Shown here: piece after piece, positions 1-64,000 of the stretch
Layout of the letters: the number at the start of each line of letters is the position of its first letter
Numbering within the stretch: the first letter of the stretch is position 1
DNA from: a virus
Lineage: Duplodnaviria > Caudoviricetes
DNA: 64,000 nucleotides
Reading direction: 5' to 3' (one strand)
Virus record (IMG/VR): IMGVR_UViG_3300021255_001258
Coordinates: 1-64,000 of that record
Made by a program: the position numbers and the translations under genes
Notes under the pieces: generated by a model
The model's database searches: none
Seen by the model: the letters and a program-made list of their open reading frames with translations, nothing else
Told to the model about the DNA's origin: nothing

Positions 1-201
1 CCTTGCGGCGAGAGATTGCCGGACACAAACAGAGATGTACTTTTACAGTTCAACAACAATATGGGTATCGGATTCTGGGAAAATGGCGAATGGGGGGTAA
101 ACACAGGGGAAAATATATACAGCGAGATAGGTGAAGGAGAAGAAAAACCTATAGCATGGGCGGAATTACCAGAACCGTATGGAGGTGAACATGATGGATG
201 A
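1..201 (+). CDS. DUF551-like small phage protein, 5' partial
   Basis: Frame is open from the window edge; ERLPD near the start and AWAELPEPY at the C-terminus are typical of this family. Confidence 0.45.
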   Translation, partial: PCGERLPDTNRDVLLQFNNNMGIGFWENGEWGVNTGENIYSEIGEGEEKPIAWAELPEPYGGEHDG

Positions 202-259
202 TTCGATTTCAAGACAGACAATTCTTAAATGGATTGATGTATGAATACGGAGTATAAAC

Positions 260-2194
260 ATGATCGACAGAATGAGAGAACTTATTGATAAATTAAATAA
301 AGCTTGTGTTGCTTATTATAAAAATGATAATCCTATAATAACAGACAAGGCTTATGATAAGCTTTATGATGAGCTTGTAGAGCTGGAGAAAGAAGAGGGT
401 ATTGTACTCGCCGGATCTCCTACGCAGAAAGTCCAAGGTTATCTTCTCGATGGTTTTAAAAAGGTGCAGCACAGCAAACCGATGCTGTCTGCGGCTAAAA
501 CCAAGGATATTAATGAGATTAGAAAATTTCTTGGTGATTATTCGTGGTATTGTTCTGGCAAATTGGATGGTTTAACTCTGGTAGTCATCTTCGAGAATGG
601 CGAATTTATACAGGGAATCACTCGCGGAAACGGCACAGTCGGAGAAGATGTAACCGAAGCTTGCCGTTTTATCAAAAACCTACCCATGAAAATTCCATAT
701 AAAGAACGTTTAGAGCTTCGTGGGGAATGTGTAATGTCTTGGCAGGAATTCAACCGTATCAATGAGAATCTGGTAGATAAGTATTCGCATCCAAGAAACC
801 TTGCAGCTGGAACACTCCGCCAGCTAGATTTGAATGTTGTTAAAGATAGAGAGCTTTCGTTCATTGTATTTGAGTGTGTAACGGATATTGATGATAGCAA
901 ATTAACAGAACTTGCATGGCTTAATTCAATTGGATTTGAAACAGTTGAAAACAAAAGAGTTTTTGAATCTGGATTGGATAAGACTGTTGAAATGGCCACA
1001 AAATCTGTACAGAACGACAAATATCCATATGATGGACTGGTTTTCGAAATTAATAGCAAAAAGGTTTCGAAGAGTCTCGGAAAAACAGAACATCACGAAT
1101 CTTGCCGCATGGCTCTCAAGTGGAAAGATGATACATACGAGACCGTTCTTAGAGATGTGGAGTGGAACGTCGGCAAAACTGGAGTACTGTTTCCAACCGG
1201 AATTGTCGATCCAGTAGATTTAGACGGTGCCATAACTTCTCGTGTAACGCTTCATAACATTACATATATTAAAGACCTTGAACTTGGCATTGGAGATACA
1301 GTTACATTATATAGAAGCAACATGGTAATTCCTGCTATTGATGATAATCTAACGAGAAGCAACACGCTTGAAATTCCGTCCGTTTGTCCTATCTGCGGAA
1401 CACCAACGCGAATAATTAAAGAAAATTCTTCTGAAGTTCTCTACTGTATCAACGATGACTGCCCTGGTAGACTTCTTGGAAGATGGCAGACATTTGTATC
1501 AAAAAAAGGTATGGACATTGCCGGGTTATCTGAGCAGACATTAGATCGTTTTCTTAAACTCGGTTTCCTCGATTATGTTTTTGTAAACTTATATCATCTG
1601 GATGGTTACCGGAGAGACTTGTATAAACTCGATGGTTTCGGCAAAAAGTCCATTGACAATCTTCTCGATGCAATCGAAGCCAGTAGAGATGTAGACCTGG
1701 AGCATTTCATTGTTGCATTCAGTATTCCGAATATTGGAACTGGACAGGCTAAGTTACTCGCTAAACGATTCAAGACATTTGATGCTTTCCGTGACGCTTG
1801 TGATAATGATTTCCGGTTTGACGAAATTCCTGGTATTGGTCCAATCCTTAACACAAATATTCATCATTGGTGGAACAACAACAACTGGCAGATGTTGGAC
1901 GTTGCACAAGAGGTGAGATTTAAAGAGGAACATGCGATGAATAAACCGGAGGGCAGTTTTCCGCTGCTTGGAAAAACATTTGTTGTTACTGGACCTGTGT
2001 ATCATTTCAAAAATCGTGGCGAATTACAGAAGAAGATTGAAGATCTCGGCGGTAAGGTTGCTGGATCCGTCAGCAAGAACACTTCCTATCTTATTAATAA
2101 TGACACCGAAAGCACTTCCAGCAAGAATAAGAAGGCGAAAGAACTCGGCGTTCCAATTATCTCGGAGGAAGATTTCCTAAAAATAATATATTAA
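260..2194 (+). CDS. ligA: NAD-dependent DNA ligase
   Basis: 644 aa; YYxxDxPxITDxxYD, KLDG adenylation motif, TRGNGxxGEDVT, RNLAAGTLRQLD, CPICG zinc finger, HhH repeats, C-terminal BRCT (GKTFVVTG..SVSKNT). Confidence 0.97.
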   Translation: MIDRMRELIDKLNKACVAYYKNDNPIITDKAYDKLYDELVELEKEEGIVLAGSPTQKVQGYLLDGFKKVQHSKPMLSAAKTKDINEIRKFLGDYSWYCSGKLDGLTLVVIFENGEFIQGITRGNGTVGEDVTEACRFIKNLPMKIPYKERLELRGECVMSWQEFNRINENLVDKYSHPRNLAAGTLRQLDLNVVKDRELSFIVFECVTDIDDSKLTELAWLNSIGFETVENKRVFESGLDKTVEMATKSVQNDKYPYDGLVFEINSKKVSKSLGKTEHHESCRMALKWKDDTYETVLRDVEWNVGKTGVLFPTGIVDPVDLDGAITSRVTLHNITYIKDLELGIGDTVTLYRSNMVIPAIDDNLTRSNTLEIPSVCPICGTPTRIIKENSSEVLYCINDDCPGRLLGRWQTFVSKKGMDIAGLSEQTLDRFLKLGFLDYVFVNLYHLDGYRRDLYKLDGFGKKSIDNLLDAIEASRDVDLEHFIVAFSIPNIGTGQAKLLAKRFKTFDAFRDACDNDFRFDEIPGIGPILNTNIHHWWNNNNWQMLDVAQEVRFKEEHAMNKPEGSFPLLGKTFVVTGPVYHFKNRGELQKKIEDLGGKVAGSVSKNTSYLINNDTESTSSKNKKAKELGVPIISEEDFLKIIY

Positions 2195-2202
2195 ATAATA
2201 TG

Positions 2203-2231
2203 TTGACAACTGCGCGAATTTGTAGTAATAT
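2203..2231 (+). promoter_or_regulatory. sigma-A-type promoter
   Basis: TTGACA (2203-2208), 17 nt spacer, TAATAT (2226-2231), upstream of the accessory gene run. Confidence 0.65.
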
Positions 2232-2406
2232 ATTAAACAGCAAAGAAATTTAAATATTCGAGGTGGCCTATGATTCCAAAGATTTATACAATCCAAAACG
2301 CCACCGTTGTTTGTTGGCTCGGGGTTAGATTTTATATCTGCCCCGAAGTCATCGTAATTAAATACGGAAACAATGGCGAGAAGATATTTCGTAGGTGGTT
2401 TAAACA

Positions 2407-2946
2407 ATGAGAGTAATTAAGAAAAAATCAGATATTAAACAACCATTCCCTATGAGGGTAACATGTTACAATTGCGAAACAGAATTAGAGATAGAGGAGC
2501 AGGATACTCATGTTGGATATCCTGGTGCTATGTATTTTACATGTCCGGTATGCGGCGAAGAGATCATGATTGAGGAACTTGATGGGATTACATTGACGAA
2601 AGATAACATTGAGTTCCCACAACATTTTTATTATTTTGGCAACGGCGTGGATTTGACATCCGAAGAAATTAGAAAATATATTAACGATGCTATTAATTTT
2701 TTCCGGAATAATCCAGATAACTTCTGCTACACAACAGGCAGCGGAAACACGGGTATCCTTGTTCAGAACTTCTCTGGCGATCATGAATATCATGTTGTAG
2801 TAACAAAAGATTTTTACGAGACAGAGATTCCATACGGAACAAAAGATTATGTAGCACTTAACTCTGTAGATGAGCGTTGGAGAAATGTCGGAATCGAAGC
2901 ATGGAGGGAGTTGAGGAAAGAGCATGATATTAGTCGAAAAAACTGA
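2407..2946 (+). CDS. hypothetical protein with N-terminal zinc ribbon
   Basis: CYNC..CPVC pairs; 179 aa. Confidence 0.6.
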   Translation: MRVIKKKSDIKQPFPMRVTCYNCETELEIEEQDTHVGYPGAMYFTCPVCGEEIMIEELDGITLTKDNIEFPQHFYYFGNGVDLTSEEIRKYINDAINFFRNNPDNFCYTTGSGNTGILVQNFSGDHEYHVVVTKDFYETEIPYGTKDYVALNSVDERWRNVGIEAWRELRKEHDISRKN

Positions 2947-3634
2947 AGTATTTAATTTCGAAGGTGCAATCAGAGGAATGAGAAATCCTCTTAATAGTTG
3001 GGATAGAAGTGATAGTGTATTCGCAGAAAATCCCGATGATTTTGTAGTTGGTTCAAATGATATGGATTTGATGCAGAAGTTAGTTAAAGCTGGTTCAGAA
3101 CATCGTAAATTTATGCGTCAAATCATGGTATGTGTTGATATAACTGCTCCACTTTATTGGTGGAAAGAATTCGATACCTATAAAGTGGGCACAGTTGCTA
3201 ATTCATGTTCTACTATGCATAAGATTACCGCCAAAGAATTTAAATTAGATGATTTCAGTCATGAGCATCTGTTTGGTTCTTTTGAACCAATACAAAAGAT
3301 AAATTCAGATAATTCAAATTATTACGAGGTTATGTTTACAAACGAAAGCATAAAGATTAAATCAGATACTATGATGATGTGTTTAATTGAGTTACTTAAT
3401 TTTTATCGTGAAAAATATCTTGAAACAAAAGATAAGAAGTATTGGTGGCAGATGATCCAGTTACTACCATCTAGTTACAATCAAAGACGCACTTGGACTG
3501 GCAATTATGAAAATCTTTTTTCTATGTATCATCAGAGAAAAAATCATAAATTAGATGAGTGGCATCAGTTCTGCGACTGGATTGAAACTTTGCCGTATGC
3601 AAATGAATTGATTGTAGGTGAGTCCAATGATTAA
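2924..3634 (+). CDS. conserved phage protein, possibly a distant ThyX-like fold
   Basis: AIRGMRNPLNSW, GSEHRKFMRQI, APLYWWKEFDTYK, LLPSSYNQRR..NYENL; the canonical ThyX RHR..S motif is absent. Confidence 0.45.
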   Translation: MILVEKTEVFNFEGAIRGMRNPLNSWDRSDSVFAENPDDFVVGSNDMDLMQKLVKAGSEHRKFMRQIMVCVDITAPLYWWKEFDTYKVGTVANSCSTMHKITAKEFKLDDFSHEHLFGSFEPIQKINSDNSNYYEVMFTNESIKIKSDTMMMCLIELLNFYREKYLETKDKKYWWQMIQLLPSSYNQRRTWTGNYENLFSMYHQRKNHKLDEWHQFCDWIETLPYANELIVGESND

Positions 3635-3867
3635 TGAGAAGAAAGTCCTTGATTGGACTAAAGTCCAAGCTGATTTGGTTACTGATACTGATGGTGTAAC
3701 ATTTGGAGTGGAAATTAATATATTAAATAAAGACATAAGTTTTTACGCTAAGTACTCTGATGGAACAGAAATGCCGATACTCATTTCTAATGTTTATCTT
3801 GCATTAGATATATTTAATGGAGTACTTCCAAATTATACAATTCCGCCAGAGTTTGAGGAGGGGCAGA

Positions 3868-4128
3868 ATGACTGAATTATATGAAAGTGATGACCAGATG
3901 GTGTCGCATCCGCAGCATTACCAGAGTAAGTCCGGTATGGAAGTGATTGATGTAATCGAAGCTTTTACTGATGGGCTTAATGGTATTTTAGCTGCTGATA
4001 CTGCGAACATTATTAAATACGCCTGTAGGTGGAACAGAAAAAACGGCATCCAGGACGTTGAAAAAATCATATGGTATGCCACACACCTCAAGAATTGTCT
4101 TGAAAAGAAGTATGGTATTAAACAATGA
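3868..4128 (+). CDS. DUF3310-family protein
   Basis: VSHPQHY..EVIDVI..NIIKYACRWNRKNG..D..K..WY; GGAGG RBS before the ATG at 3868. Confidence 0.8.
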   Translation: MTELYESDDQMVSHPQHYQSKSGMEVIDVIEAFTDGLNGILAADTANIIKYACRWNRKNGIQDVEKIIWYATHLKNCLEKKYGIKQ

Positions 4129-5362
4129 GTGAAAAATATAAAATTATAAACATTGTACATAGCGGTAGGAAGGGTCCAAGATGGGAAACCGTTACTGATC
4201 CAAAATATGATGACATGCGTGGCTGCATTTTGAAAATTGGTGAGATTAGGCAATTTAAACCAATCAATGCTACCATATATGGTCACCCATATTACGATAC
4301 ATGGAGGACATCTGAAGTGATTGGATTCAGCAGAGACCATGATGGTGCATATATATTGGAAACGGTAAATACAATATATATATTAGAGGAAGTGACGCAA
4401 TGAGTATTGCAGGAAAGTGCTGCTTCGAGGACACGGTTGCCATTTTCGGAGCAGATAATATTTTGGAAAAATATAATGTATACATTGGAGACAATATCCT
4501 GCCGCTTCGGATGGAGTCAGAAAAAGATTTGATTCCGTATTATCCATATCTTGAGTCAATCATAGTATCTAATAAAGAAACTGGCGGAATAATTCGTCTG
4601 CACACTCGGTCATTTATAGACGAGGAAGAGGAAGAGCGGCTGACTTGGCGATTGAATGAACTGAAGAAATATTGGCGAAGATGTAAACGCAGAAAAGAAC
4701 CATTCTCGACTGAAGAAGCTTTAAAAAAAATCTGCTTTTTCGATCCGCAAGATTATGAGAAGAAATTAGTTACCAGAGTCGCAGAGTTTGGTGAAGCCGC
4801 AATAATTGAAGGGATTCATGATCCAATGCATGAACGTATGCGGAATGAATTATATGAATTGATGGTTAAATATGGCTGGTCGGAACCACAAGCGTATCGT
4901 TGGGTATACGGATGGGAAAGGAGTTTTGCCCGTGAGAAATCGTAATCTATGGATCGTCATTTCCATGATTTTGGCAATAATTGTTGGATTGTTGCTTTCA
5001 TGGGGTATAACAATGGCATTTATTTACTTGACATCATGGCTCCTTAAAATCAGATTTTCATTGAGAATTGCTACGGCAATATGGTTAGTGCTTGTGCTGC
5101 TCAGTGGTGGTGTTACGGTTACGGCAAGGAGGTGAAACCGTTGGAATGGTGGATTAAGAGTGGAGATGTTGTTCAGTTCAAATCTGGAGACTTTAAAGGA
5201 TGTTACGGCACAATTGTTGCCGTCAATGATGTGAATGGTTTGGTATATACAATTGAGATACCAATGCCGTACACATCTCCAATAACGATTAGTAACGTAC
5301 AAAGTAATGATTTTTATTGTATAGGAGAAAAAATAGATGATAGCGATCAAGCCAGATGGTAG
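4125..5362 (+). other. run of small hypothetical genes (4125-4403, 4400-4945, a membrane protein ending at 5135, an ORF ending at 5362)
   Basis: Overlapping stop/start junctions (ATGA) and RBSs; no family recognised. Confidence 0.55.
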
Positions 5363-5465
5363 AGATATTACTGAGATTTCAGACGAGGAATGGAATGAAT
5401 TATATGCTTCGATTCCTTGGACCAAATGTATCGTTGTTTATATAGGAGTTTAAAAAAGATATTTA

Positions 5466-5640
5466 TCGGCGGTAGGCAAGCACAGAGTTACGAAAGTAAT
5501 GTAAAAGCCGTTTAAGACAATAATAGCTGCGTCCGTGGAACGTCTGTGGTGTTAACACAGCGCCAGTTTCTGGTGATAAATTAATAAAGGCTACGCAATC
5601 CATAGCAGATGCGTGTGATTGAAACTGCACACCCGCCGAA
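5466..5640 (+). ncRNA. tRNA-like structured RNA candidate
   Basis: Intergenic. 7-bp terminal stem TCGGCGG/CCGCCGA followed by TA; 5-bp stem GTGTG/CACAC directly abutting the 3' strand; internal hairpins TTAC-GAAA-GTAA, CTGTG/CACAG, CGCCAG/CTGGTG. Confidence 0.5.
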
Positions 5641-6169
5641 CTAAAATTAATAAAGAATGGAGTTATACACAATGCCGGATTGCGAAACGTACCAACTCAC
5701 ACTGCAACACTACATTATCTGCGACGAAGAATACATCAAGTTAGAAGAACCTTTAGTTGTCAAGATGAATGTCAGAAATGATATACCGACTCCGGTATGC
5801 TTAAATAGGATGATCGATATAATGAGAGATGAAATGTTGAAAAGAAATGAAAGGATTGTTTTATGAGACCAATTGATGCAGACGAATTACTGGAACACGC
5901 TTGGCGAGAAAAACTTGATTCCAGAGAATTAATAGCTAAGATGATTGAAGATGCTCCGACTGCTTTTAAAGGTGACTTAACCTGGGTACATCCTAAATAT
6001 ATCCCATTAACATCTGCCCAGAATGATTTGTTTCTCTCATATCAAACTGGATGGGCATTGCAAGTTGTATATTGGAGAACTGGTTATGGATGGAGAAGAA
6101 TTGATACTAACGATTCTGTTGACCCAGAATTGGTATCACAGATAAATTTGCCGGATTAAGGATAAAGCT

Positions 6170-6502
6170 ATGAGTGTATTAATCAAAGGTATGAAGATGC
6201 CAGATAATTGTGACGTATGTCTTTTCTCAGGTTGGTCAAACCTAGATCAAACATCATGCTGTAAACTCAAAGAGTATGAGCCTGGATTTCCAGAATATAG
6301 CATAGCTTATAGAACACAAAGAAGTAATATCTGTCCACTTGTTGATATCCCGGAACATCACGGCAGACTATTTGACCAAGATGATGTCAAGGCGGTTTTG
6401 TATGACATGCCTGATACGAAAGATAAGTGGGATGCGATAGCGTTGCTGGAGTGGGCGATAGATAAGCGCTGGTGTATCGAGGCAGAAGGAGTGGAAGAAT
6501 GA
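6170..6502 (+). CDS. Cys-rich small phage protein, paralog of 7003-7284
   Basis: MSVLIKGMKMPDNC..CPLVDIPEHHGRL versus MSVIVKGMRMPENC..CPLVELPEHHGRL. Confidence 0.7.
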   Translation: MSVLIKGMKMPDNCDVCLFSGWSNLDQTSCCKLKEYEPGFPEYSIAYRTQRSNICPLVDIPEHHGRLFDQDDVKAVLYDMPDTKDKWDAIALLEWAIDKRWCIEAEGVEE

Positions 6503-7006
6503 AATTCGTGGAATTTAATAAAAGGGAATACCACAACGGTTATTGCTCAGTCAGAATTCTGGTATCAATCAGCGATATAACGAGGGTAGTCGAATGTGTT
6601 GATAACTATAGCTATACGAATATCGTAACAAAAGATGGGAAAATATTTACACTGAATGAAAAATACGCAGATGTGATTAAGAAAATCAGGGAAGCAGAAG
6701 GAGCGGAAGAATGAGAAAAACGATAGCAATTATATGCTTAACTGCTATGTTATTCATGTTGGCAGGATGCGAAGAAGGGAAGTCAGGAGCAACACCCGGA
6801 TATTCAAGCGAATATAACATACCAGATATTTCGATTCTCGCTGAAGACACATGCACATATGATTATTTTTATGTGTTAGACAATAATACGGGAGTTGTAT
6901 ACCTTCAATTCAGTGGCTATAGAAGAGCAGGAATAACTGTGGCATTAAATGCGGATGGAACACCGATTACTATCGACCAGATAAAGCGGAAGAGGTGGAA
7001 GAATGA
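6479..7006 (+). repeat. 24-bp direct repeats at three consecutive gene junctions
   Basis: GAGGCAGAAGGAGTGGAAGAATGA (6479), GAAGCAGAAGGAGCGGAAGAATGA (6691), AAAGCGGAAGAGGTGGAAGAATGA (6983). Confidence 0.75.
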
Positions 7007-7037
7007 GCGTGATTGTGAAAGGAATGCGGATGCCTGA
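6711..7037 (+). CDS. lipoprotein (DUF6440-like)
   Basis: Signal peptide with lipobox LAGC; DNNTGVVYL..AGITVALNADGTP. Confidence 0.65.
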   Translation: MRKTIAIICLTAMLFMLAGCEEGKSGATPGYSSEYNIPDISILAEDTCTYDYFYVLDNNTGVVYLQFSGYRRAGITVALNADGTPITIDQIKRKRWKNERDCERNADA

Positions 7038-7284
7038 GAACTGTATCGAGTGCATGAACTCGGATTTAAGAACGGCAATTAAATGCACGGAATGGACAGA
7101 AATAAGCGCATGGCGTAGAGAAAACGAGAGAGCGCTGAGTTGTCCACTTGTAGAACTACCAGAGCATCACGGCAGATTGATTGATGCCGATGCTCTAGTT
7201 GCAGAATCACTTGCGGATGGTGCTTATGGATATGTGGGCACAAAAGAGATTTATGATGCGCCTACGATTGTTGAAGCAGAATGA
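7003..7284 (+). CDS. Cys-rich small phage protein, paralog of 6170-6502
   Basis: Shared N-terminus with 6170-6502; its RLIDADAL..APT segment also resembles ORF 5863-6159. Confidence 0.7.
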   Translation: MSVIVKGMRMPENCIECMNSDLRTAIKCTEWTEISAWRRENERALSCPLVELPEHHGRLIDADALVAESLADGAYGYVGTKEIYDAPTIVEAE

Positions 7285-7608
7285 AAGGATACCGACATGA
7301 AAATTCGAGAGCTGCTTGAGCGAGAAAAATACATTGATGATACAATTAATAAGTTTGCGAAAAGAACTCGTAATACGGAATCGCATATCGGATGGGACAA
7401 CCTAAGTATTAATATCTCAGTAAATGATGCCAGACAGATTGCAACTTGTTTAGATTGGCTTCAGGCAATATTTAAGCAGAATATTGATAGTATTAGTGTA
7501 TATGATGTAAGTATAAAAAATCTTCCAGATTATTATTAATGAAATGGCTATTATATCAAACAATCCAACAAGAATTAATGTAAAAATTATTTAAGAGGAG
7601 ATTTTAAT

Positions 7609-8031
7609 ATGTGTAGCATTATTGAAATTAAAGGTGATATTAGAACGACACCGCAGGGATATTCGATTGCAGCAGCGTTTAGCGATGATTTGAATTGTAA
7701 TGTCGGAATTCCGAAGATTATGGATGAAATGTTTAACATTGTTGATCGCGTTGAAGCAATTAAGAGATACAAAAAGACAAATGCCATCGCAAAGCTAGAT
7801 AATCTTTATCTGCTTTTTGTTAAAGAATCTAGTTATGATACGCCAATTTACGATAGAATGGTAACTGCCCTCAAAGAATTGCGAAAAAGATGCGAGAAAG
7901 ATTGTATCAAAAAACTTGCTATGCCAAAAATCTGCACCGGATCCGGCGGCTTCGATTGGGATATGGTTAACGATGCGATTATGGACGCATTCACGCTTAT
8001 GGATATTGATATTGTAATTTATTATAGGTGA
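7609..8031 (+). CDS. TARG1/OARD1-like macrodomain (ADP-ribose eraser or binder)
   Basis: IKGDI at the N-terminus, LFVKE, LAMPKICTGSGGFDWDMV; 140 aa. Confidence 0.7.
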   Translation: MCSIIEIKGDIRTTPQGYSIAAAFSDDLNCNVGIPKIMDEMFNIVDRVEAIKRYKKTNAIAKLDNLYLLFVKESSYDTPIYDRMVTALKELRKRCEKDCIKKLAMPKICTGSGGFDWDMVNDAIMDAFTLMDIDIVIYYR

Positions 8032-8035
8032 CCGT

Positions 8036-9265
8036 ATGGAAGATAGAAAACCAGTATATTTGGTAAATGTTGAAGGTGATGGGAATCATAACAAATATTA
8101 CCGTATGATTGCTAATCCAGACGGAGCATCTTTCACGGCAGAATATGGTCGAGTGGGATCGTCACAGCAGACAAGAACCTATCCAATTCAGCAGTGGGAT
8201 AAGAAATACAACGAAAAAATCCGCAAAGGCTATACAGATCAGACTTATCTGATGGAAGACCTTATTTCAGTTATTAAACCTAAAAAGGCGAAATCGGAAT
8301 ATAAAGAAATTGAAGACGAAGCCATTGCTGAAATTGTTAAACGACTGATGAGTATGGCCCGCCAGAAGGTGCAGCAGAATTATAAAGTCGAATCTAATCA
8401 GGTTACTCAGGCTATGGTAGACGAAGCTCAGAAGATTATAGATGAACTTACGACTAAGACGAAACTGGAAGATTTTAACGAAAGCTTGATGATTCTGTTT
8501 GCTGTAATTCCTCGGCGTATGAAGAATGTCAAGGATTATCTGGCTAAGACTAAAGAAGATTTTTTTAGGATTATTAAAGATGAACAGGACCTTCTGGATG
8601 TTATGCGTGGTCAGGTGATTACTCATGCGGTAGAAGAGGAAGAGTCAGAAGATGACCAACCCACAAAAGATGAAACCATTCTCGAAGCTATGGGTCTTAC
8701 GATTGAACCTGTATCTACTGATGAGATAGAACTTATTAAATCTAAACTTGGAGATTGTAAAGACAAATTCTATCAGGCTTGGCGAGTAACTAATAAAAAG
8801 ACTCAGAAACGGTTTGATAACTTTGCAGCAAAAGAAAATATTAAAGATACGAGGCTTTTCTGGCATGGGAGTAGAAATGAGAATTGGTGGTCAATTATTA
8901 ATAATGGGTTAATGATAAGACCTACGAATGCCGTATATACAGGCTCCATGTTTGGCGATGCTATCTATGCAAGTCCAACGGCTAAAAAATCTCTTGGATA
9001 CACTTCATTAAACGGTTCTTATTGGGCAAGAGGAAACGCATCTTCGGCATTTATGGCATTGATGCAATTTCATTATGGAAACCCATATGATGTATATTCA
9101 TTTGATAGCAAATATTATGGGTACAATTATCAGAGGTTACAGAACGATTGCCCTGGTGCTAATTGTCTTCATGCGCATGCTGGTTCTATGTTAAGAAATG
9201 ATGAGGTTGTTTTTTATAACGTGGATCAGGTGACTATTAAATATTTGGTAGAATTGAGAGGCTAA
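8036..9265 (+). CDS. PARP-family ADP-ribosyltransferase (WGR, helical and catalytic domains)
   Basis: NHNKYY..YGRVG..KIRKGY (WGR); FWHGS, GSMFGDAIYAS..KSLGY, LRNDEVVFY (H-Y-E triad). Confidence 0.9.
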   Translation: MEDRKPVYLVNVEGDGNHNKYYRMIANPDGASFTAEYGRVGSSQQTRTYPIQQWDKKYNEKIRKGYTDQTYLMEDLISVIKPKKAKSEYKEIEDEAIAEIVKRLMSMARQKVQQNYKVESNQVTQAMVDEAQKIIDELTTKTKLEDFNESLMILFAVIPRRMKNVKDYLAKTKEDFFRIIKDEQDLLDVMRGQVITHAVEEEESEDDQPTKDETILEAMGLTIEPVSTDEIELIKSKLGDCKDKFYQAWRVTNKKTQKRFDNFAAKENIKDTRLFWHGSRNENWWSIINNGLMIRPTNAVYTGSMFGDAIYASPTAKKSLGYTSLNGSYWARGNASSAFMALMQFHYGNPYDVYSFDSKYYGYNYQRLQNDCPGANCLHAHAGSMLRNDEVVFYNVDQVTIKYLVELRG

Positions 9266-9484
9266 AATGGAATGAAGGTGGGTTATTAGATGATTAAATT
9301 AGATCTTGAAATGCCCAAAAATCGTTTAGAATGTCCGTTTCTGGAAGAAGATCCAGATGATAATACGCTTTGGTGCTATTTTAAACCTCAAATTGATGAA
9401 CAATGTATCGGATTATTCAATGGTAAATGCCCAATAATTTGTGATGATGATGCTGATGAAAGGGTTATTTTATAAAAATTAAAT

Positions 9485-10048
9485 ATGGTAATAGATTTAG
9501 AAAATAGTAACAATAAATATGGAATTATTTATACGGATCCGCCATGGCAACAGTCAAAAGGTGGCAAAAAATCCGCAAGACCAAATTCTAGTGGTGGTGA
9601 ATTGTCTTATCCAACAATGAGTTTGGATGATATATGTTCATTACATAAAGATGTTTTTGATAGATTAGCGGAGCAAAAACACAATGTGTTTATGTGGACA
9701 ATTGACAAATATCTTATAGACACAGAAAAATTTATGAAAGAGTTGGGATATACCAGACATGCTAGAATTATATGGGATAAAATAACTGGGCAAGCCACAG
9801 CATTTACTGTTAGATTTACACATGAATATTTACTTTGGTTTTATAAAAAAGGAAATATCTTAATGCCAGCAGATAGTACTCGTGGAAAATATTCAGATGT
9901 AATAAGAGAACAAGTAAAAAAGCATTCTCAAAAACCGCAATGTGCATATGAAATGCTAGAAGATATGTTCCCAGATACTAAGAAACTAGAATTATTTGCG
10001 AGAAACAAGCGACCTGGCTGGGACTGCTGGGGCAATGAAGTAGAATAA
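9485..10048 (+). CDS. MT-A70-family adenine methyltransferase
   Basis: IIYTDPPW, YPTM, HSQKP, LELFAR..GWDCWGNE. Confidence 0.9.
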   Translation: MVIDLENSNNKYGIIYTDPPWQQSKGGKKSARPNSSGGELSYPTMSLDDICSLHKDVFDRLAEQKHNVFMWTIDKYLIDTEKFMKELGYTRHARIIWDKITGQATAFTVRFTHEYLLWFYKKGNILMPADSTRGKYSDVIREQVKKHSQKPQCAYEMLEDMFPDTKKLELFARNKRPGWDCWGNEVE

Positions 10049-10243
10049 AACAGTACTTTTATTGGGGGTAAAAAATGGAAGAATTGAGAAAGATGTGTGA
10101 AATTACTACTTCTACGCCTTCGGATACAAATTGGGTTCTTAAACTCCTTGAAAATCAAGATGTTTTGGTACGCAGATGGGATGCTGGTTCTGGCCGAGAG
10201 CAATTTATAATTTATGAAAAAATCCAATAAAATGAGTTTTTTG

Positions 10244-10356
10244 TCTGCGGTGATGGAATAAGTAGACATGCGTAAGTGTTGCAGAGAGCCAGTCACGGAG
10301 TAATTAACCGTTTTACCGCGCCCGAACATGCAAGGTGTAAATCCTTGCCCGCAGAT
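10244..10356 (+). ncRNA. tRNA-like RNA with an aberrant anticodon domain
   Basis: Acceptor TCTGCGG/CCGCAGA, then TG, Leu-type D arm ATG-GAATAAGTAGA-CAT, T arm GCAAGG-TGTAAAT-CCTTGC; a branched centre of about 60 nt replaces the canonical anticodon arm. Confidence 0.6.
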
Positions 10357-10528
10357 TTGAACAAAATGAGTTTTTATGCCTGAGATGGTATGCGATTGAG
10401 GAAATGAACTCATGATTAATAAACTGATCATTTAAGCGGTGGGTTAGGATCAGCTCCGAAAGGTAAGCATGTCCAAGGATGAAGCAACTACCGTATAAAA
10501 AGATTATTTGATAATTTGGAGGAATATT

Positions 10529-11446
10529 GTGAAACAAAAACATTTTTTAGATATAGAAAATTTGCGTGAAAATGATACCGAATTAAGGCGTGGCAATGGT
10601 TATGGATTCAAAAAGGGCGACATTATTAGTATTACAGAAAAAATCGATGGCAGTAATTCTTCTATAAGATATGATCCAGAAACAAATAGTCTGATTGCCT
10701 TTTCAAGAAAACAGGAGCTGTCGTTTAATAATACCCTTCAGGGCTTTTGGAATTATGTACAAACTCTTGATATAAAACCTTTTAAAGACCATCCCTCATG
10801 GTTTGTATTTGGTGAACAAAATGGAACTAATAAAATTAAGTATAGACCAGAATATGTTAAGAAATGGATTGTATATGATATTTATGATTCCGATACGGAA
10901 CAATGGCAACCGCAGAATGTCGTAAAGAAGTTCTGTGAAGATTATGGTTTCCCATATATTCATGAACTGTATTTCGGACCATTTATTTCGTGGGATCATG
11001 TTCGAAGTTTTTTGCATAGTCCTGGATATGGTGATAGACAAGAGGGTGTTGTAATAAAAAATCAGACAAAGCTTAACAATCCAGATTCAAGACTTCCGTT
11101 TTATTTAAAGATTGTCAATGAAGATTTTAAAGAATCCATGAAGACGAAAGAAAAAGTTATTGATCCCGAAAAAGAAGAAGCAAAAGCAGAGGCGCAAAAA
11201 ATCGTTGAATCTATAGTAACAAAAAATAGGATAGAAAAAGAATTATTTAAGATGCGTGACGAGGGTATTATTCCGGAAAAAATTCAGCCGAGTGACATGA
11301 AACTTGTTGCCCAGAATCTTCCCAAAAGAATCTTTGATGATTGTATGAAAGAAGAGAAGGAATTAGTACTAGCCGCAGGAGAATATTTTGGAAAAATGTG
11401 CGGAGCATATACTATGAAACTAGCTAGAGAAGTGATATTGGGATAA
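10529..11446 (+). CDS. ATP-dependent RNA ligase (Rnl2-like)
   Basis: TEKIDGSN motif I, FGE, YDI, EGVVIK, LKIV; GTG start after GGAGG. Confidence 0.8.
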   Translation: MKQKHFLDIENLRENDTELRRGNGYGFKKGDIISITEKIDGSNSSIRYDPETNSLIAFSRKQELSFNNTLQGFWNYVQTLDIKPFKDHPSWFVFGEQNGTNKIKYRPEYVKKWIVYDIYDSDTEQWQPQNVVKKFCEDYGFPYIHELYFGPFISWDHVRSFLHSPGYGDRQEGVVIKNQTKLNNPDSRLPFYLKIVNEDFKESMKTKEKVIDPEKEEAKAEAQKIVESIVTKNRIEKELFKMRDEGIIPEKIQPSDMKLVAQNLPKRIFDDCMKEEKELVLAAGEYFGKMCGAYTMKLAREVILG

Positions 11447-12455
11447 GTTGGTATAACGGGGTATAACAACATGAATAAAGTAGAAATCAGATTAAATGTC
11501 GCCCAGGTAGATGATATATGGAGACAGGTAAATTCAAATAATAATTCTGTAGAAAAATTTATTGATGCTTTTGATTATCTAAAACGAGACAGACCGGATA
11601 CAGAAATAATAATCGAAACAACTTTTGGCTCTGGAACCTTAAAAATTTCTGACATAATGATTTATGATGATCCAGCCAGAAGAATTGTATTCGATGCAGA
11701 ATGAAAGAAGTGTTTGATTGGAATGCGTGTAATAGGAGAGATTAGTAATGGCTGAATTTATTGGCGGTGAAGTTAAGTACGTTAAAGTTGGCGAACCTGT
11801 TGGAATTGCTCCGCTTCCAAAACCAATTGCGACAGTGAAATTTGATGTAATATCTCCTGGGATATATAAGGTTGAGGTACGACAAGATGGATCGTGGATT
11901 GCAGTTAGAGATTATTTATGTAAAAAGGAAAGAATAAATGAAATTTGAAGTTCCAGAGAATTGTGGATCGTGTTTAAGTATAGAACAATTCGGAAACAAA
12001 TATATTTGTGGAATGCCAGTATCCAAAGAAAAAGAAATGCTTGATATCAGTGCTTTTGAAGTAGATATAAATTCTCGTCCGGATTGGTGTCCAAAAAATA
12101 AAGTTATTAATATTATAAATAATTTGTCGGAAGAAAACAAAGTTTTGGTTGATAGAATGTGTGACGGATTTTCGGCAATGTTTGAGTTGATGAATAATAA
12201 GAAGGATGGGAATTAAATTTTTGATGAGGATTGGGATTGTATAGATTGAAAGATATGATTTATGAGCGTTGAAGGATTTTTACTAAAAAGAAGAAGATTT
12301 AGAACACCGCATAACATGTATCAACTTACTGGAGATGATAAGCATTTTGATTTGGATGTGGCGATTAGCTTATTGGAAACTGTTGGGAAAGTAGAAGAAG
12401 ATGGTAAAGAGATATGGACAATAGTTCCACCGGGATATAAATGGAGTGTTGTGAA

Positions 12456-12827
12456 ATGACAAGAGTAATTATTGCGGGAAGTCGAGATTTCTATTCGCCA
12501 GGAATTTTTAATAATGTGATGACTGAATTTTTATCAGATATACCAGAGGATGAGTTGGAAATAATTTCTGGTGGTTGTCGTGGAGCAGATGCAATTGGTG
12601 AGCAATATGCTAAAGACTGGAATATTAAATGCACTGTTTTCCCGGCAGAATGGGATAAGTACGGTAAAGCCGCTGGTCCAATTCGCAACGAACAAATGGC
12701 TAAATATGCTGCTGAAGCCGATAGAGGAATGTTAATTGCTTTCCCGATTGGCGAGAGTAAGGGAACGAGAAATATGATTAAACTGGCACAACAGTATGGA
12801 TTGGAAATATATGTAATCGAGGAATAA
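12456..12827 (+). CDS. SLOG-superfamily protein (DUF2493/YspA-like)
   Basis: VIIAGSRDF, IISGGCRGAD, FPAEWDKYGKAAGPIRN..M, SKGTRNMI. Confidence 0.85.
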   Translation: MTRVIIAGSRDFYSPGIFNNVMTEFLSDIPEDELEIISGGCRGADAIGEQYAKDWNIKCTVFPAEWDKYGKAAGPIRNEQMAKYAAEADRGMLIAFPIGESKGTRNMIKLAQQYGLEIYVIEE

Positions 12828-15800
12828 TATGCGAATAATAGATGTAAATACAGATTATTATGATTACCTTCAGAACATATACCGAGATAATTCTTTGGTG
12901 TTTGATCGGAGAGATTCGTTTGTGTTAACTAAGAAATTTCTTTGCGAGTGTTTAAGAATTAATAACGGTTGTCTATCTAAGAATTATAGTTATAAGAATT
13001 ATCTGTTGCTTCAAATCTGTAATTCGTTTTGGTTATTCAGTGTAGATATAATCAAGTTCGACAATTATCGCCCAACTGATTATCAGATTGAGTTATTAAG
13101 ATCATGGAAAAACTACGATAAGGCTAGGAAGCTGATCAGTTTAGACGTTATATACTTTGGATTTATTCCTGGATATTATGAACTTAAAGATTCGGAGAAA
13201 ATGCTTGATTCACAAATTCAGGCAATCGATATTAATAACTATAGAATTTGGAAGAGTATAAATAGATTTTTTATTTATCCTGGCAATGATATAAACAGAA
13301 AAATAGAGAAACATATTCCACTATTGAAAGCATGTGGGATTGCTGAATGGATTGATCCGCTTGATGTGTATCTAGCGTTTGAGGAATATTTTTCTTTAGA
13401 AAAAAGTTCTTCCGAGAGGCGAGAACCAATTGGTAATACTGATATTGATAAAATTGAAAGCCATGGATTTGATGTTAAAACATCTTTTAGAGGGAAGAAT
13501 AAGAAGGAGTAATAACTATGACGGGATTTGAAGAACTTAAGAATGCTTATGAAGTGATTAAAAATGAGTACGGTTATCTTTGCAAAAGTATATCTTTGCC
13601 ATACGAGGATAATGAATATACTAAATTTGTATTTGAATACCAGGGATTTCCGATAAAGCATTCATTTTCATATTTGTTATATGAAAGTCCATACGGAGAG
13701 AATGACGATGTAGAATTCTTTGATAGTGAGAATGAGGTAATTTATACTGTATCACAATTGTTCGCCATTACGGATTTCGTTAAAACTATTCAGGATAATA
13801 GAGATAATAAAGATGTAATAAATGAATTTATTAATTATCTTAGAAATGAGTACTTAACAATGAATGAGGAATAATATGTTATCACAGGAAAATATTAATA
13901 AGCTGCACATGAATGGCATTTACCGCTGTGATCCGGTACTGGAATGGCTACCATCATATAAACGAGATACCCCTTATTGGTGTAAGAATTGGACGTTCAG
14001 GATTAGAAAATCTAATAAATATTACATGTATGATACTTATTGGTCAACTGGTGATGAGTACCCAATAGAATTAACTGATGAGAATTTCGATAAATTTGAA
14101 TACCTGTTTGATCTAAATGATATCCAATACATTAATAGCTACGAGAATTGGCTTGAATATCCAGAAGAAGACAGATGGAGAATCCCACTAGACTCCGGTG
14201 GTACTGCGTATGCTAAATATGTCATCAGGCGAGGTGCTAAGAAGATCAAAGAACGAGTAATCGAAAGAATACAGAGAGATATTGATTATTTAAGAAATGA
14301 TCTGACAAATAAAGAACGAATATTAAATGGGATAATTGACGGTAGTATTGATCCTGACCGATATTGATGAACATGATTGTATAGATTGGACAAACAAGTT
14401 TATTAGTGAGGTGAAAATATTAAATGACGAACTGTCCTAATTGTGGCGCTCCGATTGAGCCGTATAAATGTAAGTGCGAATACTGCGGGACCTGGTACTT
14501 TGATTTTACCGCATTTGATATGAGCGAAGATAAACCGTATTATGTTAAGTTTAACACTCCATATGGAGTAATTACGACATTGGCTAGACCAGAATTACAA
14601 ACTATCGACGTTTATGACGATTCCGTAGATTGTACTGATATCAGGGGAAACACTGTTTTGCGTTTTGTTAGAAGTAGAAATTGTGATTTAGGGGTGATAT
14701 TTCACTCTATAATTGACCCGGAAAATGGCAGCTTATATACATTGGGGGCAAGACAAAATGTTAAATGATTCATATTGGAAAGAATATAATGATGGAGAAA
14801 TGGCTTTCTTATATTCATCGGATAATAAAAAAATAGCTTATATTCAAAAACAAGAAAGCGGTTGGGACTGCACAATCTTTCATAAGTATATTGCAGAAGG
14901 ATTTTATTTGATGAATATAGATTCGATTGAAGAAGCAGAATGGCAGATGACACTTTATATCTATGATCGGTGCAATGAGATTGCAAATGAGCTTCATAAA
15001 CTCCGGGACCATCTTCCGAGTATTCATGAGTTGGCAGAAAAATCGGGAGTAACAAAAACGGAGGAATAATAATGAATATTCAGTACAACAACATTGGAAC
15101 AGAATTTGAAAGATTTGAAATATATCTCAGAGAAGAAGATTATCATAAGCTATTCACCGAGGAACCTTTTGGAAAATTGCTGATATTTTTCGAAGATCTT
15201 GGCAAGATGATTTCCGGCAATCCAGAGAAATTAAAAGAATGGACTTCAGGCTGCACAAGATATGATGGAGTATTGGAAGTGTCCAAAGAAATATGTAGGA
15301 TTCTCGAAGAGCAATGAAACAAGTCTTTTATCGGAAAAGAGGTAAAATGGGCAAAAAATATTATATAATTGCCAGAAACTATGAAGACAAGGTTTGGCAA
15401 TACGAAAAGCAAGTAAATACACTGTTTTTCGCACGTATCTTTTTTACATATGCCTGTCTTCGGTGGAATATTATTGAGATGCATAAAATGTAACCAGATA
15501 AAAATTAGATTTGATTGGAGAAAAGCCGATGAACATACCAGACAAACCGACAATTCCGCCAATGCCAAAAATAAAAACAGATGGATACATTGCTCAACCG
15601 TCTAATACTCCCAAACGAATATACAGATCTTTTTGTGTCGTCGGGAATGGCCGACCGGCAAATACATGCGAAGATCTAAATAGAAAGATAAGCTGTTTAC
15701 TGGAATATGGTTGGGCAATAGAGCGGATAGATTGTCATGATAATATTTACGGCATCTGGAAGGGTGACGAAAGAAAATATTATCCGACAAAGGATTATGT

Positions 15801-17990
15801 GATTATAGCAAGTGCAGAGGAAAATTAACCTATTTAAAGCACGACTTGAGAAGTGAACAAGTAGGCAAGTAATAGCACTTCGTGATTGGTGTGAAGCTGA
15901 AAGATGTCTTTGATGAGGAAAAATATGTATATAGAGATGCCACCAGATGCAATGCAACCACATGATACTTGGATTATTGCCTTTTGCCCAGATACAGATT
16001 CGTTCTTTGTCACCAATCAGAGAGCGTTCTACTGGGAATCCGAAGAAGAATTTGAATCCGAAGAAGATGGAATATATTTCTTTGAGCATCAGATTCAATA
16101 CTTCATTGATGTAGAAGAAAAATTAATGAGCGACATGTTTATTAATGATTGGAATACTGATTGTGTTTTTCTGGAGAACACAAATAGACGATATCTTAAA
16201 AACTAAGTTTTATCGGAGAGGTTACAGATTAATGAATACACTATATAATATAACTTCAACTAATATTGGAATTTTTTATAAAGATCAAAAGTGGAAGGAC
16301 GATCTATTTGAAGAATTGCTACGTGAAGCGCATGAATGCAAAACTCTGTATAGTTATAGTGTAACCGAAAATAGAATCCGGTTTTGTGATACATATATTA
16401 ATATCAATATTATTTTTGTGGGAGCAAACGAACATTCACGAGGACATAGATTTGATAGGATTTATTATCAAAATGACATTGATCAAAACACTTTCTCAAT
16501 GGTGATACGTCCATTGTTTATGCCGAAAATATTTCCGTTATATTTTTGACAGGTGAGATTTGTGACGCAGTATGTAAAACAATAGACAATTTTTAAGTAA
16601 TAAAATAAGTATTTAATAGGAGAATGTCATGTTATTTACAGCACACAAAGATGCAACCATTGATTATGACGGCATCGAGATAAAAGAATTTAATAAAGAA
16701 TTAGATTCTCCATTTGTTCCATTCCCTGGCGGTGGACTTGACAGATATTGTTATGTGATTTATCAAGGACTATTTGGTAAATATAAGATTAGACAATGTG
16801 AAGTTGTTGAGGTTTGGTTTACTAATATCTGGGGATGGCGTATGGATAATGGTTGGACGTTTATTAGCGATGAACTTGATAAAACCGTGTTCAGGTATGA
16901 CAATGAAGAACTTCGCAAAGCGATTGAGATTTGCGAGAAGAAAAACAGGATGAGGAAAGTTAAGGTTAAATACCTTTAAATGAGAAACAGCCAATAGATT
17001 AAGTAATAAAATACAAGGTATTAAACATGAAGATAATTAATCGTGATGAATTAGCAAAAATGCCGAATGGCACAGTGTTCTCATACTTTGATGGCTACAA
17101 TATCGATGGATTTGAAATCATAACGGGCAGCGATGGTGATGGATTTAATGGTACCATCAATTTGGAGCCAAGTTTTAACTGGGACAGTGATCATTCGGAA
17201 AGAATTACAAATTGGTCAACCGTAGATACCGCCGATTATGATTTTGATAAAAATTCCCGATTTGTTGTTTATAGCAAAAACGAAATACGCGAAATAATTC
17301 AGTGGCTAAAATGGGCTATTGACGAAAATGGACATCCCGATATGGAAAAGTATTTTTATAAAGACCAGGTAATATCAGAGGAAGAAGCTTCAAAATATAC
17401 TAACGGACGCGGCTTATGGTGGGGATGAACCAAGATTGGAGAAATTAATGAGTAAGATAGGCTATTTAATTAGGTTTCGACCGTATACATTAGAAGAAAA
17501 TTGCAAAGATGAAATATACCATAATCATTTTAGTCCTATTGATGAGTTTTATTTAGATGAAACAGAATTCAATGCTAGAGTTACTGAACTAGAAAATGGT
17601 TATTTCGAAGACTTAGATGGTTCTGTATTTGATGGCGTAGACATTGATGATTTATATTGGTGCGAATTACACCGAATAACGAACAGATAAAAAATAAATT
17701 TGATTGGAGAAATAAATGAGTGTTTGCTATACATTTTATCGTCCATGGGATATGAAAAAAATAGATAGTGGTAACTATGCCGGGATGCCATTTTTTAACA
17801 ATGACTGTCCAATTCAATTATACCCAGACGAAGAAAAGAGCATAGGTCAATGTTTTACAACAATTATTAATAGGTATGACGCGGTTAAGTTACAGAATAT
17901 GATGAATTGTAATGAAACATTATTTACAGATCTTATGGATGAGAATAATACAGATAGTTTAATTATAAGAATAACATAGGAGGATATTAT

Positions 17991-18242
17991 ATGGATTTCG
18001 ATTTGAGAGCAGAAGCAATTGTAACAACATATATTGAGGAACATTTGGATAAAACAGACGGTGTACCAGATTTTGAAGTGTTTATTGTATGGAAGTGCAA
18101 AACCTTACAGAACTGGAAATATCTATTGAGTAGTACGTTGTTTGATGGTATGTACTATGAGCTTACATATAATGGTGACAAAAGCGAATGGTATTTGGAT
18201 GCCTATAAGAAGTTTGAGAACCGAGTAATTCCTGAGATTTGA
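17991..18242 (+). CDS. DUF6275-family protein
   Basis: VFIVWKCKTLQNWKYLLSS..DGMYYELTYNGDK.E.YLDAYKK. Confidence 0.75.
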   Translation: MDFDLRAEAIVTTYIEEHLDKTDGVPDFEVFIVWKCKTLQNWKYLLSSTLFDGMYYELTYNGDKSEWYLDAYKKFENRVIPEI

Positions 18243-18299
18243 TTGGAGAAAAAGCTTATATGTACAAGTTGGACAAACAAGTTTGATTGGAGGAAGATT

Positions 18300-19136
18300 A
18301 TGCCGGTACATGATGATCTCGGTACAAGAATGAAGACGAACTATGAGCAGATTCAAAAAACAAAACTTATGAGACGTTGCCCAGTTGTTGTAAGAATTGA
18401 TGGCAAATCGTTTCATTCATTTACAAAAGGATTTAACAAGCCATTTGATGATATTCTTATCAAATCTATGCAAGAAACAATGGAATATCTCTGTGAGAAT
18501 ATCCAGGGATGTGTTCTTGGATATCATCAATCAGACGAAATTAGTCTTTTACTCATTGATTATCAGGCACTTAATTCACAGGCGTTTTTCGACTATGAAG
18601 TTCAGAAGATTTGTAGTATCACTGCATCAATGGCAACTATGGCTTTTAATAAATTTTTAACAAATAATTATCAACAGTGGGTTAAAGAAACTATTTCAGA
18701 AGATAAATTAATGGATTCTTCAAACTTACTTGATTATAAAGAGGAATTAATACTTAGTACGGTCTATTATAAAGCAATAGATAAAGGCGCAATGTTTGAT
18801 GCACGTTGTTTCAATATCCCCAAAGAAGAATGTACAAACTACTTCTATTGGCGACAACTTGATGCAACACGAAATTCAATCCAAATGGTTGGTCAGGCGA
18901 ATTTTAGTCATAAAGAACTTCAGAATAAATCCTGTAATAATATCCAGGATATGTTACATGAGCAGAAGGGTATTAACTGGAACGACTTCCCAACATATCA
19001 AAAAAGAGGATCTTGTTGCATTAAAATAAAACAGATGATTAATGACGTTGAAAGATCAAAATGGATTGTTGATAATGATATTCCTATTTTTGTTAACGAA
19101 GGAAGAGATTATATTGAGAAGTTGATTGGAGAGTAA
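18300..19136 (+). CDS. tRNA(His) guanylyltransferase Thg1-like protein
   Basis: VVRIDGKSFHSFT, YHQSDEISL, FDARCF, YFYWRQLDA..N, GINWND. Confidence 0.92.
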   Translation: MPVHDDLGTRMKTNYEQIQKTKLMRRCPVVVRIDGKSFHSFTKGFNKPFDDILIKSMQETMEYLCENIQGCVLGYHQSDEISLLLIDYQALNSQAFFDYEVQKICSITASMATMAFNKFLTNNYQQWVKETISEDKLMDSSNLLDYKEELILSTVYYKAIDKGAMFDARCFNIPKEECTNYFYWRQLDATRNSIQMVGQANFSHKELQNKSCNNIQDMLHEQKGINWNDFPTYQKRGSCCIKIKQMINDVERSKWIVDNDIPIFVNEGRDYIEKLIGE

Positions 19137-19138
19137 TT

Positions 19139-19762
19139 ATGATTCAAGGACTTTATGAATTTGCAAAGAAATGGTCTGCCAAAGGATCTGTGTGGATGAT
19201 AAGTGACACACACTTTGATGACGCAGACCGTGAAGCAATGGGTTACACAATCAGTAGCCAGGAACAAGCTGACATTCTTAAAAAGTATGTCCACAAGAAT
19301 GACACTCTGGTTCATCTTGGTGATGTTGGTGAATTGTCGTATCTTGAGAAACTGCCCGGTTATAAGGTTTTGATTCTCGGAAATCATGACTGGACGGCAA
19401 CGAAATATAAAGGTGTATTTGACGAGGTGTATGAAGGGCCATTAGTAATAGGTAAGAAATTAATTCTTTCGCATGAGCCGGTAAATGTGTTGTGGGCAGC
19501 AAACATCCATGGTCATGTCCACTTTCAGCCGTATGAGAATGACTGTGTTATCGGAAAAATGAACCTTGCAGCAAATGTATGTAATTACACTCCTGTAAGT
19601 CTTGGTAAATTAATCAAGGACGGGCTGTTGTCAAATATTGTCGATATCCATCGGCAGACCGTAGATAAGGCGATTGACAATCCTATCAAGAAAAACACCG
19701 TTATCAATCCAAATGACTGTGGAAGTATCGGTGGTTGGAGCATTGAGGAGGACAAAGAATGA
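19139..19762 (+). CDS. calcineurin-like metallophosphoesterase
   Basis: SDTHF, HLGDV, LGNHD, LSHEP, IHGHVH. Confidence 0.88.
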   Translation: MIQGLYEFAKKWSAKGSVWMISDTHFDDADREAMGYTISSQEQADILKKYVHKNDTLVHLGDVGELSYLEKLPGYKVLILGNHDWTATKYKGVFDEVYEGPLVIGKKLILSHEPVNVLWAANIHGHVHFQPYENDCVIGKMNLAANVCNYTPVSLGKLIKDGLLSNIVDIHRQTVDKAIDNPIKKNTVINPNDCGSIGGWSIEEDKE

Positions 19763-22005
19763 CATACGAGAATGATTATTTCGATATACCGGAAGACGTT
19801 AAATTAATGGACGACAATCAGCTTCATAAAGAAGCAAAAGAAGCATATGCCGACATGGAGCAGCGTCCGGTAATACACAAAAAGGAATCGTTGGATTCCG
19901 TATATTTTAAATTCGGTAGTGACATGACATACCTGGAGAAACTCAGAGAGATTGTTAATAATAATGACGATAGAGGACTTCTGAATTGGCTTGGTTTATT
20001 TGCAGACTGGTACGATCCGGGTGGTTGGTATGACGACAACTTATTATTAAGATACTTAAATGATGAGTATCCAGACGACAACGAAACATAATTTTGATGG
20101 TATATACAAGAGGCAAGCGTATGAAAAAAGAAGATTTGTTTGAGAAATGTTGTATTAATCAGTATCATGCCATGGATGGACTTGGCAGGGTTATCCTTTA
20201 TAAACGAAAGGATTTATATGACTGGGCAAAAGAAGCGGCAAGTAGAGGTGAGAAATACTTCTACTGCCGTCCAGTAAATAAGAATGACCGTTACGGTGAG
20301 CTTGAATTGTGTGAGCCGGAATACGGATGGTTTATTAAAGATAAGAACGGATTACCGGAAGAAATCTATAATAAATTAAACATGGAGGACTAAAATGAGT
20401 CTTGAGGCTGCATATGATGGATATGGGATTAATACAAATCCTCAGTTTGTATTTGACAAGTGCGAGAAACGAATTGCCAAGAAAAAGCAAGACATTGAAG
20501 ATCTAGAGAATGAGCTTATGTTGTTAGAAGATCAGGCCTTGCAGACTTATAAAAATTTTGTATATTATTTTAAATTAAATCCAGAGACGATTAGACACGC
20601 CAGAGAATGGTTGTGGATGGTTAAAAACAACAAAGACTCTGATGGCAATAAGCTTGATAAACGCAAGAAGTACGAAGAAAAATCTTATTTCGAGTTTATT
20701 AGAGACCATATGAAAGAAATACTTGGTATTTCCGACATAGAGATAACGTCCATTATTGATGTGAATTGGGGTCAGGCAAATGATATTGAATTTATCCATC
20801 TTGGTCATACCTGGCGATTGGAAGTTCCAGCAATCAAACATGTATCTATTAAAGACTATCGAAATTATGGTAGCATCGTCTTTAAACTAAGATTATGTCA
20901 TTGCGAAGAATGCTTAATCGAAACAATTGGTTCGACGTTTGAAGAAAACGAATTAGCGGATATTATGCAGAAAGGTATCAAGAAGTATTTATCGTAAGTG
21001 GGATTGATAATATGAATATATGTGCAAGTGAAATAAGTCTTAAAGGTGACGAAAGAAATATGAGTCAGGGTTCTATTAATGCGCGACAAGTTTTTATAGA
21101 ACATGAAAAACAAATAATTAAGTATGCAAATAATATAATTGAACTGTTAAGAAAAGCATATAGGAATCAAATTGTAGACGACACTAAAGACGAAGCAAGT
21201 AAGATAATCGCTTCTTGTCAAACATTTTTGAGTATATTGGAGAATACATAATGACATTAGGTAATATATTAAATCATTACGTTAAGGATGGCGCCGATGT
21301 ATATATCCCAATCACATACAGAACTATCATTACATCGGATGGCACGGATGTGTGCGCCGGATTTTGCCGGTATGAGAACGGTGAATTGATTTCCGAGGAC
21401 GGTGACAATTACTCCTTGGAAGATGAAATAATTAAATATGAGATGAAATTAGACAACAATATTAACGGTACGATGCAGATGCATTTAACCGTATGGTATG
21501 AAAGCGAGTGGTTAACAGATGATTGTTACGGGTAATCCCATTTGGGATGCAGATAAATCCACTAAGGATATACGCCCATACATAAGGTGCGAGTCCTGTG
21601 GCAAAGAGATTTATATGCCGGACGAAACGTATGCCGGTGATCCATATTATTACATTGACGATGAGTGTATATGCGAGGATTGTTTTCCAACATATGCGAA
21701 AGAACATTGGTATAAGGAGAATTACTATGCGGAATCCTGATAGGCTTGATGGCTTTTATGATGAGTTAAAAAAAATACATAAAGAACATTTTCCGGACTG
21801 GCGCTTCGGTCAGTTCATGTACAACTTTATGGTTTGGCTAAATAACACGCAGAACAACGATGGCTTTTATTATGAAGAAGATAAGATGTTGGAGTTGTTT
21901 AAGAAGTACGTTGGTGAAATCAAATGAGAGACGCAATTATAAGACTGATACTGATTTGGATTATTGGATCAATTGTGTTAACAATTGCAGATAAAGAGGA
22001 TTGAT

Positions 22006-22623
22006 ATGAAAAATTTACTTAAAGGTATTTGGGCAGGAATCATGATTGCCATAGGCTGTGCGGTATTCCTGATGTGCAATGACAAAATTGTAGGAAGTTT
22101 CCTATTTTCGATAGGGTTGATGTCGGTGCTTGTTTTCGGCTTCAATCTGTATACAGGGAAGGTGTGCGACTGGCAGAATTATAAGAAGCCGCTTTCCTTG
22201 TTAACCACTTGGTTCTACAACCTACTAGGCGCGGTTGGTCTTGGTATTCTGCTCAGCGGTCACTCGGCAATGGCTAAATCCGCCAGACTGCTGGTAGATA
22301 CCAAACTAGCCAAACCATGGGGAGTAGTTTACATAGATGCTCTGCTGTGCGGTGTTTTTATTGGAATAGCCGTTCATGGTTACAGAAAATTTGCCGGAAG
22401 CAGTGGAGGGCTTCTGGCGGTTGTTTTGGGCGTGATGGGATTCATTCTGAGCGGATCCGAACATGTAATTGCAGATATGGCTTACATTGCCATTGCTCAA
22501 TCCGGCGAACTGAGTAAAAATCTACTATTCGTGCTTATGGTGACGCTTGGAAACACCGTTGGCGGAGCGGCATTTGGCTTGTCGTTAGCAGCAATTGATA
22601 AATTAGAAAGGGTAAAAAAATGA
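22006..22623 (+). CDS. formate/nitrite transporter (FNT) family channel
   Basis: AGIMIAIG, LFSIGL..FNLYTGK, NLLG, FILSGSEHVIADM, TLGNTVGG; about 6 TM helices. Confidence 0.85.
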   Translation: MKNLLKGIWAGIMIAIGCAVFLMCNDKIVGSFLFSIGLMSVLVFGFNLYTGKVCDWQNYKKPLSLLTTWFYNLLGAVGLGILLSGHSAMAKSARLLVDTKLAKPWGVVYIDALLCGVFIGIAVHGYRKFAGSSGGLLAVVLGVMGFILSGSEHVIADMAYIAIAQSGELSKNLLFVLMVTLGNTVGGAAFGLSLAAIDKLERVKK

Positions 22624-23042
22624 GTGATTATAAACAGATTGTGAAACCAGAAGACAAGATTGTTGTAAATGTAGGAAAAATGTTTATGGGAGACATAGTT
22701 GACGAACTCTGTAAGGGTTTATCTGCTGATATTAGCTATGGTGTCTGGTCAATCATGGTAGATAAATATGCAGGAAATTATGCGGACACCGTCAAAACGA
22801 TGGCTAGATGTGCGCCGGATGATACCTGGGACGAGGAGTTTGGTAAAAAACTTGCGGAGCAGCGTTATTATCTGAAGAAGCATGAAAAGATTGCGAAGTA
22901 TGCACATAAGATGCGCGAAAGATTCCTGGCTCTGGCAGACCGTATGGGCGAAGTGGAGGTCGAGCATGGAGTTAAAGTGAATCGAATCAAGGCAGATATT
23001 GATAATTATTTCCATGGGAAGGGAGAGAAACATGAAAATTAA
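22620..23042 (+). CDS. hypothetical phage protein
   Basis: ARCAPDDTWDEEFGKKLA..R motif, common in phage proteins. Confidence 0.55.
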   Translation: MSDYKQIVKPEDKIVVNVGKMFMGDIVDELCKGLSADISYGVWSIMVDKYAGNYADTVKTMARCAPDDTWDEEFGKKLAEQRYYLKKHEKIAKYAHKMRERFLALADRMGEVEVEHGVKVNRIKADIDNYFHGKGEKHEN

Positions 23043-23262
23043 TTTCATTGACGATCTCGACCAGTTCTTTAAGGTGGTGGACTCATGTACCGGACAGGTA
23101 CATGTGGTCTCCCCGGAAGGAGACGATATTGTATTAAGCAGCAAGCTTAGTCGGTTTGTGCTTAGTACAATTCCGCACGATGAACTGAGAGATTTAAATT
23201 TGGAACTGCGTTGTGAGAACGCAGAGGATACTATGAGGTTTATAAAATTTTTAGTGGGGTGA
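23032..23262 (+). CDS. small HPr-fold-like protein
   Basis: FFKVVDSCTGQVHVVSPEGDDIVLSSKLS pattern; 76 aa. Confidence 0.45.
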   Translation: MKINFIDDLDQFFKVVDSCTGQVHVVSPEGDDIVLSSKLSRFVLSTIPHDELRDLNLELRCENAEDTMRFIKFLVG

Positions 23263-23269
23263 GATATAT

Positions 23270-25813
23270 TTGAAAGTACTTAAGCGTGATGGTCGAAAGG
23301 TTGATTTCGACAAAGCAAAGATTAGAGAATCAGTACAAAAAGCTTTTAATGAAGTTGATGGCGAGATAACGCCTCATGCAAAAGACAAATCGGCAGAAAT
23401 TGCAAGATATGTAGAATCTCTTGACAAAGATATGGATGTGGAAGAAATCCAGAATATTGTCGAAGATAAGCTCATGGCAAGCAACCGCAAAGATGTTGCC
23501 AGAGCTTACATTATCTACAGAAGTACAAGAAGCAGAGTTCGTGAACGCAATAGCGCATGGATGAAAGCTATTAAAGAAAAGATTGCAGCCTCTAATGTAC
23601 AGAATCAGAACGCCAATGTTGATGAATACTCATTTGGTGGTCGTAAAGGTGAGGCCGACGCAGAATTAATGAAAAAGATTGCTCTCGACGATCTTATGTC
23701 TGAGATGAGTAGGAATAATCATTTAAATAATGAAATTTATATTCACGACTTAGACAGCTATGCCGTTGGTATGCATAATTGTTTGAGTGTGCCATTTGAT
23801 AAACTTCTTGCTAATGGCTTTAACACTCGACAGACAGATGTTCGTCCGGCACAAACTGTGAACACGGCATTTCAGCTTGTCGCTGTTATCTTCCAGTTGC
23901 AGTCCTTACAGCAATTCGGTGGTGTTTCTGCAACTCACCTTGATTGGACAATGGTGCCATACGTAAGAAAGAGTTTTGCGAAACATTATAAAGATGGTCT
24001 GAAATATATTGCAAAAATAAAAGAGCCGGTATGGTTTGAAAGCAATATGCCGAATCTTCCAATTGATTCTGTTGAATATAAGGAGTATCCAGAAGTATTG
24101 GAGTATGCAATGGATATGACTGTTAGAGAAACGAATCAAGCTGCGGAAGCCCTTCAACACAATCTCAACACCTTGCAGTCACGGTCTGGGAATCAATTAC
24201 CATTTACGTCAATAAATTATGGTACTTGCATACAGCCAGAGGGGCGTATGGTTACTGAAGCGTTGTTGAAGACATCTCTCAAGGGCAACGGCAAACTTCA
24301 TAAGACTCCAATATTTCCATGTGGAATTTTCCAGTACATGAAAGGTGTTAACAATAAGCCAGGTACTCCAAACTATGACCTTTACAGACTTGCTCTTCAG
24401 TCAACGGCGAAGCGGTTATATCCAAACTATGCAAATGTTGATTGGTCTGGGAACGCCGGATATGACAAAAATGATCCAAAGACATACTTTAGCACCATGG
24501 GTAAGCGCAAACTACAGCTCATGTAAAATCTTTTGAACCTCGCCCGAGGGTGTGGAGATTATTCTCTGCTAACGGTTAGGACTCTATGAGTTGAGACCGT
24601 GAGAAGCCTATTTATAGATAATAGGAACTTGTATCGACTATTCCTGATGAGTGTATGGAAGTAGGGCTGGAGATAGGCACCAGCGATGTTTTAGGAAACG
24701 AAGCATCTGAAAACCGAAGCGGAAGACTGCGGAGAAATCCTGTGAGAACATGGATGAATTAACATCCAGTAGAAGATATAGTCAGTGCCACTGGTGACAG
24801 TGGACAACATGTGTAGAACGGCAAACGGTATGGATATTAACGGTTTTGGGCAGCTTAAAGATGGCCGTGGGAATATTTGTCCTGTAACTATCATTCTTCC
24901 TACTATTGCTATGGAGGCCAAAGAAAAAGTAGACAAAGGACACTATCCTTATTCCTCTCATGCTTATCAAGCTGAATTTTTTAAATTACTTGACAAGAAA
25001 ATTCATGAAGCCAAGGATATGCTCATTGAACGTTTTGAATGGATTTGTTCTCAGTCTCCAAGTTCCGCAAAATTCATGTATGAGAACGGAACTATGGAGG
25101 GTTACATTCCAGAAGAAGGCATTCGTTCTGCTCTCAAGCATGGGACAATTGTAATCGGTCAGCTCGGATTAGCTGAAACGCTTCAGATTTTAATCGGTTG
25201 TGACCATACAACAGAGAAGGGGATGGAACTTGCCAAGAGAATTGAGCAGCTATTTAAAGATAGATGTGCACAATTCAAACAGGAGTATAAATTAAATTTT
25301 GGAGTTTATTATACTCCGGCAGAAAATCTTTGTTACACAGCAATGAAAAAATTCCAGGCAAAATATGGCAAAATTCCGAAAGTTTCTGAGAATGATTACT
25401 TCACCAACAGTATTCATGTTCCAGTATGGGAAAAGGTTAATCCTTTTGAAAAGATTGACATTGAATCCCAGCTTACCGGATACAGTTCCGCTGGATGTAT
25501 AACATATGTGGAACTTCCCGATAGTGCTAAGAATAACATTGATGCACTTGAAGAAATTGTTAACTATGCTATGGATCATGACGTCCCGTACTTTGCGGTT
25601 AATGTCCCCAACGATACTTGCTTAGAGTGTGGTTATACAGATGAAATTGGAGAAACTTGCCCGATGTGCGGTTCTTCAAATATCCAGAGACTTCGTAGAG
25701 TAACAGGATATCTTACTGGCAATTATACCGACGCTTTTAATCTTGGCAAACAGCAAGAGGTTGAAATGAGAACACAGCACACTGGCATCTCCAGTGACAA
25801 ATTGGAGGCGTAA
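23270..25813 (+). CDS. nrdD: anaerobic ribonucleotide reductase; exons 23270-24502 and 24812-25813 (744 aa spliced)
   Basis: N-terminal ATP cone, IYIHDLD, STMG|CRT rejoined across the intron, TPAENL, CxxC..CxxC, RVTGYL glycyl radical motif. Confidence 0.95.
24503..24811 (+). mobile_element. group I self-splicing intron, 309 nt, no ORF
   Basis: 5' exon ends in U and intron ends in G; P1 CAUGGGU/GCUCAUG (24517-23) with U.G wobble; P10 CUACA/UGUAG; P7 GACUA/UAGUC within AAGAUAUAGUC; P9 CCACUG-GUGA-CAGUGG. Confidence 0.93.
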
Positions 25814-25814
25814 T

Positions 25815-26363
25815 ATGAACTATGCGGACTATTACGATTGTGATATCTGCAATGGCAATTCGGTTGGCATGTCACTCTTTGTGAGTGGCTGCCCAATCCA
25901 TTGCAAAGATTGTTTCAACTCCGACATCTGGGATTTTAATTCCGGCAAGGAATGGACTCCAGAAGTTGAGAAGAAATTTATAAAACTTGCAGGTAGAGAT
26001 TATATTAAAAGAATTAGTTTTCTTGGCGGTTCTCCGCTGTGTGATGAGAATGTTGAAGGCGTAGCATCTATCATTGCCAAGATTAGAGAACAATATGGTA
26101 ATACAAAACAGATTTGGGTATATACCGGATATACGTGGGAAAGTATATTTTCAAAAGTTACTCTTGATAATTTTAATAAAAATATTTTGAGTAGCAAACG
26201 TATAGAAGCGGTTATTGATGCAGATGTTCTTGTTGATGGGCCATTTGAATGCGAGAAGAGAGACTTATCTCTTGCATTTAGAGGATCATCAAATCAGCGC
26301 ATTATTGATGTTAAGAAGAGCATTGAAGCTGGAGAAGTAATTCTTTGGAGCAATGAATCATGA
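25815..26363 (+). CDS. nrdG: anaerobic RNR activating enzyme (radical SAM)
   Basis: LFVSGCPIHCKDCFN, WVYTGY, DVLVDGPF, FRGSSNQRII. Confidence 0.95.
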   Translation: MNYADYYDCDICNGNSVGMSLFVSGCPIHCKDCFNSDIWDFNSGKEWTPEVEKKFIKLAGRDYIKRISFLGGSPLCDENVEGVASIIAKIREQYGNTKQIWVYTGYTWESIFSKVTLDNFNKNILSSKRIEAVIDADVLVDGPFECEKRDLSLAFRGSSNQRIIDVKKSIEAGEVILWSNES

Positions 26364-26771
26364 ATAACACCGAACTACTTTATGCTGCTGCATTGGTGTG
26401 TGCCGCAGAAGACATACAAGAAAGAAATAACGAATATACTGTTGAACAAATATTTCAACATTATATTGTTAAAGGCCAGGAAAAATTGTTAGGAGAGTTG
26501 GAAGCAAATGGCAGACAGGATAATTAACGGACAATTTTTATATGCTGTTACAAGTAAAGGAGTAATCGAAATACGAACCCGCACCGTAACCGAGGACTAC
26601 TTTGTAGGTACAGATTTAGAAACGTCTCAGGCTTTGCTGTTTACTTATGACGACTTGGATGAGGCGGTTTTCCGAGACAAGGATGCCGCCTTGTCTGCCT
26701 ATAGGAGGCTTTATGAAGAGAGGACTTGAGTGGTTGCACAAAGTTTATAGGAAAGTTGGAGGAGTTTAAGA

Positions 26772-27275
26772 TTGGACAGAATAGCTAATTTTGAAAAGGT
26801 TTCATTTGAGCAGTTCTGGAAGGATCTCGGATGGAACGAGTATAAAGACCTGGCACAGGAAGGATATGATGAAATCCAGTTGCCGGAAAGAGCAACAGCC
26901 GGAAGTGCAGGATATGATTTTCGTCTTCCTTTTAGTCTGACGCTTGGACCAGGAGAAGAATGTATAATCCAGACCGGAATCCGCTGTCGAATGGACGGAG
27001 GATGGGTCCTTATGGTGTTTCCGCGTAGCGGTCTTGGATTTAAGTATGGTATGCAGCTATTGAACACAGTAGGTATTATAGACAGTGATTTTTATCATGC
27101 CGAAAATGAAGGGCATATCATGGTTAAAATTAAAAACCCATCCGACAAGTTTTTGATTTTAAACGATGGTGACAAATTTTGTCAAGGAGTCTTTTTGCCG
27201 TTTGGAATCACTGATTTTGACAACGCTACGGCAAAACGAACAGGAGGCTTTGGGAGTACAAATGACAATGAATAA
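26772..27275 (+). CDS. dut: trimeric dUTPase
   Basis: SAGYD, PRSGLG, GIIDSDF, QGVF, RTGGFGST. Confidence 0.93.
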   Translation: MDRIANFEKVSFEQFWKDLGWNEYKDLAQEGYDEIQLPERATAGSAGYDFRLPFSLTLGPGEECIIQTGIRCRMDGGWVLMVFPRSGLGFKYGMQLLNTVGIIDSDFYHAENEGHIMVKIKNPSDKFLILNDGDKFCQGVFLPFGITDFDNATAKRTGGFGSTNDNE

Positions 27276-27657
27276 CATACTTGAACCGTCAAGTGATGAG
27301 CTTGTAAAAATGGTTCGTGACAAACTCGATGATATGCAGAAAGATATCGATTACTGGAAAAATAAATGTAAGGCACTGGAAGATGAGCATTGGAAAGATG
27401 AAAAGCTTGTCGAAATGAAAGAGGAACGAGATCTGGCGATTAAAGAAAGACGAGCTGGATTTTATATGACCGAAGAGGAATGGGACGCCATTGGTGCCTG
27501 GAAAAAAACACACATTAAAGAAAAACATAACGGACATTATCACGGCGGGGCAATTGGCGGCACTTACACATATATCTTCACTCCGACAAGCATTGGAACA
27601 ATCGGAGAGATACGATGTTCTTGTGGTGAGAAGTTTTGTTTTAGGGAGTTAGGATAA
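27268..27657 (+). CDS. hypothetical phage protein
   Basis: GAIGGTYTYIFTPTSIGTI..CSCG C-terminal motif. Confidence 0.55.
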   Translation: MNNILEPSSDELVKMVRDKLDDMQKDIDYWKNKCKALEDEHWKDEKLVEMKEERDLAIKERRAGFYMTEEEWDAIGAWKKTHIKEKHNGHYHGGAIGGTYTYIFTPTSIGTIGEIRCSCGEKFCFRELG

Positions 27658-27905
27658 TGACAAAAGTATGCACGATTAAATTATTAAATGATAAAGATGT
27701 TTCCGAAGTTTGCGGAATCATCAATACGTATTCATTTGATGTGGACGCGACATTTGGCAGATATCTGTTAGACGCTAAGTCCATTATGGGTTTATTGACT
27801 CTTGGATTTGGCAAGGATATTGACATTATTGCACATACAGAAGATTTGTCTGAGATTGAGGCACTTTGCCAAAGTCTGGCGAGGTGGAGGAGGGCGACTT
27901 CGTAA
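27657..27905 (+). CDS. HPr-family protein lacking the catalytic His
   Basis: DAKSIMGLLTL (Ser46 motif) present; no GLHARP motif. Confidence 0.75.
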   Translation: MTKVCTIKLLNDKDVSEVCGIINTYSFDVDATFGRYLLDAKSIMGLLTLGFGKDIDIIAHTEDLSEIEALCQSLARWRRATS

Positions 27906-28666
27906 AAAATGGGGTAGCAGAAGCTACCCCTGAAAAAATCGAAGAAATGTTAAGACATCATAAATATGCCATTACACATTGTAAAGATGGAAAATATTAC
28001 ACGTACGTAATAAATCGTGATAAAACACGCAAACAGATTAAACGTAATACGTATGAAGAAATGATATCGGCTTTATTGGATTTCTATAATGAACAATTAA
28101 CATATGAAATGAAAGAAGATATCAATGTTAAAAAAGAAATCAATGTATATGATGTCGTACCAGGAAGATATACTGTTTCTGTTTTTGGTGAAATAAAGGA
28201 TTTAAAAACAAAAGATGTTGTTGAACAGTTTATTAGAAATAATCACGGTAATTACCGTGGACATTACTACGCCAATTTAAAAAGTACAAACGGTCAATAT
28301 GAAGACTATGACGTATCCAAAATAGTAATGGCAGTGTTTAATGGATATCCTCCAGAAGATATGGAGAATCCAACAATTGATCATATCAACAAAGATAGTC
28401 TTGACAATTATTTCCGAAATCTGCGCTGGCTAGAAAGAGACTCGAATGCGGCACTGCGAAATAATATGCAGGATGGAGAGAACAACAGTCAGGCGATACT
28501 GACAAGAGATGATGTCCAACACATCTGTAACTTAATGGTTAAAACAAACCTGAATAACAAAGAAATCGGAGATATGTATGGTGTGTCCAGATGGACAATA
28601 TCAGACATAAGAAACAAGAAAACGTGGAAACACGTATCTATGTTCTTTGAATTTGACCCACGGTGA
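27866..28666 (+). CDS. HNH endonuclease-like protein with C-terminal HTH and integrase-like N-terminus (start uncertain)
   Basis: TIDHINKDSLDN..NLRW HNH motif; GENNSQAILT..EIGDMYGVSRWTISDI HTH. Confidence 0.75.
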   Translation: MPKSGEVEEGDFVKNGVAEATPEKIEEMLRHHKYAITHCKDGKYYTYVINRDKTRKQIKRNTYEEMISALLDFYNEQLTYEMKEDINVKKEINVYDVVPGRYTVSVFGEIKDLKTKDVVEQFIRNNHGNYRGHYYANLKSTNGQYEDYDVSKIVMAVFNGYPPEDMENPTIDHINKDSLDNYFRNLRWLERDSNAALRNNMQDGENNSQAILTRDDVQHICNLMVKTNLNNKEIGDMYGVSRWTISDIRNKKTWKHVSMFFEFDPR

Positions 28667-28677
28667 GGTGATTATAC

Positions 28678-29940
28678 TTGGTGCTGACGGTGCAAGAATT
28701 GCAATCTGCCATGAGCGATGGTATAATTGACTTACAGGACATCAAAGAGCAGATTGAGATGAATGAAAGAAATAAATATCTTGAGATGCACACCCATAAG
28801 ATATGGGAAAACCAGGCGGGTAAGTGGTGTACTTACCTGCCTGATGAAACTAAGCCGGAGGGCAGGATGCTCATTCGGCGTAAAACCAAGAAGGAACTCG
28901 AAAACAGCATAATAAGCTTTTGGAAAGAGAAAGGCGAGAATCCGCTCATAGAGGAGGTATTTAACGAGTGGAATGACAGAAGGCTTTCCAGAGAACAGAT
29001 CAAGCCAAGTACGCATCTTGTCAATACACAGACTTTCAAGAGGTTCTACAAAGAGTTTGGCAAGAGGAAGATAAAAAACGTGGATGAAACTGAATGGGAA
29101 GACTTCCTGTGTGACTGCATCGTTGAGTACAAACTGACAGCAAAAGCGTTTTCAAACCTTAAGGGAATCACGAAAGGATTCTTAAAGAGGGCAAAGAAGC
29201 GCAAGCTTATCTCTATGAATGTCGAACAGTTCTTCATGGAACTGGATGTATCTGACCATGACTTTAAGCTCCGTGTCGTGAATGAAGAAGACGAAGTGTT
29301 CTTTGACGATGAAGTGGACAAGATCATGGGACATATAAGAGAGCATCCAGACTGCCGGAATCTTGGGATCGCCCTTATGTTTGTCACCGGAATACGTGTG
29401 GGTGAACTGGTAGCCTTGAAGCACGAAGACTTCGAAGGTACGACCTTTAAAATCAAAAGGACAGAGACCAAGAAGAAGACTGACGAAGGATTTGTTTATT
29501 ACGTTGACGACTTCCCCAAGACGCCTGCCGGGTACAGAACAATCATTGTTCCTAAAGACCAGAAGTGGATAATCGACAAGCTTCAGGGAATGAATACATG
29601 CAGCGAGTATGTCTTCATTGGGGAGTCAAACAAACGGATGAACACTTTTTCTATCAGAAAACGGCTTTACCGAATTTGCCAGAAAGTCGGGATAAAACCC
29701 AGATCCCCGCATAAGATAAGGAAGACATACGGGTCCATCCTGTTGGACAACGGGCTTGACAACAAGATCATCGAGAGGCAGATGGGACATACTGATATCT
29801 CCTGCACGGAAACTTTTTACCATAAAAACCGTCGCAGAGAGGAGGAAAGACAGCGGATATTTGACAATATCCCTGAATTCAGGGTGAATGGTGACCAAAT
29901 CACCAGAAGTCACCAGAACAAAATGGAGACTTTCCAGTAA
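28678..29940 (+). CDS. int: tyrosine integrase
   Basis: TGIRVGELVAL, PKT, HKIRKTY, MGH, Y catalytic set; adjacent to the att site. Confidence 0.93.
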   Translation: MVLTVQELQSAMSDGIIDLQDIKEQIEMNERNKYLEMHTHKIWENQAGKWCTYLPDETKPEGRMLIRRKTKKELENSIISFWKEKGENPLIEEVFNEWNDRRLSREQIKPSTHLVNTQTFKRFYKEFGKRKIKNVDETEWEDFLCDCIVEYKLTAKAFSNLKGITKGFLKRAKKRKLISMNVEQFFMELDVSDHDFKLRVVNEEDEVFFDDEVDKIMGHIREHPDCRNLGIALMFVTGIRVGELVALKHEDFEGTTFKIKRTETKKKTDEGFVYYVDDFPKTPAGYRTIIVPKDQKWIIDKLQGMNTCSEYVFIGESNKRMNTFSIRKRLYRICQKVGIKPRSPHKIRKTYGSILLDNGLDNKIIERQMGHTDISCTETFYHKNRRREEERQRIFDNIPEFRVNGDQITRSHQNKMETFQ

Positions 29941-30084
29941 AATCAAGGGTTCCGAGACTTGCCTTCTAGGTTCAAATCCTGTTGCCCCGATTTTTTTTAT
30001 GTCTAGTTTTTCCAGTATTTATGCGGCTTTCAAGGCTTTTAGCTAATGCTAACTTTTCGAGCTGATCACCAGTAAGATCACCAG
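29899..30084 (+). other. attP: tRNA 3'-end core flanked by arm-type repeats
   Basis: Core AGGTTCAAATCCTGTTGCCCCGA (29968-29990); TCACCAG at 29900, 29910, 30066, 30078; TTTCCAGTA at 29931 and 30009. Confidence 0.75.
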
Positions 30085-30216
30085 ACGCATTTGTTCTAAG
30101 AAAGGAGAACTTTGATGTCCTGTTTTCAAAATATGATTTGAGAACTGCAATATGAGACCAGTTTGTGCAGTTTTGAGATGATATTTTGAAAATTAATAAA
30201 AATTTAAAAAAATCGT

Positions 30217-30254
30217 AAAAAAAGGGGACACCAATTAAGGTATCCCCTTTTTTT
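30217..30254. terminator. bidirectional intrinsic terminator between the convergent arms
   Basis: A7-GGGGACACC..GGTATCCCC-T7. Confidence 0.85.
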
Positions 30255-30776
30255 ATTTTGTATTGACATTCTGTGCATATCTGCGCATCTCATCATAAAC
30301 GCCCTTCAGCATGATTTTAATAGTCTTCTTCGTAAAAATCACATTCAACGGTGGCGTAACAACCGAATACAACCGTTCTACACACCACCTCATGCGATTC
30401 CTCGGAACCTACTCATCGGCGTTATTAAGCGTTGCCGGAGCAATCTCTAACAACACAATCTTCTGGTGCTGAAAACAGGCAACAATCCCAAGTAGTACAC
30501 ATAGTATCAATAAAACAACTTCGCCAATCCCAATGGTATCACTTCCTCATCATAATATTACATAGGATTCTGGTCTTTAAAGTCATCCGTAACCTCCCAA
30601 GTCTCCATCTCTTTCTCCACAACGGAGTGGACAAACGAGTTTTCCGAGAACTGTGAGTACGCATCAATCAAATCTTTAAGTGCCTCTTTATCCATGCTAC
30701 TTATAGACATTGTGGCATGATGGAAGCGGTAACTCTGTCCAATTCTGTCCTTAAGCCTCGCCGCCCCAGTGCAAAA

Positions 30777-31284
30777 TTATTCACCTAAAACCGCATCAAG
30801 CAGATTCAGGTCATCAAATGTCAGAACAGTGTTGTCAGGAAGCTTCTCAATAAAAGCGTCCATATTGATTCCTCCGTATTCATAAGTATGTTCTTCTCTT
30901 GCAATCTCGTTAAGAGATTCATTTAAAGTGTCAATGACCTTCTTATAATCATCAACATACTCCGGTTTCACTTCTCGTACGCTCTGCATAATCACGTTTC
31001 CTTCTTCGTCCAGTTTCTGGTTACCATTCTCATCTAACTTCGGGCGTTCAACCGTATGAGATTTCTCCTCAGAAAAGAACTCCTCCCGGATCTTCTGGAC
31101 TTCAGAACCCCCTAAACTCTTCAAATTGTTTAACATCAGAACCCATGGCAGATACGGCCTTTTTAAGCGCCCATCTGACCTTGACCCCGATCTCATCAGC
31201 TTTAGCTTTGTTTTCTTCGTTATTAAGCTGTGTGTAAAATCCAACTATGTTAAGCACTTCATTCATTGTAAATGTTTTCTTCAT
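30777..31284 (-). pseudogene. frameshifted paralog of 52698-53192
   Basis: ORF 31102-31284 (MKKTFTMNEVLNIV..FEEFR) continues in another frame (SEVQKIREEFF..LDAVLGE); one extra base in the G5 tract 31108-31112. Confidence 0.75.
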
Positions 31285-31305
31285 ATATAAAACTCCTTTT
31301 AATCA

Positions 31306-32511
31306 TTACTTAGATTCTGATGTATACAGAATCGAATCACTAGCAGTAAGACCAAGCAACTCGTGAATAGTCTTCCATGTCAACACGCCGTTTGCCACGC
31401 AAAGGACCTTGCCGTTCTGAGAAGCCGACACATTAAGCGCCGAGAACATTCCAGACGGCATAAGACCATTTGCAGACGTTGTAGCTGTAGAATAAGTCGT
31501 ATCCTTGGCAGGAATACCAAGAGCGGTAATATCAGCCTTCGTGACCGCAGTAGCGTCGCTGACATGTCCCATAGCGTCTACAGTGACCTTATAAAGGCCA
31601 GAAGGCCTTGCGGTATAAGACGGATGCGTATAAGCATTTGCCCCTGCGTCGATTCCGTTCAATTTACTCTTGTCGGAAGCAGACATAAGCCCATCAGCGG
31701 ATGTTGTTGCGTTTACAAAGTTTATACTCTTATCGGCGCTTCCGTTAAATGTGAATTTATTTGTTCCTTCAGTCGTACCGCTGTTAATTTGCATTGTAAA
31801 TGTATGACCAACCTATGTCGCCGTACCACTAAATGATCCGACAAACGTTGTCCCAGTGAGTGTACCTGTGAGTGTTCCACCTGCTAACGGCAAGAACTTA
31901 TCATCTACATAACTCTTTGTTACCAGATGATTGCTTGCGGTCGGTGCGGCAGATATCACGTTTCCACTTACTGTTACGTCTCCACCCCAGCTTACTGAGA
32001 TGGCATTGCTTCTAGCATTTTCGCCAGTACCATTCCCAATCGAAAATGCGTAATTTGCATCAGGTTGATTATATTTACCAAACGCCACAGCACCTACAGA
32101 AGATGCCGTGACATGTGTTCCAATTGCTACCGAATAATCACAGTCAGCCAGGTTGTTTGCTGTGTCTCCTATCAGGACACTGAGTGATGTGCCACCAGTC
32201 AGCTACTCGTCATTTTCTGTTGACAGCCCACGACCTTCCTCGTCCACATAGAAATAGACGTTTCCAAGCTTTAGTAACTCGCTGTGCGTAATGCCGTCAA
32301 TAGATGACAATAGGCTTTTATCTTCTTTAGATAGAAGACCGTCAGCAGATGTCGTGGCCGGTGCGTATGCTGTACTGAATGTGCTTGATGTACCATCCCT
32401 TTTAGTGACGGTGACGGTGCGATTACTCTCTGTTACGCTGGCGACCGCAGAGGCGTCCTTAAGGTTATACGATTGATTATTAGGCAACTTTAGAACAGAA
32501 AGGTTTGCCAT
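31306..32511 (-). CDS. tail fibre-like protein, 401 aa with TAG=Gln
   Basis: Three same-frame ORFs joined at TAG 32203 and 31813, ending TAA; repeated ADGLMSxxDK motifs, YTHPS. Confidence 0.8.
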
Positions 32512-32529
32512 AAGCGGACACCTCCTTCA

Positions 32530-33486
32530 TTAAGATACAGTAATTGTGTCTTCATTTCCTGTGAACGTACCAGTAAATGTATTCGGCACAGCAATATTTC
32601 CCGTGACAAGCCTAGCTCCAGTACCACTAAATGACGCACTGGCAGGTACAGAAATATTATCAGTAACAAGCCTAGCTCCAGTTCCGGTGAACTCAGGTGC
32701 GGTAGCTTCATAATCAGCATCCCCGGTCTTTACGGTAACATCACTGGTAGTAATAGAATCGCCAGTTGTATAACCCAGTTGATAAAGGCTCAGAGTCTCG
32801 CCAGTTACTGAATAGTAAGTAACAGCATTATCAGGGGCAGTAGCACCGGGCGCAGCCGCCACAACTGTCTTTGCAACAGTAACCTTAGTGGGATTCTTAA
32901 CCGTAGTGGTCGATCCAGCTGTTTTAACGCTAATTGAAGGTGCGGCAACACTTCCTTCGGGCGTATACGTGGCAGTACCAGTCGCCGCTTTACTAACTGT
33001 AGCTGTCTTGTTTTCATTTGTAAGAGTAACAGATCCTGCGGGAGTATAGGTGGCAGCATGACTTCCATCAATTTCCTCTGTTGAGACAGTAGCTGTCTGA
33101 TTAGATGTTGTGGCTACAGCAACACTTACGGTCCCAGACGGGGTATAATCACCACTTGCGCTGTCTTTGAATGCAAGCGCTCCAAACGATCCTGCGGCAC
33201 CAAATTCTTGCCATTTAGCCCCGTTCCATATGAACTCTCTTTCTCCATACAGAACAACTGCACCTGCGTCATCAGTGGTAAATGTTACGCTTTCGCCGTC
33301 AATAATAAGAGTGGAAACCGTTGAGCCATCCGTAACCTCTGTGGTTGTAATGCCAGCATAATGCACAGCTTTAGTTATTGCACTTTCGAGGTCACTAATC
33401 TTATCCCAAGCGTCCGCATCTTTAAAATGATAAATACTCCCAGAAGGAAGCTACACCTTGCTTAAATATGACTTAGTATCAGGCAT
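32530..33486 (-). CDS. Thr/Gly-rich virion protein, 318 aa with TAG=Gln
   Basis: ATG at 33486 with AAGGAG RBS; SKV(TAG)LPSGSIYHFKDA parallels SVLKLPNNQSYNLKDA of the next gene. Confidence 0.8.
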
Positions 33487-33503
33487 GATATTCTCCTTCC
33501 TTG

Positions 33504-34256
33504 TTAAAATATAGTTAGGATTAGTTTCTCCTAATCCGAGTTAGAAATAATGGGGCGGACTTTATTGTTCCAGAACTCTCTTTCCGCCTGTGTAATATGC
33601 ACTTCAGAGTCAAGAACGTGAGTCATTAATTCACTGTCATTGCCGATTACAAATGGCAGATCTATCAGGTAGGCATTCCCGTCACCAACTTTAATTCCCG
33701 GAACATATGTAATATTTCCCAGTTCGTCCTGAGTTGTCTTGTAATCCGTGTATACATAGATGATACCGGATTCAGAGACAAGGTCGTGCTGGGCGTTCCA
33801 GTATGCCATGGTATTATATTTGACATTCCTGCCAACATTAATATCAATAAGATCCCGCCATTCTGTATCTGGCTCTTCAGCATATTTCCACTGGATCATA
33901 TCATTGTTATTCCTAAGAACAACCGTGTCGGCTTTAAGGCTTCTGACCCATTCATCTTCCGTGCCTATATAGCCGTGTTTCACCGCTAATTCATATGCCG
34001 AAAGCCCTCTGAGAAATGTTTCAATTATTGACCCGTTCATTGAAGAGGATTTGATTGTCCCAGACAAACCATTTGAGTACAATGAAGCTGTGCCAGACAA
34101 ACTGTTAGATTGTAATGAAGCCGTGCCAGATAAACTGTTTGAGTGCAATGAAGCCGTCCCAGACAAACTGTTAGAGCTTAATGAAGCAGTCCCAGATAAA
34201 TTACCGGTAGAAGGTACGCCGATTATGCCAGTTAATTCTCCAGTCATACCCGTCAT
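33504..34256 (-). CDS. virion/tail accessory protein with 11-aa tandem repeats
   Basis: (LSGTASLxSNS)x4 at about 34060-34205; GLSAYELAV..G..GTEDEW; KVGDG; TAG 33531 is read through to TAA 33504. Confidence 0.7.
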
Positions 34257-34260
34257 AGCA

Positions 34261-34641
34261 TCACCCCTCGTTGAGCGGAAGAGTTACTTCGTCCATTATC
34301 TCGAAACTTGCGGCTTCTATAAATGTAAATACATCGCCGTTACTAAACTCAATTTGAACATCATACACATATGATTTAGTCATGTCTGCACTACGTGTAT
34401 CTTGCGGCTTAATATGCCATATAATCTGAACGGTTTCTTCTTCATCCTGAGTTACGACATTCTTAATGATTTCCCCTTCGAATAGCAGATTGCCATCATT
34501 AACCGCATCTCTGACTTGACATCTAACTACATCTCCATCCCCTGGAATAATTGCATTTCCAGAACCATCAATAATATCAATCGTTATGTACGCAGAGTCT
34601 CCACGGGTGATTGAGATGTTATTTTTTTTGATTTTCAGCAT
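34261..34641 (-). CDS. BppU-N-like baseplate protein
   Basis: ISITRGDS..IKPQDT..YVYDVQI..GDVFT. Confidence 0.65.
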   Translation of the reverse strand: MLKIKKNNISITRGDSAYITIDIIDGSGNAIIPGDGDVVRCQVRDAVNDGNLLFEGEIIKNVVTQDEEETVQIIWHIKPQDTRSADMTKSYVYDVQIEFSNGDVFTFIEAASFEIMDEVTLPLNEG

Positions 34642-34667
34642 GTACGGATACCTCCTTCCTTATATAA

Positions 34668-34690
34668 GAAAAGACCACATAAGTGGTCTT
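34668..34690 (-). terminator. hairpin terminator after the recombinase module
   Basis: AAGACCAC-TTAT-GTGGTCTT followed by TTCTT. Confidence 0.55.
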
Positions 34691-34718
34691 GTTTATGGTT
34701 ACGAAATATATATATAAG

Positions 34719-35153
34719 CTAGCGCAATTTTGGAATCATGCCAGCTTCTTTTTTAGCACTAACTGTTCTACGTTTTTTATTTTTAGCAAGATTCTCCGGC
34801 GAATTCCTGCGCTTCCTTGGTCTGAATTCTAGCAACTTAGGCTGTATAACATCAGTTCTTCTGACAACATTTAGATTTGACTCCAATTTTTTGTACACAG
34901 GAACTATTATTGAAAAATGTTCGTTATTGTCATGCATAAACCTTTGGCGATGATCCCGTGCGGAATCTTCGGTTTTAAACAATACCTTTGGATTTTGCGG
35001 AAGGTTAATAAGGTGTCTGCCGTTCTTGCCAATATAATATGAGATGTCCAAGTCTTCAATGTCTGCCAACACTTCTTCGGTAAGCCCACTCAAATTCACA
35101 GGTCTTTTTATTTTAATTGCATATCCAATTATCTCTCTTCTAGATGAGTACAT
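34719..35153 (-). CDS. basic hypothetical protein, co-transcribed with the recombinase
   Basis: GGAGG RBS; 144 aa; ends in TAG just before the terminator hairpin. Confidence 0.6.
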   Translation of the reverse strand: MYSSRREIIGYAIKIKRPVNLSGLTEEVLADIEDLDISYYIGKNGRHLINLPQNPKVLFKTEDSARDHRQRFMHDNNEHFSIIVPVYKKLESNLNVVRRTDVIQPKLLEFRPRKRRNSPENLAKNKKRRTVSAKKEAGMIPKLR

Positions 35154-35162
35154 AAAACCTCC

Positions 35163-36176
35163 TTATGCACCAAAACACTTATGATATTCATACTCTACAT
35201 CTGTCAAGTTTATTTTCGAATATATAAGCGTAGTGTCCAAGCTTTTATGACCTAGTAGCACACGAAGCTGCTCGATTGGCATTCCCTTCCTTAAGCACAC
35301 AGTAGCAAAAGAATGACGAAATACATGTGCAGTTAATTTAGTACTTAATTGAACACGATTATTCATCTTTTTAATAATTATTCCAATTGAAGATTTGTTT
35401 AATCCATTATATGGATATTTATCAGATGTGACCACATATTCATTATTCCCACATTTGGACATCTTGTATTTGAGTAATGATACTTTGGTGATCCCATTAA
35501 AAACAACAGTTCTGTATTTACTACCTTTGCCTAATATCACCATGGTTTTCTTGTTCATATCAATATCAGACCACTTCAAATTAGCAAGTTCACTAATGCG
35601 AATGCCCGTATAGAAGAGAATGTCAACAATCGCCCTTTCTCTGTACGTTTCGCAAGCACAACGAACAATTTCAAATTCTTCTTCATTTATAGGATTACGT
35701 GGCTTGGCGATATACTTAATAGGGTTAATGTTACCGACAAAATTTTTGGCTACATATCCTTCGTTTGCTGCCCATGCGAAGAATCCATTAATAATAATCC
35801 TACACTGGTCAAGCGTATAATTGCTGACACCTTTACGCTTCTGATAGTCATACAGATAATGAATCATCAGAGTTGAATCCATCTGATCCACGGGCGCTGG
35901 TTTATTTAAGAAAAAGTCCATGAGATAGTAGTTATACAATTTTAGCGTCTCAACGGATCTTCCAGCAAGTTTCTTCCTTGCAAGATATATTGCGTAATAC
36001 TTCGGCACAAACTCATCAGCAGGAACAATTTCTGTATTACGAGGTTCGATTTCATAATCAGACACGGTTTCTTCAAGTATTCTCTTAACGGTTTCAAGTT
36101 GCTCTCCACTCAGTTCTTCTACTAGCTGAGAGATTATCATTCCGATTAGCTCATTACGCTTCGACAATCTACACAT
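35163..36176 (-). CDS. XerC/D-like tyrosine recombinase
   Basis: TGIRISEL, GKGSK.R, HVFRHSFAT, LLGH..LDTT.IY; no internal TAG. Confidence 0.93.
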   Translation of the reverse strand: MCRLSKRNELIGMIISQLVEELSGEQLETVKRILEETVSDYEIEPRNTEIVPADEFVPKYYAIYLARKKLAGRSVETLKLYNYYLMDFFLNKPAPVDQMDSTLMIHYLYDYQKRKGVSNYTLDQCRIIINGFFAWAANEGYVAKNFVGNINPIKYIAKPRNPINEEEFEIVRCACETYRERAIVDILFYTGIRISELANLKWSDIDMNKKTMVILGKGSKYRTVVFNGITKVSLLKYKMSKCGNNEYVVTSDKYPYNGLNKSSIGIIIKKMNNRVQLSTKLTAHVFRHSFATVCLRKGMPIEQLRVLLGHKSLDTTLIYSKINLTDVEYEYHKCFGA

Positions 36177-36181
36177 CTCCT

Positions 36182-36270
36182 TTCTACTAATGTTCTACTA
36201 ATATTATACATATAAAATAGCATACATGAATCCATATGTCAAGTATAATATTGGTAGAAAAGCAGTAGAA
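36182..36270. promoter_or_regulatory. 28-bp imperfect inverted repeat in the divergent promoter region
   Basis: 36182-36209 versus 36243-36270 match at 24/28; each arm has TATAAT and two GTAGAA boxes; TTGCAA-17-TATACT promoter at 36277-36305. Confidence 0.7.
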
Positions 36271-36325
36271 TATTTCTTGCAATCCAAAACGAACAATGTT
36301 ATACTGTATACAGGAGGTGTGGATT

Positions 36326-36481
36326 ATGGAGAAAAAGATGCATCAGCTTAATTTCAAAATTCCAGAAGAACTCTGGGTAAAAATTGACATGCTTGCCAAA
36401 GAAGAAGATCGGTCAGTAACAAAGATGATTACAGTAATACTACAGAAGTACATAAAAGAAAGAGAGAAGGGCGGCGAATAA
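36326..36481 (+). CDS. Arc/MetJ-type ribbon-helix-helix regulator
   Basis: QLNFKIPEELWVKIDMLAKEEDRSVTKMI; AGGAGG RBS; followed by terminator GGGCGG/CCGCCC-T8. Confidence 0.8.
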   Translation: MEKKMHQLNFKIPEELWVKIDMLAKEEDRSVTKMITVILQKYIKEREKGGE

Positions 36482-36539
36482 CCGCCCTTCTTTTTTTGAT
36501 CAAAATACTTTAGTCCTTTACCTTGAGATTTTTAATAAA

Positions 36540-36677
36540 TTAAATTGGTATTTCATACTTCTCTTGTGAGAATCCAAAATCGTTTACAAGAAGCGCTGTA
36601 ACTTCGTCTCTCAGCTTGTAATAATGGTGTTGAGCCTCAAACTTAGATTCTTTTCTTTTGTTCTTAGGAACTGACAT
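36540..36677 (-). pseudogene. truncated Avd-like DGR accessory gene (45 aa)
   Basis: Strong RBS AAAGGAGGAG; MSVPKNKRKESKFEAQHHYYKLRDEVTALLVNDFG resembles the N-termini of helical-bundle genes in Firmicutes phage DGRs; directly follows the VR gene. Confidence 0.6.
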
Positions 36678-36703
36678 AGTCAACTCCTCCTTTCAGAGTT
36701 ACC

Positions 36704-36860
36704 TCTCCGCCCACGAGGGGCGGAGATGAAAGATTATTTAATCCCGAAGGCCGGGCGAATGCCAAGCCCCGTGCTCGAAGCGTCGAAGTAGTAGCAAAGC
36801 CCGCTGGCGCCGACACGAGCGAAATGCGAAGAAGAAACAACAGAACGAAGCCACCAGTCC
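36704..36860 (-). other. DGR-type variable repeat plus downstream hairpin
   Basis: WWLRS..F.RV...G......AS..GIRPAF with NNY codons at the variable sites; 9-bp GC hairpin at 36704-36726. Confidence 0.7.
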
Positions 36861-37975
36861 ACACGATTACAAATATATTGTGGTGCGAGAGCAAACAGGG
36901 GGAGCTGTCCTTTATCAATAGTATATGCGGCAGGAATATTTGTTCCGTTAATGATGTTCTCGAAGAACTTGTTGCCATATATCATCGACTCGTTCATCAA
37001 ATCTACAGTGCTGTCTGTCCACGTTCCTCCAGATACATATCCGTTCGTTACTGCATTAGAGAAATATTCTCTGTGAGTCAGAATATGTGAAGACCCGAAA
37101 GCATTCTGTGCCTTTGTGACGCACTGCGCTTTCGCCGTATTCGATGAACTGTCGGCATTCGTACCGGAGAAGAATCCGCTCCCAATGTAGCCGCCTTCAG
37201 TAGTATTTGAAGTATTCATATAATGCGTTGTGCTTCCGTCTGCGTTCAGCAAATTGCTGTCAGGAACGATGACAGCATGGTGAGTCGTGCATGCTGTGTC
37301 ACCGCAATTCAGCCAATAGTCGAAAGCTGCAATACGCCACGTTACTGAGTTAATTACCCAATAGTCGCCGATATACAAATCATCGAACGTCCCACCGCTG
37401 ATTGCCGACCACTGAGAAGCGGTAACAGATGTTCCGAGGTTCTTGCCACGGAAAACGGAGTTGTGACCACCTGCGTTTGCTCCTGCTTGTTTGCTATTTA
37501 ATTCGTCTACCTCCTCACGGGAAGGCAAACGTTCCCATGATGTCCATCCGCTTCCCCCCAGTGTTCTTCTGTAAATGTCAGTCATTGTATATTGTGTTTG
37601 TATTTTCCGCACATTCGAAACCAGAGTATAAGTTATTACAACACATCTTTCATCATTCTTGGCTAAGTTGCTATGTCCTGATACAGCGGAAGATACGATA
37701 CATCCATCAGCGCAAGTGTTTCCATCTATCCCGCCCGATGTATATCTCAGAACCAGATCAGTCTTGCTATTCAGATCGTTAAATGCGGACTAAATAGTCT
37801 TTGTTGCACCAGCAAGTTGCGATGCATTATATTGTTCGATAATGGCTTTCGCCAAATTTGTATAACTAATTTTCTTGAGGGCAGTACCTCCATCAGAAAT
37901 AAATATTTGATCGTTACTGTCTATAGCAGTAACCGTAGGTTTAGTATTAATGTCAGTTGTTTGAACATCTGCCAT
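36734..37975 (-). CDS. receptor-binding tail fibre with C-terminal CLec-like (DUF6273-like) domain, 413 aa with TAG=Gln
   Basis: ATG at 37975, TAG 37790 read through; DLYIGDYW..WRIAAFDY..HHAVIVPD; two LNSK module junctions. Confidence 0.8.
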
Positions 37976-38097
37976 AATTTTTATCTCCTTTCTGTCATTC
38001 AATAAAATACTAGTTTTATTATATTTCAATATAAAATCATAATACGTAAGTAAATAAAGGGTTTTTATAATTGGATATATCCAATGAAATGTGAGTT

Positions 38098-41000
38098 TTA
38101 TTTAATTATACAATAAAATCCTGTTCCTGTACCTTCTGTTGTTTTTAATGTTATCGTATTTCCGCTTATTGTAGGATTATTTAATTTTGATCCTTTATGG
38201 ATTCGATAATATTTCCAACCGCCGTCATATTTTACATAAAACAATCCAGTAATTTCTATATCTGATGAATGTCCAATTCCAATTAGATACTATCTAGAAG
38301 TATTACTACCCAATGAAATGTTTGTACCAGACGTCGTAGCCGATGTATTAGTTGCTCCAGATAAAAACGATGTATTAGAAGAAAGAAAATCACTAGTATT
38401 TGCATATGCCGCACTGCCAAGTCCTTTCACACTTGCATTTTGTCCAGCAATCTTTACTTGTCCATTATTATCTCCAGTTCCGACAGAAATACTATGCTAG
38501 TGATCGCCACGAGCATATGCGGTTTCAGAACCTTTACTACTACTAGAAGCAACAGCTTTTGGAGTAGTGTCGGATGGGCTAACAGATGTCCCACCACCAG
38601 AGCCAGCGTTTGCACATACGGATGTTAAATTATATAGCTATCCACCTGTTTTTACATAAATATTTCCATTGTTTGTATTTATTGGCATACCAATCCATGG
38701 ATATGAACCAGATGCAATTGAACCAAATCGAAGCCAATTATTATAACTTCCACTTACTGTTCCAAGATCAGATGGACTAATTGACTGAATACATTGGACT
38801 GTTTCATTTAAATGACTAGAGTCTTTTTGATAAAAAATCCTATAATTGAATCTTGCATAGAAATCCCCAGCTTCAACCTCTCCTCTGTCTTCAGACAAAT
38901 TACCTTTTACAATAACTCTTCCATTATCTCCATAACCGGTAGCATCAATCACACCGGCATTTATTTGAGTAGCAGCAACAACAGGGGCTGTTATTGTCCA
39001 TTTTTCTGACCCGCTCTCAGGAGAACCAATTAAAGAAAGATTTCCGTCAATTTCCACGGATGTATCATTAACAATATAAATTCCATTTTTGGCGGACAAT
39101 TTCATTTTCCCATAGTCATCATGTAATACCTATCCATTAGTCCATGTTTTATTTGCATAACACATTGTGATATACGTTCCATATGTTCCATTTTGCCCAA
39201 TCCTTACTTTTGCATTGTTTGCGTCGGCAATATATTCCGCCTTAATCAATGAAGTAAGAGAAGAATCAACATTATTTTCTGTCGTATATATATTAAATGT
39301 ATTTGCGGATATAACACCTTGAACTGTTGCGTTCCCACCACTATCTACTTTAAATTTATTACTAATACTCAGCCCATTATCTCCAAAATATGCATTGTTT
39401 TGCGTGGATGTATTCGCAGCTCCCATTGTTGAGCTACCTTTATAAATGGCGGTTGATGTTATTTTCCACGGCCCAATTTTACCTATTTCTCCAGTCGTTC
39501 CATTTGCATTGATTTGAAATACATTATTTTCCCCGATAGAAATACCATCTGTTCCAAGATAAAATCCGGCAGCGGTACTCGCCAATGAATCTTTTCCATA
39601 CTGTAACGAAGTTTGTGTTTTCTAATTATTGCCAGTACCAGTTACATTAGAACCAATATTAATATTGTTTACAACTGTTGTCCCGCCAATAGTTGAATTT
39701 CCTATTGTAGTACCAGATTTAATACTTGTGTTTCCAGAAGCATCTGCCCAAAATCCGTTACCAATTGCAACACCGTCTGTACCAAGATAAAAACCAGCTT
39801 TTGTACCTTTTTCATTCATTGATGTTATATTGTAATATATTTTAGGAGAAGCTGAACTTCCGTCTATGTGCAAACTACCAACGTCAATGTTACCAGTAAA
39901 AGAGCCAGATGAGGCTGTAATTTTCCCAGAAATATCTGCACCTACTGCTGTTATTTTGCCACCAGAAATTGATACATAAGAATTTGCTGAATTATAATTC
40001 CTTATTCCATCAGTTCCAACATATGTTCCGGCAGTTGTGCTTGATATTGTGTCTGTACCATTATAAATACCATTATGTCCATTTGTTCCGTTGCCAATTG
40101 TCCAACCACCAATTTTGCCAGAATTTGCATACATATATCCATTAGTAGTTACACCAAACGCCTTACCAATTGACATTGCCCATTTATTTGAGCCAGAAGC
40201 ACCACCAATAGCAGCATTAACAGTTTCGCCTTTAGGAGTTAAAATAATTGCTTCGGTAGCAGCACCATGAGTTTGGTTGCCATACCATAACTTATCAGTT
40301 GTAATATTCCAACCACCAATGTCGCCAGTTTTTGCTTTTATGTATCCGCTAATTTCTGCATTGTATGCTTTGAGTAATCCGGCTGTGGAAATTTGAATTC
40401 CTGGAGTAGTTGTGGTGTGTGCATCGCCACCAATCTTCACATCTCCGCCCAGAGTTAAAGACTACGCATTTATATGTCCATTGAAATATGCTCCGGCTGT
40501 CATACCTGATCCGCTCGGAGCACTATTGATTATTGCAAAAGTGGGAGAGAAGAAGTTGCCATTCGCCAAATCGAGATAACTACCTGTCTGTGAAAACGGT
40601 TTTGTATTGTTGTTATATGATAAGAAATTCTAAGACATAATGGCATTTGTTGCCAGATGCTCAGAATTAATTGTATGAGTTTTGATGTAACCACCATTAA
40701 TTGTAGTAGTACTTGTTATTGCATCCGAAGCCCATGCTGTTAATATAGTATTTGCGTTTACGGATGTATTATAGGCTAAATAAGCTCTTGAGATTGCTTC
40801 GTTTAATCCCTTATCTTCAACAACATCTGTGGCTTTCTTGGTTCCATCTTTATATGTAACAACCTCACACTTCCAATATAATTTTCCGATCTGATAATCA
40901 GGAGTTGTTGCAGACCAATCTGAATTTGTGAGCGGATTGTGATTTGGTTTTGATGCCGACAAGAAATAATATGGAACTGTTGAATCAATACCAATACCAT

Positions 41001-42459
41001 TTCTGGCTACTGTATATGTTATTGATTCGGAATCATCATCATAAATAATCTTTGTCCTTGCCCATATATAATCTCCATCTTTGCTACTCGGAACATTAGA
41101 AGACCATACACCATCAGAAAGTGGAAGACCATTTCCGTCGGCAAGAGGGTTTCCGTTAACATCAACCAAGGGCATACATGGAATAACAGTGCCAGAAGAC
41201 GATGCAGTATATTTTATCTCTGTCGATTTTACTCCATTGCCAGTATTTCCGGTATGCCCAGTTAAACACACAATAGTGGTTGTATCAGTTCCGGTTCGCG
41301 AAGTCTTTACTGTTTTTTGCCAAATATACTTACCTTCTTGAAATGTTGGAACGGTTGAACTCCATGTTGTTGGCTAGACAGTAGGATCATTGCTTACTCC
41401 ATAAGTAGTGACAATATCTCCAATATTAATACTTTCGACTTCATTTTCAACATCAGTAATTCTTTTTTTGGTAGATGTATCAAAAGAATTAAATGTAACT
41501 TTTCCTGTCAAATCTATATCTCTTGCAATTATTCTTAAAGCATCATTTGTAAGCGTCATATTAGAAGAACTTGTACCGGATTCAACAAGCCATGTAAAAT
41601 GATTTGCAGCCTGATTTGCAACTGTTTTTAATGAAGTTGTGCTGTCTCCAAGAATATCCTATGAAATTGTCCGAGTATGTTCATCGGCGGTATCTTTAAT
41701 ATCATGCACTCTTGAAGCCAATGTTGTAACAACAGTTCCATCAGCCTTTGTTACAGTTGTAGTTTCATCATCAGATATTGCTGTCCAAATGCCGGACAAA
41801 TCAATTTCTGTATTATTTACTCTATCTCTTACCGTCTACACGGTTTCACCATCATACGAACTTATCTTTGCATCAATATCAGTTTCCCAAACCTTTTGAA
41901 TAATCTTTTGCTCAAGTTCGTCTGTCTTATTGATAATACCATGTAACGTTTTTGAATACACTGCATCTGAGTAACGAATAGTACCATCAGTAAGCATAAA
42001 CTCAAATCGTTCCCAAATAAATGTTCCATCAGAAGCATCCGGTTCTGTATATTGCCAACTTCCTCCAACTAAACGACTGTTAGATGTTGAAAGATAATAT
42101 TGTCTTCTTTCTGTTGCAATGCTTGCGCCATTATAACCAACAGAGTATGTAACAGATTCAGAGTCATCATCAAAAATTGTTGTTGTTCTAGACCACAAAT
42201 AAAACCCATCTGGTATCTGCGGAATTGCAGAAGTCCATCTGGAATCCACTAAAATATTTCCGCTCTCATCAGCGAGAGGATTTCCAGAGCCATCAACTAA
42301 ATATTTGCCAGGTGGGTCGGTAGGCGAAAGCCCTCTTGCATACTCAACAACTGTTGATTTTACACCAGCTCCGGGTAATCCTCGATCACCTTTATCGCCT
42401 TTATCCCCTTTTGCGCCATCATTGACATTTGTAACAACTGCATATCCTCTTGCAATCAT
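38098..42459 (-). CDS. large tail fibre/spike, about 1453 aa with TAG=Gln
   Basis: Six same-frame fragments; collagen-like GDKGDKGDRG, YxWxRT repeats, G.IGGW.I repeats, YARGDH(TAG)H; ends TAA. Confidence 0.8.
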
Positions 42460-42473
42460 AAGCTTTCACCTCC

Positions 42474-45020
42474 TCAATTTATTTCACATACAAACTGCAT
42501 ACTATTTCCTATGATACTTGGGTCAACATATATACATCTTTGTGTTTTATATGGTGTGCTTGTATCAACTGACTGACCAGTTGCATTTATTCTATAATAT
42601 TTATATGTATATATATAATTCTCGGATGCGGTTACCCAAGATGTTCCGTTATATTGTTTAAGTGTACACGTTTTATTACTTGCGTTTAATTCATAATAAT
42701 AATCTCCACTAGAAGCAGGAGATGGAGCAACAGTTGAAAATACTAACGATTTTAGCGGATCAACTTCTTCTGCACCTCGATATACTCTTGTATATATAGC
42801 TCCACAACCTTGGCCATTTTTAAATTCACGAACAGTTGCAACAGTTTGTGCGGTATATGGATCTTGAATGTCGTCCACTGTATAGAAAGCCTCACATGTC
42901 GTTCCGCCATAAGCAGCCGTAGCCTTAAAGAATTCAAAGTCATCCACCATTGAAGCGGTTACGACCAAACTGGACGAAGTTGCGCCAGAAATAGGAGAGT
43001 ACGAACCATTTGTAAATTTATACCAAGTAATACTTGTCGGTGTTACAGCGTTCGCACCAAATACATAACGAAGCTTTAATGTTGTGCTTCCTTCCGAATT
43101 TCTAATAATTCCACCATCTTCGGAGTAAATCTAAAGAATGCTTGTTGTTTCGCCGTCAGATCCTTTAAGATTCTTTGTTAATACATATGTCGAATCTGTC
43201 GTAAACGTTCCACCATCTGTGCGAGTTGCGGTTAAACGAATTGTTATACTTGCTTGTTTTAAAGATGCTCCCCCTAACGTTGCTCCATTTGCAGCGCGTA
43301 ATACAAGGTTTCCATTCGAAGACGCGGTTCCGGCAGTATTTGTGGCAAGAGTTATACCACTCGGCAGAGAGGAAGTAATAGAAGCAGTGACAGGAATTTT
43401 GTTAATTCCGGCAAAAGCATAGAACGGAATTGTCAAATTTTGCTCACCGGATACTTTGCCATCTGGTGTACAAGGAAGAATATCCTAATGATTTACCAAT
43501 CCGACTGTATAGCCAGGAATGCCGTCCTAGCCATCTTCGCCAGAAATACCATCTCTTGTGATAACGACCAGCTATTCGTCCAATATTGTTGTTGTGTTTC
43601 CAGAAACATATAAACGGCATCTAATATTCAAAACAGATGTTGTACTGGGAGAGTAATGAACGATTGCTTCATCATTTGCGCTCGTATATTTATCAACATA
43701 TGCAACGCCATCTTCAGTTTCTGCAATTATGAATCGTCCAGAATAAGCATTTTTTGTCAGCGAAGATCCCGTCTTTGTATAAGCAGAAAATGTTACAGAC
43801 GTTGGTGTATACACATTATCTTCTGATAAATTCACAACATATGTATCCGGTGCAACTTCATATATAACCGCATCTTGACCATCAGAACCAGAACGAGATT
43901 TAGTTATTGTATAACGGGCATATAATTCGGAATATCCTTCACACGTACAAATAAAATCTACATAACTCGTCTATTGTGTGAGGGCGGTTGGAGTAAATAC
44001 TCTATCGACAAATGTGCCTTCCAAACCTGGACCAAGTGTTGCCACAATTTTCCATCTATAGTCCTGAACATAAATGTTGTTTTCATCAGTAAGAATCGTG
44101 TTATTCTCGTCCAATAATGTAAAAGCATCAAAACTTACATCTTCACCGCCTTCATATATATGAATGTCTGTAGACGCTCCATTAAACGTAATTACATTAC
44201 CTTCGTCATCACACGGAACATAATGAGACTGATTGCTTAGTACAACAGATACTGTCGAATCTCCCGCCGTCCCATCATATATTTTTATTATCTAATGAAT
44301 ATCATAAACATCTGGATCTGAAGTGGCTAACTTAATTGTGGCTGTTCTATTGTTAAGCCATATGCTATTTTCTGTAGCCATTACTGTTAATGTTGTTCCG
44401 CTTATAGACTGGTTATTTCCTGTAGGAAATGCGACATACTGCCCAGAAGAGTTAAGATACTGCCACTGACTAATAGAAACATTCGAAACATCTGCTGTTA
44501 ATACAATAGAATCAGAGCCGACAATATCTCTCGTCGAATCATATAAGAATGTACTCTCACCAGTGATATAGGCGTACTTAATATCAGAACCAGAAGTAAT
44601 AAGAGAGTATGTCAATGTATTTTGTGTACGTACAGTTACGCCAGTTGATGGATCTGCATAAGCTATATCACAAATATATGTGATTATTTTACTTTGCGAA
44701 TCAGCAAGTTTATTTGCCGATACTTCAAGAACACCATTATTCGCAGTTTCTCCAGTTGTCAGAGCGACCGCAGTTCCAGAGCCATCTCGTCTTGTATAAG
44801 ATATGGTGAGTCCACTCGCAGACAGCGAGAGAGAAGCACCATTAAAAGTAATAACCGGAGTAATTATCAAATGCGAAGAACTCCAGTCAGGTGTATAAGC
44901 GCTGTTATTAGGATTATATATCACGCTCGTAGGTTGATTGCTACTTAAATAACTTTGTAGATTACCAACGTCGAGGCTGTCCTAAATCGCAACGCTGCTA
45001 TATGCATGAATAACGGACAT
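42474..45020 (-). CDS. tail protein with Ig-like repeats, about 848 aa with TAG=Gln
   Basis: Four same-frame fragments; ATG at 45020 with AGGAGG; ends TGA. Confidence 0.8.
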
Positions 45021-45032
45021 ATATTACCTCCT

Positions 45033-48000
45033 TTATGACGTTGAAATTCCATTATCCCACTGGAAGTGACATACAAAATTTGCATTTCTAACAATATCAC
45101 TTCCACTAATTGTTAAAATTTTTGTTCCGGTTGAATGAGCATTATTCCATGCTGTATCTCCAGCCGAGTCAGATGAAGACCTAGACCAGACAAAATATTC
45201 GCCACTATAGTCTTCGGTGACTTCAATACCGTTACGAAGTAAGTGTGCAATTAATCTAACATTTCCGCCACTTATATCAATGCCATCCGGTGTTTCTATA
45301 CGGATAGTATAAGTTGCAGACTCTTCAAGGCCGGTAGAAATACGACCTAGTTCATTTGTTGTATTATTAACAAAGGTTGTATACTGAACACCCCACGCTT
45401 CTTCTCCATTGTAAATCTGTGTAAGCTATACTCTGTCTCCAGTTTTCATTACGCTAAATCCAAGTCTGTCTTCGCTAATTGTTCCGGTACGAATCATATC
45501 ATTTCTTATTAATTGATCCGGCACTGCATTCTCGGTAATTCCTTGCGGAGTAAGAACAGTGGCACCATCTGAATTACGAAGAATTAAACTTGGCTGTTGG
45601 TTTGTATCATATCCAAGCTGAATGCCAACATATTCATTGTCGTTTTCATCTTTGCCTATAATCTGGAGAGCAGTACCGTCCATAATCATGGCACCATTCT
45701 CGGATAAAATCTTCATATTTTCTGTAAGAACTATATTTCCGGCAGCAAGGTCTGCAACCCCAAGTTTGTTAATAACAGCACTTTGTATATAAGCATCATC
45801 AACAATACTGGACACAGATGTGGACATTAATGATTGTAAACTTCTTGTAAATGTTGTATTTGCAAGAATGGCATCCGCATTAAGGACGTCAACATTAGCA
45901 AGAGCAGCCTCAAGCGTTTCAACCGTGATTTCTCCGGCTTCTATATATGGAGAAATAATCTCGCCAAAATACGCCATATCACCAGTGATATTATGAACAT
46001 CAATCTCAAGAGCATTAATAGCATTTGAATTAATAATATTCGATGTTAGCGTCTCAAAATCACCGGTTTCACCAACGATCTATGTGGCATTAATTGTAGC
46101 TGTGCTAATATAATCTCCGGTAATCTCGGTAATACTGTCAGTACCAACACGAATAATCTCGGAAGATAATTCAGATATTTCAGCCTAATCAGCACGGAGA
46201 ACTTCGGTAACAATATATTCAGAATCTATATACTAAGTGAACAACTCATTAAATTCCGCCGTTTCGCCAACAATATGAGTAACATTAATTTCGGCAGCAT
46301 CAATTTGTTCAGAAACTATATGACTAATATTTCCTTGAATAGCACTGATTGTAGCCGTAGTTACATCTCCAACGATTCCACCACCAATGTCCGTACTGTA
46401 TGATCCCATATAACTGCTGAATGTAGAATTGTTTAATAGCCTAAGAACAAACGCAGTATCTACATTAATATCAGAACCATCTACTGTCCGTGTAAGAGTA
46501 GCATATACCTAATTCTTGGAAGAGCGGTTCTCGCTGTTCATTAATGACACAAAGTCATTTCTTTCACTGGCATACTATGTCATATTGGAAAATGTCAAAT
46601 CTATTGTAGGTTCAATCAAGAATGGATTAAAACCTATAGATGTCACACGGAGTTTAACTTGAAAATCTTCCCTCATTGCTACACGGATAAAGTTTCCAAC
46701 TTCAAGTTGACCGTGCCATGCCTTAAATTCCGGCATAAGCAGAAGATTATCCTGCGTTGTAGAGAATGTCCACTAGGGCTATGAGTCTGCTTCAAGCTGT
46801 TTCTTTGCATCCAAATATAACTCATATGCTTTATTTACCCATTCCTCGCCAGTACTGATGCTTGTAGTGATTATATTCTCATTCACATAGTCAGTGTGAA
46901 TCCTATATCTATCAAGAAGCCATAAATCATCATCAATAAATCCGAATCTGGAATTTGTAATGTTTACATCATCTTTGATTGCATTCATTTGATTTTGATA
47001 ATCATCAACAACATCCATGGCATCATTATATTCCTAAAGACGAACAGCATATACATCCTTACATTCTTCAAGAGCCTCATTGTATTTCAAATATAACTCA
47101 TACTGTTTTTGCGCATATGCATCACCTTGTTCACCAGGCACATTAAATCCACGCTTCTCCAATGTTGTTACGCTATTGGTTAATGTCGTAATCATTGACT
47201 TCAACTCGCCAACACCATATGAGTCGCCATATCTGTCAAAATCATACATATATCCATCATAGTACGGACGAGTATCAGACGCAGACGAAACACCTCGATT
47301 ATAAAGCGCAATATCAAGGTTTGGAATAATTTGTTCTTTTAACAATATATAGTACTGATAATCTTCTGGTGACGCTTCAGCGAGGGCCTCTTCACCGATA
47401 AATTCACCTTCTTCGTCCACATATGTGGTTTCGATCCCAACCATTATTGATTCTTGGCTGGCACGTTCATTAACCAACTCGTCGTCCGATAGAGTAGAGT
47501 ATTGTGCAGTATCTACCATGTCCACTGGCACACGGTCATATATTTCGTCCGCAACCTACTAAGCATTACGGCGAAGAATAGAAGCGTCCATATAATCTTG
47601 ACGTCTGGACTCTCGGTAATCTCGCCAGTATATATATTTGTCAATAAATTCTTGACTAAAATTATCAGTATTTAGAAAATAATCAATATTCTCAATCCAG
47701 TTCTCACCGAAGTTTGCCTCGATGACATCGAGATTTTCTCCGCCGGAAACGTGATAAAGAGTATATAATTGCTTTTCGGAATTTCTGGTAACAGAGTTCT
47801 ATATATTATGAAAGCTCAAATACACATTCGTATCATTTCCCAAGTTGTGAATTTTATAAACATTGACAGTATAATTCTCAGTGTCGAAAACAAACATACA
47901 TTCAAAATATGTTGCAACTTCCTATGTGAGGAAACTATATATGTCCTAAGAATCTACTTCAAATCTGCCAACCATATTTGCAAGTTTTATATGATCAGCC

Positions 48001-48941
48001 TCAACAGGAGAATCCGCATCAATCCAATCGTCAACATATCCAACTTTCCAACCATGGTCATCCAGTATGATATTAAGCAAGGATAACTCGCGCATACGTT
48101 TGGCCTCGTTATCAACAACCTGTTTGATACTATACACTCCAGATGTTTCGTCATTCTTAACTATTTGTGTATTGACGGTCAAGTGAATATATCTGCGAAG
48201 CTCTGGATAATTAGTACACAATACCAGTACTGTATTTTTTCTTTCGGGAGTATTCGCTTTTATTGTTCCGATATAACCCTCAAGTCTATTTGCTGTCGAT
48301 GGCCGTCCAGCTTCTCTGTATGCATCAGCAGCATCCTATAAATCTTCATCTAATCTTGAATAATCAAAGTCTATACGCCACGAATAAAGAATTTGAGGAT
48401 GTTCATATATGGGATCACCTTCCAAATCAGAAACCGTAGAGCCATAAAACTCGTTCGACAGCGCATCCAAATCAGTTGTGTCTCTATAGAACAAAACCTA
48501 ATCCTAGAATGCATAATAGCCATTAGCCGGATATTTATTGTCCGTTGCCAACATTTCTTTTGAAGAAACAGAGGCTGTGTTTATCTCAAAATTCACAAGA
48601 TCGTATTGTTGTAGCTCAATTTCAAGCGATTCGGCGCGAACCGATTTAGTTTCAATATTACCATCGCTTTCAATGACCGGTTCTTCGTTGATTTTAAACC
48701 AGCCCTTACCAGGCATACATAATTCAAAATGTTGCTGAATCAAGTCATATACCGGATTTATTTCACCATTGATGTCACGAGATACGGTGAATTCAAGCAA
48801 ACTGGTATTGTTTAAATTGCGTTCATAATGACAAGTATCCTCTTGAATGCCTGGAATTGCCCCAACAAGTCTTTGTCCCGGTCTTCCAAGATATATCATT
48901 GTAGGTTCAAGATTACCGTAAACATCGTAAGATGTGTCCAT
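45033..48941 (-). CDS. tail tip / hub protein, about 1302 aa with TAG=Gln
   Basis: Five same-frame fragments; follows the Dit-like gene; ends TAA at 45033. Confidence 0.75.
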
Positions 48942-49783
48942 TAATATGCACCCACCTTCCTTGGTTCACGAAATTCTATTCTGATGTCTGCCTGCCCGGT
49001 GATACTAATTCGATTGTCTCCATTATATAATTTTGGCCAATATATTTCACCAACGTCGGCTATGCCAATATCATCAAAAGTGAACATCCCGTTTGTCCCA
49101 TACACCATAGCTTTTTGAGAATCAATAATCGTTTTTAATTTATGTAATCTAAGATTTAAAGACTTCCCATCTTCAGCATTCGCAATTGTTATGGGAACTC
49201 GATAATTGTCTAAATCTGCATCTATATTTGGAGTAATGGTAATGATGGGATAAATAGGACTATTCGGTTCACTTGTATCAACGTGGATTGTCACTTCGGT
49301 AGTATCATGAGTGGTTGCTTCATAATGAATTCCTTTTTGTTCTCCCCATGCATACGGCGAATTTGTTGTAAATGTCATTGTAAAACCAATAACTCCGTCT
49401 GGCGTTGTTTGCGTCTAAACATCCGAGAAAAGTCCAAAGTAATCATATTTATTATAAATATCCGGCTCGTCAGCATACATATGAAATAGGGTAGGATACT
49501 ATGGAGCGGTAAGCCATGATACGATTTCATCAACTTCGTCTTCTGTGAATATATATCTGTCACTATCCGAGCATTGACTTTTTACCATCTGAATTGTAAA
49601 TACAAGCGGTTCCTGATAAGCTGTTCCCATATGATTGGGGATGATTCTATAGCGGTTCATTGTCCCGCGCAAAATTTCCCGGTTCATGGCGAGTGGGAGA
49701 TCAAAGTCTAAATTAAATCCGCCAACCATCAAATCATAGTCTTCTGATGTTGCGCCGTTGTAATAAAAATAATTACCATACAT
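48941..49783 (-). CDS. distal tail (Dit)-like protein, 280 aa with TAG=Gln
   Basis: FYYNG..S.DY, IVSWLT, FTTNSPYAW, WPKLYNGDN; TAGs at 49499 and 49415. Confidence 0.75.
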
Positions 49784-49840
49784 AGCCTTCCTCCTTTCTT
49801 TTATAGGGCGAGTCGTGACCCGCCCTTAATAATCAAAAAA

Positions 49841-50347
49841 TCAATATTCTGGGAAACCTGCCTCAATATACTCTGTATATCGTTTTCTAATATATGCAAT
49901 TGCCAAGTCAGCTTCCCCATTCGCCATTCCTTTGGCTTTTAGTATTCTTTCATATTCCTCATATGTGTTAAGCACATGATTATATGCCTCTCTATCATAT
50001 TCACGCTTACGAATTGCATTGGCAAAATCCAGTATTACCCAACGCTTTCTTTCAATTTCATTCATTGTCTCACGTTCATCTATCTTATTAATTTTATCTA
50101 ACAGCAATTCTTGTGTTTCGACAACTTTCTTCTATGTATCACGAAGAGAGTCTGTCTCTGTTTTTATTCTTTCTATCTCTTCATATACTTTTTTCTTTTC
50201 AAGACTTGTCTTTGTTTCAATACCAAATCTAGTTGTAAAGAAATCTATCAATTTAATTAAAAACTGTATTGCCACAAATGCAGCAATCACAGTAAGAAAA
50301 ATCGTGATCTTATTCGGACTCTCCAAAACTGCCTATATCTCGCCCAT
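49841..50347 (-). CDS. membrane-anchored lysis-cassette protein, 168 aa with TAG=Gln
   Basis: N-terminal TM helix, coiled coil, RW.ILDFAN..YE..NG; TAGs at 50333 and 50132. Confidence 0.65.
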
Positions 50348-50352
50348 GGTTA

Positions 50353-51960
50353 TCACGCTCTCACTACGTAAGACGCGCTTACATAACCATAGTATTTTCC
50401 GGCAATTCTGACATAGAACCACTTGCCACCATTTGCAGCAGTAGCTTCGTCACATACATCAATAAGATTGTCTTTATTCAGAATTGGATATGTCACCAAT
50501 TGAGAATAAGAAGTGCCTGGGCCAGTACGGACATTAAGTTGATTAACGGTAACCTTACCAGTATATTTAGGAGTTTTATTAAGCATGGAAGAGGGTGTTT
50601 TTGCAGATTCAACAAGTGTATTGAGCTTGTTCCATGTAAGTGGCCCAACAATGCCGTCCGCTTCAAGACCGTATTTTTTCTGGAAGTTGATAACAGCTAC
50701 ATTTGTTTTTGATCCAAAATCACCATCTGCTTCGATGTTATAACCAAGCACTCTCAGCTTGGATTGAAGCTCCATTACGGCGGTTCCAGCGGATCCTTTC
50801 TGAACGGTCGGATGCGAAACAGTGGTGGTTGAAGATGCGGTTGTCGCACTTCCAAACCGAAGAATATGTGTCCACGGGTAATTCCGGTATGCGCGAATGA
50901 GAATCTCCCGGTTAGTCTAATCGCCGGGGATGGAATTATGAGCACCACCCTTTTCGTTAATACTGGCCTCGACCTCCATGCCATTACCACAATACATAGC
51001 TACATGGTGGACTGTATTCAGAAGCACATCTCCACGAAGGAGTCCTGCACCAGTTGCAAGGTTTACAGTTTTAGTCACATCCTTGAAGCCACATTTTATA
51101 AATACACCGTACATATTTCCGGTATATGTTGCACCTTTGGTTTTAACCGGAACCCCTGCTTGTTCCCAAGCCTCAATAGTCAAACTAGAACAATCATAGT
51201 CTGGACCCCATCTATTGTCCTAACTATAACCATGCGAATTATCATTGGCAATTTTTTCCATAAATGAAATTGCTTTTTCAACTTTGCTTACAGTTGTCAT
51301 TTTATCCACCTCCTTTTGCGCTGCATCTCCAGTAGAAGTATAACCGCTTACTCCATTAACAAGCTTATCAATATATTCCTTATCAAATGTACTGATATCA
51401 GTATTACCACCATTGAGTTTAAACTTTGAAGAGTATTGCCATCCTACTTCACCAATATTCGGGCGCAAACGCTCAACTATCACTCCAGTGTCATTGTTTG
51501 GATAAGCTGCAATCCAATAGTCGAAACCCATTTCTTTACCACCAATTTGACTATGAACCCACTTGCCGGTATAAATTCCAAAATGATATCCGGCAGAAGT
51601 AATGATGTCCGCAAAAGCATGAATCATCTTTTTGAGTTGTTCCTTCGGCAAATATATCTGACTTGAATCTTCAACATCAAGCCAGACACCTAAAGGACAT
51701 TTGCGGTGATTTAGCGCTTTCAATACTTCAGTTGCTTCTTTCTTGATTTCTGCTTCGGTCTTTGCATAACTATACTTATACACCCCGCAGACAAGCCCAT
51801 TGTCCGTACAACCATTCCAATGAGTTTCAAATTTTGAATCAACCTTATTGCCTTTTTCGGTAATGCGGATGATTGCCCCTTTTAATCCATACTACTTCAG
51901 CTAGGCATACGGAACATTTGAGTTCCATGCACTGATGTCAATGATTTTATAATCAGCCAT
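50353..51960 (-). CDS. multidomain endolysin (GH25, NlpC/P60, PG-binding, SH3b), 535 aa with TAG=Gln
   Basis: IDISAWN, WLDVED, WQYSS; YS(TAG)DNRWGPDYDCSS, HHVAMY, GD(TAG)TNREI; DGDFG..FQKK.GL.ADGIVG; LNVRTGPG; TAGs at 51901, 51892, 51220, 50917. Confidence 0.9.
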
Positions 51961-51995
51961 TGTTTTCCTCCTTTCTGAGAGTAGGATTCTACTCA

Positions 51996-52388
51996 TCAAT
52001 CTATAGTCTTGTTTTCTTCAATAATTTTCCGCAGTGTTTTCAGAGCGTTATCAATCTGTTCGTCAATCCAAGCTACAAGTTGCTCCTGATCTTGGACTCT
52101 GGCCAGAATCGGAAAATCAGCATAAATTTTCTAGATTACCTGAGATCTCTTAATTTCCCCGGCTTTTACATAATCCTGATACTCGACCTCTGCATCTGTA
52201 ATCATTTTAAGGATAGTAGAGCGGATTTGTTCTTTCGCAATCGCAATTCGTTCTTCCTCGGATTTGGTGAAGAAATTATAAATCTTCTTAAAAAGACCAA
52301 ATGCAAGACCAAGGATTGCAATAATCAGAGGCCAGTTATCATTAATAAGTTGCAAAAAGTTTTTAATACCATGCAGAATTGTAGTCAT
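51996..52388 (-). CDS. holin-like protein, 130 aa with TAG=Gln
   Basis: One TM helix, AE....AG..KRSQV..I; TAG at 52131; directly upstream of the endolysin. Confidence 0.65.
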
Positions 52389-52402
52389 AATTATTCCTCC
52401 TA

Positions 52403-52684
52403 TTAGCCAACTGGCTCATCGTCGTCAACTGCGCTATTAAGTTCTTGTGTTCTGTCAAGCATCGCCATGTCATAAGTGATGCCGCCAACTGTGTTCTGAG
52501 CCTTGCTCTTGTTGAAGTACCCCAGAACAATCGGTACTAAAGATACCGGAACTCCAATCAAAGCATACATTGCCGACAAATCTCCATACTTATTCATCAT
52601 GATTTCCGCAAAGATAATTATTTCAATGCAGATTATAAAAACAACCAGTAACACAAGTTTACTGGTGGATATCTTTTTCTTCAT
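52403..52684 (-). CDS. two-TM holin-like protein
   Basis: MKKKISTSKLVL, two hydrophobic helices, KSKAQNT.GGITYD. Confidence 0.6.
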   Translation of the reverse strand: MKKKISTSKLVLLVVFIICIEIIIFAEIMMNKYGDLSAMYALIGVPVSLVPIVLGYFNKSKAQNTVGGITYDMAMLDRTQELNSAVDDDEPVG

Positions 52685-52697
52685 AAGGATCGCCTCC

Positions 52698-53192
52698 TTA
52701 CTCGCCAAGAATGGCGTCAAGCATATTTACATCTTCAAACGTGAGCGTTGTGTCGTCCGGTAAAGACTCGACAAACGTATCCATGTTGATTTCTTTATAT
52801 TCATATTCATGTTTTTCTGCGAGAATATCATTTAGTTCCTGTTGTAGTTTAGACATTGCAACTTGGTATGCATCAATGAATTCGTCCTTAATCTGTCGAA
52901 CAGTTTCCTCGACTTCTTTACCGTCTTCATCCAGTACATATTCGCCGTTTTCATCTTTCTTCGGGCGAGTAATTTCTTCAGATTTTTCTTCGCCAAAATA
53001 TTCATCACGGATTTTCTGGATTTCAGAGTCACGGAATTCTTCAAACTTCTGAGCGTCGGGCAGAAGAGTAGCAATAGCATTCTTCAACGCCCAACGAGTT
53101 TTCAGCCCCATAGCAGCATTCTTTTCTTCAGTAAGCTGATTCTGAAATGCAACGATATTTAAAACTTCAAGTGTGTTAAATGTTTTCTTCAT
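52698..53192 (-). CDS. acidic hypothetical protein, paralog of 30777-31284
   Basis: MKKTFNTLEVLNIV..LDAILGE. Confidence 0.75.
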   Translation of the reverse strand: MKKTFNTLEVLNIVAFQNQLTEEKNAAMGLKTRWALKNAIATLLPDAQKFEEFRDSEIQKIRDEYFGEEKSEEITRPKKDENGEYVLDEDGKEVEETVRQIKDEFIDAYQVAMSKLQQELNDILAEKHEYEYKEINMDTFVESLPDDTTLTFEDVNMLDAILGE

Positions 53193-53214
53193 AGTACATC
53201 TCCTTTAAATCATT

Positions 53215-53244
53215 AAAAATAAGGGGCAGATTTCTCCGCCCCTT
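53215..53244 (-). terminator. terminator after the tape measure gene
   Basis: AAGGGGCGGA..TCTGCCCCTT followed by ATTTTT. Confidence 0.65.
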
Positions 53245-53253
53245 GTAACATTA

Positions 53254-56200
53254 TTATTTTCTACCGAGTTTTCTTGCTTCTCTAGCATTATATTTGTTTG
53301 TGTATTCACATGCTTGCTTCAAGATATCCTGAAGTTCTGGTAATACATCTCTGGTTACATCTCCCTAAACAGTCAACAGCGATTCATAATTGTTGGTGAT
53401 ATTTGTAGACTGGTCAACTTGAGACGGAATACTCGGCATCTTCATTTGAATGAATGTGTGTGGATCAATTGCGCCCCATTTCATAAGATTTTCTGTAAGA
53501 TTTGCGGGGATTACTCCATCACCTTTAGAGAGAGGAGTGAGGTATGCACCGTCTTTGCGAACGAGGAGTTCGCCGGAGTGCGTCCAGTGAGAGCCAGTAT
53601 ATGGAATACTTGTTATTCCTTTTGCATAGCCTTTCTTTGAAGATTTCCAGCCAGTATCTTTAAGTTTCTTGAGAAGAGCAGCAGCTTGCGTTTCGTTCAA
53701 AGATTTCTGATTAGCGGTTACACCGGAGATTTTTTGATCTACTGCAAGCTATACAAGTTCTTTGTCTGTTGGTGTTTTGCCAGTTATACCTTTTATATAT
53801 TCTTTGAGATTCTATTCTTCGGCTTTCTTTATATCACTTGTGATATTACCTGAACTTGTGGTTGCTGCATTTGATGCTGTAATCTTTGTAGTTTTATTAT
53901 CACTCTTGAAACTTGTTGTGCTTGCAAGGCTTTTGCCATAATTTGCGGACAACACATATCCTTCAAGGTCAAATCCATTATACTGTAAAGCCGTTACAAT
54001 AGCTTTCTTTTGAGCATCTGTTAACTTCTTTCCACTTGCTTCTGTCGGTAGTCCAGAAACATTTGTATATGCTTTACCAATATGTAACATTTCAGCTTCG
54101 GTTAAGTCTTGACCTGTTGTATCATATATATACTTCCATAAAACATCACTTTGTTTTGTCGTAACTGTTCCAGCATCCGGCGTTCTATTTCTTGAATATA
54201 TATATTGACCTGCACCTTGATTTGTTCCAAAACCATACTGCTTCATTGCTGCCAGGATTTTATTACGAGCATCCATTGAAAGATCTTCTTCTTTGGTAAC
54301 TTTGCTCTTATATGGAACGCCCTCAAGATCAGCCCCAAAATCTCTCAGATATTGCGCCAAATGGGCCATTTCTGTAGCTGAAGCATCTTTTCCACCAGTA
54401 AGCTTGTAAAGATAATTCCACAAAGCATCATCTTTATGATTATTAATAGCTTCTGTACTTGCAACTTTACGGGAAGCAGCATAGTTATACATCTTTGTAA
54501 GAGTATTTCTACGTGCTTTTGCCTGTGTAGCAGTTTCTCCACCGGCAGCTTGTTCTGCTTTTTTCTTATCATCCGCATCAGTGTAGCTTGTCTTTTGTTG
54601 GCCGTTTGCCTCAAGACCTCCAACCATTTCCTCATAAGCGGAACGATATTCTCTCATTGCTGTTGTGAGAAGACCAAGATTCTCAAGAGCTTCTTGCGCT
54701 CCTACTGTCATGAATCGAATTGGGTTTGTGCTTATATTATCAACAACGGTTTCCCACTATGTCTAGAAAGAAGAAAGCGTACCTTCATTTTCTTGAACCT
54801 AAGCAGCCCATGCTTGAAGTGGTGCGAGAGTACCATTCAAGTCATCAATTTGTTTTTCTGCTGTTTTTCCGACTACGGTTCCGGTTTGTTTTATCTTAGC
54901 TTGAATTGCACTATATGCACTATCATAATTCTGTTCAACTCGTTTAAGCATCATCGCAACTACTTGCTCTTGAGCTTCTGCATTTCCTTCAACATATTTA
55001 AGCGTATCATCAAGATTCTTTTGTGCTTTGTTTGACAATTCATCGTATCCTTGCTGTTGCATATCTATGCTGTGTTGATAACGAGTATCCGCAAGATCGT
55101 CTTCTTTCTCAGAAATCTAAGCCTTTACTTGTGCAAGGCGGGCTTTCGTCGCAGCATCTTGTACACCGGTAAGGGCTGCCGCTTCTGCGCGAAGCTGTTG
55201 CAATTCTTTATTTTTGCCCTAAAGAGTACGGTTATAATCGTAATAACTCTTTTTGGCTGACAGGCTCTTCTTTCTAAGGTCGATAAGTTCTTGTAATGCA
55301 CGATTCTCATTTGTAATCTACGTCTTATATACATCAATAATGGATTTCTTCAGTTGCTCATTTGCAGACACACTCTGCTGAATTGTCTCTATATGCTGAC
55401 GAGATTCTTCTTCGTATTGCTCCATGGAAATAATTCCAGCGTCATATTCCTCATGTAGTTTCTCAAGAGCGCCACGTTCATTTGCAATAAGTTGATTGTA
55501 ATTCTGAATCTCTGCACCATAGAGCGCAAGTTTTGCGTATCCTTCTTCTGTGATTTCAATTTGGTCACCAGTATCAAATATTTCTGCATCGCTAATAAGA
55601 CTATTGAGATGTTCAAAGTCAGACACTGTTTCTTTAATAATTCTCTGAATTCTTTCGAACGGCTCCCATCTAGTCTTACGAATTGCCTCAGAAAGTTCAA
55701 TGTTGGCAGTAGCAAGAGAGATGGCAGTCTCACGAAGTTGCTGAAGTTTTGCATAACCTTCATTCCACTTATCAGAACCAGGCTCCCATTGTTTCATTTG
55801 CTCTGCAAGAGCAGCGGACTGTTTATCAATCTGAACGATTTCCAAATTGTTTGTATCTATCTGTCCTTGATATGCAGTTCTTCTTTGTGCAATAGATTTC
55901 TGCATCGTGCTTACATCTACACTTGGGAAATTCTTACGAGTCCCAACTTTTTCATAATAACCAGCAATACCTTTAAGAGCACTTGAGAAACGACTTAATC
56001 TTTCTATGGCTTGACCAATAGCGTCAATATCAAGCTGTTTTATTTTGTCGCCCATCTCTACAATAGCAGTATTGGTATCCCAAATGCTTGCCTCAAGATC
56101 AAATAATTTGGCTTTGGCTTCATGATATTCGTCAGTATTTTTCTTGCCAGCCGCCTCTAAATCACTAATGATCTTGGTATATTCGGTATATTGAGACGAC

Positions 56201-59200
56201 AAATATTTCTGTTGTTCTTCAAGACGAACACGTTCTTGATTGTATAACTGTTTGAATGTTCCGCTATTAGCTCTTGTTCCGGTAGCAGTATAATATGCTT
56301 CTTTAGACTGAGTAACTTTCTGAGAGGACTGGACCATATGAAGGAGTCCACCCCATTTTTTATCAGCTTTATCAAACTGCGCTTGAGCAAGTTCAGTTGC
56401 CGCATTCTTAGCAGCCTTCTGGAGTTCAACCAAACTTGTCTTACTTTCCCAATACTCTTGAGTAAGTTGAGCAAGCTGTGTCTGCGCCTCTTGATATTCT
56501 TTACTATTGACACCATATATCTTAGCTGCTTTCTCAAGCTCTTTCTCATAGTCCTTCATTGCCTGTTCGTTGTACTTAACAATTTCTTTCTGACGGACAA
56601 TCTGAGAACCCATATTCTGTCGGATAACTTCGCGGTCTTCACCACCACTTGCCTGATAGTATTCAAGCATAGCTTTTGTGGACGCTTGGATAGCAGAAGA
56701 GCGTTCGGCGAGAGTGCCGTATTTGCTTACAATGTTATCAAGTTTCGTACCTTCGAGTTCTTTTAATTGCTTCTGAAGTTCAATATTTGCATCTACACAA
56801 TCTTCTGCGGCATCTGTCCACTGTTTATAGGATTCAATGAATGTGCGGATTCCCTCATTGTAAGATGTAATATCCAAACTTCCACTATTCAAAGCCTTTA
56901 TAATCTGGTCAGCTTCAGTTGCCGACAAAAGTCCGGCATTAATAGCCTCAGTACGAACTTTATCTGCCTATGTTCTATAATTCTTTGCGGCTGTTTCATT
57001 ATTGCTGATTTGTTTTGTTACAAGTTTTGCTGCCTGATCAAGATAATTGTTCTTGTCTCTTGTATTTGTTGCAAGTTCGGCACGGCTTGTAAGACGTTCG
57101 ATTTCACGGTTTGTCTTTTCAAGTGTGATTTCGGCCATGTTAAACCAATCAGCTGTGGCCTTTTGGAATTTTTCAATTGCTTCTTTTATTGCATCTTCTG
57201 TTTCCTTAGCGGCATCACTAACAGTGCTTGCGACTTTTTTGCCTGTATCTTTTGCAGTATTAGCAACATCTTTTCCGGTATTTGATGGAGTATTTGTACC
57301 TGGAGTTCCAGGTTTAAATTGTATGCCGCCATTTCCGCCATAATGAGATGGCATACCATTATAAGCCAACGTCCCACTAGCCAACGCACGAGCGCCACCA
57401 ATAAGATGACCTTTACCAGAAGCTCGACCAGTTGACATGAGTGCCTTAACTTGGCTATGAGAGAGTATGACGTCACCTTTCTTCAGGTTTTCAACATGCA
57501 TACCTCCCGGAAGAATCGAGAACACACCGTTCCTAATTAATCCTTCCGCGCCGACCTCATTTACAAGTGCTGTCTCATCTTCCTGTAGAGATACATTTGT
57601 TCCTCTAGCATGAGCCGGAATTGCATTGACAACATTATAAGCAGTACCAGAAGCGTGAGCATGGAATGTTCCGGCTGCATCGCTTCCCTGAGCTGGCATT
57701 CCACTTACTCTAGCATGAACACTAATACTATATTGCTGATTCATGATATTCGCGAGTGCACTTGTTATTCCCGTCGTGTTTGCACCAACAGTAATTGTGG
57801 CAGTTCTATGGTTAATACTAGCCACAGCAATATTCGCAGCGTTAATTGCTTCAGAATTATCGCCAGCAATCTTCATAACTGGTTTCTTATTGCTAGCATA
57901 TTTTTCGGCAACATCCGCTTTGGTTCTTACATCGGAAGAATCTCCATTAATTTTCATTTCCGCCGGATTGTCTTCAGCATGCGCCTTAGCTGTATCAATT
58001 GCTTCCATTGCTTTTGTATTATCAGCGACAACATCCATTTTTGCTTCTGTTATTGCCTACGTGAGGTCTTCTATTTGTTCGGACGAAATTTCAACTTTGA
58101 TTGGTGCTTCCAAACTTTCAATCTAACTCTTAAGTTCTGCTAATTCTTGTTTGCCCTATTCGGTGTTAAGATCAATATTAAACTCTTTTGCAAGATCTTC
58201 GTCTGCTAACGATTTCAGTTCTTCAAGTCCAGATATTACTTCGTCTTTTCCTTCGAGGATTGTATTAATGTGTATCTGACGATCATATGTTTTAATTTCG
58301 TTATCTGTTGCGAGTGCCTCGTCGGATCCATCCTCCATGCCTCGTCTTGCTTTTATTAATTGGACTTTCCTTTGTTGCAATGTTTCATTATCTAATTGAG
58401 AAATGTCACCACCCAAATTAAACGAGATATCAACATCCCCGCTTTGCTGCAGTTCTTTTATTTTTTGTCTACCCTATTCAAGCTATTCATTAAATTCTTC
58501 TGCCCCTTGAATAGATGGACCAAATTCTGCATCGGGTGTCCAATCAATAAGTCCCATCTAGGACAAAACAGTCATTAATGCTTTGCCATATTCCTGACCA
58601 AGACCAAGTTCTTTTAAAATTCCATCGAGAGCCTATTCAGCACCTTCTAATTGTGTTTTCCCATCACCAAATTCAATTGTTCCAAGTTCTTCGTCTGAGA
58701 ATTGTTTAAGTGTATTAAGATACTTGCTGATGGCCTCGTTGTAACCATTTATCTTATCACCATCAAATAACTCATGATTGTGCGCAACTTCGGCATATCG
58801 GTCTGCCATTTCTTTTGCGTCTTCACCCTTAAATGTTGCCATAAGAACAGGCAATTCAACCTATTCACCATTTAATGCTTTCTCGGCATATTCTTGCAAT
58901 GCTTCTGGTTCTAGTACATCGCCATTCGGAAGGATTGGTGTCATAACAACGGCTGTCTGATTATCATCGCTGGTATACGTCTAACTATATAATGTCGCAT
59001 AATCTCCATCGAAATCAGGATAAAATTCTTGCATCATGCGAGGAGTAACTCTGGCTCTGTGATTTAAATCAACATCTCCAAATTGAGTTCCAGACACGAA
59101 ATCCGTCATTGCAGCCTCATAACTAGCGCGATCAATTGTAAAATCTTTCAAATTAATCGTAACACCGTATTCATCTGCCATTCTCTGGACTTCGTCCATG

Positions 59201-62200
59201 ATACGTTTCATACCAACTTGATCACCCATATTCTCCGCCGTAGTATAAGCCTGACGAAGGGCATCAACTGTATCTGGTAAATTCTTAAATCCTTCAATGA
59301 AAGACTACTGAGAACCAGCAACATAATTATTTGTGGCGGTATCCAAATTAGTAAGGTCATCTTTTAATCCTTGAATCTGATTACGTTTTTCCGCCAACAC
59401 ATCTTCGCTCGCTCCGGCAGCAACAAGTTGTGCATATTCAAGTTGTGCGTCTGTCAACTGTGTTTTGAGGTCGCTTGCTTTTGCAGAAGCTTCTTCAAGA
59501 GAAGATACATATGCAATATTTCCACCGTAGTCATTGATACGCCCCATCATGTCCATAAAGAATTCATCAGACATACCCATTTCAAGAGCGGCTTTTGCAG
59601 AATCCGCAAAATCAAGAGAATATCCAGTTAATGCATCGTATGTTGCCAATCCTTTAGAAACAAGATCATTGAGGAAATTGGTAACTCCAGATGCGTCATC
59701 TGTGAAGTATCTTTCAACTTTCTTATAATTCTGCTCAAATGTCTTCCAATCAGTTCTTCCGAATGGATCAAGATATGAGGCGCGAGTCTTGAAATCATCG
59801 GTTCCAATAAGTCCCTTATCAAACAGTTCCTTGCCAGTCTTCATATAACCTTGAGCTGTCTCATAGTCAGCACCTTCATTCTTCGTCTGGTCAGCACGGG
59901 CAATAGCAGCAAGACGAGAGAAGTTCTGCATTTGTTCAGCATAAGTAGCATAATACTGAGCCTGTTGACGCATATATTCAGCCATTTGTTCATTAAGTTC
60001 ACGAACTTTGGAAGTATCTCCGGCTTTCGACGCACGGTCGATTGCTTCCTGGATTTCATCCATCTTTGACGCAAAGTCCTGATTAATGATTTCATTCTGC
60101 TGTTCCGCAAGCCTCTGCAGTTCTATCATGTCAACTTTGACACCGTCAGCCGTAGCATAGAACACCGATGAAATGTCTGCTTCATTGGCAAGGTTGCTAA
60201 ACTGTGTGGTTAACTGCTGAATCGTATCAGATGAAAGTCCAGTTTCGGTTGTCATTTCTGACATTGCAGTCGAAATAGCAGAAGAGAGTGCTTGAGCATC
60301 GGAGATTACGAGGTTTTTGATTGTATCGTCGTAATTTGCGATGTCACCAAGGAGAGAAGAGATAGAGGAGTTGTTGGCATCGATTTCCTGACCAATTTCT
60401 CGCCTACGATCCGCAGTGGTTTCAGTTTTTGTAGCTTCTTCGGCAAGAAGTTTATTTTGTGTCCTCAAATTCGCAATCTGGTTCTTACTAAGGTTCTGAA
60501 GCGTTTTATATTCTTTCTCTGTTACTTTAAGTCCCTATGCTTGCTTCAAAGATATAAGGTCATTGATTTCCTATGCTTGAGATTTATATTCATCTAATGC
60601 GTATCCAAGTTGTTTAAGTTCATCATTGGAATAAGCAGAAGAGTATGTGGATGCTTGTTCACGAGCCGACTGAGCATTTGCCGCATGTTCATTTGCGTAA
60701 CCAAGATATTTTACTCTAGTAGCATCGCTTGTTACACGAGAAGCAGCATTTTCCCAATATCTTGCCATAGTATCTTCTTGTTCTGCTGTGTTTTGATATA
60801 ATTCCTGTAAAGAATCATATGTCTTCTTGGTTGTTCTTTGGCCTGATTTTTCGTTCTTGGCAACCAAATTCTCAAGTTTATCAATTTCTGTCTTGTTTAA
60901 GTCAACTCCACGTTGATACGCATTTGTACCAGCTTCAAGCTGTTCTGTTTGAAGATTTATTAAATCTATTTGAGATTGCGCTAAAGCCGATTCAGATTCA
61001 TTTAACGCTTTTTGCGCAGCTTTGTATGCCGGAGAACTGGTATCATAAATCCTATTTCGTTTTTGTCTCTTGTTGGAAACATCTTCCTGATTTAATCTGA
61101 TCGTTTCTTCTGCATTTCTTATAATCCCATCATAGTCGGCCTAAGTGATAATATCACCCTTTGCTTCTTTATATTCAAGTTCAGATCTACGCTTTTGCGT
61201 ATCAGAATCAAGCCTTTCTAGTTCTGCTTGTATTTTTGCTGTATCTGCATCAATTTCCCAGACCATCTTCATGTCTTTGTATTTTGCATAGATTTCGTCT
61301 GCTGTGCCGGAGAATTGGTCGGAGGCGATCATTTGATAAACTACGTTCCAATTGAGTTCTTCGTCACCAAGTTTTCCTTGGAGGTCTTCGATCTAAGAAT
61401 CAAAAAGTTTAGATAATCCTTCACGTTGCGCATGAGTGGCAGCATTGACATCAGCCGTAGCATTTAATTCCATAAACAAATCTTTTACATCCGATGATTC
61501 ATCTGCTAAATTCCCCATGGAAGATACAAGATTCTCGACATATGTATTTAATTGCTGTAATCCTTCAGCGGACATACCATCAACATTCGCACGAAGTTCT
61601 TTAATCCACTCTGTTAATTTTCCGACCGCCTTGTCGGATATTGCTTTTTCTGTAAACTCTGTTAAATCTGGGAATGAATCCTGAAGTGTCTTCATTTCAT
61701 CGGCTGTTAATGTACCATTTTCCCGCAAAGATTCAAGTGCTCCAGTGAGAGAGGAGAGTGAAGTTTCAAAAGATTGTGCTTTCTCCGCATAACCCTCATC
61801 ATTAAATATAGAAGATAAATTATCTGTAGGTTCAACTTTTTGTATTTCTTTTCTCGCCTCTTTATATTTCTCTAACCAATTTAAGAAATCTTCCAAACCA
61901 GAACCTTCATAATCAAATTTGCCTTTGATTTTTGCCTCTTGAACTAAATCAATATCTTCAAGACTAATACTACGTACTTCGTCCGAAGAAATTCCGAGTT
62001 CTTCTGCAAGACTGTCAAGATCGGCGGAATCCGAATAAAAATCTCTACCAGTTTTTTCATCCACATAAGTAAGACCAAGCATTACACGAATATTTTGCCT
62101 TATTTTATATGATTCATCATCATCTCCTGGGACAATTTCTCTAAGAACTTTGGCAAAATTATCTCGATATTCTGTGGTACTTAATGATTTATCTGAAAAT

Positions 62201-64000
62201 GCATCTAATAATTTCTTCGCATTATCTTCGGATGCTTTTGATATTTCGCCATTACTATCTGCTAATGCAGCAACAAGAGGATCAAGAAAACGTTTCCGCA
62301 AAAATGCTCTTGGATCATCACCCAATAAATTCCAATCATCATCTGATAATCCCTCTAAATCTAAATTCGTAATATCGTCAGCAATAATCTATTGCAACTA
62401 TTCTCCAACTTTAAGGTCCCCAAGTTTTTGATAATCTTCGTAAAGATTCATTTGAGAAATAAGCGAAGGAACTAATGCATTCCAATCAGCTTTTACTTCT
62501 GCCATATCGCTCTTCTTGATTGAAAGAGCTTTTATATACTCCTCCGGTAAAGAGCCTAAATCTGCTGATTGTACGGCTGCTTTAAATGTTTTTTCAAATT
62601 CTTCCACATTTTCTTCTGTCGCATCAGCAAGATTTAGAACAAGTCTACCAGCGGTAGAATCTGAAGCGGAATAATCCACATTCTTATAAATGGAATTTGC
62701 TGCATCAACGTACATCTTAGTAATCTGGTCAACAACCTTTTGCATACTTGGATCGTTCGGATCATAATCCCACCTAAGTGTACCGTTTTCGTCTAACCCT
62801 AATTTAGAAATGTCAATTTCAGCACCCGTTTTCCCGGCTTTTATTGTGTCTTGTATTCCTTTTACCGTATTTACTATATCTGTCTGCCGAGCAATATCTT
62901 TCTATAATTCTTCATATCTAACTTGAAAGCCCTTTAATGCGGTTCCTAATTGTTCTCCAATCTAAAAATCGGCAAGCTGCCTTTCTTCTTCTAATAAAGC
63001 AGCGATACTTTCTTTTGCTTTATCTGCGTTGGCGTCTAGTGTAAGAATAGCATTCCCTTGCGAATCAAATCCAGAAACGAGACTTGGGAAAAGATCTGCC
63101 ATTTGTTGATTCAGTGACAAGAATTCCTGATATTTCTCTGTTGATAACTCTCTGTTAGAGATTCCTTGATTTGTATAATCTACGCTTTCACGAAGTTTTA
63201 AATAATCACTAAGATTATCTTCCTAATAAGTTCGCCTTTGATCATATTGTTGCCGAATATCTGAAATCCGAGATTGTGCCTCTTGCCCTTTTTGAATCGC
63301 GATTTCTCGTCTATTGACATAATTTGAAATAGCATTGATTGTTGCACCAAGTGCTGCCGAAATTGCCATGGATATCCCAGCATTGACAACAGTAGAAAGG
63401 ACTGTACCTCCAAGAGATTTTAATCCAGATATTAGTTTTGAACCGCCACCTTGAGTTTGACTTGCGGTCTATTTTTCTAATTCCGCCTGTTGTTCTTTTG
63501 CTTTGCCAAGCGCTTGCGACAGATTCATTGCCTCTGTACTTGCATTTGCTAATCCTTGCACATATTGTTGAGCAGAAGAGGAGAGACCTTTAAAATCGCT
63601 CGACTATATAAATGTATCAAGATCTACAGAACTTCCGCCAGCTTGTTTAAATGCTTTTTCTAATTCTGGTATAAGATTCTGCTGTACGCCTGTGCCGATG
63701 CTCTTTGATGCGGATTGACCGAATTTCTGGAATATATTGGAGAATTTTCCTGATTTTCTGTCGAAGCCTAAAAATCCTATATCTTTGAAATTTGACAATA
63801 CTCCAAATACTGTTCCGACTATCATATTCAACCCACCAAAAGCGTCGGCGAGTGATGTGATTACTTCAATAGCTTTTGTACCAAAATCGATAATACCCTT
63901 AATCCAAGAAGAATCAATTGTAGTACTTATAAGTTCCTGGAGTCTGTTTTGGAATTGAGCCACTCGGCCCTCAATAGAATCGAGGTATTTATTTAGCTCC
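53254..64000 (-). CDS. tape measure protein, 5' partial, over 3500 aa with TAG=Gln
   Basis: 14 listed ORF fragments share one frame and each ends in TAG; helical, Ala/Glu/Lys-rich; ELNKYLDSIEGR, ALVNEVGAE, YAKG motifs; true stop TAA at 53254. Confidence 0.9.

Follow-up and report, generated by a model that had tools for sequence, protein, structure and literature searches.

Gene junctions of the accessory region

The window analysed here covers 64,000 nucleotides of a 127-kb contig from a rumen phage, and between 5.8 and 20 kb it holds an array of genes at whose junctions an 18-mer of the form ATRAAA-N6-TTTNAT recurs (gene calls are heuristic and were made for this analysis). A first-pass annotation had listed nine strict copies of this dyad in the region, and all nine lie, on the plus strand, where it placed them. 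The copy at 5847..5864, with centre GGATTG, falls inside the C-terminus NERIVL* of the upstream gene, and its right arm, in TTTTATG, gives the next start codon. The copy at 9456..9473 (GGGTTA) codes the C-terminus DERVIL* of gene 9290-9475, whose homologue in the related phage L002 is without this ending; the shared C-termini of unrelated genes that the annotation had noticed are real. At 10045..10062 (CAGTAC) the left arm supplies the stop TAA of an MT-A70 methylase gene, and the dyad is followed by an SD-like GGGGG run and an ATG. The dyad at 10495..10512 (AGATTA) stands upstream of an RNA ligase gene, while those at 11701..11718 (GAAGTG) and 15314..15331 (CAAGTC) have a stop TGA in the left arm; a contig from another run joins at 11698, 3 nt left of the 11701 dyad. 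The copy at 15498..15515 (ATTAGA) leads into TGGAG and then ATG, as does that at 17687..17704 (AATAAA), which has a stop TAA in its left arm, and between them lies the copy at 16600..16617 (TAAGTA).

The list of about seven near copies needed some revision. Those at 7539..7556 (immediately past the stop of gene 7297-7539), 10227..10244 (TGAGTT), 16196..16213 (ACTAAG) and 20081..20098 (the final site of the array) differ from the dyad at one position, and those at 10359..10377 (TGAGTT, listed as 10360) and 12246 at two; another with one mismatch at 15897..15914 (GATGTC) had been missed. The candidate at 5449, with three mismatches, is unconvincing. All of these for which a strand was recorded lie on the plus strand. 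The two TGAGTT copies form a direct duplication that encloses a 115-nt tRNA-like element, and they have the 13-mer AAAATGAGTTTTT in common.

A motif scan found no strict dyads at positions 1-5800 and 20100-36500 of the window. Three more lie on the minus strand between late genes: at 36539..36556, where the right arm contains the stop codon of minus-strand gene 36540-36677; at 38002..38019, separated by 26 nt from the SD and ATG of a downstream late gene in the tail-fibre region; and at 38084..38101, directly past the stop of a 1453-aa late gene (read with TAG as Q). The remainder of the contig adds copies at 93962, 124006 and 126373, and the contig has two ordered arrays, the first at 124-127 kb and the second the one in the window. 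All 15 strict copies on the contig lie at a gene end or in an intergenic gap, in keeping with the earlier claim that the motif marks gene boundaries. The dyads are present in early and late blocks, and those in the window are all oriented along transcription.

The layout of the junctions is also much as first described, with the upstream stop often in the left arm and the right arm leading to an SD or ATG. At many sites the stop codon is left-arm positions 2-4, the SD begins 0-2 nt past the dyad, and the distance from right arm to start codon is mostly 10-17 nt with the SD in between. No sigma-70 promoter or terminator was found to accompany the dyads, and the dyads have no Rfam match; the previously reported promoter-like TTGACA-17-TAATAT is present at 2203.

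Specificity of the dyad

The first-pass annotation gave a crude estimate of the motif's excess over background, and controls bear this out. Twelve places in the window match ATRAAA-N6-TTTNAT, which amounts to 18 both-strand matches against 0.61 expected from dinucleotide shuffles, none of 100 of which reached 18. Between 5000 and 20500 the arms are paired nine times at spacing 6 and 0-2 times at each other spacing from 0 to 25 (0.21 expected); with 1 mismatch permitted, spacing 6 gives 17 pairs against 1-5 for the others from 3 to 10, and summed over five genomes the counts are 110 at spacing 6 and 2-16 at other spacings. The dyad is confirmed as a specific element, enriched only at spacing 6.

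Centre families and their order in related phages

The same dyads are found in nine rumen metagenome contigs and in four related phages (G001, G002, G003 and L002), which carry 7-21 forward copies each against 0-2 for a reversed control; a motif scan indicates that a more distant relative, G005, does not carry them. The 6-bp centres group into families, with 35 identical-centre pairs between genomes where column shuffles give 1.36 expected and a maximum of 7. Shared centres are collinear in every genome pair (5/5, 5/5, 5/5, 4/4, 3/3 and 7/7; permutation p per pair from 0.0005 to 0.17), and nine independent rumen contigs repeat the centre series CAACGA-CGGTTA-GATAGG-AACAGC-CTCGCC-GACACG-ATCAAG, at inter-site distances that vary from 211 to 1988 nt.

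Identity around the dyads is narrowly confined. It reaches background at -2 from the dyad and by about +24 on the other side, and four genomes whose flanks are unalignable agree at every base of a 19-nt block. The 18-mer at 5847 is identical in G001 and G003 amid unrelated flanks, GGGTTA occurs also in G001, G002 and G003, and CAAGTC occurs at G002 38472 and G003 25614, again with unrelated flanks. At 15498 a 22-nt patch matches G003 25834-25855 at 95% identity, the genes to its left and right being unrelated, a 24-nt patch at 16196 is 92% identical to G003 26140-26163, and the 18-mer at 16600 is repeated exactly at G002 39733. Over 15314-16213 of this genome (G000) and 25614-26163 of G003, three dyads follow in the same order, and blastn and tblastx detect no other similarity.

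About 90% of the same-centre pairs between genomes have unrelated flanking genes: flanking ORFs are 84-97% identical in 3/35 cases downstream and 1/29 upstream, and the rest score as random pairs. The neighbours of the dyads have been replaced rather than having diverged. Conversely, several dyad-preceded genes have homologues in relatives without the dyad (for the gene downstream of 16600, a G003 homologue 93% identical), and some shared genes occupy different positions in different genomes. The dyad stays with the array position, not with the gene.

Homology blocks also start or stop at these sites. At the AGATTA dyad (10495) there is a three-way mosaic, in which the upstream gene of G001 resembles that of G003 (85%) and its downstream RNA ligase that of G000 (95%), and in three pairs (G000 with L054, L068 with L102, G003 with L110) the upstream side alone is common, up to the dyad. 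Shared accessory genes are 75-98% identical where core genes are 30-60% identical, which shows that single genes were exchanged recently. The comparison with relatives that the first-pass annotation had proposed shows dyads bounding units that were gained, lost or replaced, with the same centres in the same order between unrelated flanking genes.

The cassette system postulated at the dyads stands only in part, that is, as a set of exchange-unit boundaries. In the early regions 17-20% of homology-block ends fall at a dyad, about the share of junctions that have one, so dyads are not favoured breakpoints over other junctions; about 80% of breakpoints lie at dyad-free gene junctions, so a dyad is not required for exchange.

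Proteins that could act on the dyads

The window encodes a 420-aa tyrosine recombinase (28678..29940, plus strand) with an intact R..HxxR..H..Y set, next to an HNH endonuclease gene (27866-28666). It has homologues of 413-414 aa in G002 and G003, and is a candidate for a protein acting on the dyads. A 337-aa Xer-like tyrosine recombinase (35163..36176, minus strand), likewise with intact catalytic residues, is probably the integrase. No recombinase gene adjoins either array, the nearest being 8.6 kb past the last site of the window array. In the genome we recognised no single-strand annealing protein and no recombinase beyond the tyrosine recombinases.

Proposed junction linkers and exchange of whole genes

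Since the order of the dyads is kept while the genes between them are swapped, they most likely mark points of whole-gene exchange. We favour, with a confidence somewhat short of even, the reading that they are position-specific junction linkers, and that crossovers over short homology between same-centre linkers reassort whole genes. Each linker is an 18-mer in which common arms, ATRAAA and TTTNAT, surround a 6-bp centre particular to its position in the array. It closes the upstream gene, the stop codon usually being left-arm positions 2-4, and leads into the SD of the next. Because related phages keep these linkers in one order among mostly unrelated genes, the linker is, within the arrays, the sole sequence common to co-infecting relatives. 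If a crossover took place within it, guided by the 18-25 nt of identity between linkers of the same centre, whole genes would be reassorted while stop, SD and order were preserved. General phage or host recombination functions could carry this out, a route also proposed for T4-type phages and their PeSL cassettes, and the common arms may owe their retention to another role, for instance as the binding site of a phage protein or as an expression signal just before the SD. Two cassettes, at TGAGTT in this genome and at GGGTTA in G001, are flanked by a duplicated linker, the expected trace of insertion through a linker. Several considerations weigh against this reading. RecA-type recombination needs longer homology than 18-25 nt to work efficiently, no single-strand annealing protein was recognised, and homology alone leaves both the common arms at exact 6-bp spacing and the position-fixed centres unexplained. 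Further points against it are that breakpoints show no preference for dyads, that several dyad-preceded genes have dyad-free homologues, and that some shared genes change position between genomes.

These same features are what would be expected if the dyads were core sites of a phage tyrosine recombinase, with the arms binding two protomers and the 6-bp centre serving as the overlap that must match. The array would then be a set of heterospecific sites, and exchange during co-infection, or insertion and excision of circular cassettes, would occur only between identical centres, much as lox or FRT variants are used in engineered recombinase-mediated cassette exchange. This reading, possible in our view and yet rather unlikely, is alone in jointly explaining the common arms, the differing position-fixed centres, the kept order and the swapped neighbours; an identical tract of 18-20 nt is, besides, short for homologous recombination. 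The geometry of inverted arms at exact 6-bp spacing fits, and the A-run/centre/T-run layout resembles the inner arms of single-recombinase dif sites (difH AGTTATGAAAA; difSL ...CCGAAAA / TTTTC...; PMC5357621). Both recombinases checked (28678 and 35163) are catalytically intact, the HNH-adjacent type (413-422 aa) is common to G000, G002 and G003, and these genomes have three tyrosine recombinases each against one each in the dyad-poor G004 and G005, although these counts come from five genomes of unequal completeness. The same-centre duplications round two cassettes are likewise what Campbell-type insertion would leave. On the other hand, the conserved arms are 6-7 bp, compared with 10-13 bp in known core sites, identity being at background from -2 outwards; their symmetry is imperfect, left-arm position 3 being always a purine and the mirror position in the right arm any base; and both the distance of the recombinase genes from the arrays and the predominance of dyad-free breakpoints in the region count against it.

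A purely regulatory role, with no part in recombination, seems to us improbable. The dyads would be operators for a dimeric protein genome-wide, the alternative offered by the first-pass annotation and one that may hold for the arms, or translational operators on the mRNA before the SD, and their survival between swapped genes would reflect selection against recombinants that lost them. Their many copies at gene ends, all along transcription, in early and late blocks and overlapping stop or start codons, would suit such a role, as would the absence of breakpoint enrichment at dyads relative to other junctions; stoperators (PMC9283540) and SAS/ESAS (PMC3203893) are likewise repeats at gene ends or start codons oriented with transcription. 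A protein bound 0-2 nt before the SD could block ribosome entry, and conservation of the dyad exceeds that of the SD spacer and at times that of the downstream gene (10045 in this genome against G003 17361, 82% nt versus 40% aa). There is precedent in MrpR, a repressor of tyrosine-recombinase fold that binds a repeated element (PMC10516654), and G000 encodes an HU/IHF-type protein with homologues in G001-G003. However, an arm-reading regulator would not account for centres that are identical, position by position, between genomes with 30-60% identity in their core proteins, and replacement of both neighbours around a retained 18-mer is left unexplained. In addition, no dyad turned up in any obvious immunity or early-promoter region, the scanned proteins included no recognisable HTH repressor, and the two recombinases examined have intact catalytic residues where MrpR does not; arm positions 3 and 4' show no covariation, giving no RNA-hairpin signal to go with the missing Rfam match.

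That the motif is a functionless by-product of compact junctions (stop, A-/T-rich filler, SD, ATG) in an AT-rich genome is very improbable: TAA or TGA does lie within the left arm and the right arm can give ATG, other junction types such as GAGGTGATTAAATG recur, and some ATGAAA-N6-TTTNAT matches in relatives are plain N-terminal coding sequence of the form MKxxF, but enrichment at one exact spacing contradicts it, as do persistence of the dyad form in two registers with respect to the SD and start codon and conservation of the whole 18-mer between distant genomes.

Comparison with known systems

Of the known systems, the PeSL cassettes of T4-type phages (Arbiol et al. 2010, PMC2839356; Comeau et al. 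2014, PMC4122927) and the dif modules of plasmids are nearer to this arrangement than integrons are. PeSLs, too, are conserved intergenic motifs of small size that cluster in hyperplastic regions, among small genes without known relatives; where related phages differ by an insertion, a deletion or a replacement, the change ends at such a motif, and the motif is common to otherwise unrelated neighbours. A PeSL, however, is a sigma-70 promoter with a terminator hairpin, alike at all positions, whereas the phage dyads come without promoter or terminator and are 18-bp A/T dyads with stop and SD, each position having its own 6-bp centre and the order being kept. Mini-circles have been shown for PeSLs (PMC2839356, PMC4122927). 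The dif modules of Acinetobacter plasmids, flanked by pdif (XerC/XerD) sites (PMC6449649, PMC13141974), are similarly accessory-gene modules bounded by small inverted-arm sites with a 6-bp centre, shuffled between replicons with no dedicated recombinase gene beside the sites. In pdif, 11-bp arms serve two different host recombinases and orientation alternates round the modules; the phage dyads have arms of 6-7 bp, a single orientation and position-specific centres on a phage replicon, and Xer-type action on them is only putative.

With integrons the array has in common co-oriented genes, mostly without their own promoters, imperfect inverted repeats between them and unrelated genes side by side. 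An attC site, though, travels with its gene, adopts a hairpin as single-stranded DNA and has one attI, beside intI, as the place where it recombines. The phage dyads are fixed to position, form no stable hairpin and have no adjoining integrase gene. An attI-like single entry point is absent too, and the integron-like array of the first-pass annotation is not supported. As for attC-like hairpins, the 6-bp A/T arms are unable to form them, and positions 3 and 4' do not covary.

Stoperators of cluster A mycobacteriophages (PMC9283540) and the SPBRE sites bound by MrpR in SPbeta (PMC10516654) resemble the dyads in having tens of copies scattered genome-wide in short gaps between genes, in one orientation with respect to transcription. 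They are bound by an immunity repressor, some of them in early promoters, whereas for the dyads no repressor or switch-region copy was found and the catalytic residues of both recombinases checked are in place; centres specific to position between swapped neighbours set the phage dyads apart from stoperators and SPBRE/MrpR. SAS/ESAS of cluster K mycobacteriophages (PMC3203893) are one-orientation repeats just upstream of start codons in varied gene families, with inverted repeats before the SD and a suspected translational role. ESAS, however, combine 17-bp arms with a spacer that varies from 4 to 13 bp, and they follow the gene family from genome to genome (PMC3203893). The dyads, with 6-bp arms at exact spacing, are tied to position and not to the gene.

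Position-specific junction linkers also recall the linker hypothesis that Susskind and Botstein reportedly put forward in 1978, according to which short conserved inter-module sequences permit in-register exchange between dissimilar phages. It is said to have been proposed for lambdoid phages and to have found little support there. In the phage described here, by comparison, the linkers are directly readable and have a defined dyad form.

Occurrence and anatomy of the dyad

Three features of the dyad ATRAAA-N6-TTTNAT (left arm, 6-bp centre and right arm) have to be explained jointly: its common arms stand at an exact spacing, its centre is fixed for each position, and its neighbouring genes are swapped while the order of the sites is kept. 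The nine strict copies (exact matches) named in the first-pass annotation were all found in place, and the enrichment that it had roughly estimated is borne out, with 18 matches on both strands of the window against 0.61 expected. Between 5 and 20.5 kb, the arm hexamers are common singly (50 and 65 copies). They pair nine times at a spacing of 6, and none of the other spacings between 0 and 25 has more than two pairs; when one mismatch is allowed, the count for spacing 6 rises to 17 and those for other spacings are 1-5. The list of seven near copies needs revision: four have one mismatch, two have two mismatches, the one at 5449 has three and should be dropped, and an additional one-mismatch copy lies at 15897.

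Many copies of the dyad lie in short intergenic gaps, all with the same orientation to transcription. The proposal that they mark boundaries holds for all 15 strict copies in the genome, each at a gene end or in an intergenic gap, and strict dyads with a minus-strand reading stand between late genes at 36539, 38002 and 38084. From 5.6 to 20.5 kb, at least 12 of the 19 junctions whose gap measures 19 nt or more carry a dyad with at most one mismatch, most of the other such junctions resemble it more weakly, and tight or overlapping junctions leave no room for one. The early block at 110-114 kb does not begin with a dyad.

The dyad is directional: when it is read along transcription, the left arm has A or G at position 3 without exception, and the mirror position in the right arm can be any base. 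These two positions do not covary, which excludes an RNA hairpin; ATAAAA opposite TTTGAT also leaves an A-G mismatch, and the arms are unable to form a stable stem. In two thirds of sites the base before the left arm is an A, each conserved arm is 6-7 bp long, and identity is at background from -2 outwards. In the commoner register, left-arm positions 2-4 form the upstream stop codon (A-TAA-AA or A-TGA-AA), a GGAG-type SD directly follows the right arm and the start codon lies 10-17 nt past the dyad; in the other register (ATGAAAGGRTTRTTTKATG), the SD lies within the left arm and centre and the ATG comes from the right arm. Because the upstream gene reads into the dyad in this second register, genes share the C-termini NERIVL and DERVIL, a likeness already noticed on first reading that proves to be real and dyad-encoded. 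Neither sigma-70 promoters nor terminators are in excess or associated with the dyads, and no Rfam family accompanies them. At 34535-34572 of the related contig G002, two dyads lie 2 nt apart (ATGAAAGGATTATTTAAT-AA-ATGAAACAAGAATTTAAT), and the following gene (MKQEFN...) has its start codon where the second dyad begins, so that some ATGAAA-N6-TTTNAT matches may be N-terminal coding sequence.

Each position keeps its own centre

Five related viral contigs were found by protein-guided searches and taken whole. The spacing-6 peak is present in the relatives G001, G002, G003 and L002, is weak in G004 and does not show in the more distant G005. Core proteins of these relatives are 30-60% identical to those of the window phage, and the shared accessory genes are 75-98% identical and placed in different neighbourhoods, from which it follows that single genes move between lineages.

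The 6-bp centres do not vary freely. In a set of 82 junction dyads from five genomes, dyads of different genomes agree fully in their centres in 35 pairs, and column shuffles give 1.36 such pairs with a maximum of 7. The centres that two genomes have in common are collinear in every genome pair (5/5, 5/5, 5/5, 4/4, 3/3 and 7/7). Their order in the window is GGATTG, GGGTTA, CAGTAC, TGAGTT, AGATTA, CAAGTC, ATTAGA, ACTAAG, TAAGTA and AATAAA, and this series recurs in G001, G002 and G003 with CGATTC added. A second array, at 124-127 kb of the full contig of the window phage (G000), has the centres CAACGA, CGGTTA, AACAGC and CTCGCC, a series that relatives continue with GATAGG, GACACG and ATCAAG. 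The same series is held by nine further rumen contigs, with inter-site distances of 211-1988 nt. These were recovered from metagenomes by search with one 18-mer, which gave 63 matches, most of them chance matches in unrelated habitats; only the 11 with an SD behind the match belong to this phage group, and they include two pairs with identical flanks, leaving nine for analysis.

Genes are replaced around conserved linkers

The comparison with relatives that the first-pass annotation had proposed places the dyads between small variable genes and shows the differences between relatives ending at them. For dyads with the same centre, the downstream ORFs are 84-97% identical in three of 35 pairs and the upstream ORFs in one of 29, and all remaining same-centre ORF pairs score like random pairs, with no intermediate values; this two-peaked similarity argues for gene replacement and not for divergence. 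Identity anchored on the dyad is about 0.3 up to -2, near 1 over the 18-mer, 0.4-0.65 over the SD and 0.3 again by about +24, and one 19-nt block is 100% identical in four genomes with unalignable flanks. When G000 15314-16213 is compared with G003 25614-26163 by blastn and tblastx, only three linkers are common, in order. Around the AGATTA linker, G001 combines the gene found upstream in G003 (85%) with the RNA ligase found downstream in G000 (95%), and in G002 the same linker precedes yet another gene. In three contig pairs (G000/L054, L068/L102 and G003/L110), 150-400 nt of upstream sequence are common up to the linker and the two contigs differ directly after it, and for one gene, Y, the part common to G003 and G001 is the right arm, SD and gene only. 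In G001 an additional gene is inserted, with a TTTGA right arm on either side of it. Duplicated linkers with the same centre flank a 115-nt tRNA-like element at 10245-10357 of G000 and a two-gene block in G001, which is exactly what insertion through a linker would leave.

Both the window (15868-15896) and G002 (about 39231-39258) carry the 24-nt string CTTCGTGATTGGTGTGAARCTGAA just ahead of a dyad. The window stretch looks non-coding, and the matching position in G003 is inside a gene (...HDWCAMHG); the string may be a remnant of a replaced gene end.

A dedicated cassette system is opposed by several observations. Close homologues of the genes at 10529, 16629 and 18300 occur in other genomes without a dyad, and the homologue of the gene at 9290 in L002 is without the dyad-encoded ending; the dyad is tied to neither neighbouring gene. 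In the early regions, 17-20% of the 187 unique homology-block ends coincide with a dyad. This is about ten times the rate for random positions and close to the proportion of dyad-bearing junctions, and breakpoints are not enriched at dyads beyond the expectation for gene junctions in general. In contigs of four other ruminant-gut runs, many joints lie at dyad-less gene boundaries and few at dyads, none of them being resolvable to the 6-bp centre, and backward joints in the assembled contigs of other runs fit rearranged strains as well as circles. The shortness of the conserved arms (6-7 bp) and the lack of a recombinase gene beside an array likewise speak against such a system.

Genome setting and content of the array

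The window is the first 64 kb of one 127,448-bp viral contig, for which CheckV estimates a completeness of 65% and of which near-identical or partial copies are present in sheep, goat and cattle gut metagenomes. Genes run on the plus strand from about 110 kb across the contig end to about 30 kb and on the minus strand for the remainder, with strong SD sites ahead of most. The minus-strand late genes (window 30000-64000 and G000 64-93 kb) are broken by TAG only, and late frames reach up to 5430 aa if TAG is read as a sense codon; the early plus-strand genes stop at TAA or TGA, TAG being rare. At 2.2-30 kb every gene is on the plus strand, promoter-like sites are no commoner than in shuffles, and one good promoter-like site is present, at 2203. 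ARAGORN found no tRNA in the window, Rfam gave no match in window 1-40000, and megablast of 5-20 kb matched no deposited phage. A phage-encoded RNA polymerase was considered and rejected, there being no DFDGD-type motif anywhere in the genome. No Pfam family was recognised in an 850-aa protein, whose only matches are to PHROGs of unknown function, and a host search among bacterial genomes found no relatives of it.

The array stretch holds about 45 small genes, and those with a recognisable family are accessory (macro domain, WGR-PARP, MT-A70 methylase, RNA ligase, Thg1-like and phosphoesterase). The macro-domain and WGR-PARP genes, 4 nt apart at 7609-9265, are adjacent also in G001 and G003 and make one of the few conserved array junctions. 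The RNA ligase (10529-11446), the Thg1-like 3'-5' nucleotidyltransferase (18300-19136) and the metallophosphoesterase (19139-19762) resemble an RNA or tRNA repair set, and the Thg1 and phosphoesterase genes are adjacent in G003 as well. Just upstream of the ligase gene is the 115-nt element, which resembles the acceptor stem and T arm of a tRNA: its closing stem is 6 bp long (CTGCGG...CCGCAG), and its T-arm-like GCAAGG-TGTAAAT-CCTTGC is followed by CCGCAG-A; its ends are kept in G003 12395-12640 around a different interior. As a tRNA it was rejected: neither ARAGORN nor Rfam recognised it, and its fold is no better than those of shuffles.

Two other recurrent junctions were seen. In the block at window 6170-7284, a near-identical junction, ...GAAGCAGAAGGAG(T/C)GGAAGAATGA, with ATGA as the start/stop overlap, closes several small genes; common matches in relatives show 6170-6502 and 7003-7284 to be paralogues, and similar repeated copies lie at G001 90642-91560 and G003 15145-15760. 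At G000 123.8-126 kb, (G)AGGTGAT(T/A)A(A/T)ATG, a long SD with stop and start, occurs at five or more junctions and gives short inter-genome blastn matches; it probably reflects constraints on compact junctions.

Candidate proteins

The window encodes two tyrosine recombinases, at 28678-29940 and 35163-36176, both with all catalytic residues kept, and a third is encoded at G000 74279-74854 (minus strand; open frame of 313 aa) inside the late-gene block. No recombinase gene adjoins either array, the last array dyad being at 20081. The window's two recombinases match IntI4 only weakly, in the PDB. A dead repressor of the SPBRE/MrpR kind was also considered; both proteins retain R..HxxR..H..Y, and with their catalytic residues intact they are therefore not MrpR-like dead repressors. 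Three tyrosine recombinases are present in each of G000, G002 and G003 and one each in G004 and G005, and a 413-422-aa type beside an HNH gene is common to G000, G002 and G003, a distribution that, as read from five genomes, is suggestive.

A 90-aa HU/IHF-family protein (Bac_DNA_binding, E 1.5e-23) is encoded on the minus strand at G000 98702-98974 (also numbered L021 14702-14974), with homologues in G001 to G003 and none detected in G004 or G005. Several proteins, the HU-like one included, are present in G001 to G003 and not in G004 or G005, and the relatives are too few for presence and absence to single out a dyad-binding protein among them. No annealing protein or repressor was recognised among the proteins scanned. 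A 425-aa protein encoded at G000 102203-103480 (L021 18203-19480; minus strand) has an RRXRR domain (E 4e-67) with HNH behind it, a combination known from IscB-type RNA-guided nucleases.

How the linkers may work

How phages swap single genes with their neighbours left intact is a question as old as the linker hypothesis of modular evolution, for which the lambdoid phages gave little support. In the present phages the linkers are directly readable: 18-mers with a separate 6-bp centre at each position make up an ordered scaffold. Between these linkers, whole genes are exchanged for others in phages with no more than 30-60% identity in their core proteins, and among the genes swapped are a PARP, a macro-domain protein, an RNA ligase, a Thg1-like enzyme, methylases and many without known relatives.

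Our leading explanation, held tentatively, is homology-guided exchange at functional linkers, of the PeSL type (PMC2839356). Exchange guided by linker homology would account for centres that are fixed by position and for neighbours that are swapped in a kept order, and the arms would then need a separate function. If no recombinase is involved, the array would be the clearest case, T4-type phages aside, in which regulatory linkers guide recombination, and it would also show how anti-defence genes circulate among rumen phages.

Less probable is site-specific exchange by a tyrosine recombinase, for which plasmid dif modules (PMC6449649) are a near parallel. All three facts would be accounted for by an enzyme that recognises the arms and acts only where the centres match, but the shortness of the arms counts against this putative activity. 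Slightly less probable still is the particular form in which the dyads would be a natural set of heterospecific sites, with a phage tyrosine recombinase binding the arms and the centre serving as the overlap region. If a recombinase does read the sites, they would make up a natural system of cassette exchange of a new kind and might be of use as an orthogonal set; if the sites are indeed heterospecific, then relatives could exchange any single accessory gene in register, in a natural counterpart of engineered lox/FRT-variant cassette exchange that is distinct from integrons.

It is unlikely that the dyad is a regulatory site only; a regulator alone accounts for the common arms at exact spacing and not for the centres or the swapped neighbours. 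Last in the ranking, and highly improbable, is the dyad as a by-product of compact junctions.

Comparison with known systems

The first-pass annotation had pictured an integron-like array, and this picture is not supported, because the dyad stays with its position and not with its gene, whereas an integron attC travels with its gene. An integron also has its IntI gene beside the array, with attI and a Pc promoter, whereas the dyad array is without a neighbouring recombinase gene, and attC folds as a single-strand hairpin, whereas the dyad arms are six A/T pairs without covariation. Stoperators and SPBRE resemble the dyad in their many copies, in short intergenic gaps and in one orientation relative to transcription. 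They are bound by an immunity repressor, with copies in early promoters; here, no repressor was recognised among the proteins scanned. To our knowledge, none of the operator consensuses of CodY, cre, Rex, LexA, Fur, IHF or parS fits the layout of A-run, 6 and T-run. SAS and ESAS stay with a downstream gene family, whereas only three of the 35 same-centre dyad pairs have a common downstream gene.

Closer than the integron are the dif and pdif sites, with inverted arms around a 6-8 bp centre, at whose edges a recombinase binds and cuts. The dyad spacing is exactly 6, and the layout of A-run, centre and T-run in difH and difSL matches that of the dyad, but the arms of these core sites are about 10-13 bp long and those of the dyad only 6-7 bp. 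PeSL carry a sigma-70 early promoter and a terminator stem-loop, of which the dyad has neither, and circles excised between neighbouring repeats belong to the PeSL type; in both, repeats stand between small variable genes and the differences between relatives end at the repeats.

Follow-up and report, generated by a model that had tools for sequence, protein, structure and literature searches.

On its minus strand, positions 31306-64000 of the window (the 64,000-nt stretch analysed here, which makes up the leading half of a 127-kb phage fragment) are a string of fragments under translation table 11, and the locus raises the question of whether these late genes are broken or are read with a stop codon as sense and, if the latter, what the codon means and what decodes it. 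The record is linear with a CheckV completeness of about 65%, and the phage is of a large, siphovirus-like type from the guts of ruminants and other animals. The reading that we favour, with a probability of about 0.9, is that of a large phage with TAG as glutamine in the late genes, a left arm free of TAG, and its own tRNA(CUA) as the most likely decoder.

When TAG is translated as sense, the minus-strand fragments fuse into long frames (38098..42459, 42474..45020, 45033..48941, 50353..51999 and 53254..>64000) and the coding density of this strand in the right arm rises from 0.741 to 0.966, with lower values in controls that read TGA (0.787) or TAA (0.855) as sense; the left arm is nearly unmoved (0.848 to 0.849), and the genome-wide density increases from 0.765 to 0.891. 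Code-15 genomes are recognized by a density gain of more than 5–10% under the alternative code that other stops do not match; such a gain is found here, with both controls falling short of the density with TAG as sense. The tape measure frame contains 64 TAG, 0 TAA and 0 TGA in 5430 codons, and the other two frames of the region have 131–185 TAA and 65–330 TGA. The fused genes adjoin each other with intergenic gaps of -1 to 68 nt, and they terminate only in TAA or TGA. Late genes in or starting in the window have 114 TAG versus 459 CAA plus CAG codons, as compared with 0 versus 213 in the left arm (Fisher P=1.5e-17), TAG taking about 20% of the late-gene glutamine positions. The recoded relatives G001 and G002 share this architecture, and the TAG pattern is found in three relatives. 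A preliminary description of the window had proposed that the late frames are interrupted by TAG only and that the two codes should be compared arm by arm; the interruptions and the densities both agree with it, and TAA or TGA codons, named there as contrary evidence, are absent throughout the tape measure frame. The motifs that it quoted (YS*, GD*TNREI and ARGDH*H, with the asterisk for TAG) are present at 51228, 50925 and 38514, respectively, the last within the tail fibre gene.

The right end of the window is occupied by the 3' part of the leftwards-transcribed tape measure gene (53254..64000; phrog_4211, E=4.6e-74; PF10145), whose ORF extends to genome position 69546 and encodes 5430 aa, with 31 of its TAG codons inside the window. 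It is followed on the same strand by a small ORF (52403..52720; 105 aa, 0 TAG) with two hydrophobic segments in a hydropathy scan, from which we infer a holin-like product, and by a 130-aa ORF with one hydrophobic segment in the same scan and 1 TAG (51996..52388), directly upstream of a lysin gene. The lysin (50353..51999; 548 aa, 4 TAG) has the Pfam domains of a multidomain peptidoglycan hydrolase–GH25, ELLD/NlpC-P60, PG_binding_1, and SH3–and may be an endolysin or a tail-associated lysin. Next are a 193-aa ORF with one hydrophobic segment and 2 TAG (49841..50422; ORF and hydropathy scan), a distal tail protein (Dit)-like gene with 2 TAG (48941..49783; phrog_33), and genes for a 1302-aa minor tail protein with 17 TAG (45033..48941; phrog_6211), an 848-aa tail protein with 7 TAG (42474..45020; phrog_3267), and a 1453-aa tail fibre or host-specificity protein with 10 TAG (38098..42459; phrog_6468 and phrog_15074). 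The distal part of the arm, also transcribed leftwards, includes a 431-aa ORF with 1 TAG and a weak DUF6273 profile match at its C-terminal end (36734..38029), a tyrosine recombinase (35163..36176; PF00589, E=1e-31) with 0 TAG among 7 Gln codons, which alone is not significant (P=0.21), and seven small or medium ORFs without assigned function, called with 0–2 TAG each (30253..35153). Recoding does not stop at the end of the window but extends as far as about 92.6 kb, across the genes for head and packaging, with 8 TAG in TerL and 2 in the portal gene; the bias towards tail and lysis genes in the preliminary description is real, whereas the confinement to them that it also proposed is not.

The left arm (260..29940) is transcribed rightwards and codes for LigA, a WGR-PARP, an RNA ligase, a Thg1-like enzyme, a split NrdD, an HNH protein, and a tyrosine recombinase, a set of functions that spans nucleotide metabolism, ADP-ribosylation, RNA repair, and integration. 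There is no in-frame TAG in its 7324 codons, the ligA, PARP, nrdD, and int genes included, as had been noted before. TAG also does not end any of the 31 left-arm ORFs of at least 100 aa, as compared with 115 of 603 (19%) in standard-code relatives (P=0.0014). The left arm is code-neutral, with TAG neither sense nor stop, and readable under both codes; because it contains no TAG, a host ribosome with the standard code can read it. The proposal of two codes in one phage is an overstatement; it holds for the late arm, where TAG is Gln, but the left arm need not be a code 11 region. As a point against the favoured reading, TAG occurs 3–10 codons ahead of the end in a small number of non-late ORFs and may act there as a stop.

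The TAG columns were compared at the codon level on the relatives' DNA, which avoids Gln residues that come from prior translation. At three TAG columns in TerL the relatives have Gln in 49/49, 51/51, and 54/55 cases, encoded by CAA or CAG, and at two in the lysin (aa 260 and aa 361) it is present in 8/8 and 8/8 relatives with a sense codon. The profile over 36 TAG columns is 38% Q and 18% E, close to the 34% Q and 11% E at true CAA/CAG columns, and a likelihood test on 36 TAG columns favours Gln (lnL for Q, E, and S of -81.6, -98.5, and -123.1, respectively). Nine TAG columns are at least 80% conserved–six as Q, two as E, and one as L–and TAG occupies variable as well as conserved columns. 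Other samples yield 37 well-supported coding variants; in the read-through frame, 30 of these are synonymous and 6 non-synonymous, and the remaining one is CAG>TAG, a natural CAG/TAG polymorphism at codon 730 of the minor tail protein (position 46754). CAG makes up 64% of the CAA plus CAG codons of the left arm but 35% of those of the late arm. TAG in the late genes is a glutamine codon, as its sequence contexts had suggested, and the residues at TAG columns in the homologue alignments are not random.

There are no tRNA genes within the 64,000-nt window, consistent with the earlier remark that no suppressor is visible there, and a search of the rest of the contig, proposed at the same time, identifies a tRNA(CUA) gene at genome positions 92721-92808 on the minus strand, 28.7 kb past the window. 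It is detected by ARAGORN and the Rfam tRNA model (57.9 bits), is the one Trp-scaffold suppressor among the 4 tRNAs of the 127-kb fragment, and has the orientation of the late genes. Its position, some 3 kb upstream of TerL, is the border at which the recoded block meets a TAG-free block of 11 kb. The release-factor and GlnRS genes also sought did not materialize: no RF2 or synthetase gene was found on the linear fragment (about 65% of the genome), and another suppressor, RF2 or synthetase gene could sit in the missing part. The anticodon stem-loop is that of the relatives' tRNA-Trp(CCA), including that of L009, save for C35>T; the best matches among all relatives' tRNAs are Trp genes, and A1-U72, G73, and a Trp-like D-arm are present. 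In family member L130 the same Trp gene has the C35>T change alone. Judged from its sequence, the tRNA(CUA) derives from the family's tRNA-Trp scaffold by C35U. Its function is not assured because the D-loop GG is missing and there is an odd, 17-nt extra arm; the D-loop is also shortened.

In E. coli, the su+7 suppressor is tRNA-Trp with CCA changed to CUA, and supE is tRNA-Gln with CUG changed to CUA. The phage tRNA is like su+7 in its single C35U on a tRNA-Trp body, its A1-U72 and G73, and a codon that behaves as Gln, but unlike it in the extra arm and short D-loop and in that charging here is predicted. GlnRS is the enzyme that charges the E. coli tRNA-Trp(CUA) (PMC2965240, PMC9976931), and all three Lachnospiraceae-type genomes with relatives of the phage contain GlnRS-type ORFs of 557–562 aa. 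TAG would most likely be decoded by the phage's own tRNA(CUA), with host GlnRS charging it through the shift from TrpRS to GlnRS that C35U causes on the Trp body in su+7, and the late proteins would not be completed until this tRNA accumulates. According to Kienbeck et al. (PMC10879173), 19.4% of phage tRNA-Sup genes are scored as the Trp isotype, which they interpret as possible code 32; in the present genome, by contrast, the codon is Gln. Phage suppressor tRNAs with a theta (HDV-like) ribozyme at the 3' end, its cleavage site no more than 5 nt from that end, are known (PMC10879173), and here too a strongly structured element begins immediately past the tRNA(CUA) 3' end (z=-6.6), in a genome that has an HDV-like ribozyme and an RNA ligase. 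The element differs in folding as a three-way junction, with no HDV-like Rfam match beside the tRNA at E<=1; the Rfam HDV-F-prausnitzii match is 18.6 kb away, between two protein genes.

Sixteen distinct tRNA(CUA) genes of phages share the extra arm, and in them the cloverleaf and the arm are kept with compensatory changes. One hairpin of the tRNA is the canonical CU-CUA-AA arm, which reads UAG; the second, in the variable-arm position and with canonical spacing to the T-arm, has a stem and 7-nt loop (YY-CUG-AR) of the tRNA-Gln(CUG) anticodon-arm type, its loop copying the tRNA-Gln(CUG) anticodon loop. Among the loci of this class that were tested, those strongly TAG-recoded are L121, L132, L133, L135, L137, and L138, and those with little or no density gain are L122, L123, L126, and L136; short and long CUA tRNAs are in tandem in several phages (L126, L132, and L136). 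We found no description of a two-anticodon-hairpin suppressor class in the literature. We tentatively suggest that this is a recurrent class of amber suppressors in which the second hairpin confers Gln identity, although we consider this doubtful; the hairpin could act as a decoy anticodon towards GlnRS or some other enzyme of the Gln pathway, or charging and decoding could be exchanged between the two hairpins.

Relatives of the phage are located in three Lachnospiraceae-type genomes or MAGs, and a 67%-identical TerL is found within a 378-kb Lachnospiraceae contig. TerL relatives are absent from the deposited-phage collection, in which the best match is 25% identity over 37%. There are three tyrosine recombinases (28678..29940, 35163..36176, and genome 74237..75415), one of which has in-frame TAGs; G002 is a provirus in the IMG/VR classification, and the linear record has no host flank. 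The recombinases and these two relatives make the temperate life assumed in the preliminary description plausible.

Borges et al. described gut phages with an alternative code (TAG>Gln, code 15), the Garnet and Topaz prophages among them, in hosts that are Firmicutes or Bacteroidetes with the standard code (bioRxiv 10.1101/2021.08.26.457843). Like these phages, the one described here concentrates TAG in structural and lysis genes, has a suppressor tRNA, and has early genes and integrases compatible with the standard code, but it far exceeds the 24 kb of the Garnet and Topaz prophages, is of a different lineage, has no RF2 or synthetase on the fragment, and carries TAG in one of three recombinases. 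Code 15 has been proven by proteomics (PMC9523058), and crAss-like phages with code blocks have been described by Mgcod as having "multiple genetic codes" (bioRxiv 10.1101/2022.06.29.495998). The genome here is similarly split into a standard-readable block and a TAG=Gln block; it is not of the Crassvirales, being of siphovirus type, with both a tape measure and a lysin of the Gram-positive kind, and its "standard" block is TAG-free, without TAG as a stop. The gut phages phAss-1 or "Phassvirus" are about 130–140 kb with a tape measure of about 3150 aa (PMC10607447), and also have TAG in TerL, portal, tape measure, and tail fibre genes together with tRNA(CUA) genes; TerL similarity to phAss-1 is not detectable, and phAss-1 has 36 tRNAs and three Gln-type suppressors.

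Fragmented late genes under table 11 are what a decaying prophage broken by nonsense mutations would present, but this candidate is refuted, with next to no probability left to it: TAG alone interrupts the frames (neither TAA nor TGA in the 5430 codons), it does so at conserved Gln sites, variants in the fused frames are predominantly synonymous (30 versus 6), and three relatives repeat the pattern. That TAG encodes another residue is very improbable. The Trp-like scaffold could point to Trp, the long variable arm and G73 resemble SerRS identity features, a supF-like tRNA would give Tyr, and ARAGORN calls the gene "Pyl" from the anticodon alone; but the nine conserved columns include no W, S or Y column, the fit for S is poorer than that for Q by 41 lnL units, and the relatives' tRNA-Tyr genes are unlike the tRNA(CUA). 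An unlikely alternative of more weight is that the long-arm tRNA(CUA) is not a working suppressor and that a host factor or another tRNA in the missing 35% decodes TAG. Sister phage G001 has such a different, canonical 73-nt tRNA(CUA) (weak 1-72 pair, G2-C71, G3-C70, and G73), the tandem arrangements pair a short with a long gene, and the D-loop GG is absent here; no recognizable tRNA(CUA) is present in the near-complete recoded relative G002. Against this are the Rfam score, the compensatory changes conserving cloverleaf and arm in the 16 genes, and the strong recoding at the six loci named above, set beside little or no gain at the other four.

Why the recoding is placed as it is can be read in two ways. 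The lock in the lysogen that the preliminary description proposed was put forward before by Borges et al., as the hypothesis of a lysis/lysogeny switch by recoding (bioRxiv 10.1101/2021.08.26.457843), and we give an adaptive lock of this kind at most an even chance here. The pattern could also be a neutral by-product, in which a suppressor expressed before the late genes lets CAG>TAG drift in late genes while it is purged from early ones, with no selection for a switch; we regard this as a serious contender at somewhat below even odds. TAG behaves as a synonymous Gln codon, given the CAG/TAG polymorphism and the late-arm CAG depletion, it sits in conserved and variable columns alike, and L130, with a CUA tRNA and no local recoding, could be a precursor state. 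On the other side, though not decisively, the left arm also lacks TAG stops (0/31 versus 19%), stop depletion has been read as a preparatory step, and recoding in other clades favours the lysis genes (both 10.1101/2021.08.26.457843).

The phage joins the known code-15 gut phages in a lineage tied to Lachnospiraceae, and its recoding strategy has been described previously; the case adds a lineage without a deposited relative, with evidence for TAG as Gln at the codon and population levels. The TAG-free "standard" arm bears on the annotation of such genomes, for which code 15 should be used throughout. Borges et al. left open how a standard-code cell puts Gln on a CUA tRNA, and this family offers two leads, a natural su+7-type switch from Trp to CUA and a conserved Gln-anticodon-like arm. 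If the second hairpin does confer Gln identity, it would explain the Gln loading of CUA tRNAs on unrelated scaffolds, including the Trp scaffold here.

The record is a single linear contig of 127,448 bp with 38.5% G+C, a CheckV completeness of ~65% and no terminal repeat that we could find; the window is its positions 1–64000. Genes lie on the plus strand over 260–29940 (the left arm) and on the minus strand from ~30.2 kb onward (the late arm). Under translation table 11 the minus strand of the late arm is a chain of fragments, the breaks at TAG that the preliminary description reported; once TAG counts as a sense codon, they join, far beyond chance, into long ORFs abutting one another. Coding density in the right arm rises accordingly from 0.741 to 0.966 (controls: 0.787 with TGA as sense and 0.855 with TAA as sense), and is nearly constant in the left arm (0.848 and 0.849). 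The tape measure frame has 64 TAGs in 5430 codons and no TAA or TGA, with 131–185 TAA and 65–330 TGA in the two other frames. The late genes that are in the window or start in it contain 114 TAG and 459 CAA+CAG codons, compared with 0 and 213 in the left arm (Fisher P=1.5e-17), and the TAG motifs quoted earlier are present at 51228, 50925 and 38514.

The late genes of the window are all on the minus strand. The tape measure protein gene (53254..69546; phrog_4211, E=4.6e-74; PF10145), with 31 of its 64 TAGs in the window, codes for 5430 aa, far exceeding the ~3150-aa tape measure proteins of phAss-1, which implies an exceptionally long tail. It is followed by a small cluster that includes hydrophobic ORFs, a 548-aa peptidoglycan hydrolase with GH25, ELLD/NlpC-P60, PG_binding_1 and SH3 domains (50353..51999, 4 TAG), the Dit gene (48941..49783, 2 TAG), and genes for a 1302-aa minor tail protein (45033..48941, 17 TAG), for which the related-locus search returned no relatives, an 848-aa tail protein (42474..45020, 7 TAG) and a 1453-aa tail fibre protein (38098..42459, 10 TAG). 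Past these, in late-arm order, are a tyrosine recombinase without TAG and several small ORFs with no assigned function. Recoding had been thought to be limited to this tail and lysis arm, but the head and packaging genes beyond the window, also on the minus strand, are recoded too (portal, 2 TAG; TerL, 8 TAG). Searched against deposited phages, TerL gives only distant Bacillus phage matches (the best with 25% identity over 37% of the query), and by this measure the phage represents a lineage without a deposited relative. A 425-aa IscB-like ORF (RRXRR and HNH domains) adjoins a HEARO/omega-type RNA (RF02033, 127 bits) at genome positions 102203–103720 (minus strand; L004:3203–4720, a locus of this contig), and the pair is probably an OMEGA-type RNA-guided nuclease module within the phage.

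That TAG is read as glutamine in these genes is well supported by comparative sequence evidence. TAG columns were compared on the DNA of relatives and not on database proteins, because some of the latter were probably called under code 15, giving Q at TAG by construction. Among TerL relatives (80 IMG/VR loci, those at ~70% and ~48% identity having no TAG in TerL), three conserved columns with TAG here have Gln (CAA/CAG) in 49/49, 51/51 and 54/55 distinct relatives; the remaining TerL TAGs are at variable E/Q/I columns. The lysin TAGs at aa 260 and aa 361 correspond to Gln in all eight relatives having a sense codon there. Over the 36 scorable TAG columns of all late genes the relatives have Q at 38% and E at 18%, similar to true CAA/CAG columns (34% and 11%), with log-likelihoods of -81.6 (Gln), -98.5 (Glu) and -123.1 (Ser), and the nine columns that are at least 80% conserved comprise six Q, two E and one L. 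Contigs from other animal-gut samples, three of four runs being from other studies, cover 45033–52000 and yield 37 best-supported coding differences, of which 30 are synonymous in the read-through frame, six change an amino acid, and one turns CAG into TAG (codon 730 of the 1302-aa tail protein). The CAG share of CAA+CAG drops from 64% in the left arm to 35% in the late one, which agrees with a replacement of CAGs by TAGs. These data exclude pseudogenisation of the late arm.

All left-arm genes on the plus strand (260–29940) are TAG-free, including the long ones singled out in the preliminary description, and code for an NAD-dependent DNA ligase, a WGR-PARP, an RNA ligase, a Thg1-like enzyme, a two-piece NrdD, an HNH protein and an integrase. 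TAG is avoided there as a stop codon as well: it ends none of the 31 plus-strand ORFs that reach 100 aa, versus 115 of 603 genes (19%) in standard-code relatives (P=0.0014). The apparent left-arm TAGs are in overlapping out-of-frame ORFs, in 5' extensions, or at one possible real stop (17716..17979). Two codes in one phage, as proposed, is therefore an overstatement: the left arm is better called TAG-free and fits either code, the "standard-code compatible" state of Borges et al., and it does not establish a second one. The nrdD gene is in two ORFs, 23270..24526 (Pfam NRDD positions 2–265) and 24785..25813 (positions 264–562), and the 258 nt between them suggest an intervening element; 23270–25813 has no match to an Rfam intron family.

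A few non-late ORFs in other parts of the genome contain a TAG 3–10 codons before their end, which they may use as a stop. The ORF at 105285..106457 only seems to break the pattern: its TAGs come before a start codon that has AAGGAGG in front of it. For the integrase embedded in the late arm TAG avoidance is not significant (P=0.21). A third tyrosine recombinase among the head genes (genome 74237..75415, minus strand; L002:5237–6415) carries TAG in frame at codons 23 and 79, and no later start codon keeps its SAM-like domain; it departs from the TAG avoidance that is the rule for integrases.

No tRNA gene was found in the window, in line with the preliminary description, which saw no suppressor tRNA there. 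The contig has four, all on the late strand, and one has a CUA anticodon (92721–92808, minus strand), 28.7 kb past the end of the window, at a distance of ~3 kb upstream of TerL, with an 11-kb TAG-free block upstream and a recoded block downstream. This suppressor is 88 nt long, with A1-U72, G2-U71, G3-C70 and G73, a short D-loop without GG, and a long variable region. Phages of this family have a tRNA array in front of TerL, frequently with tRNA-Trp(CCA) closest to it; most standard-code TerL relatives encode tRNA-Trp(CCA) upstream of TerL, although Trp has a single codon. The anticodon stem-loop of the suppressor is that of the family tRNA-Trp except for C35>T, the D-arm is Trp-like, and the best matches among the tRNAs of relatives, even at full length, are Trp genes. 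Its anticodon arm, which resembles that of tRNA-Tyr, and its long variable arm could instead suggest an origin from tRNA-Tyr, as for supF, but the Tyr genes of relatives are unlike it, as are the tRNA-Gln genes. A 149-kb family member (L130, 2281–2356) has the family tRNA-Trp with C35>T as its sole change and no local recoding, and may be a precursor stage of recoding; its TAGs are ordinary stops 4 codons before ORF ends and say nothing of the amino acid.

A C35U change makes E. coli tRNA-Trp a GlnRS substrate (PMC2965240; PMC9976931), as in su+7. Lachnospiraceae and Lachnoclostridium MAGs harbour relatives of TerL, and each of these three genomes encodes a GlnRS-type protein of 557–562 aa, absent from the control genomes of B. 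subtilis and Lactococcus; together with the E. coli precedent this makes a su+7-like route to Gln feasible. Kienbeck et al. found the Trp isotype in 19.4% of phage tRNA-Sup genes (PMC10879173) and suggested code 32 for it, whereas here a Trp-scaffold suppressor goes with a clearly Gln codon. The contig, ~65% complete, has no match to release factor (PF00472) or the GlnRS/GluRS core (PF00749), and a promoter scan around the tRNA gives no difference from shuffles. The suppressor sequence was not found in four relatives (G001–G004), and its exact pattern has no match in IMG/VR, where a looser pattern did match. In the sister phage G001, 89% identical in TerL, the tRNA(CUA) is a different one, a canonical tRNA of 73 nt whose acceptor features are Gln-like, and the near-complete recoded relative G002, with hundreds of in-frame TAGs, has no recognisable tRNA(CUA). 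Given these relatives and the incomplete record, the tRNA(CUA) described here may share the task with another suppressor or be secondary to it.

Searching IMG/VR with the CUA anticodon arm of the suppressor returned 18 contigs (24–239 kb), 11 of them with a long variable region, and 10 of these 11 form a hairpin with CUGA in the loop. Six such loci (L121, L132, L133, L135, L137 and L138) are strongly TAG-recoded (density 0.45–0.63 rising to 0.81–0.91); four (L122, L123, L126 and L136), three of them short, have little or no density gain. Relatives of the L137 protein, being 99% identical copies, do not tell the amino acid at TAG there, and neither does the SLT domain of L132, where no informative motif holds a TAG. 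A second search, with the arm motif fixed and the anticodon stem free, found 20 tRNAs, 19 of them tRNA(CUA) (13 distinct, with at least six different anticodon stems); the other is a genuine tRNA-Gln(CUG), in which the motif is the real anticodon stem-loop. When 16 distinct long-arm CUA tRNAs are aligned, that of this phage among them, the result supports a cloverleaf plus extra arm (92% of cells paired versus 72% in shuffles); the acceptor, anticodon and T helices show compensatory changes, and the 1-72 pair is G-C in none. The extra arm has a 3-bp stem and a 7-nt YY-CUG-AR loop, and it lies as far from the T-arm as a normal anticodon arm with a variable loop of 4–5 nt does. Each of these tRNAs thus carries a tandem of anticodon-type hairpins, CUA first and CUG second. 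The arm of this phage, GCG-UCUGA-UGC, is a divergent version within the class, and in L177 the arm occurs together with the Trp-like 5' half seen here. A contribution of the arm to Gln identity is conceivable, and we hold it rather doubtful. The idea that its loop copies the 3' strand of the anticodon stem and acts as an alternative-pairing switch is rejected, as the loop stays YCUGAR while anticodon stems vary. We found no description of a CUG-loop arm in the literature searched, which is no proof of novelty.

Several other RNA features were noted in this phage and its relatives. Directly 3' of the suppressor is a 70-nt three-way-junction RNA (-30 kcal/mol, z=-6.6; L003:8644–8720, genome ~92644–92720, minus strand); G001 has a similar element, differing by a compensatory change, behind its own tRNA(CUA) of another scaffold (L120). 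No such element follows the other long-arm suppressors, and Rfam gives no match for it. An HDV-like ribozyme (HDV-F-prausnitzii, 53.4 bits; L004:12374–12445, genome 111374–111445, plus strand) lies between two plus-strand protein genes and not beside a tRNA. According to Kienbeck et al., RNA ligases are strongly enriched in phages with tRNA-processing ribozymes, and for this reason the WGR-PARP, RNA ligase (PF09414) and Thg1-like genes of the TAG-free arm (7609–11446 and 18243–19136) may have tRNA repair or maturation functions. Three tRNA genes of G002 have 54–67-nt anticodon-loop insertions (L103:4070–4208, 5265–5378 and 7213–7331, minus strand), two of which share sequence blocks; all are too short to be group I introns. 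The G002 tRNA-Lys(UUU) (L103:8142–8228) has a long variable arm of 5 bp, and it seems that tRNAs which are normally class I commonly have extra arms in this phage clade. Opal-suppressor-type tRNA(UCA) genes are in the array upstream of TerL in two standard-TerL relatives (L054:6107–6178 and L085:7631–7704), and two different stop codons seem to have gained suppressors within the family.

A temperate life is plausible, given that the contig encodes three tyrosine recombinases, that IMG/VR lists G002 as a provirus and that a 67%-identical TerL is within a 378-kb Lachnospiraceae contig; the linear record itself includes no host flank. Since the late frames read through TAG, completion of the late proteins needs a suppressor, and this requirement may act as a lock in lysogens or as a lysis timer, an idea already published in identical form (10.1101/2021.08.26.457843). 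Neutral drift may also account for the pattern, with TAG entering genes translated after the suppressor appears and no lock being needed. With glutamine at TAG and a suppressor-free window both retained from the preliminary description, the system belongs among the code-15 recoded gut phages of Borges et al. (10.1101/2021.08.26.457843) and Peters et al. (PMC9523058), the "multiple codes" of Mgcod (10.1101/2022.06.29.495998), and phAss-1 (PMC10607447); the part worth following up is the architecture of its suppressor.
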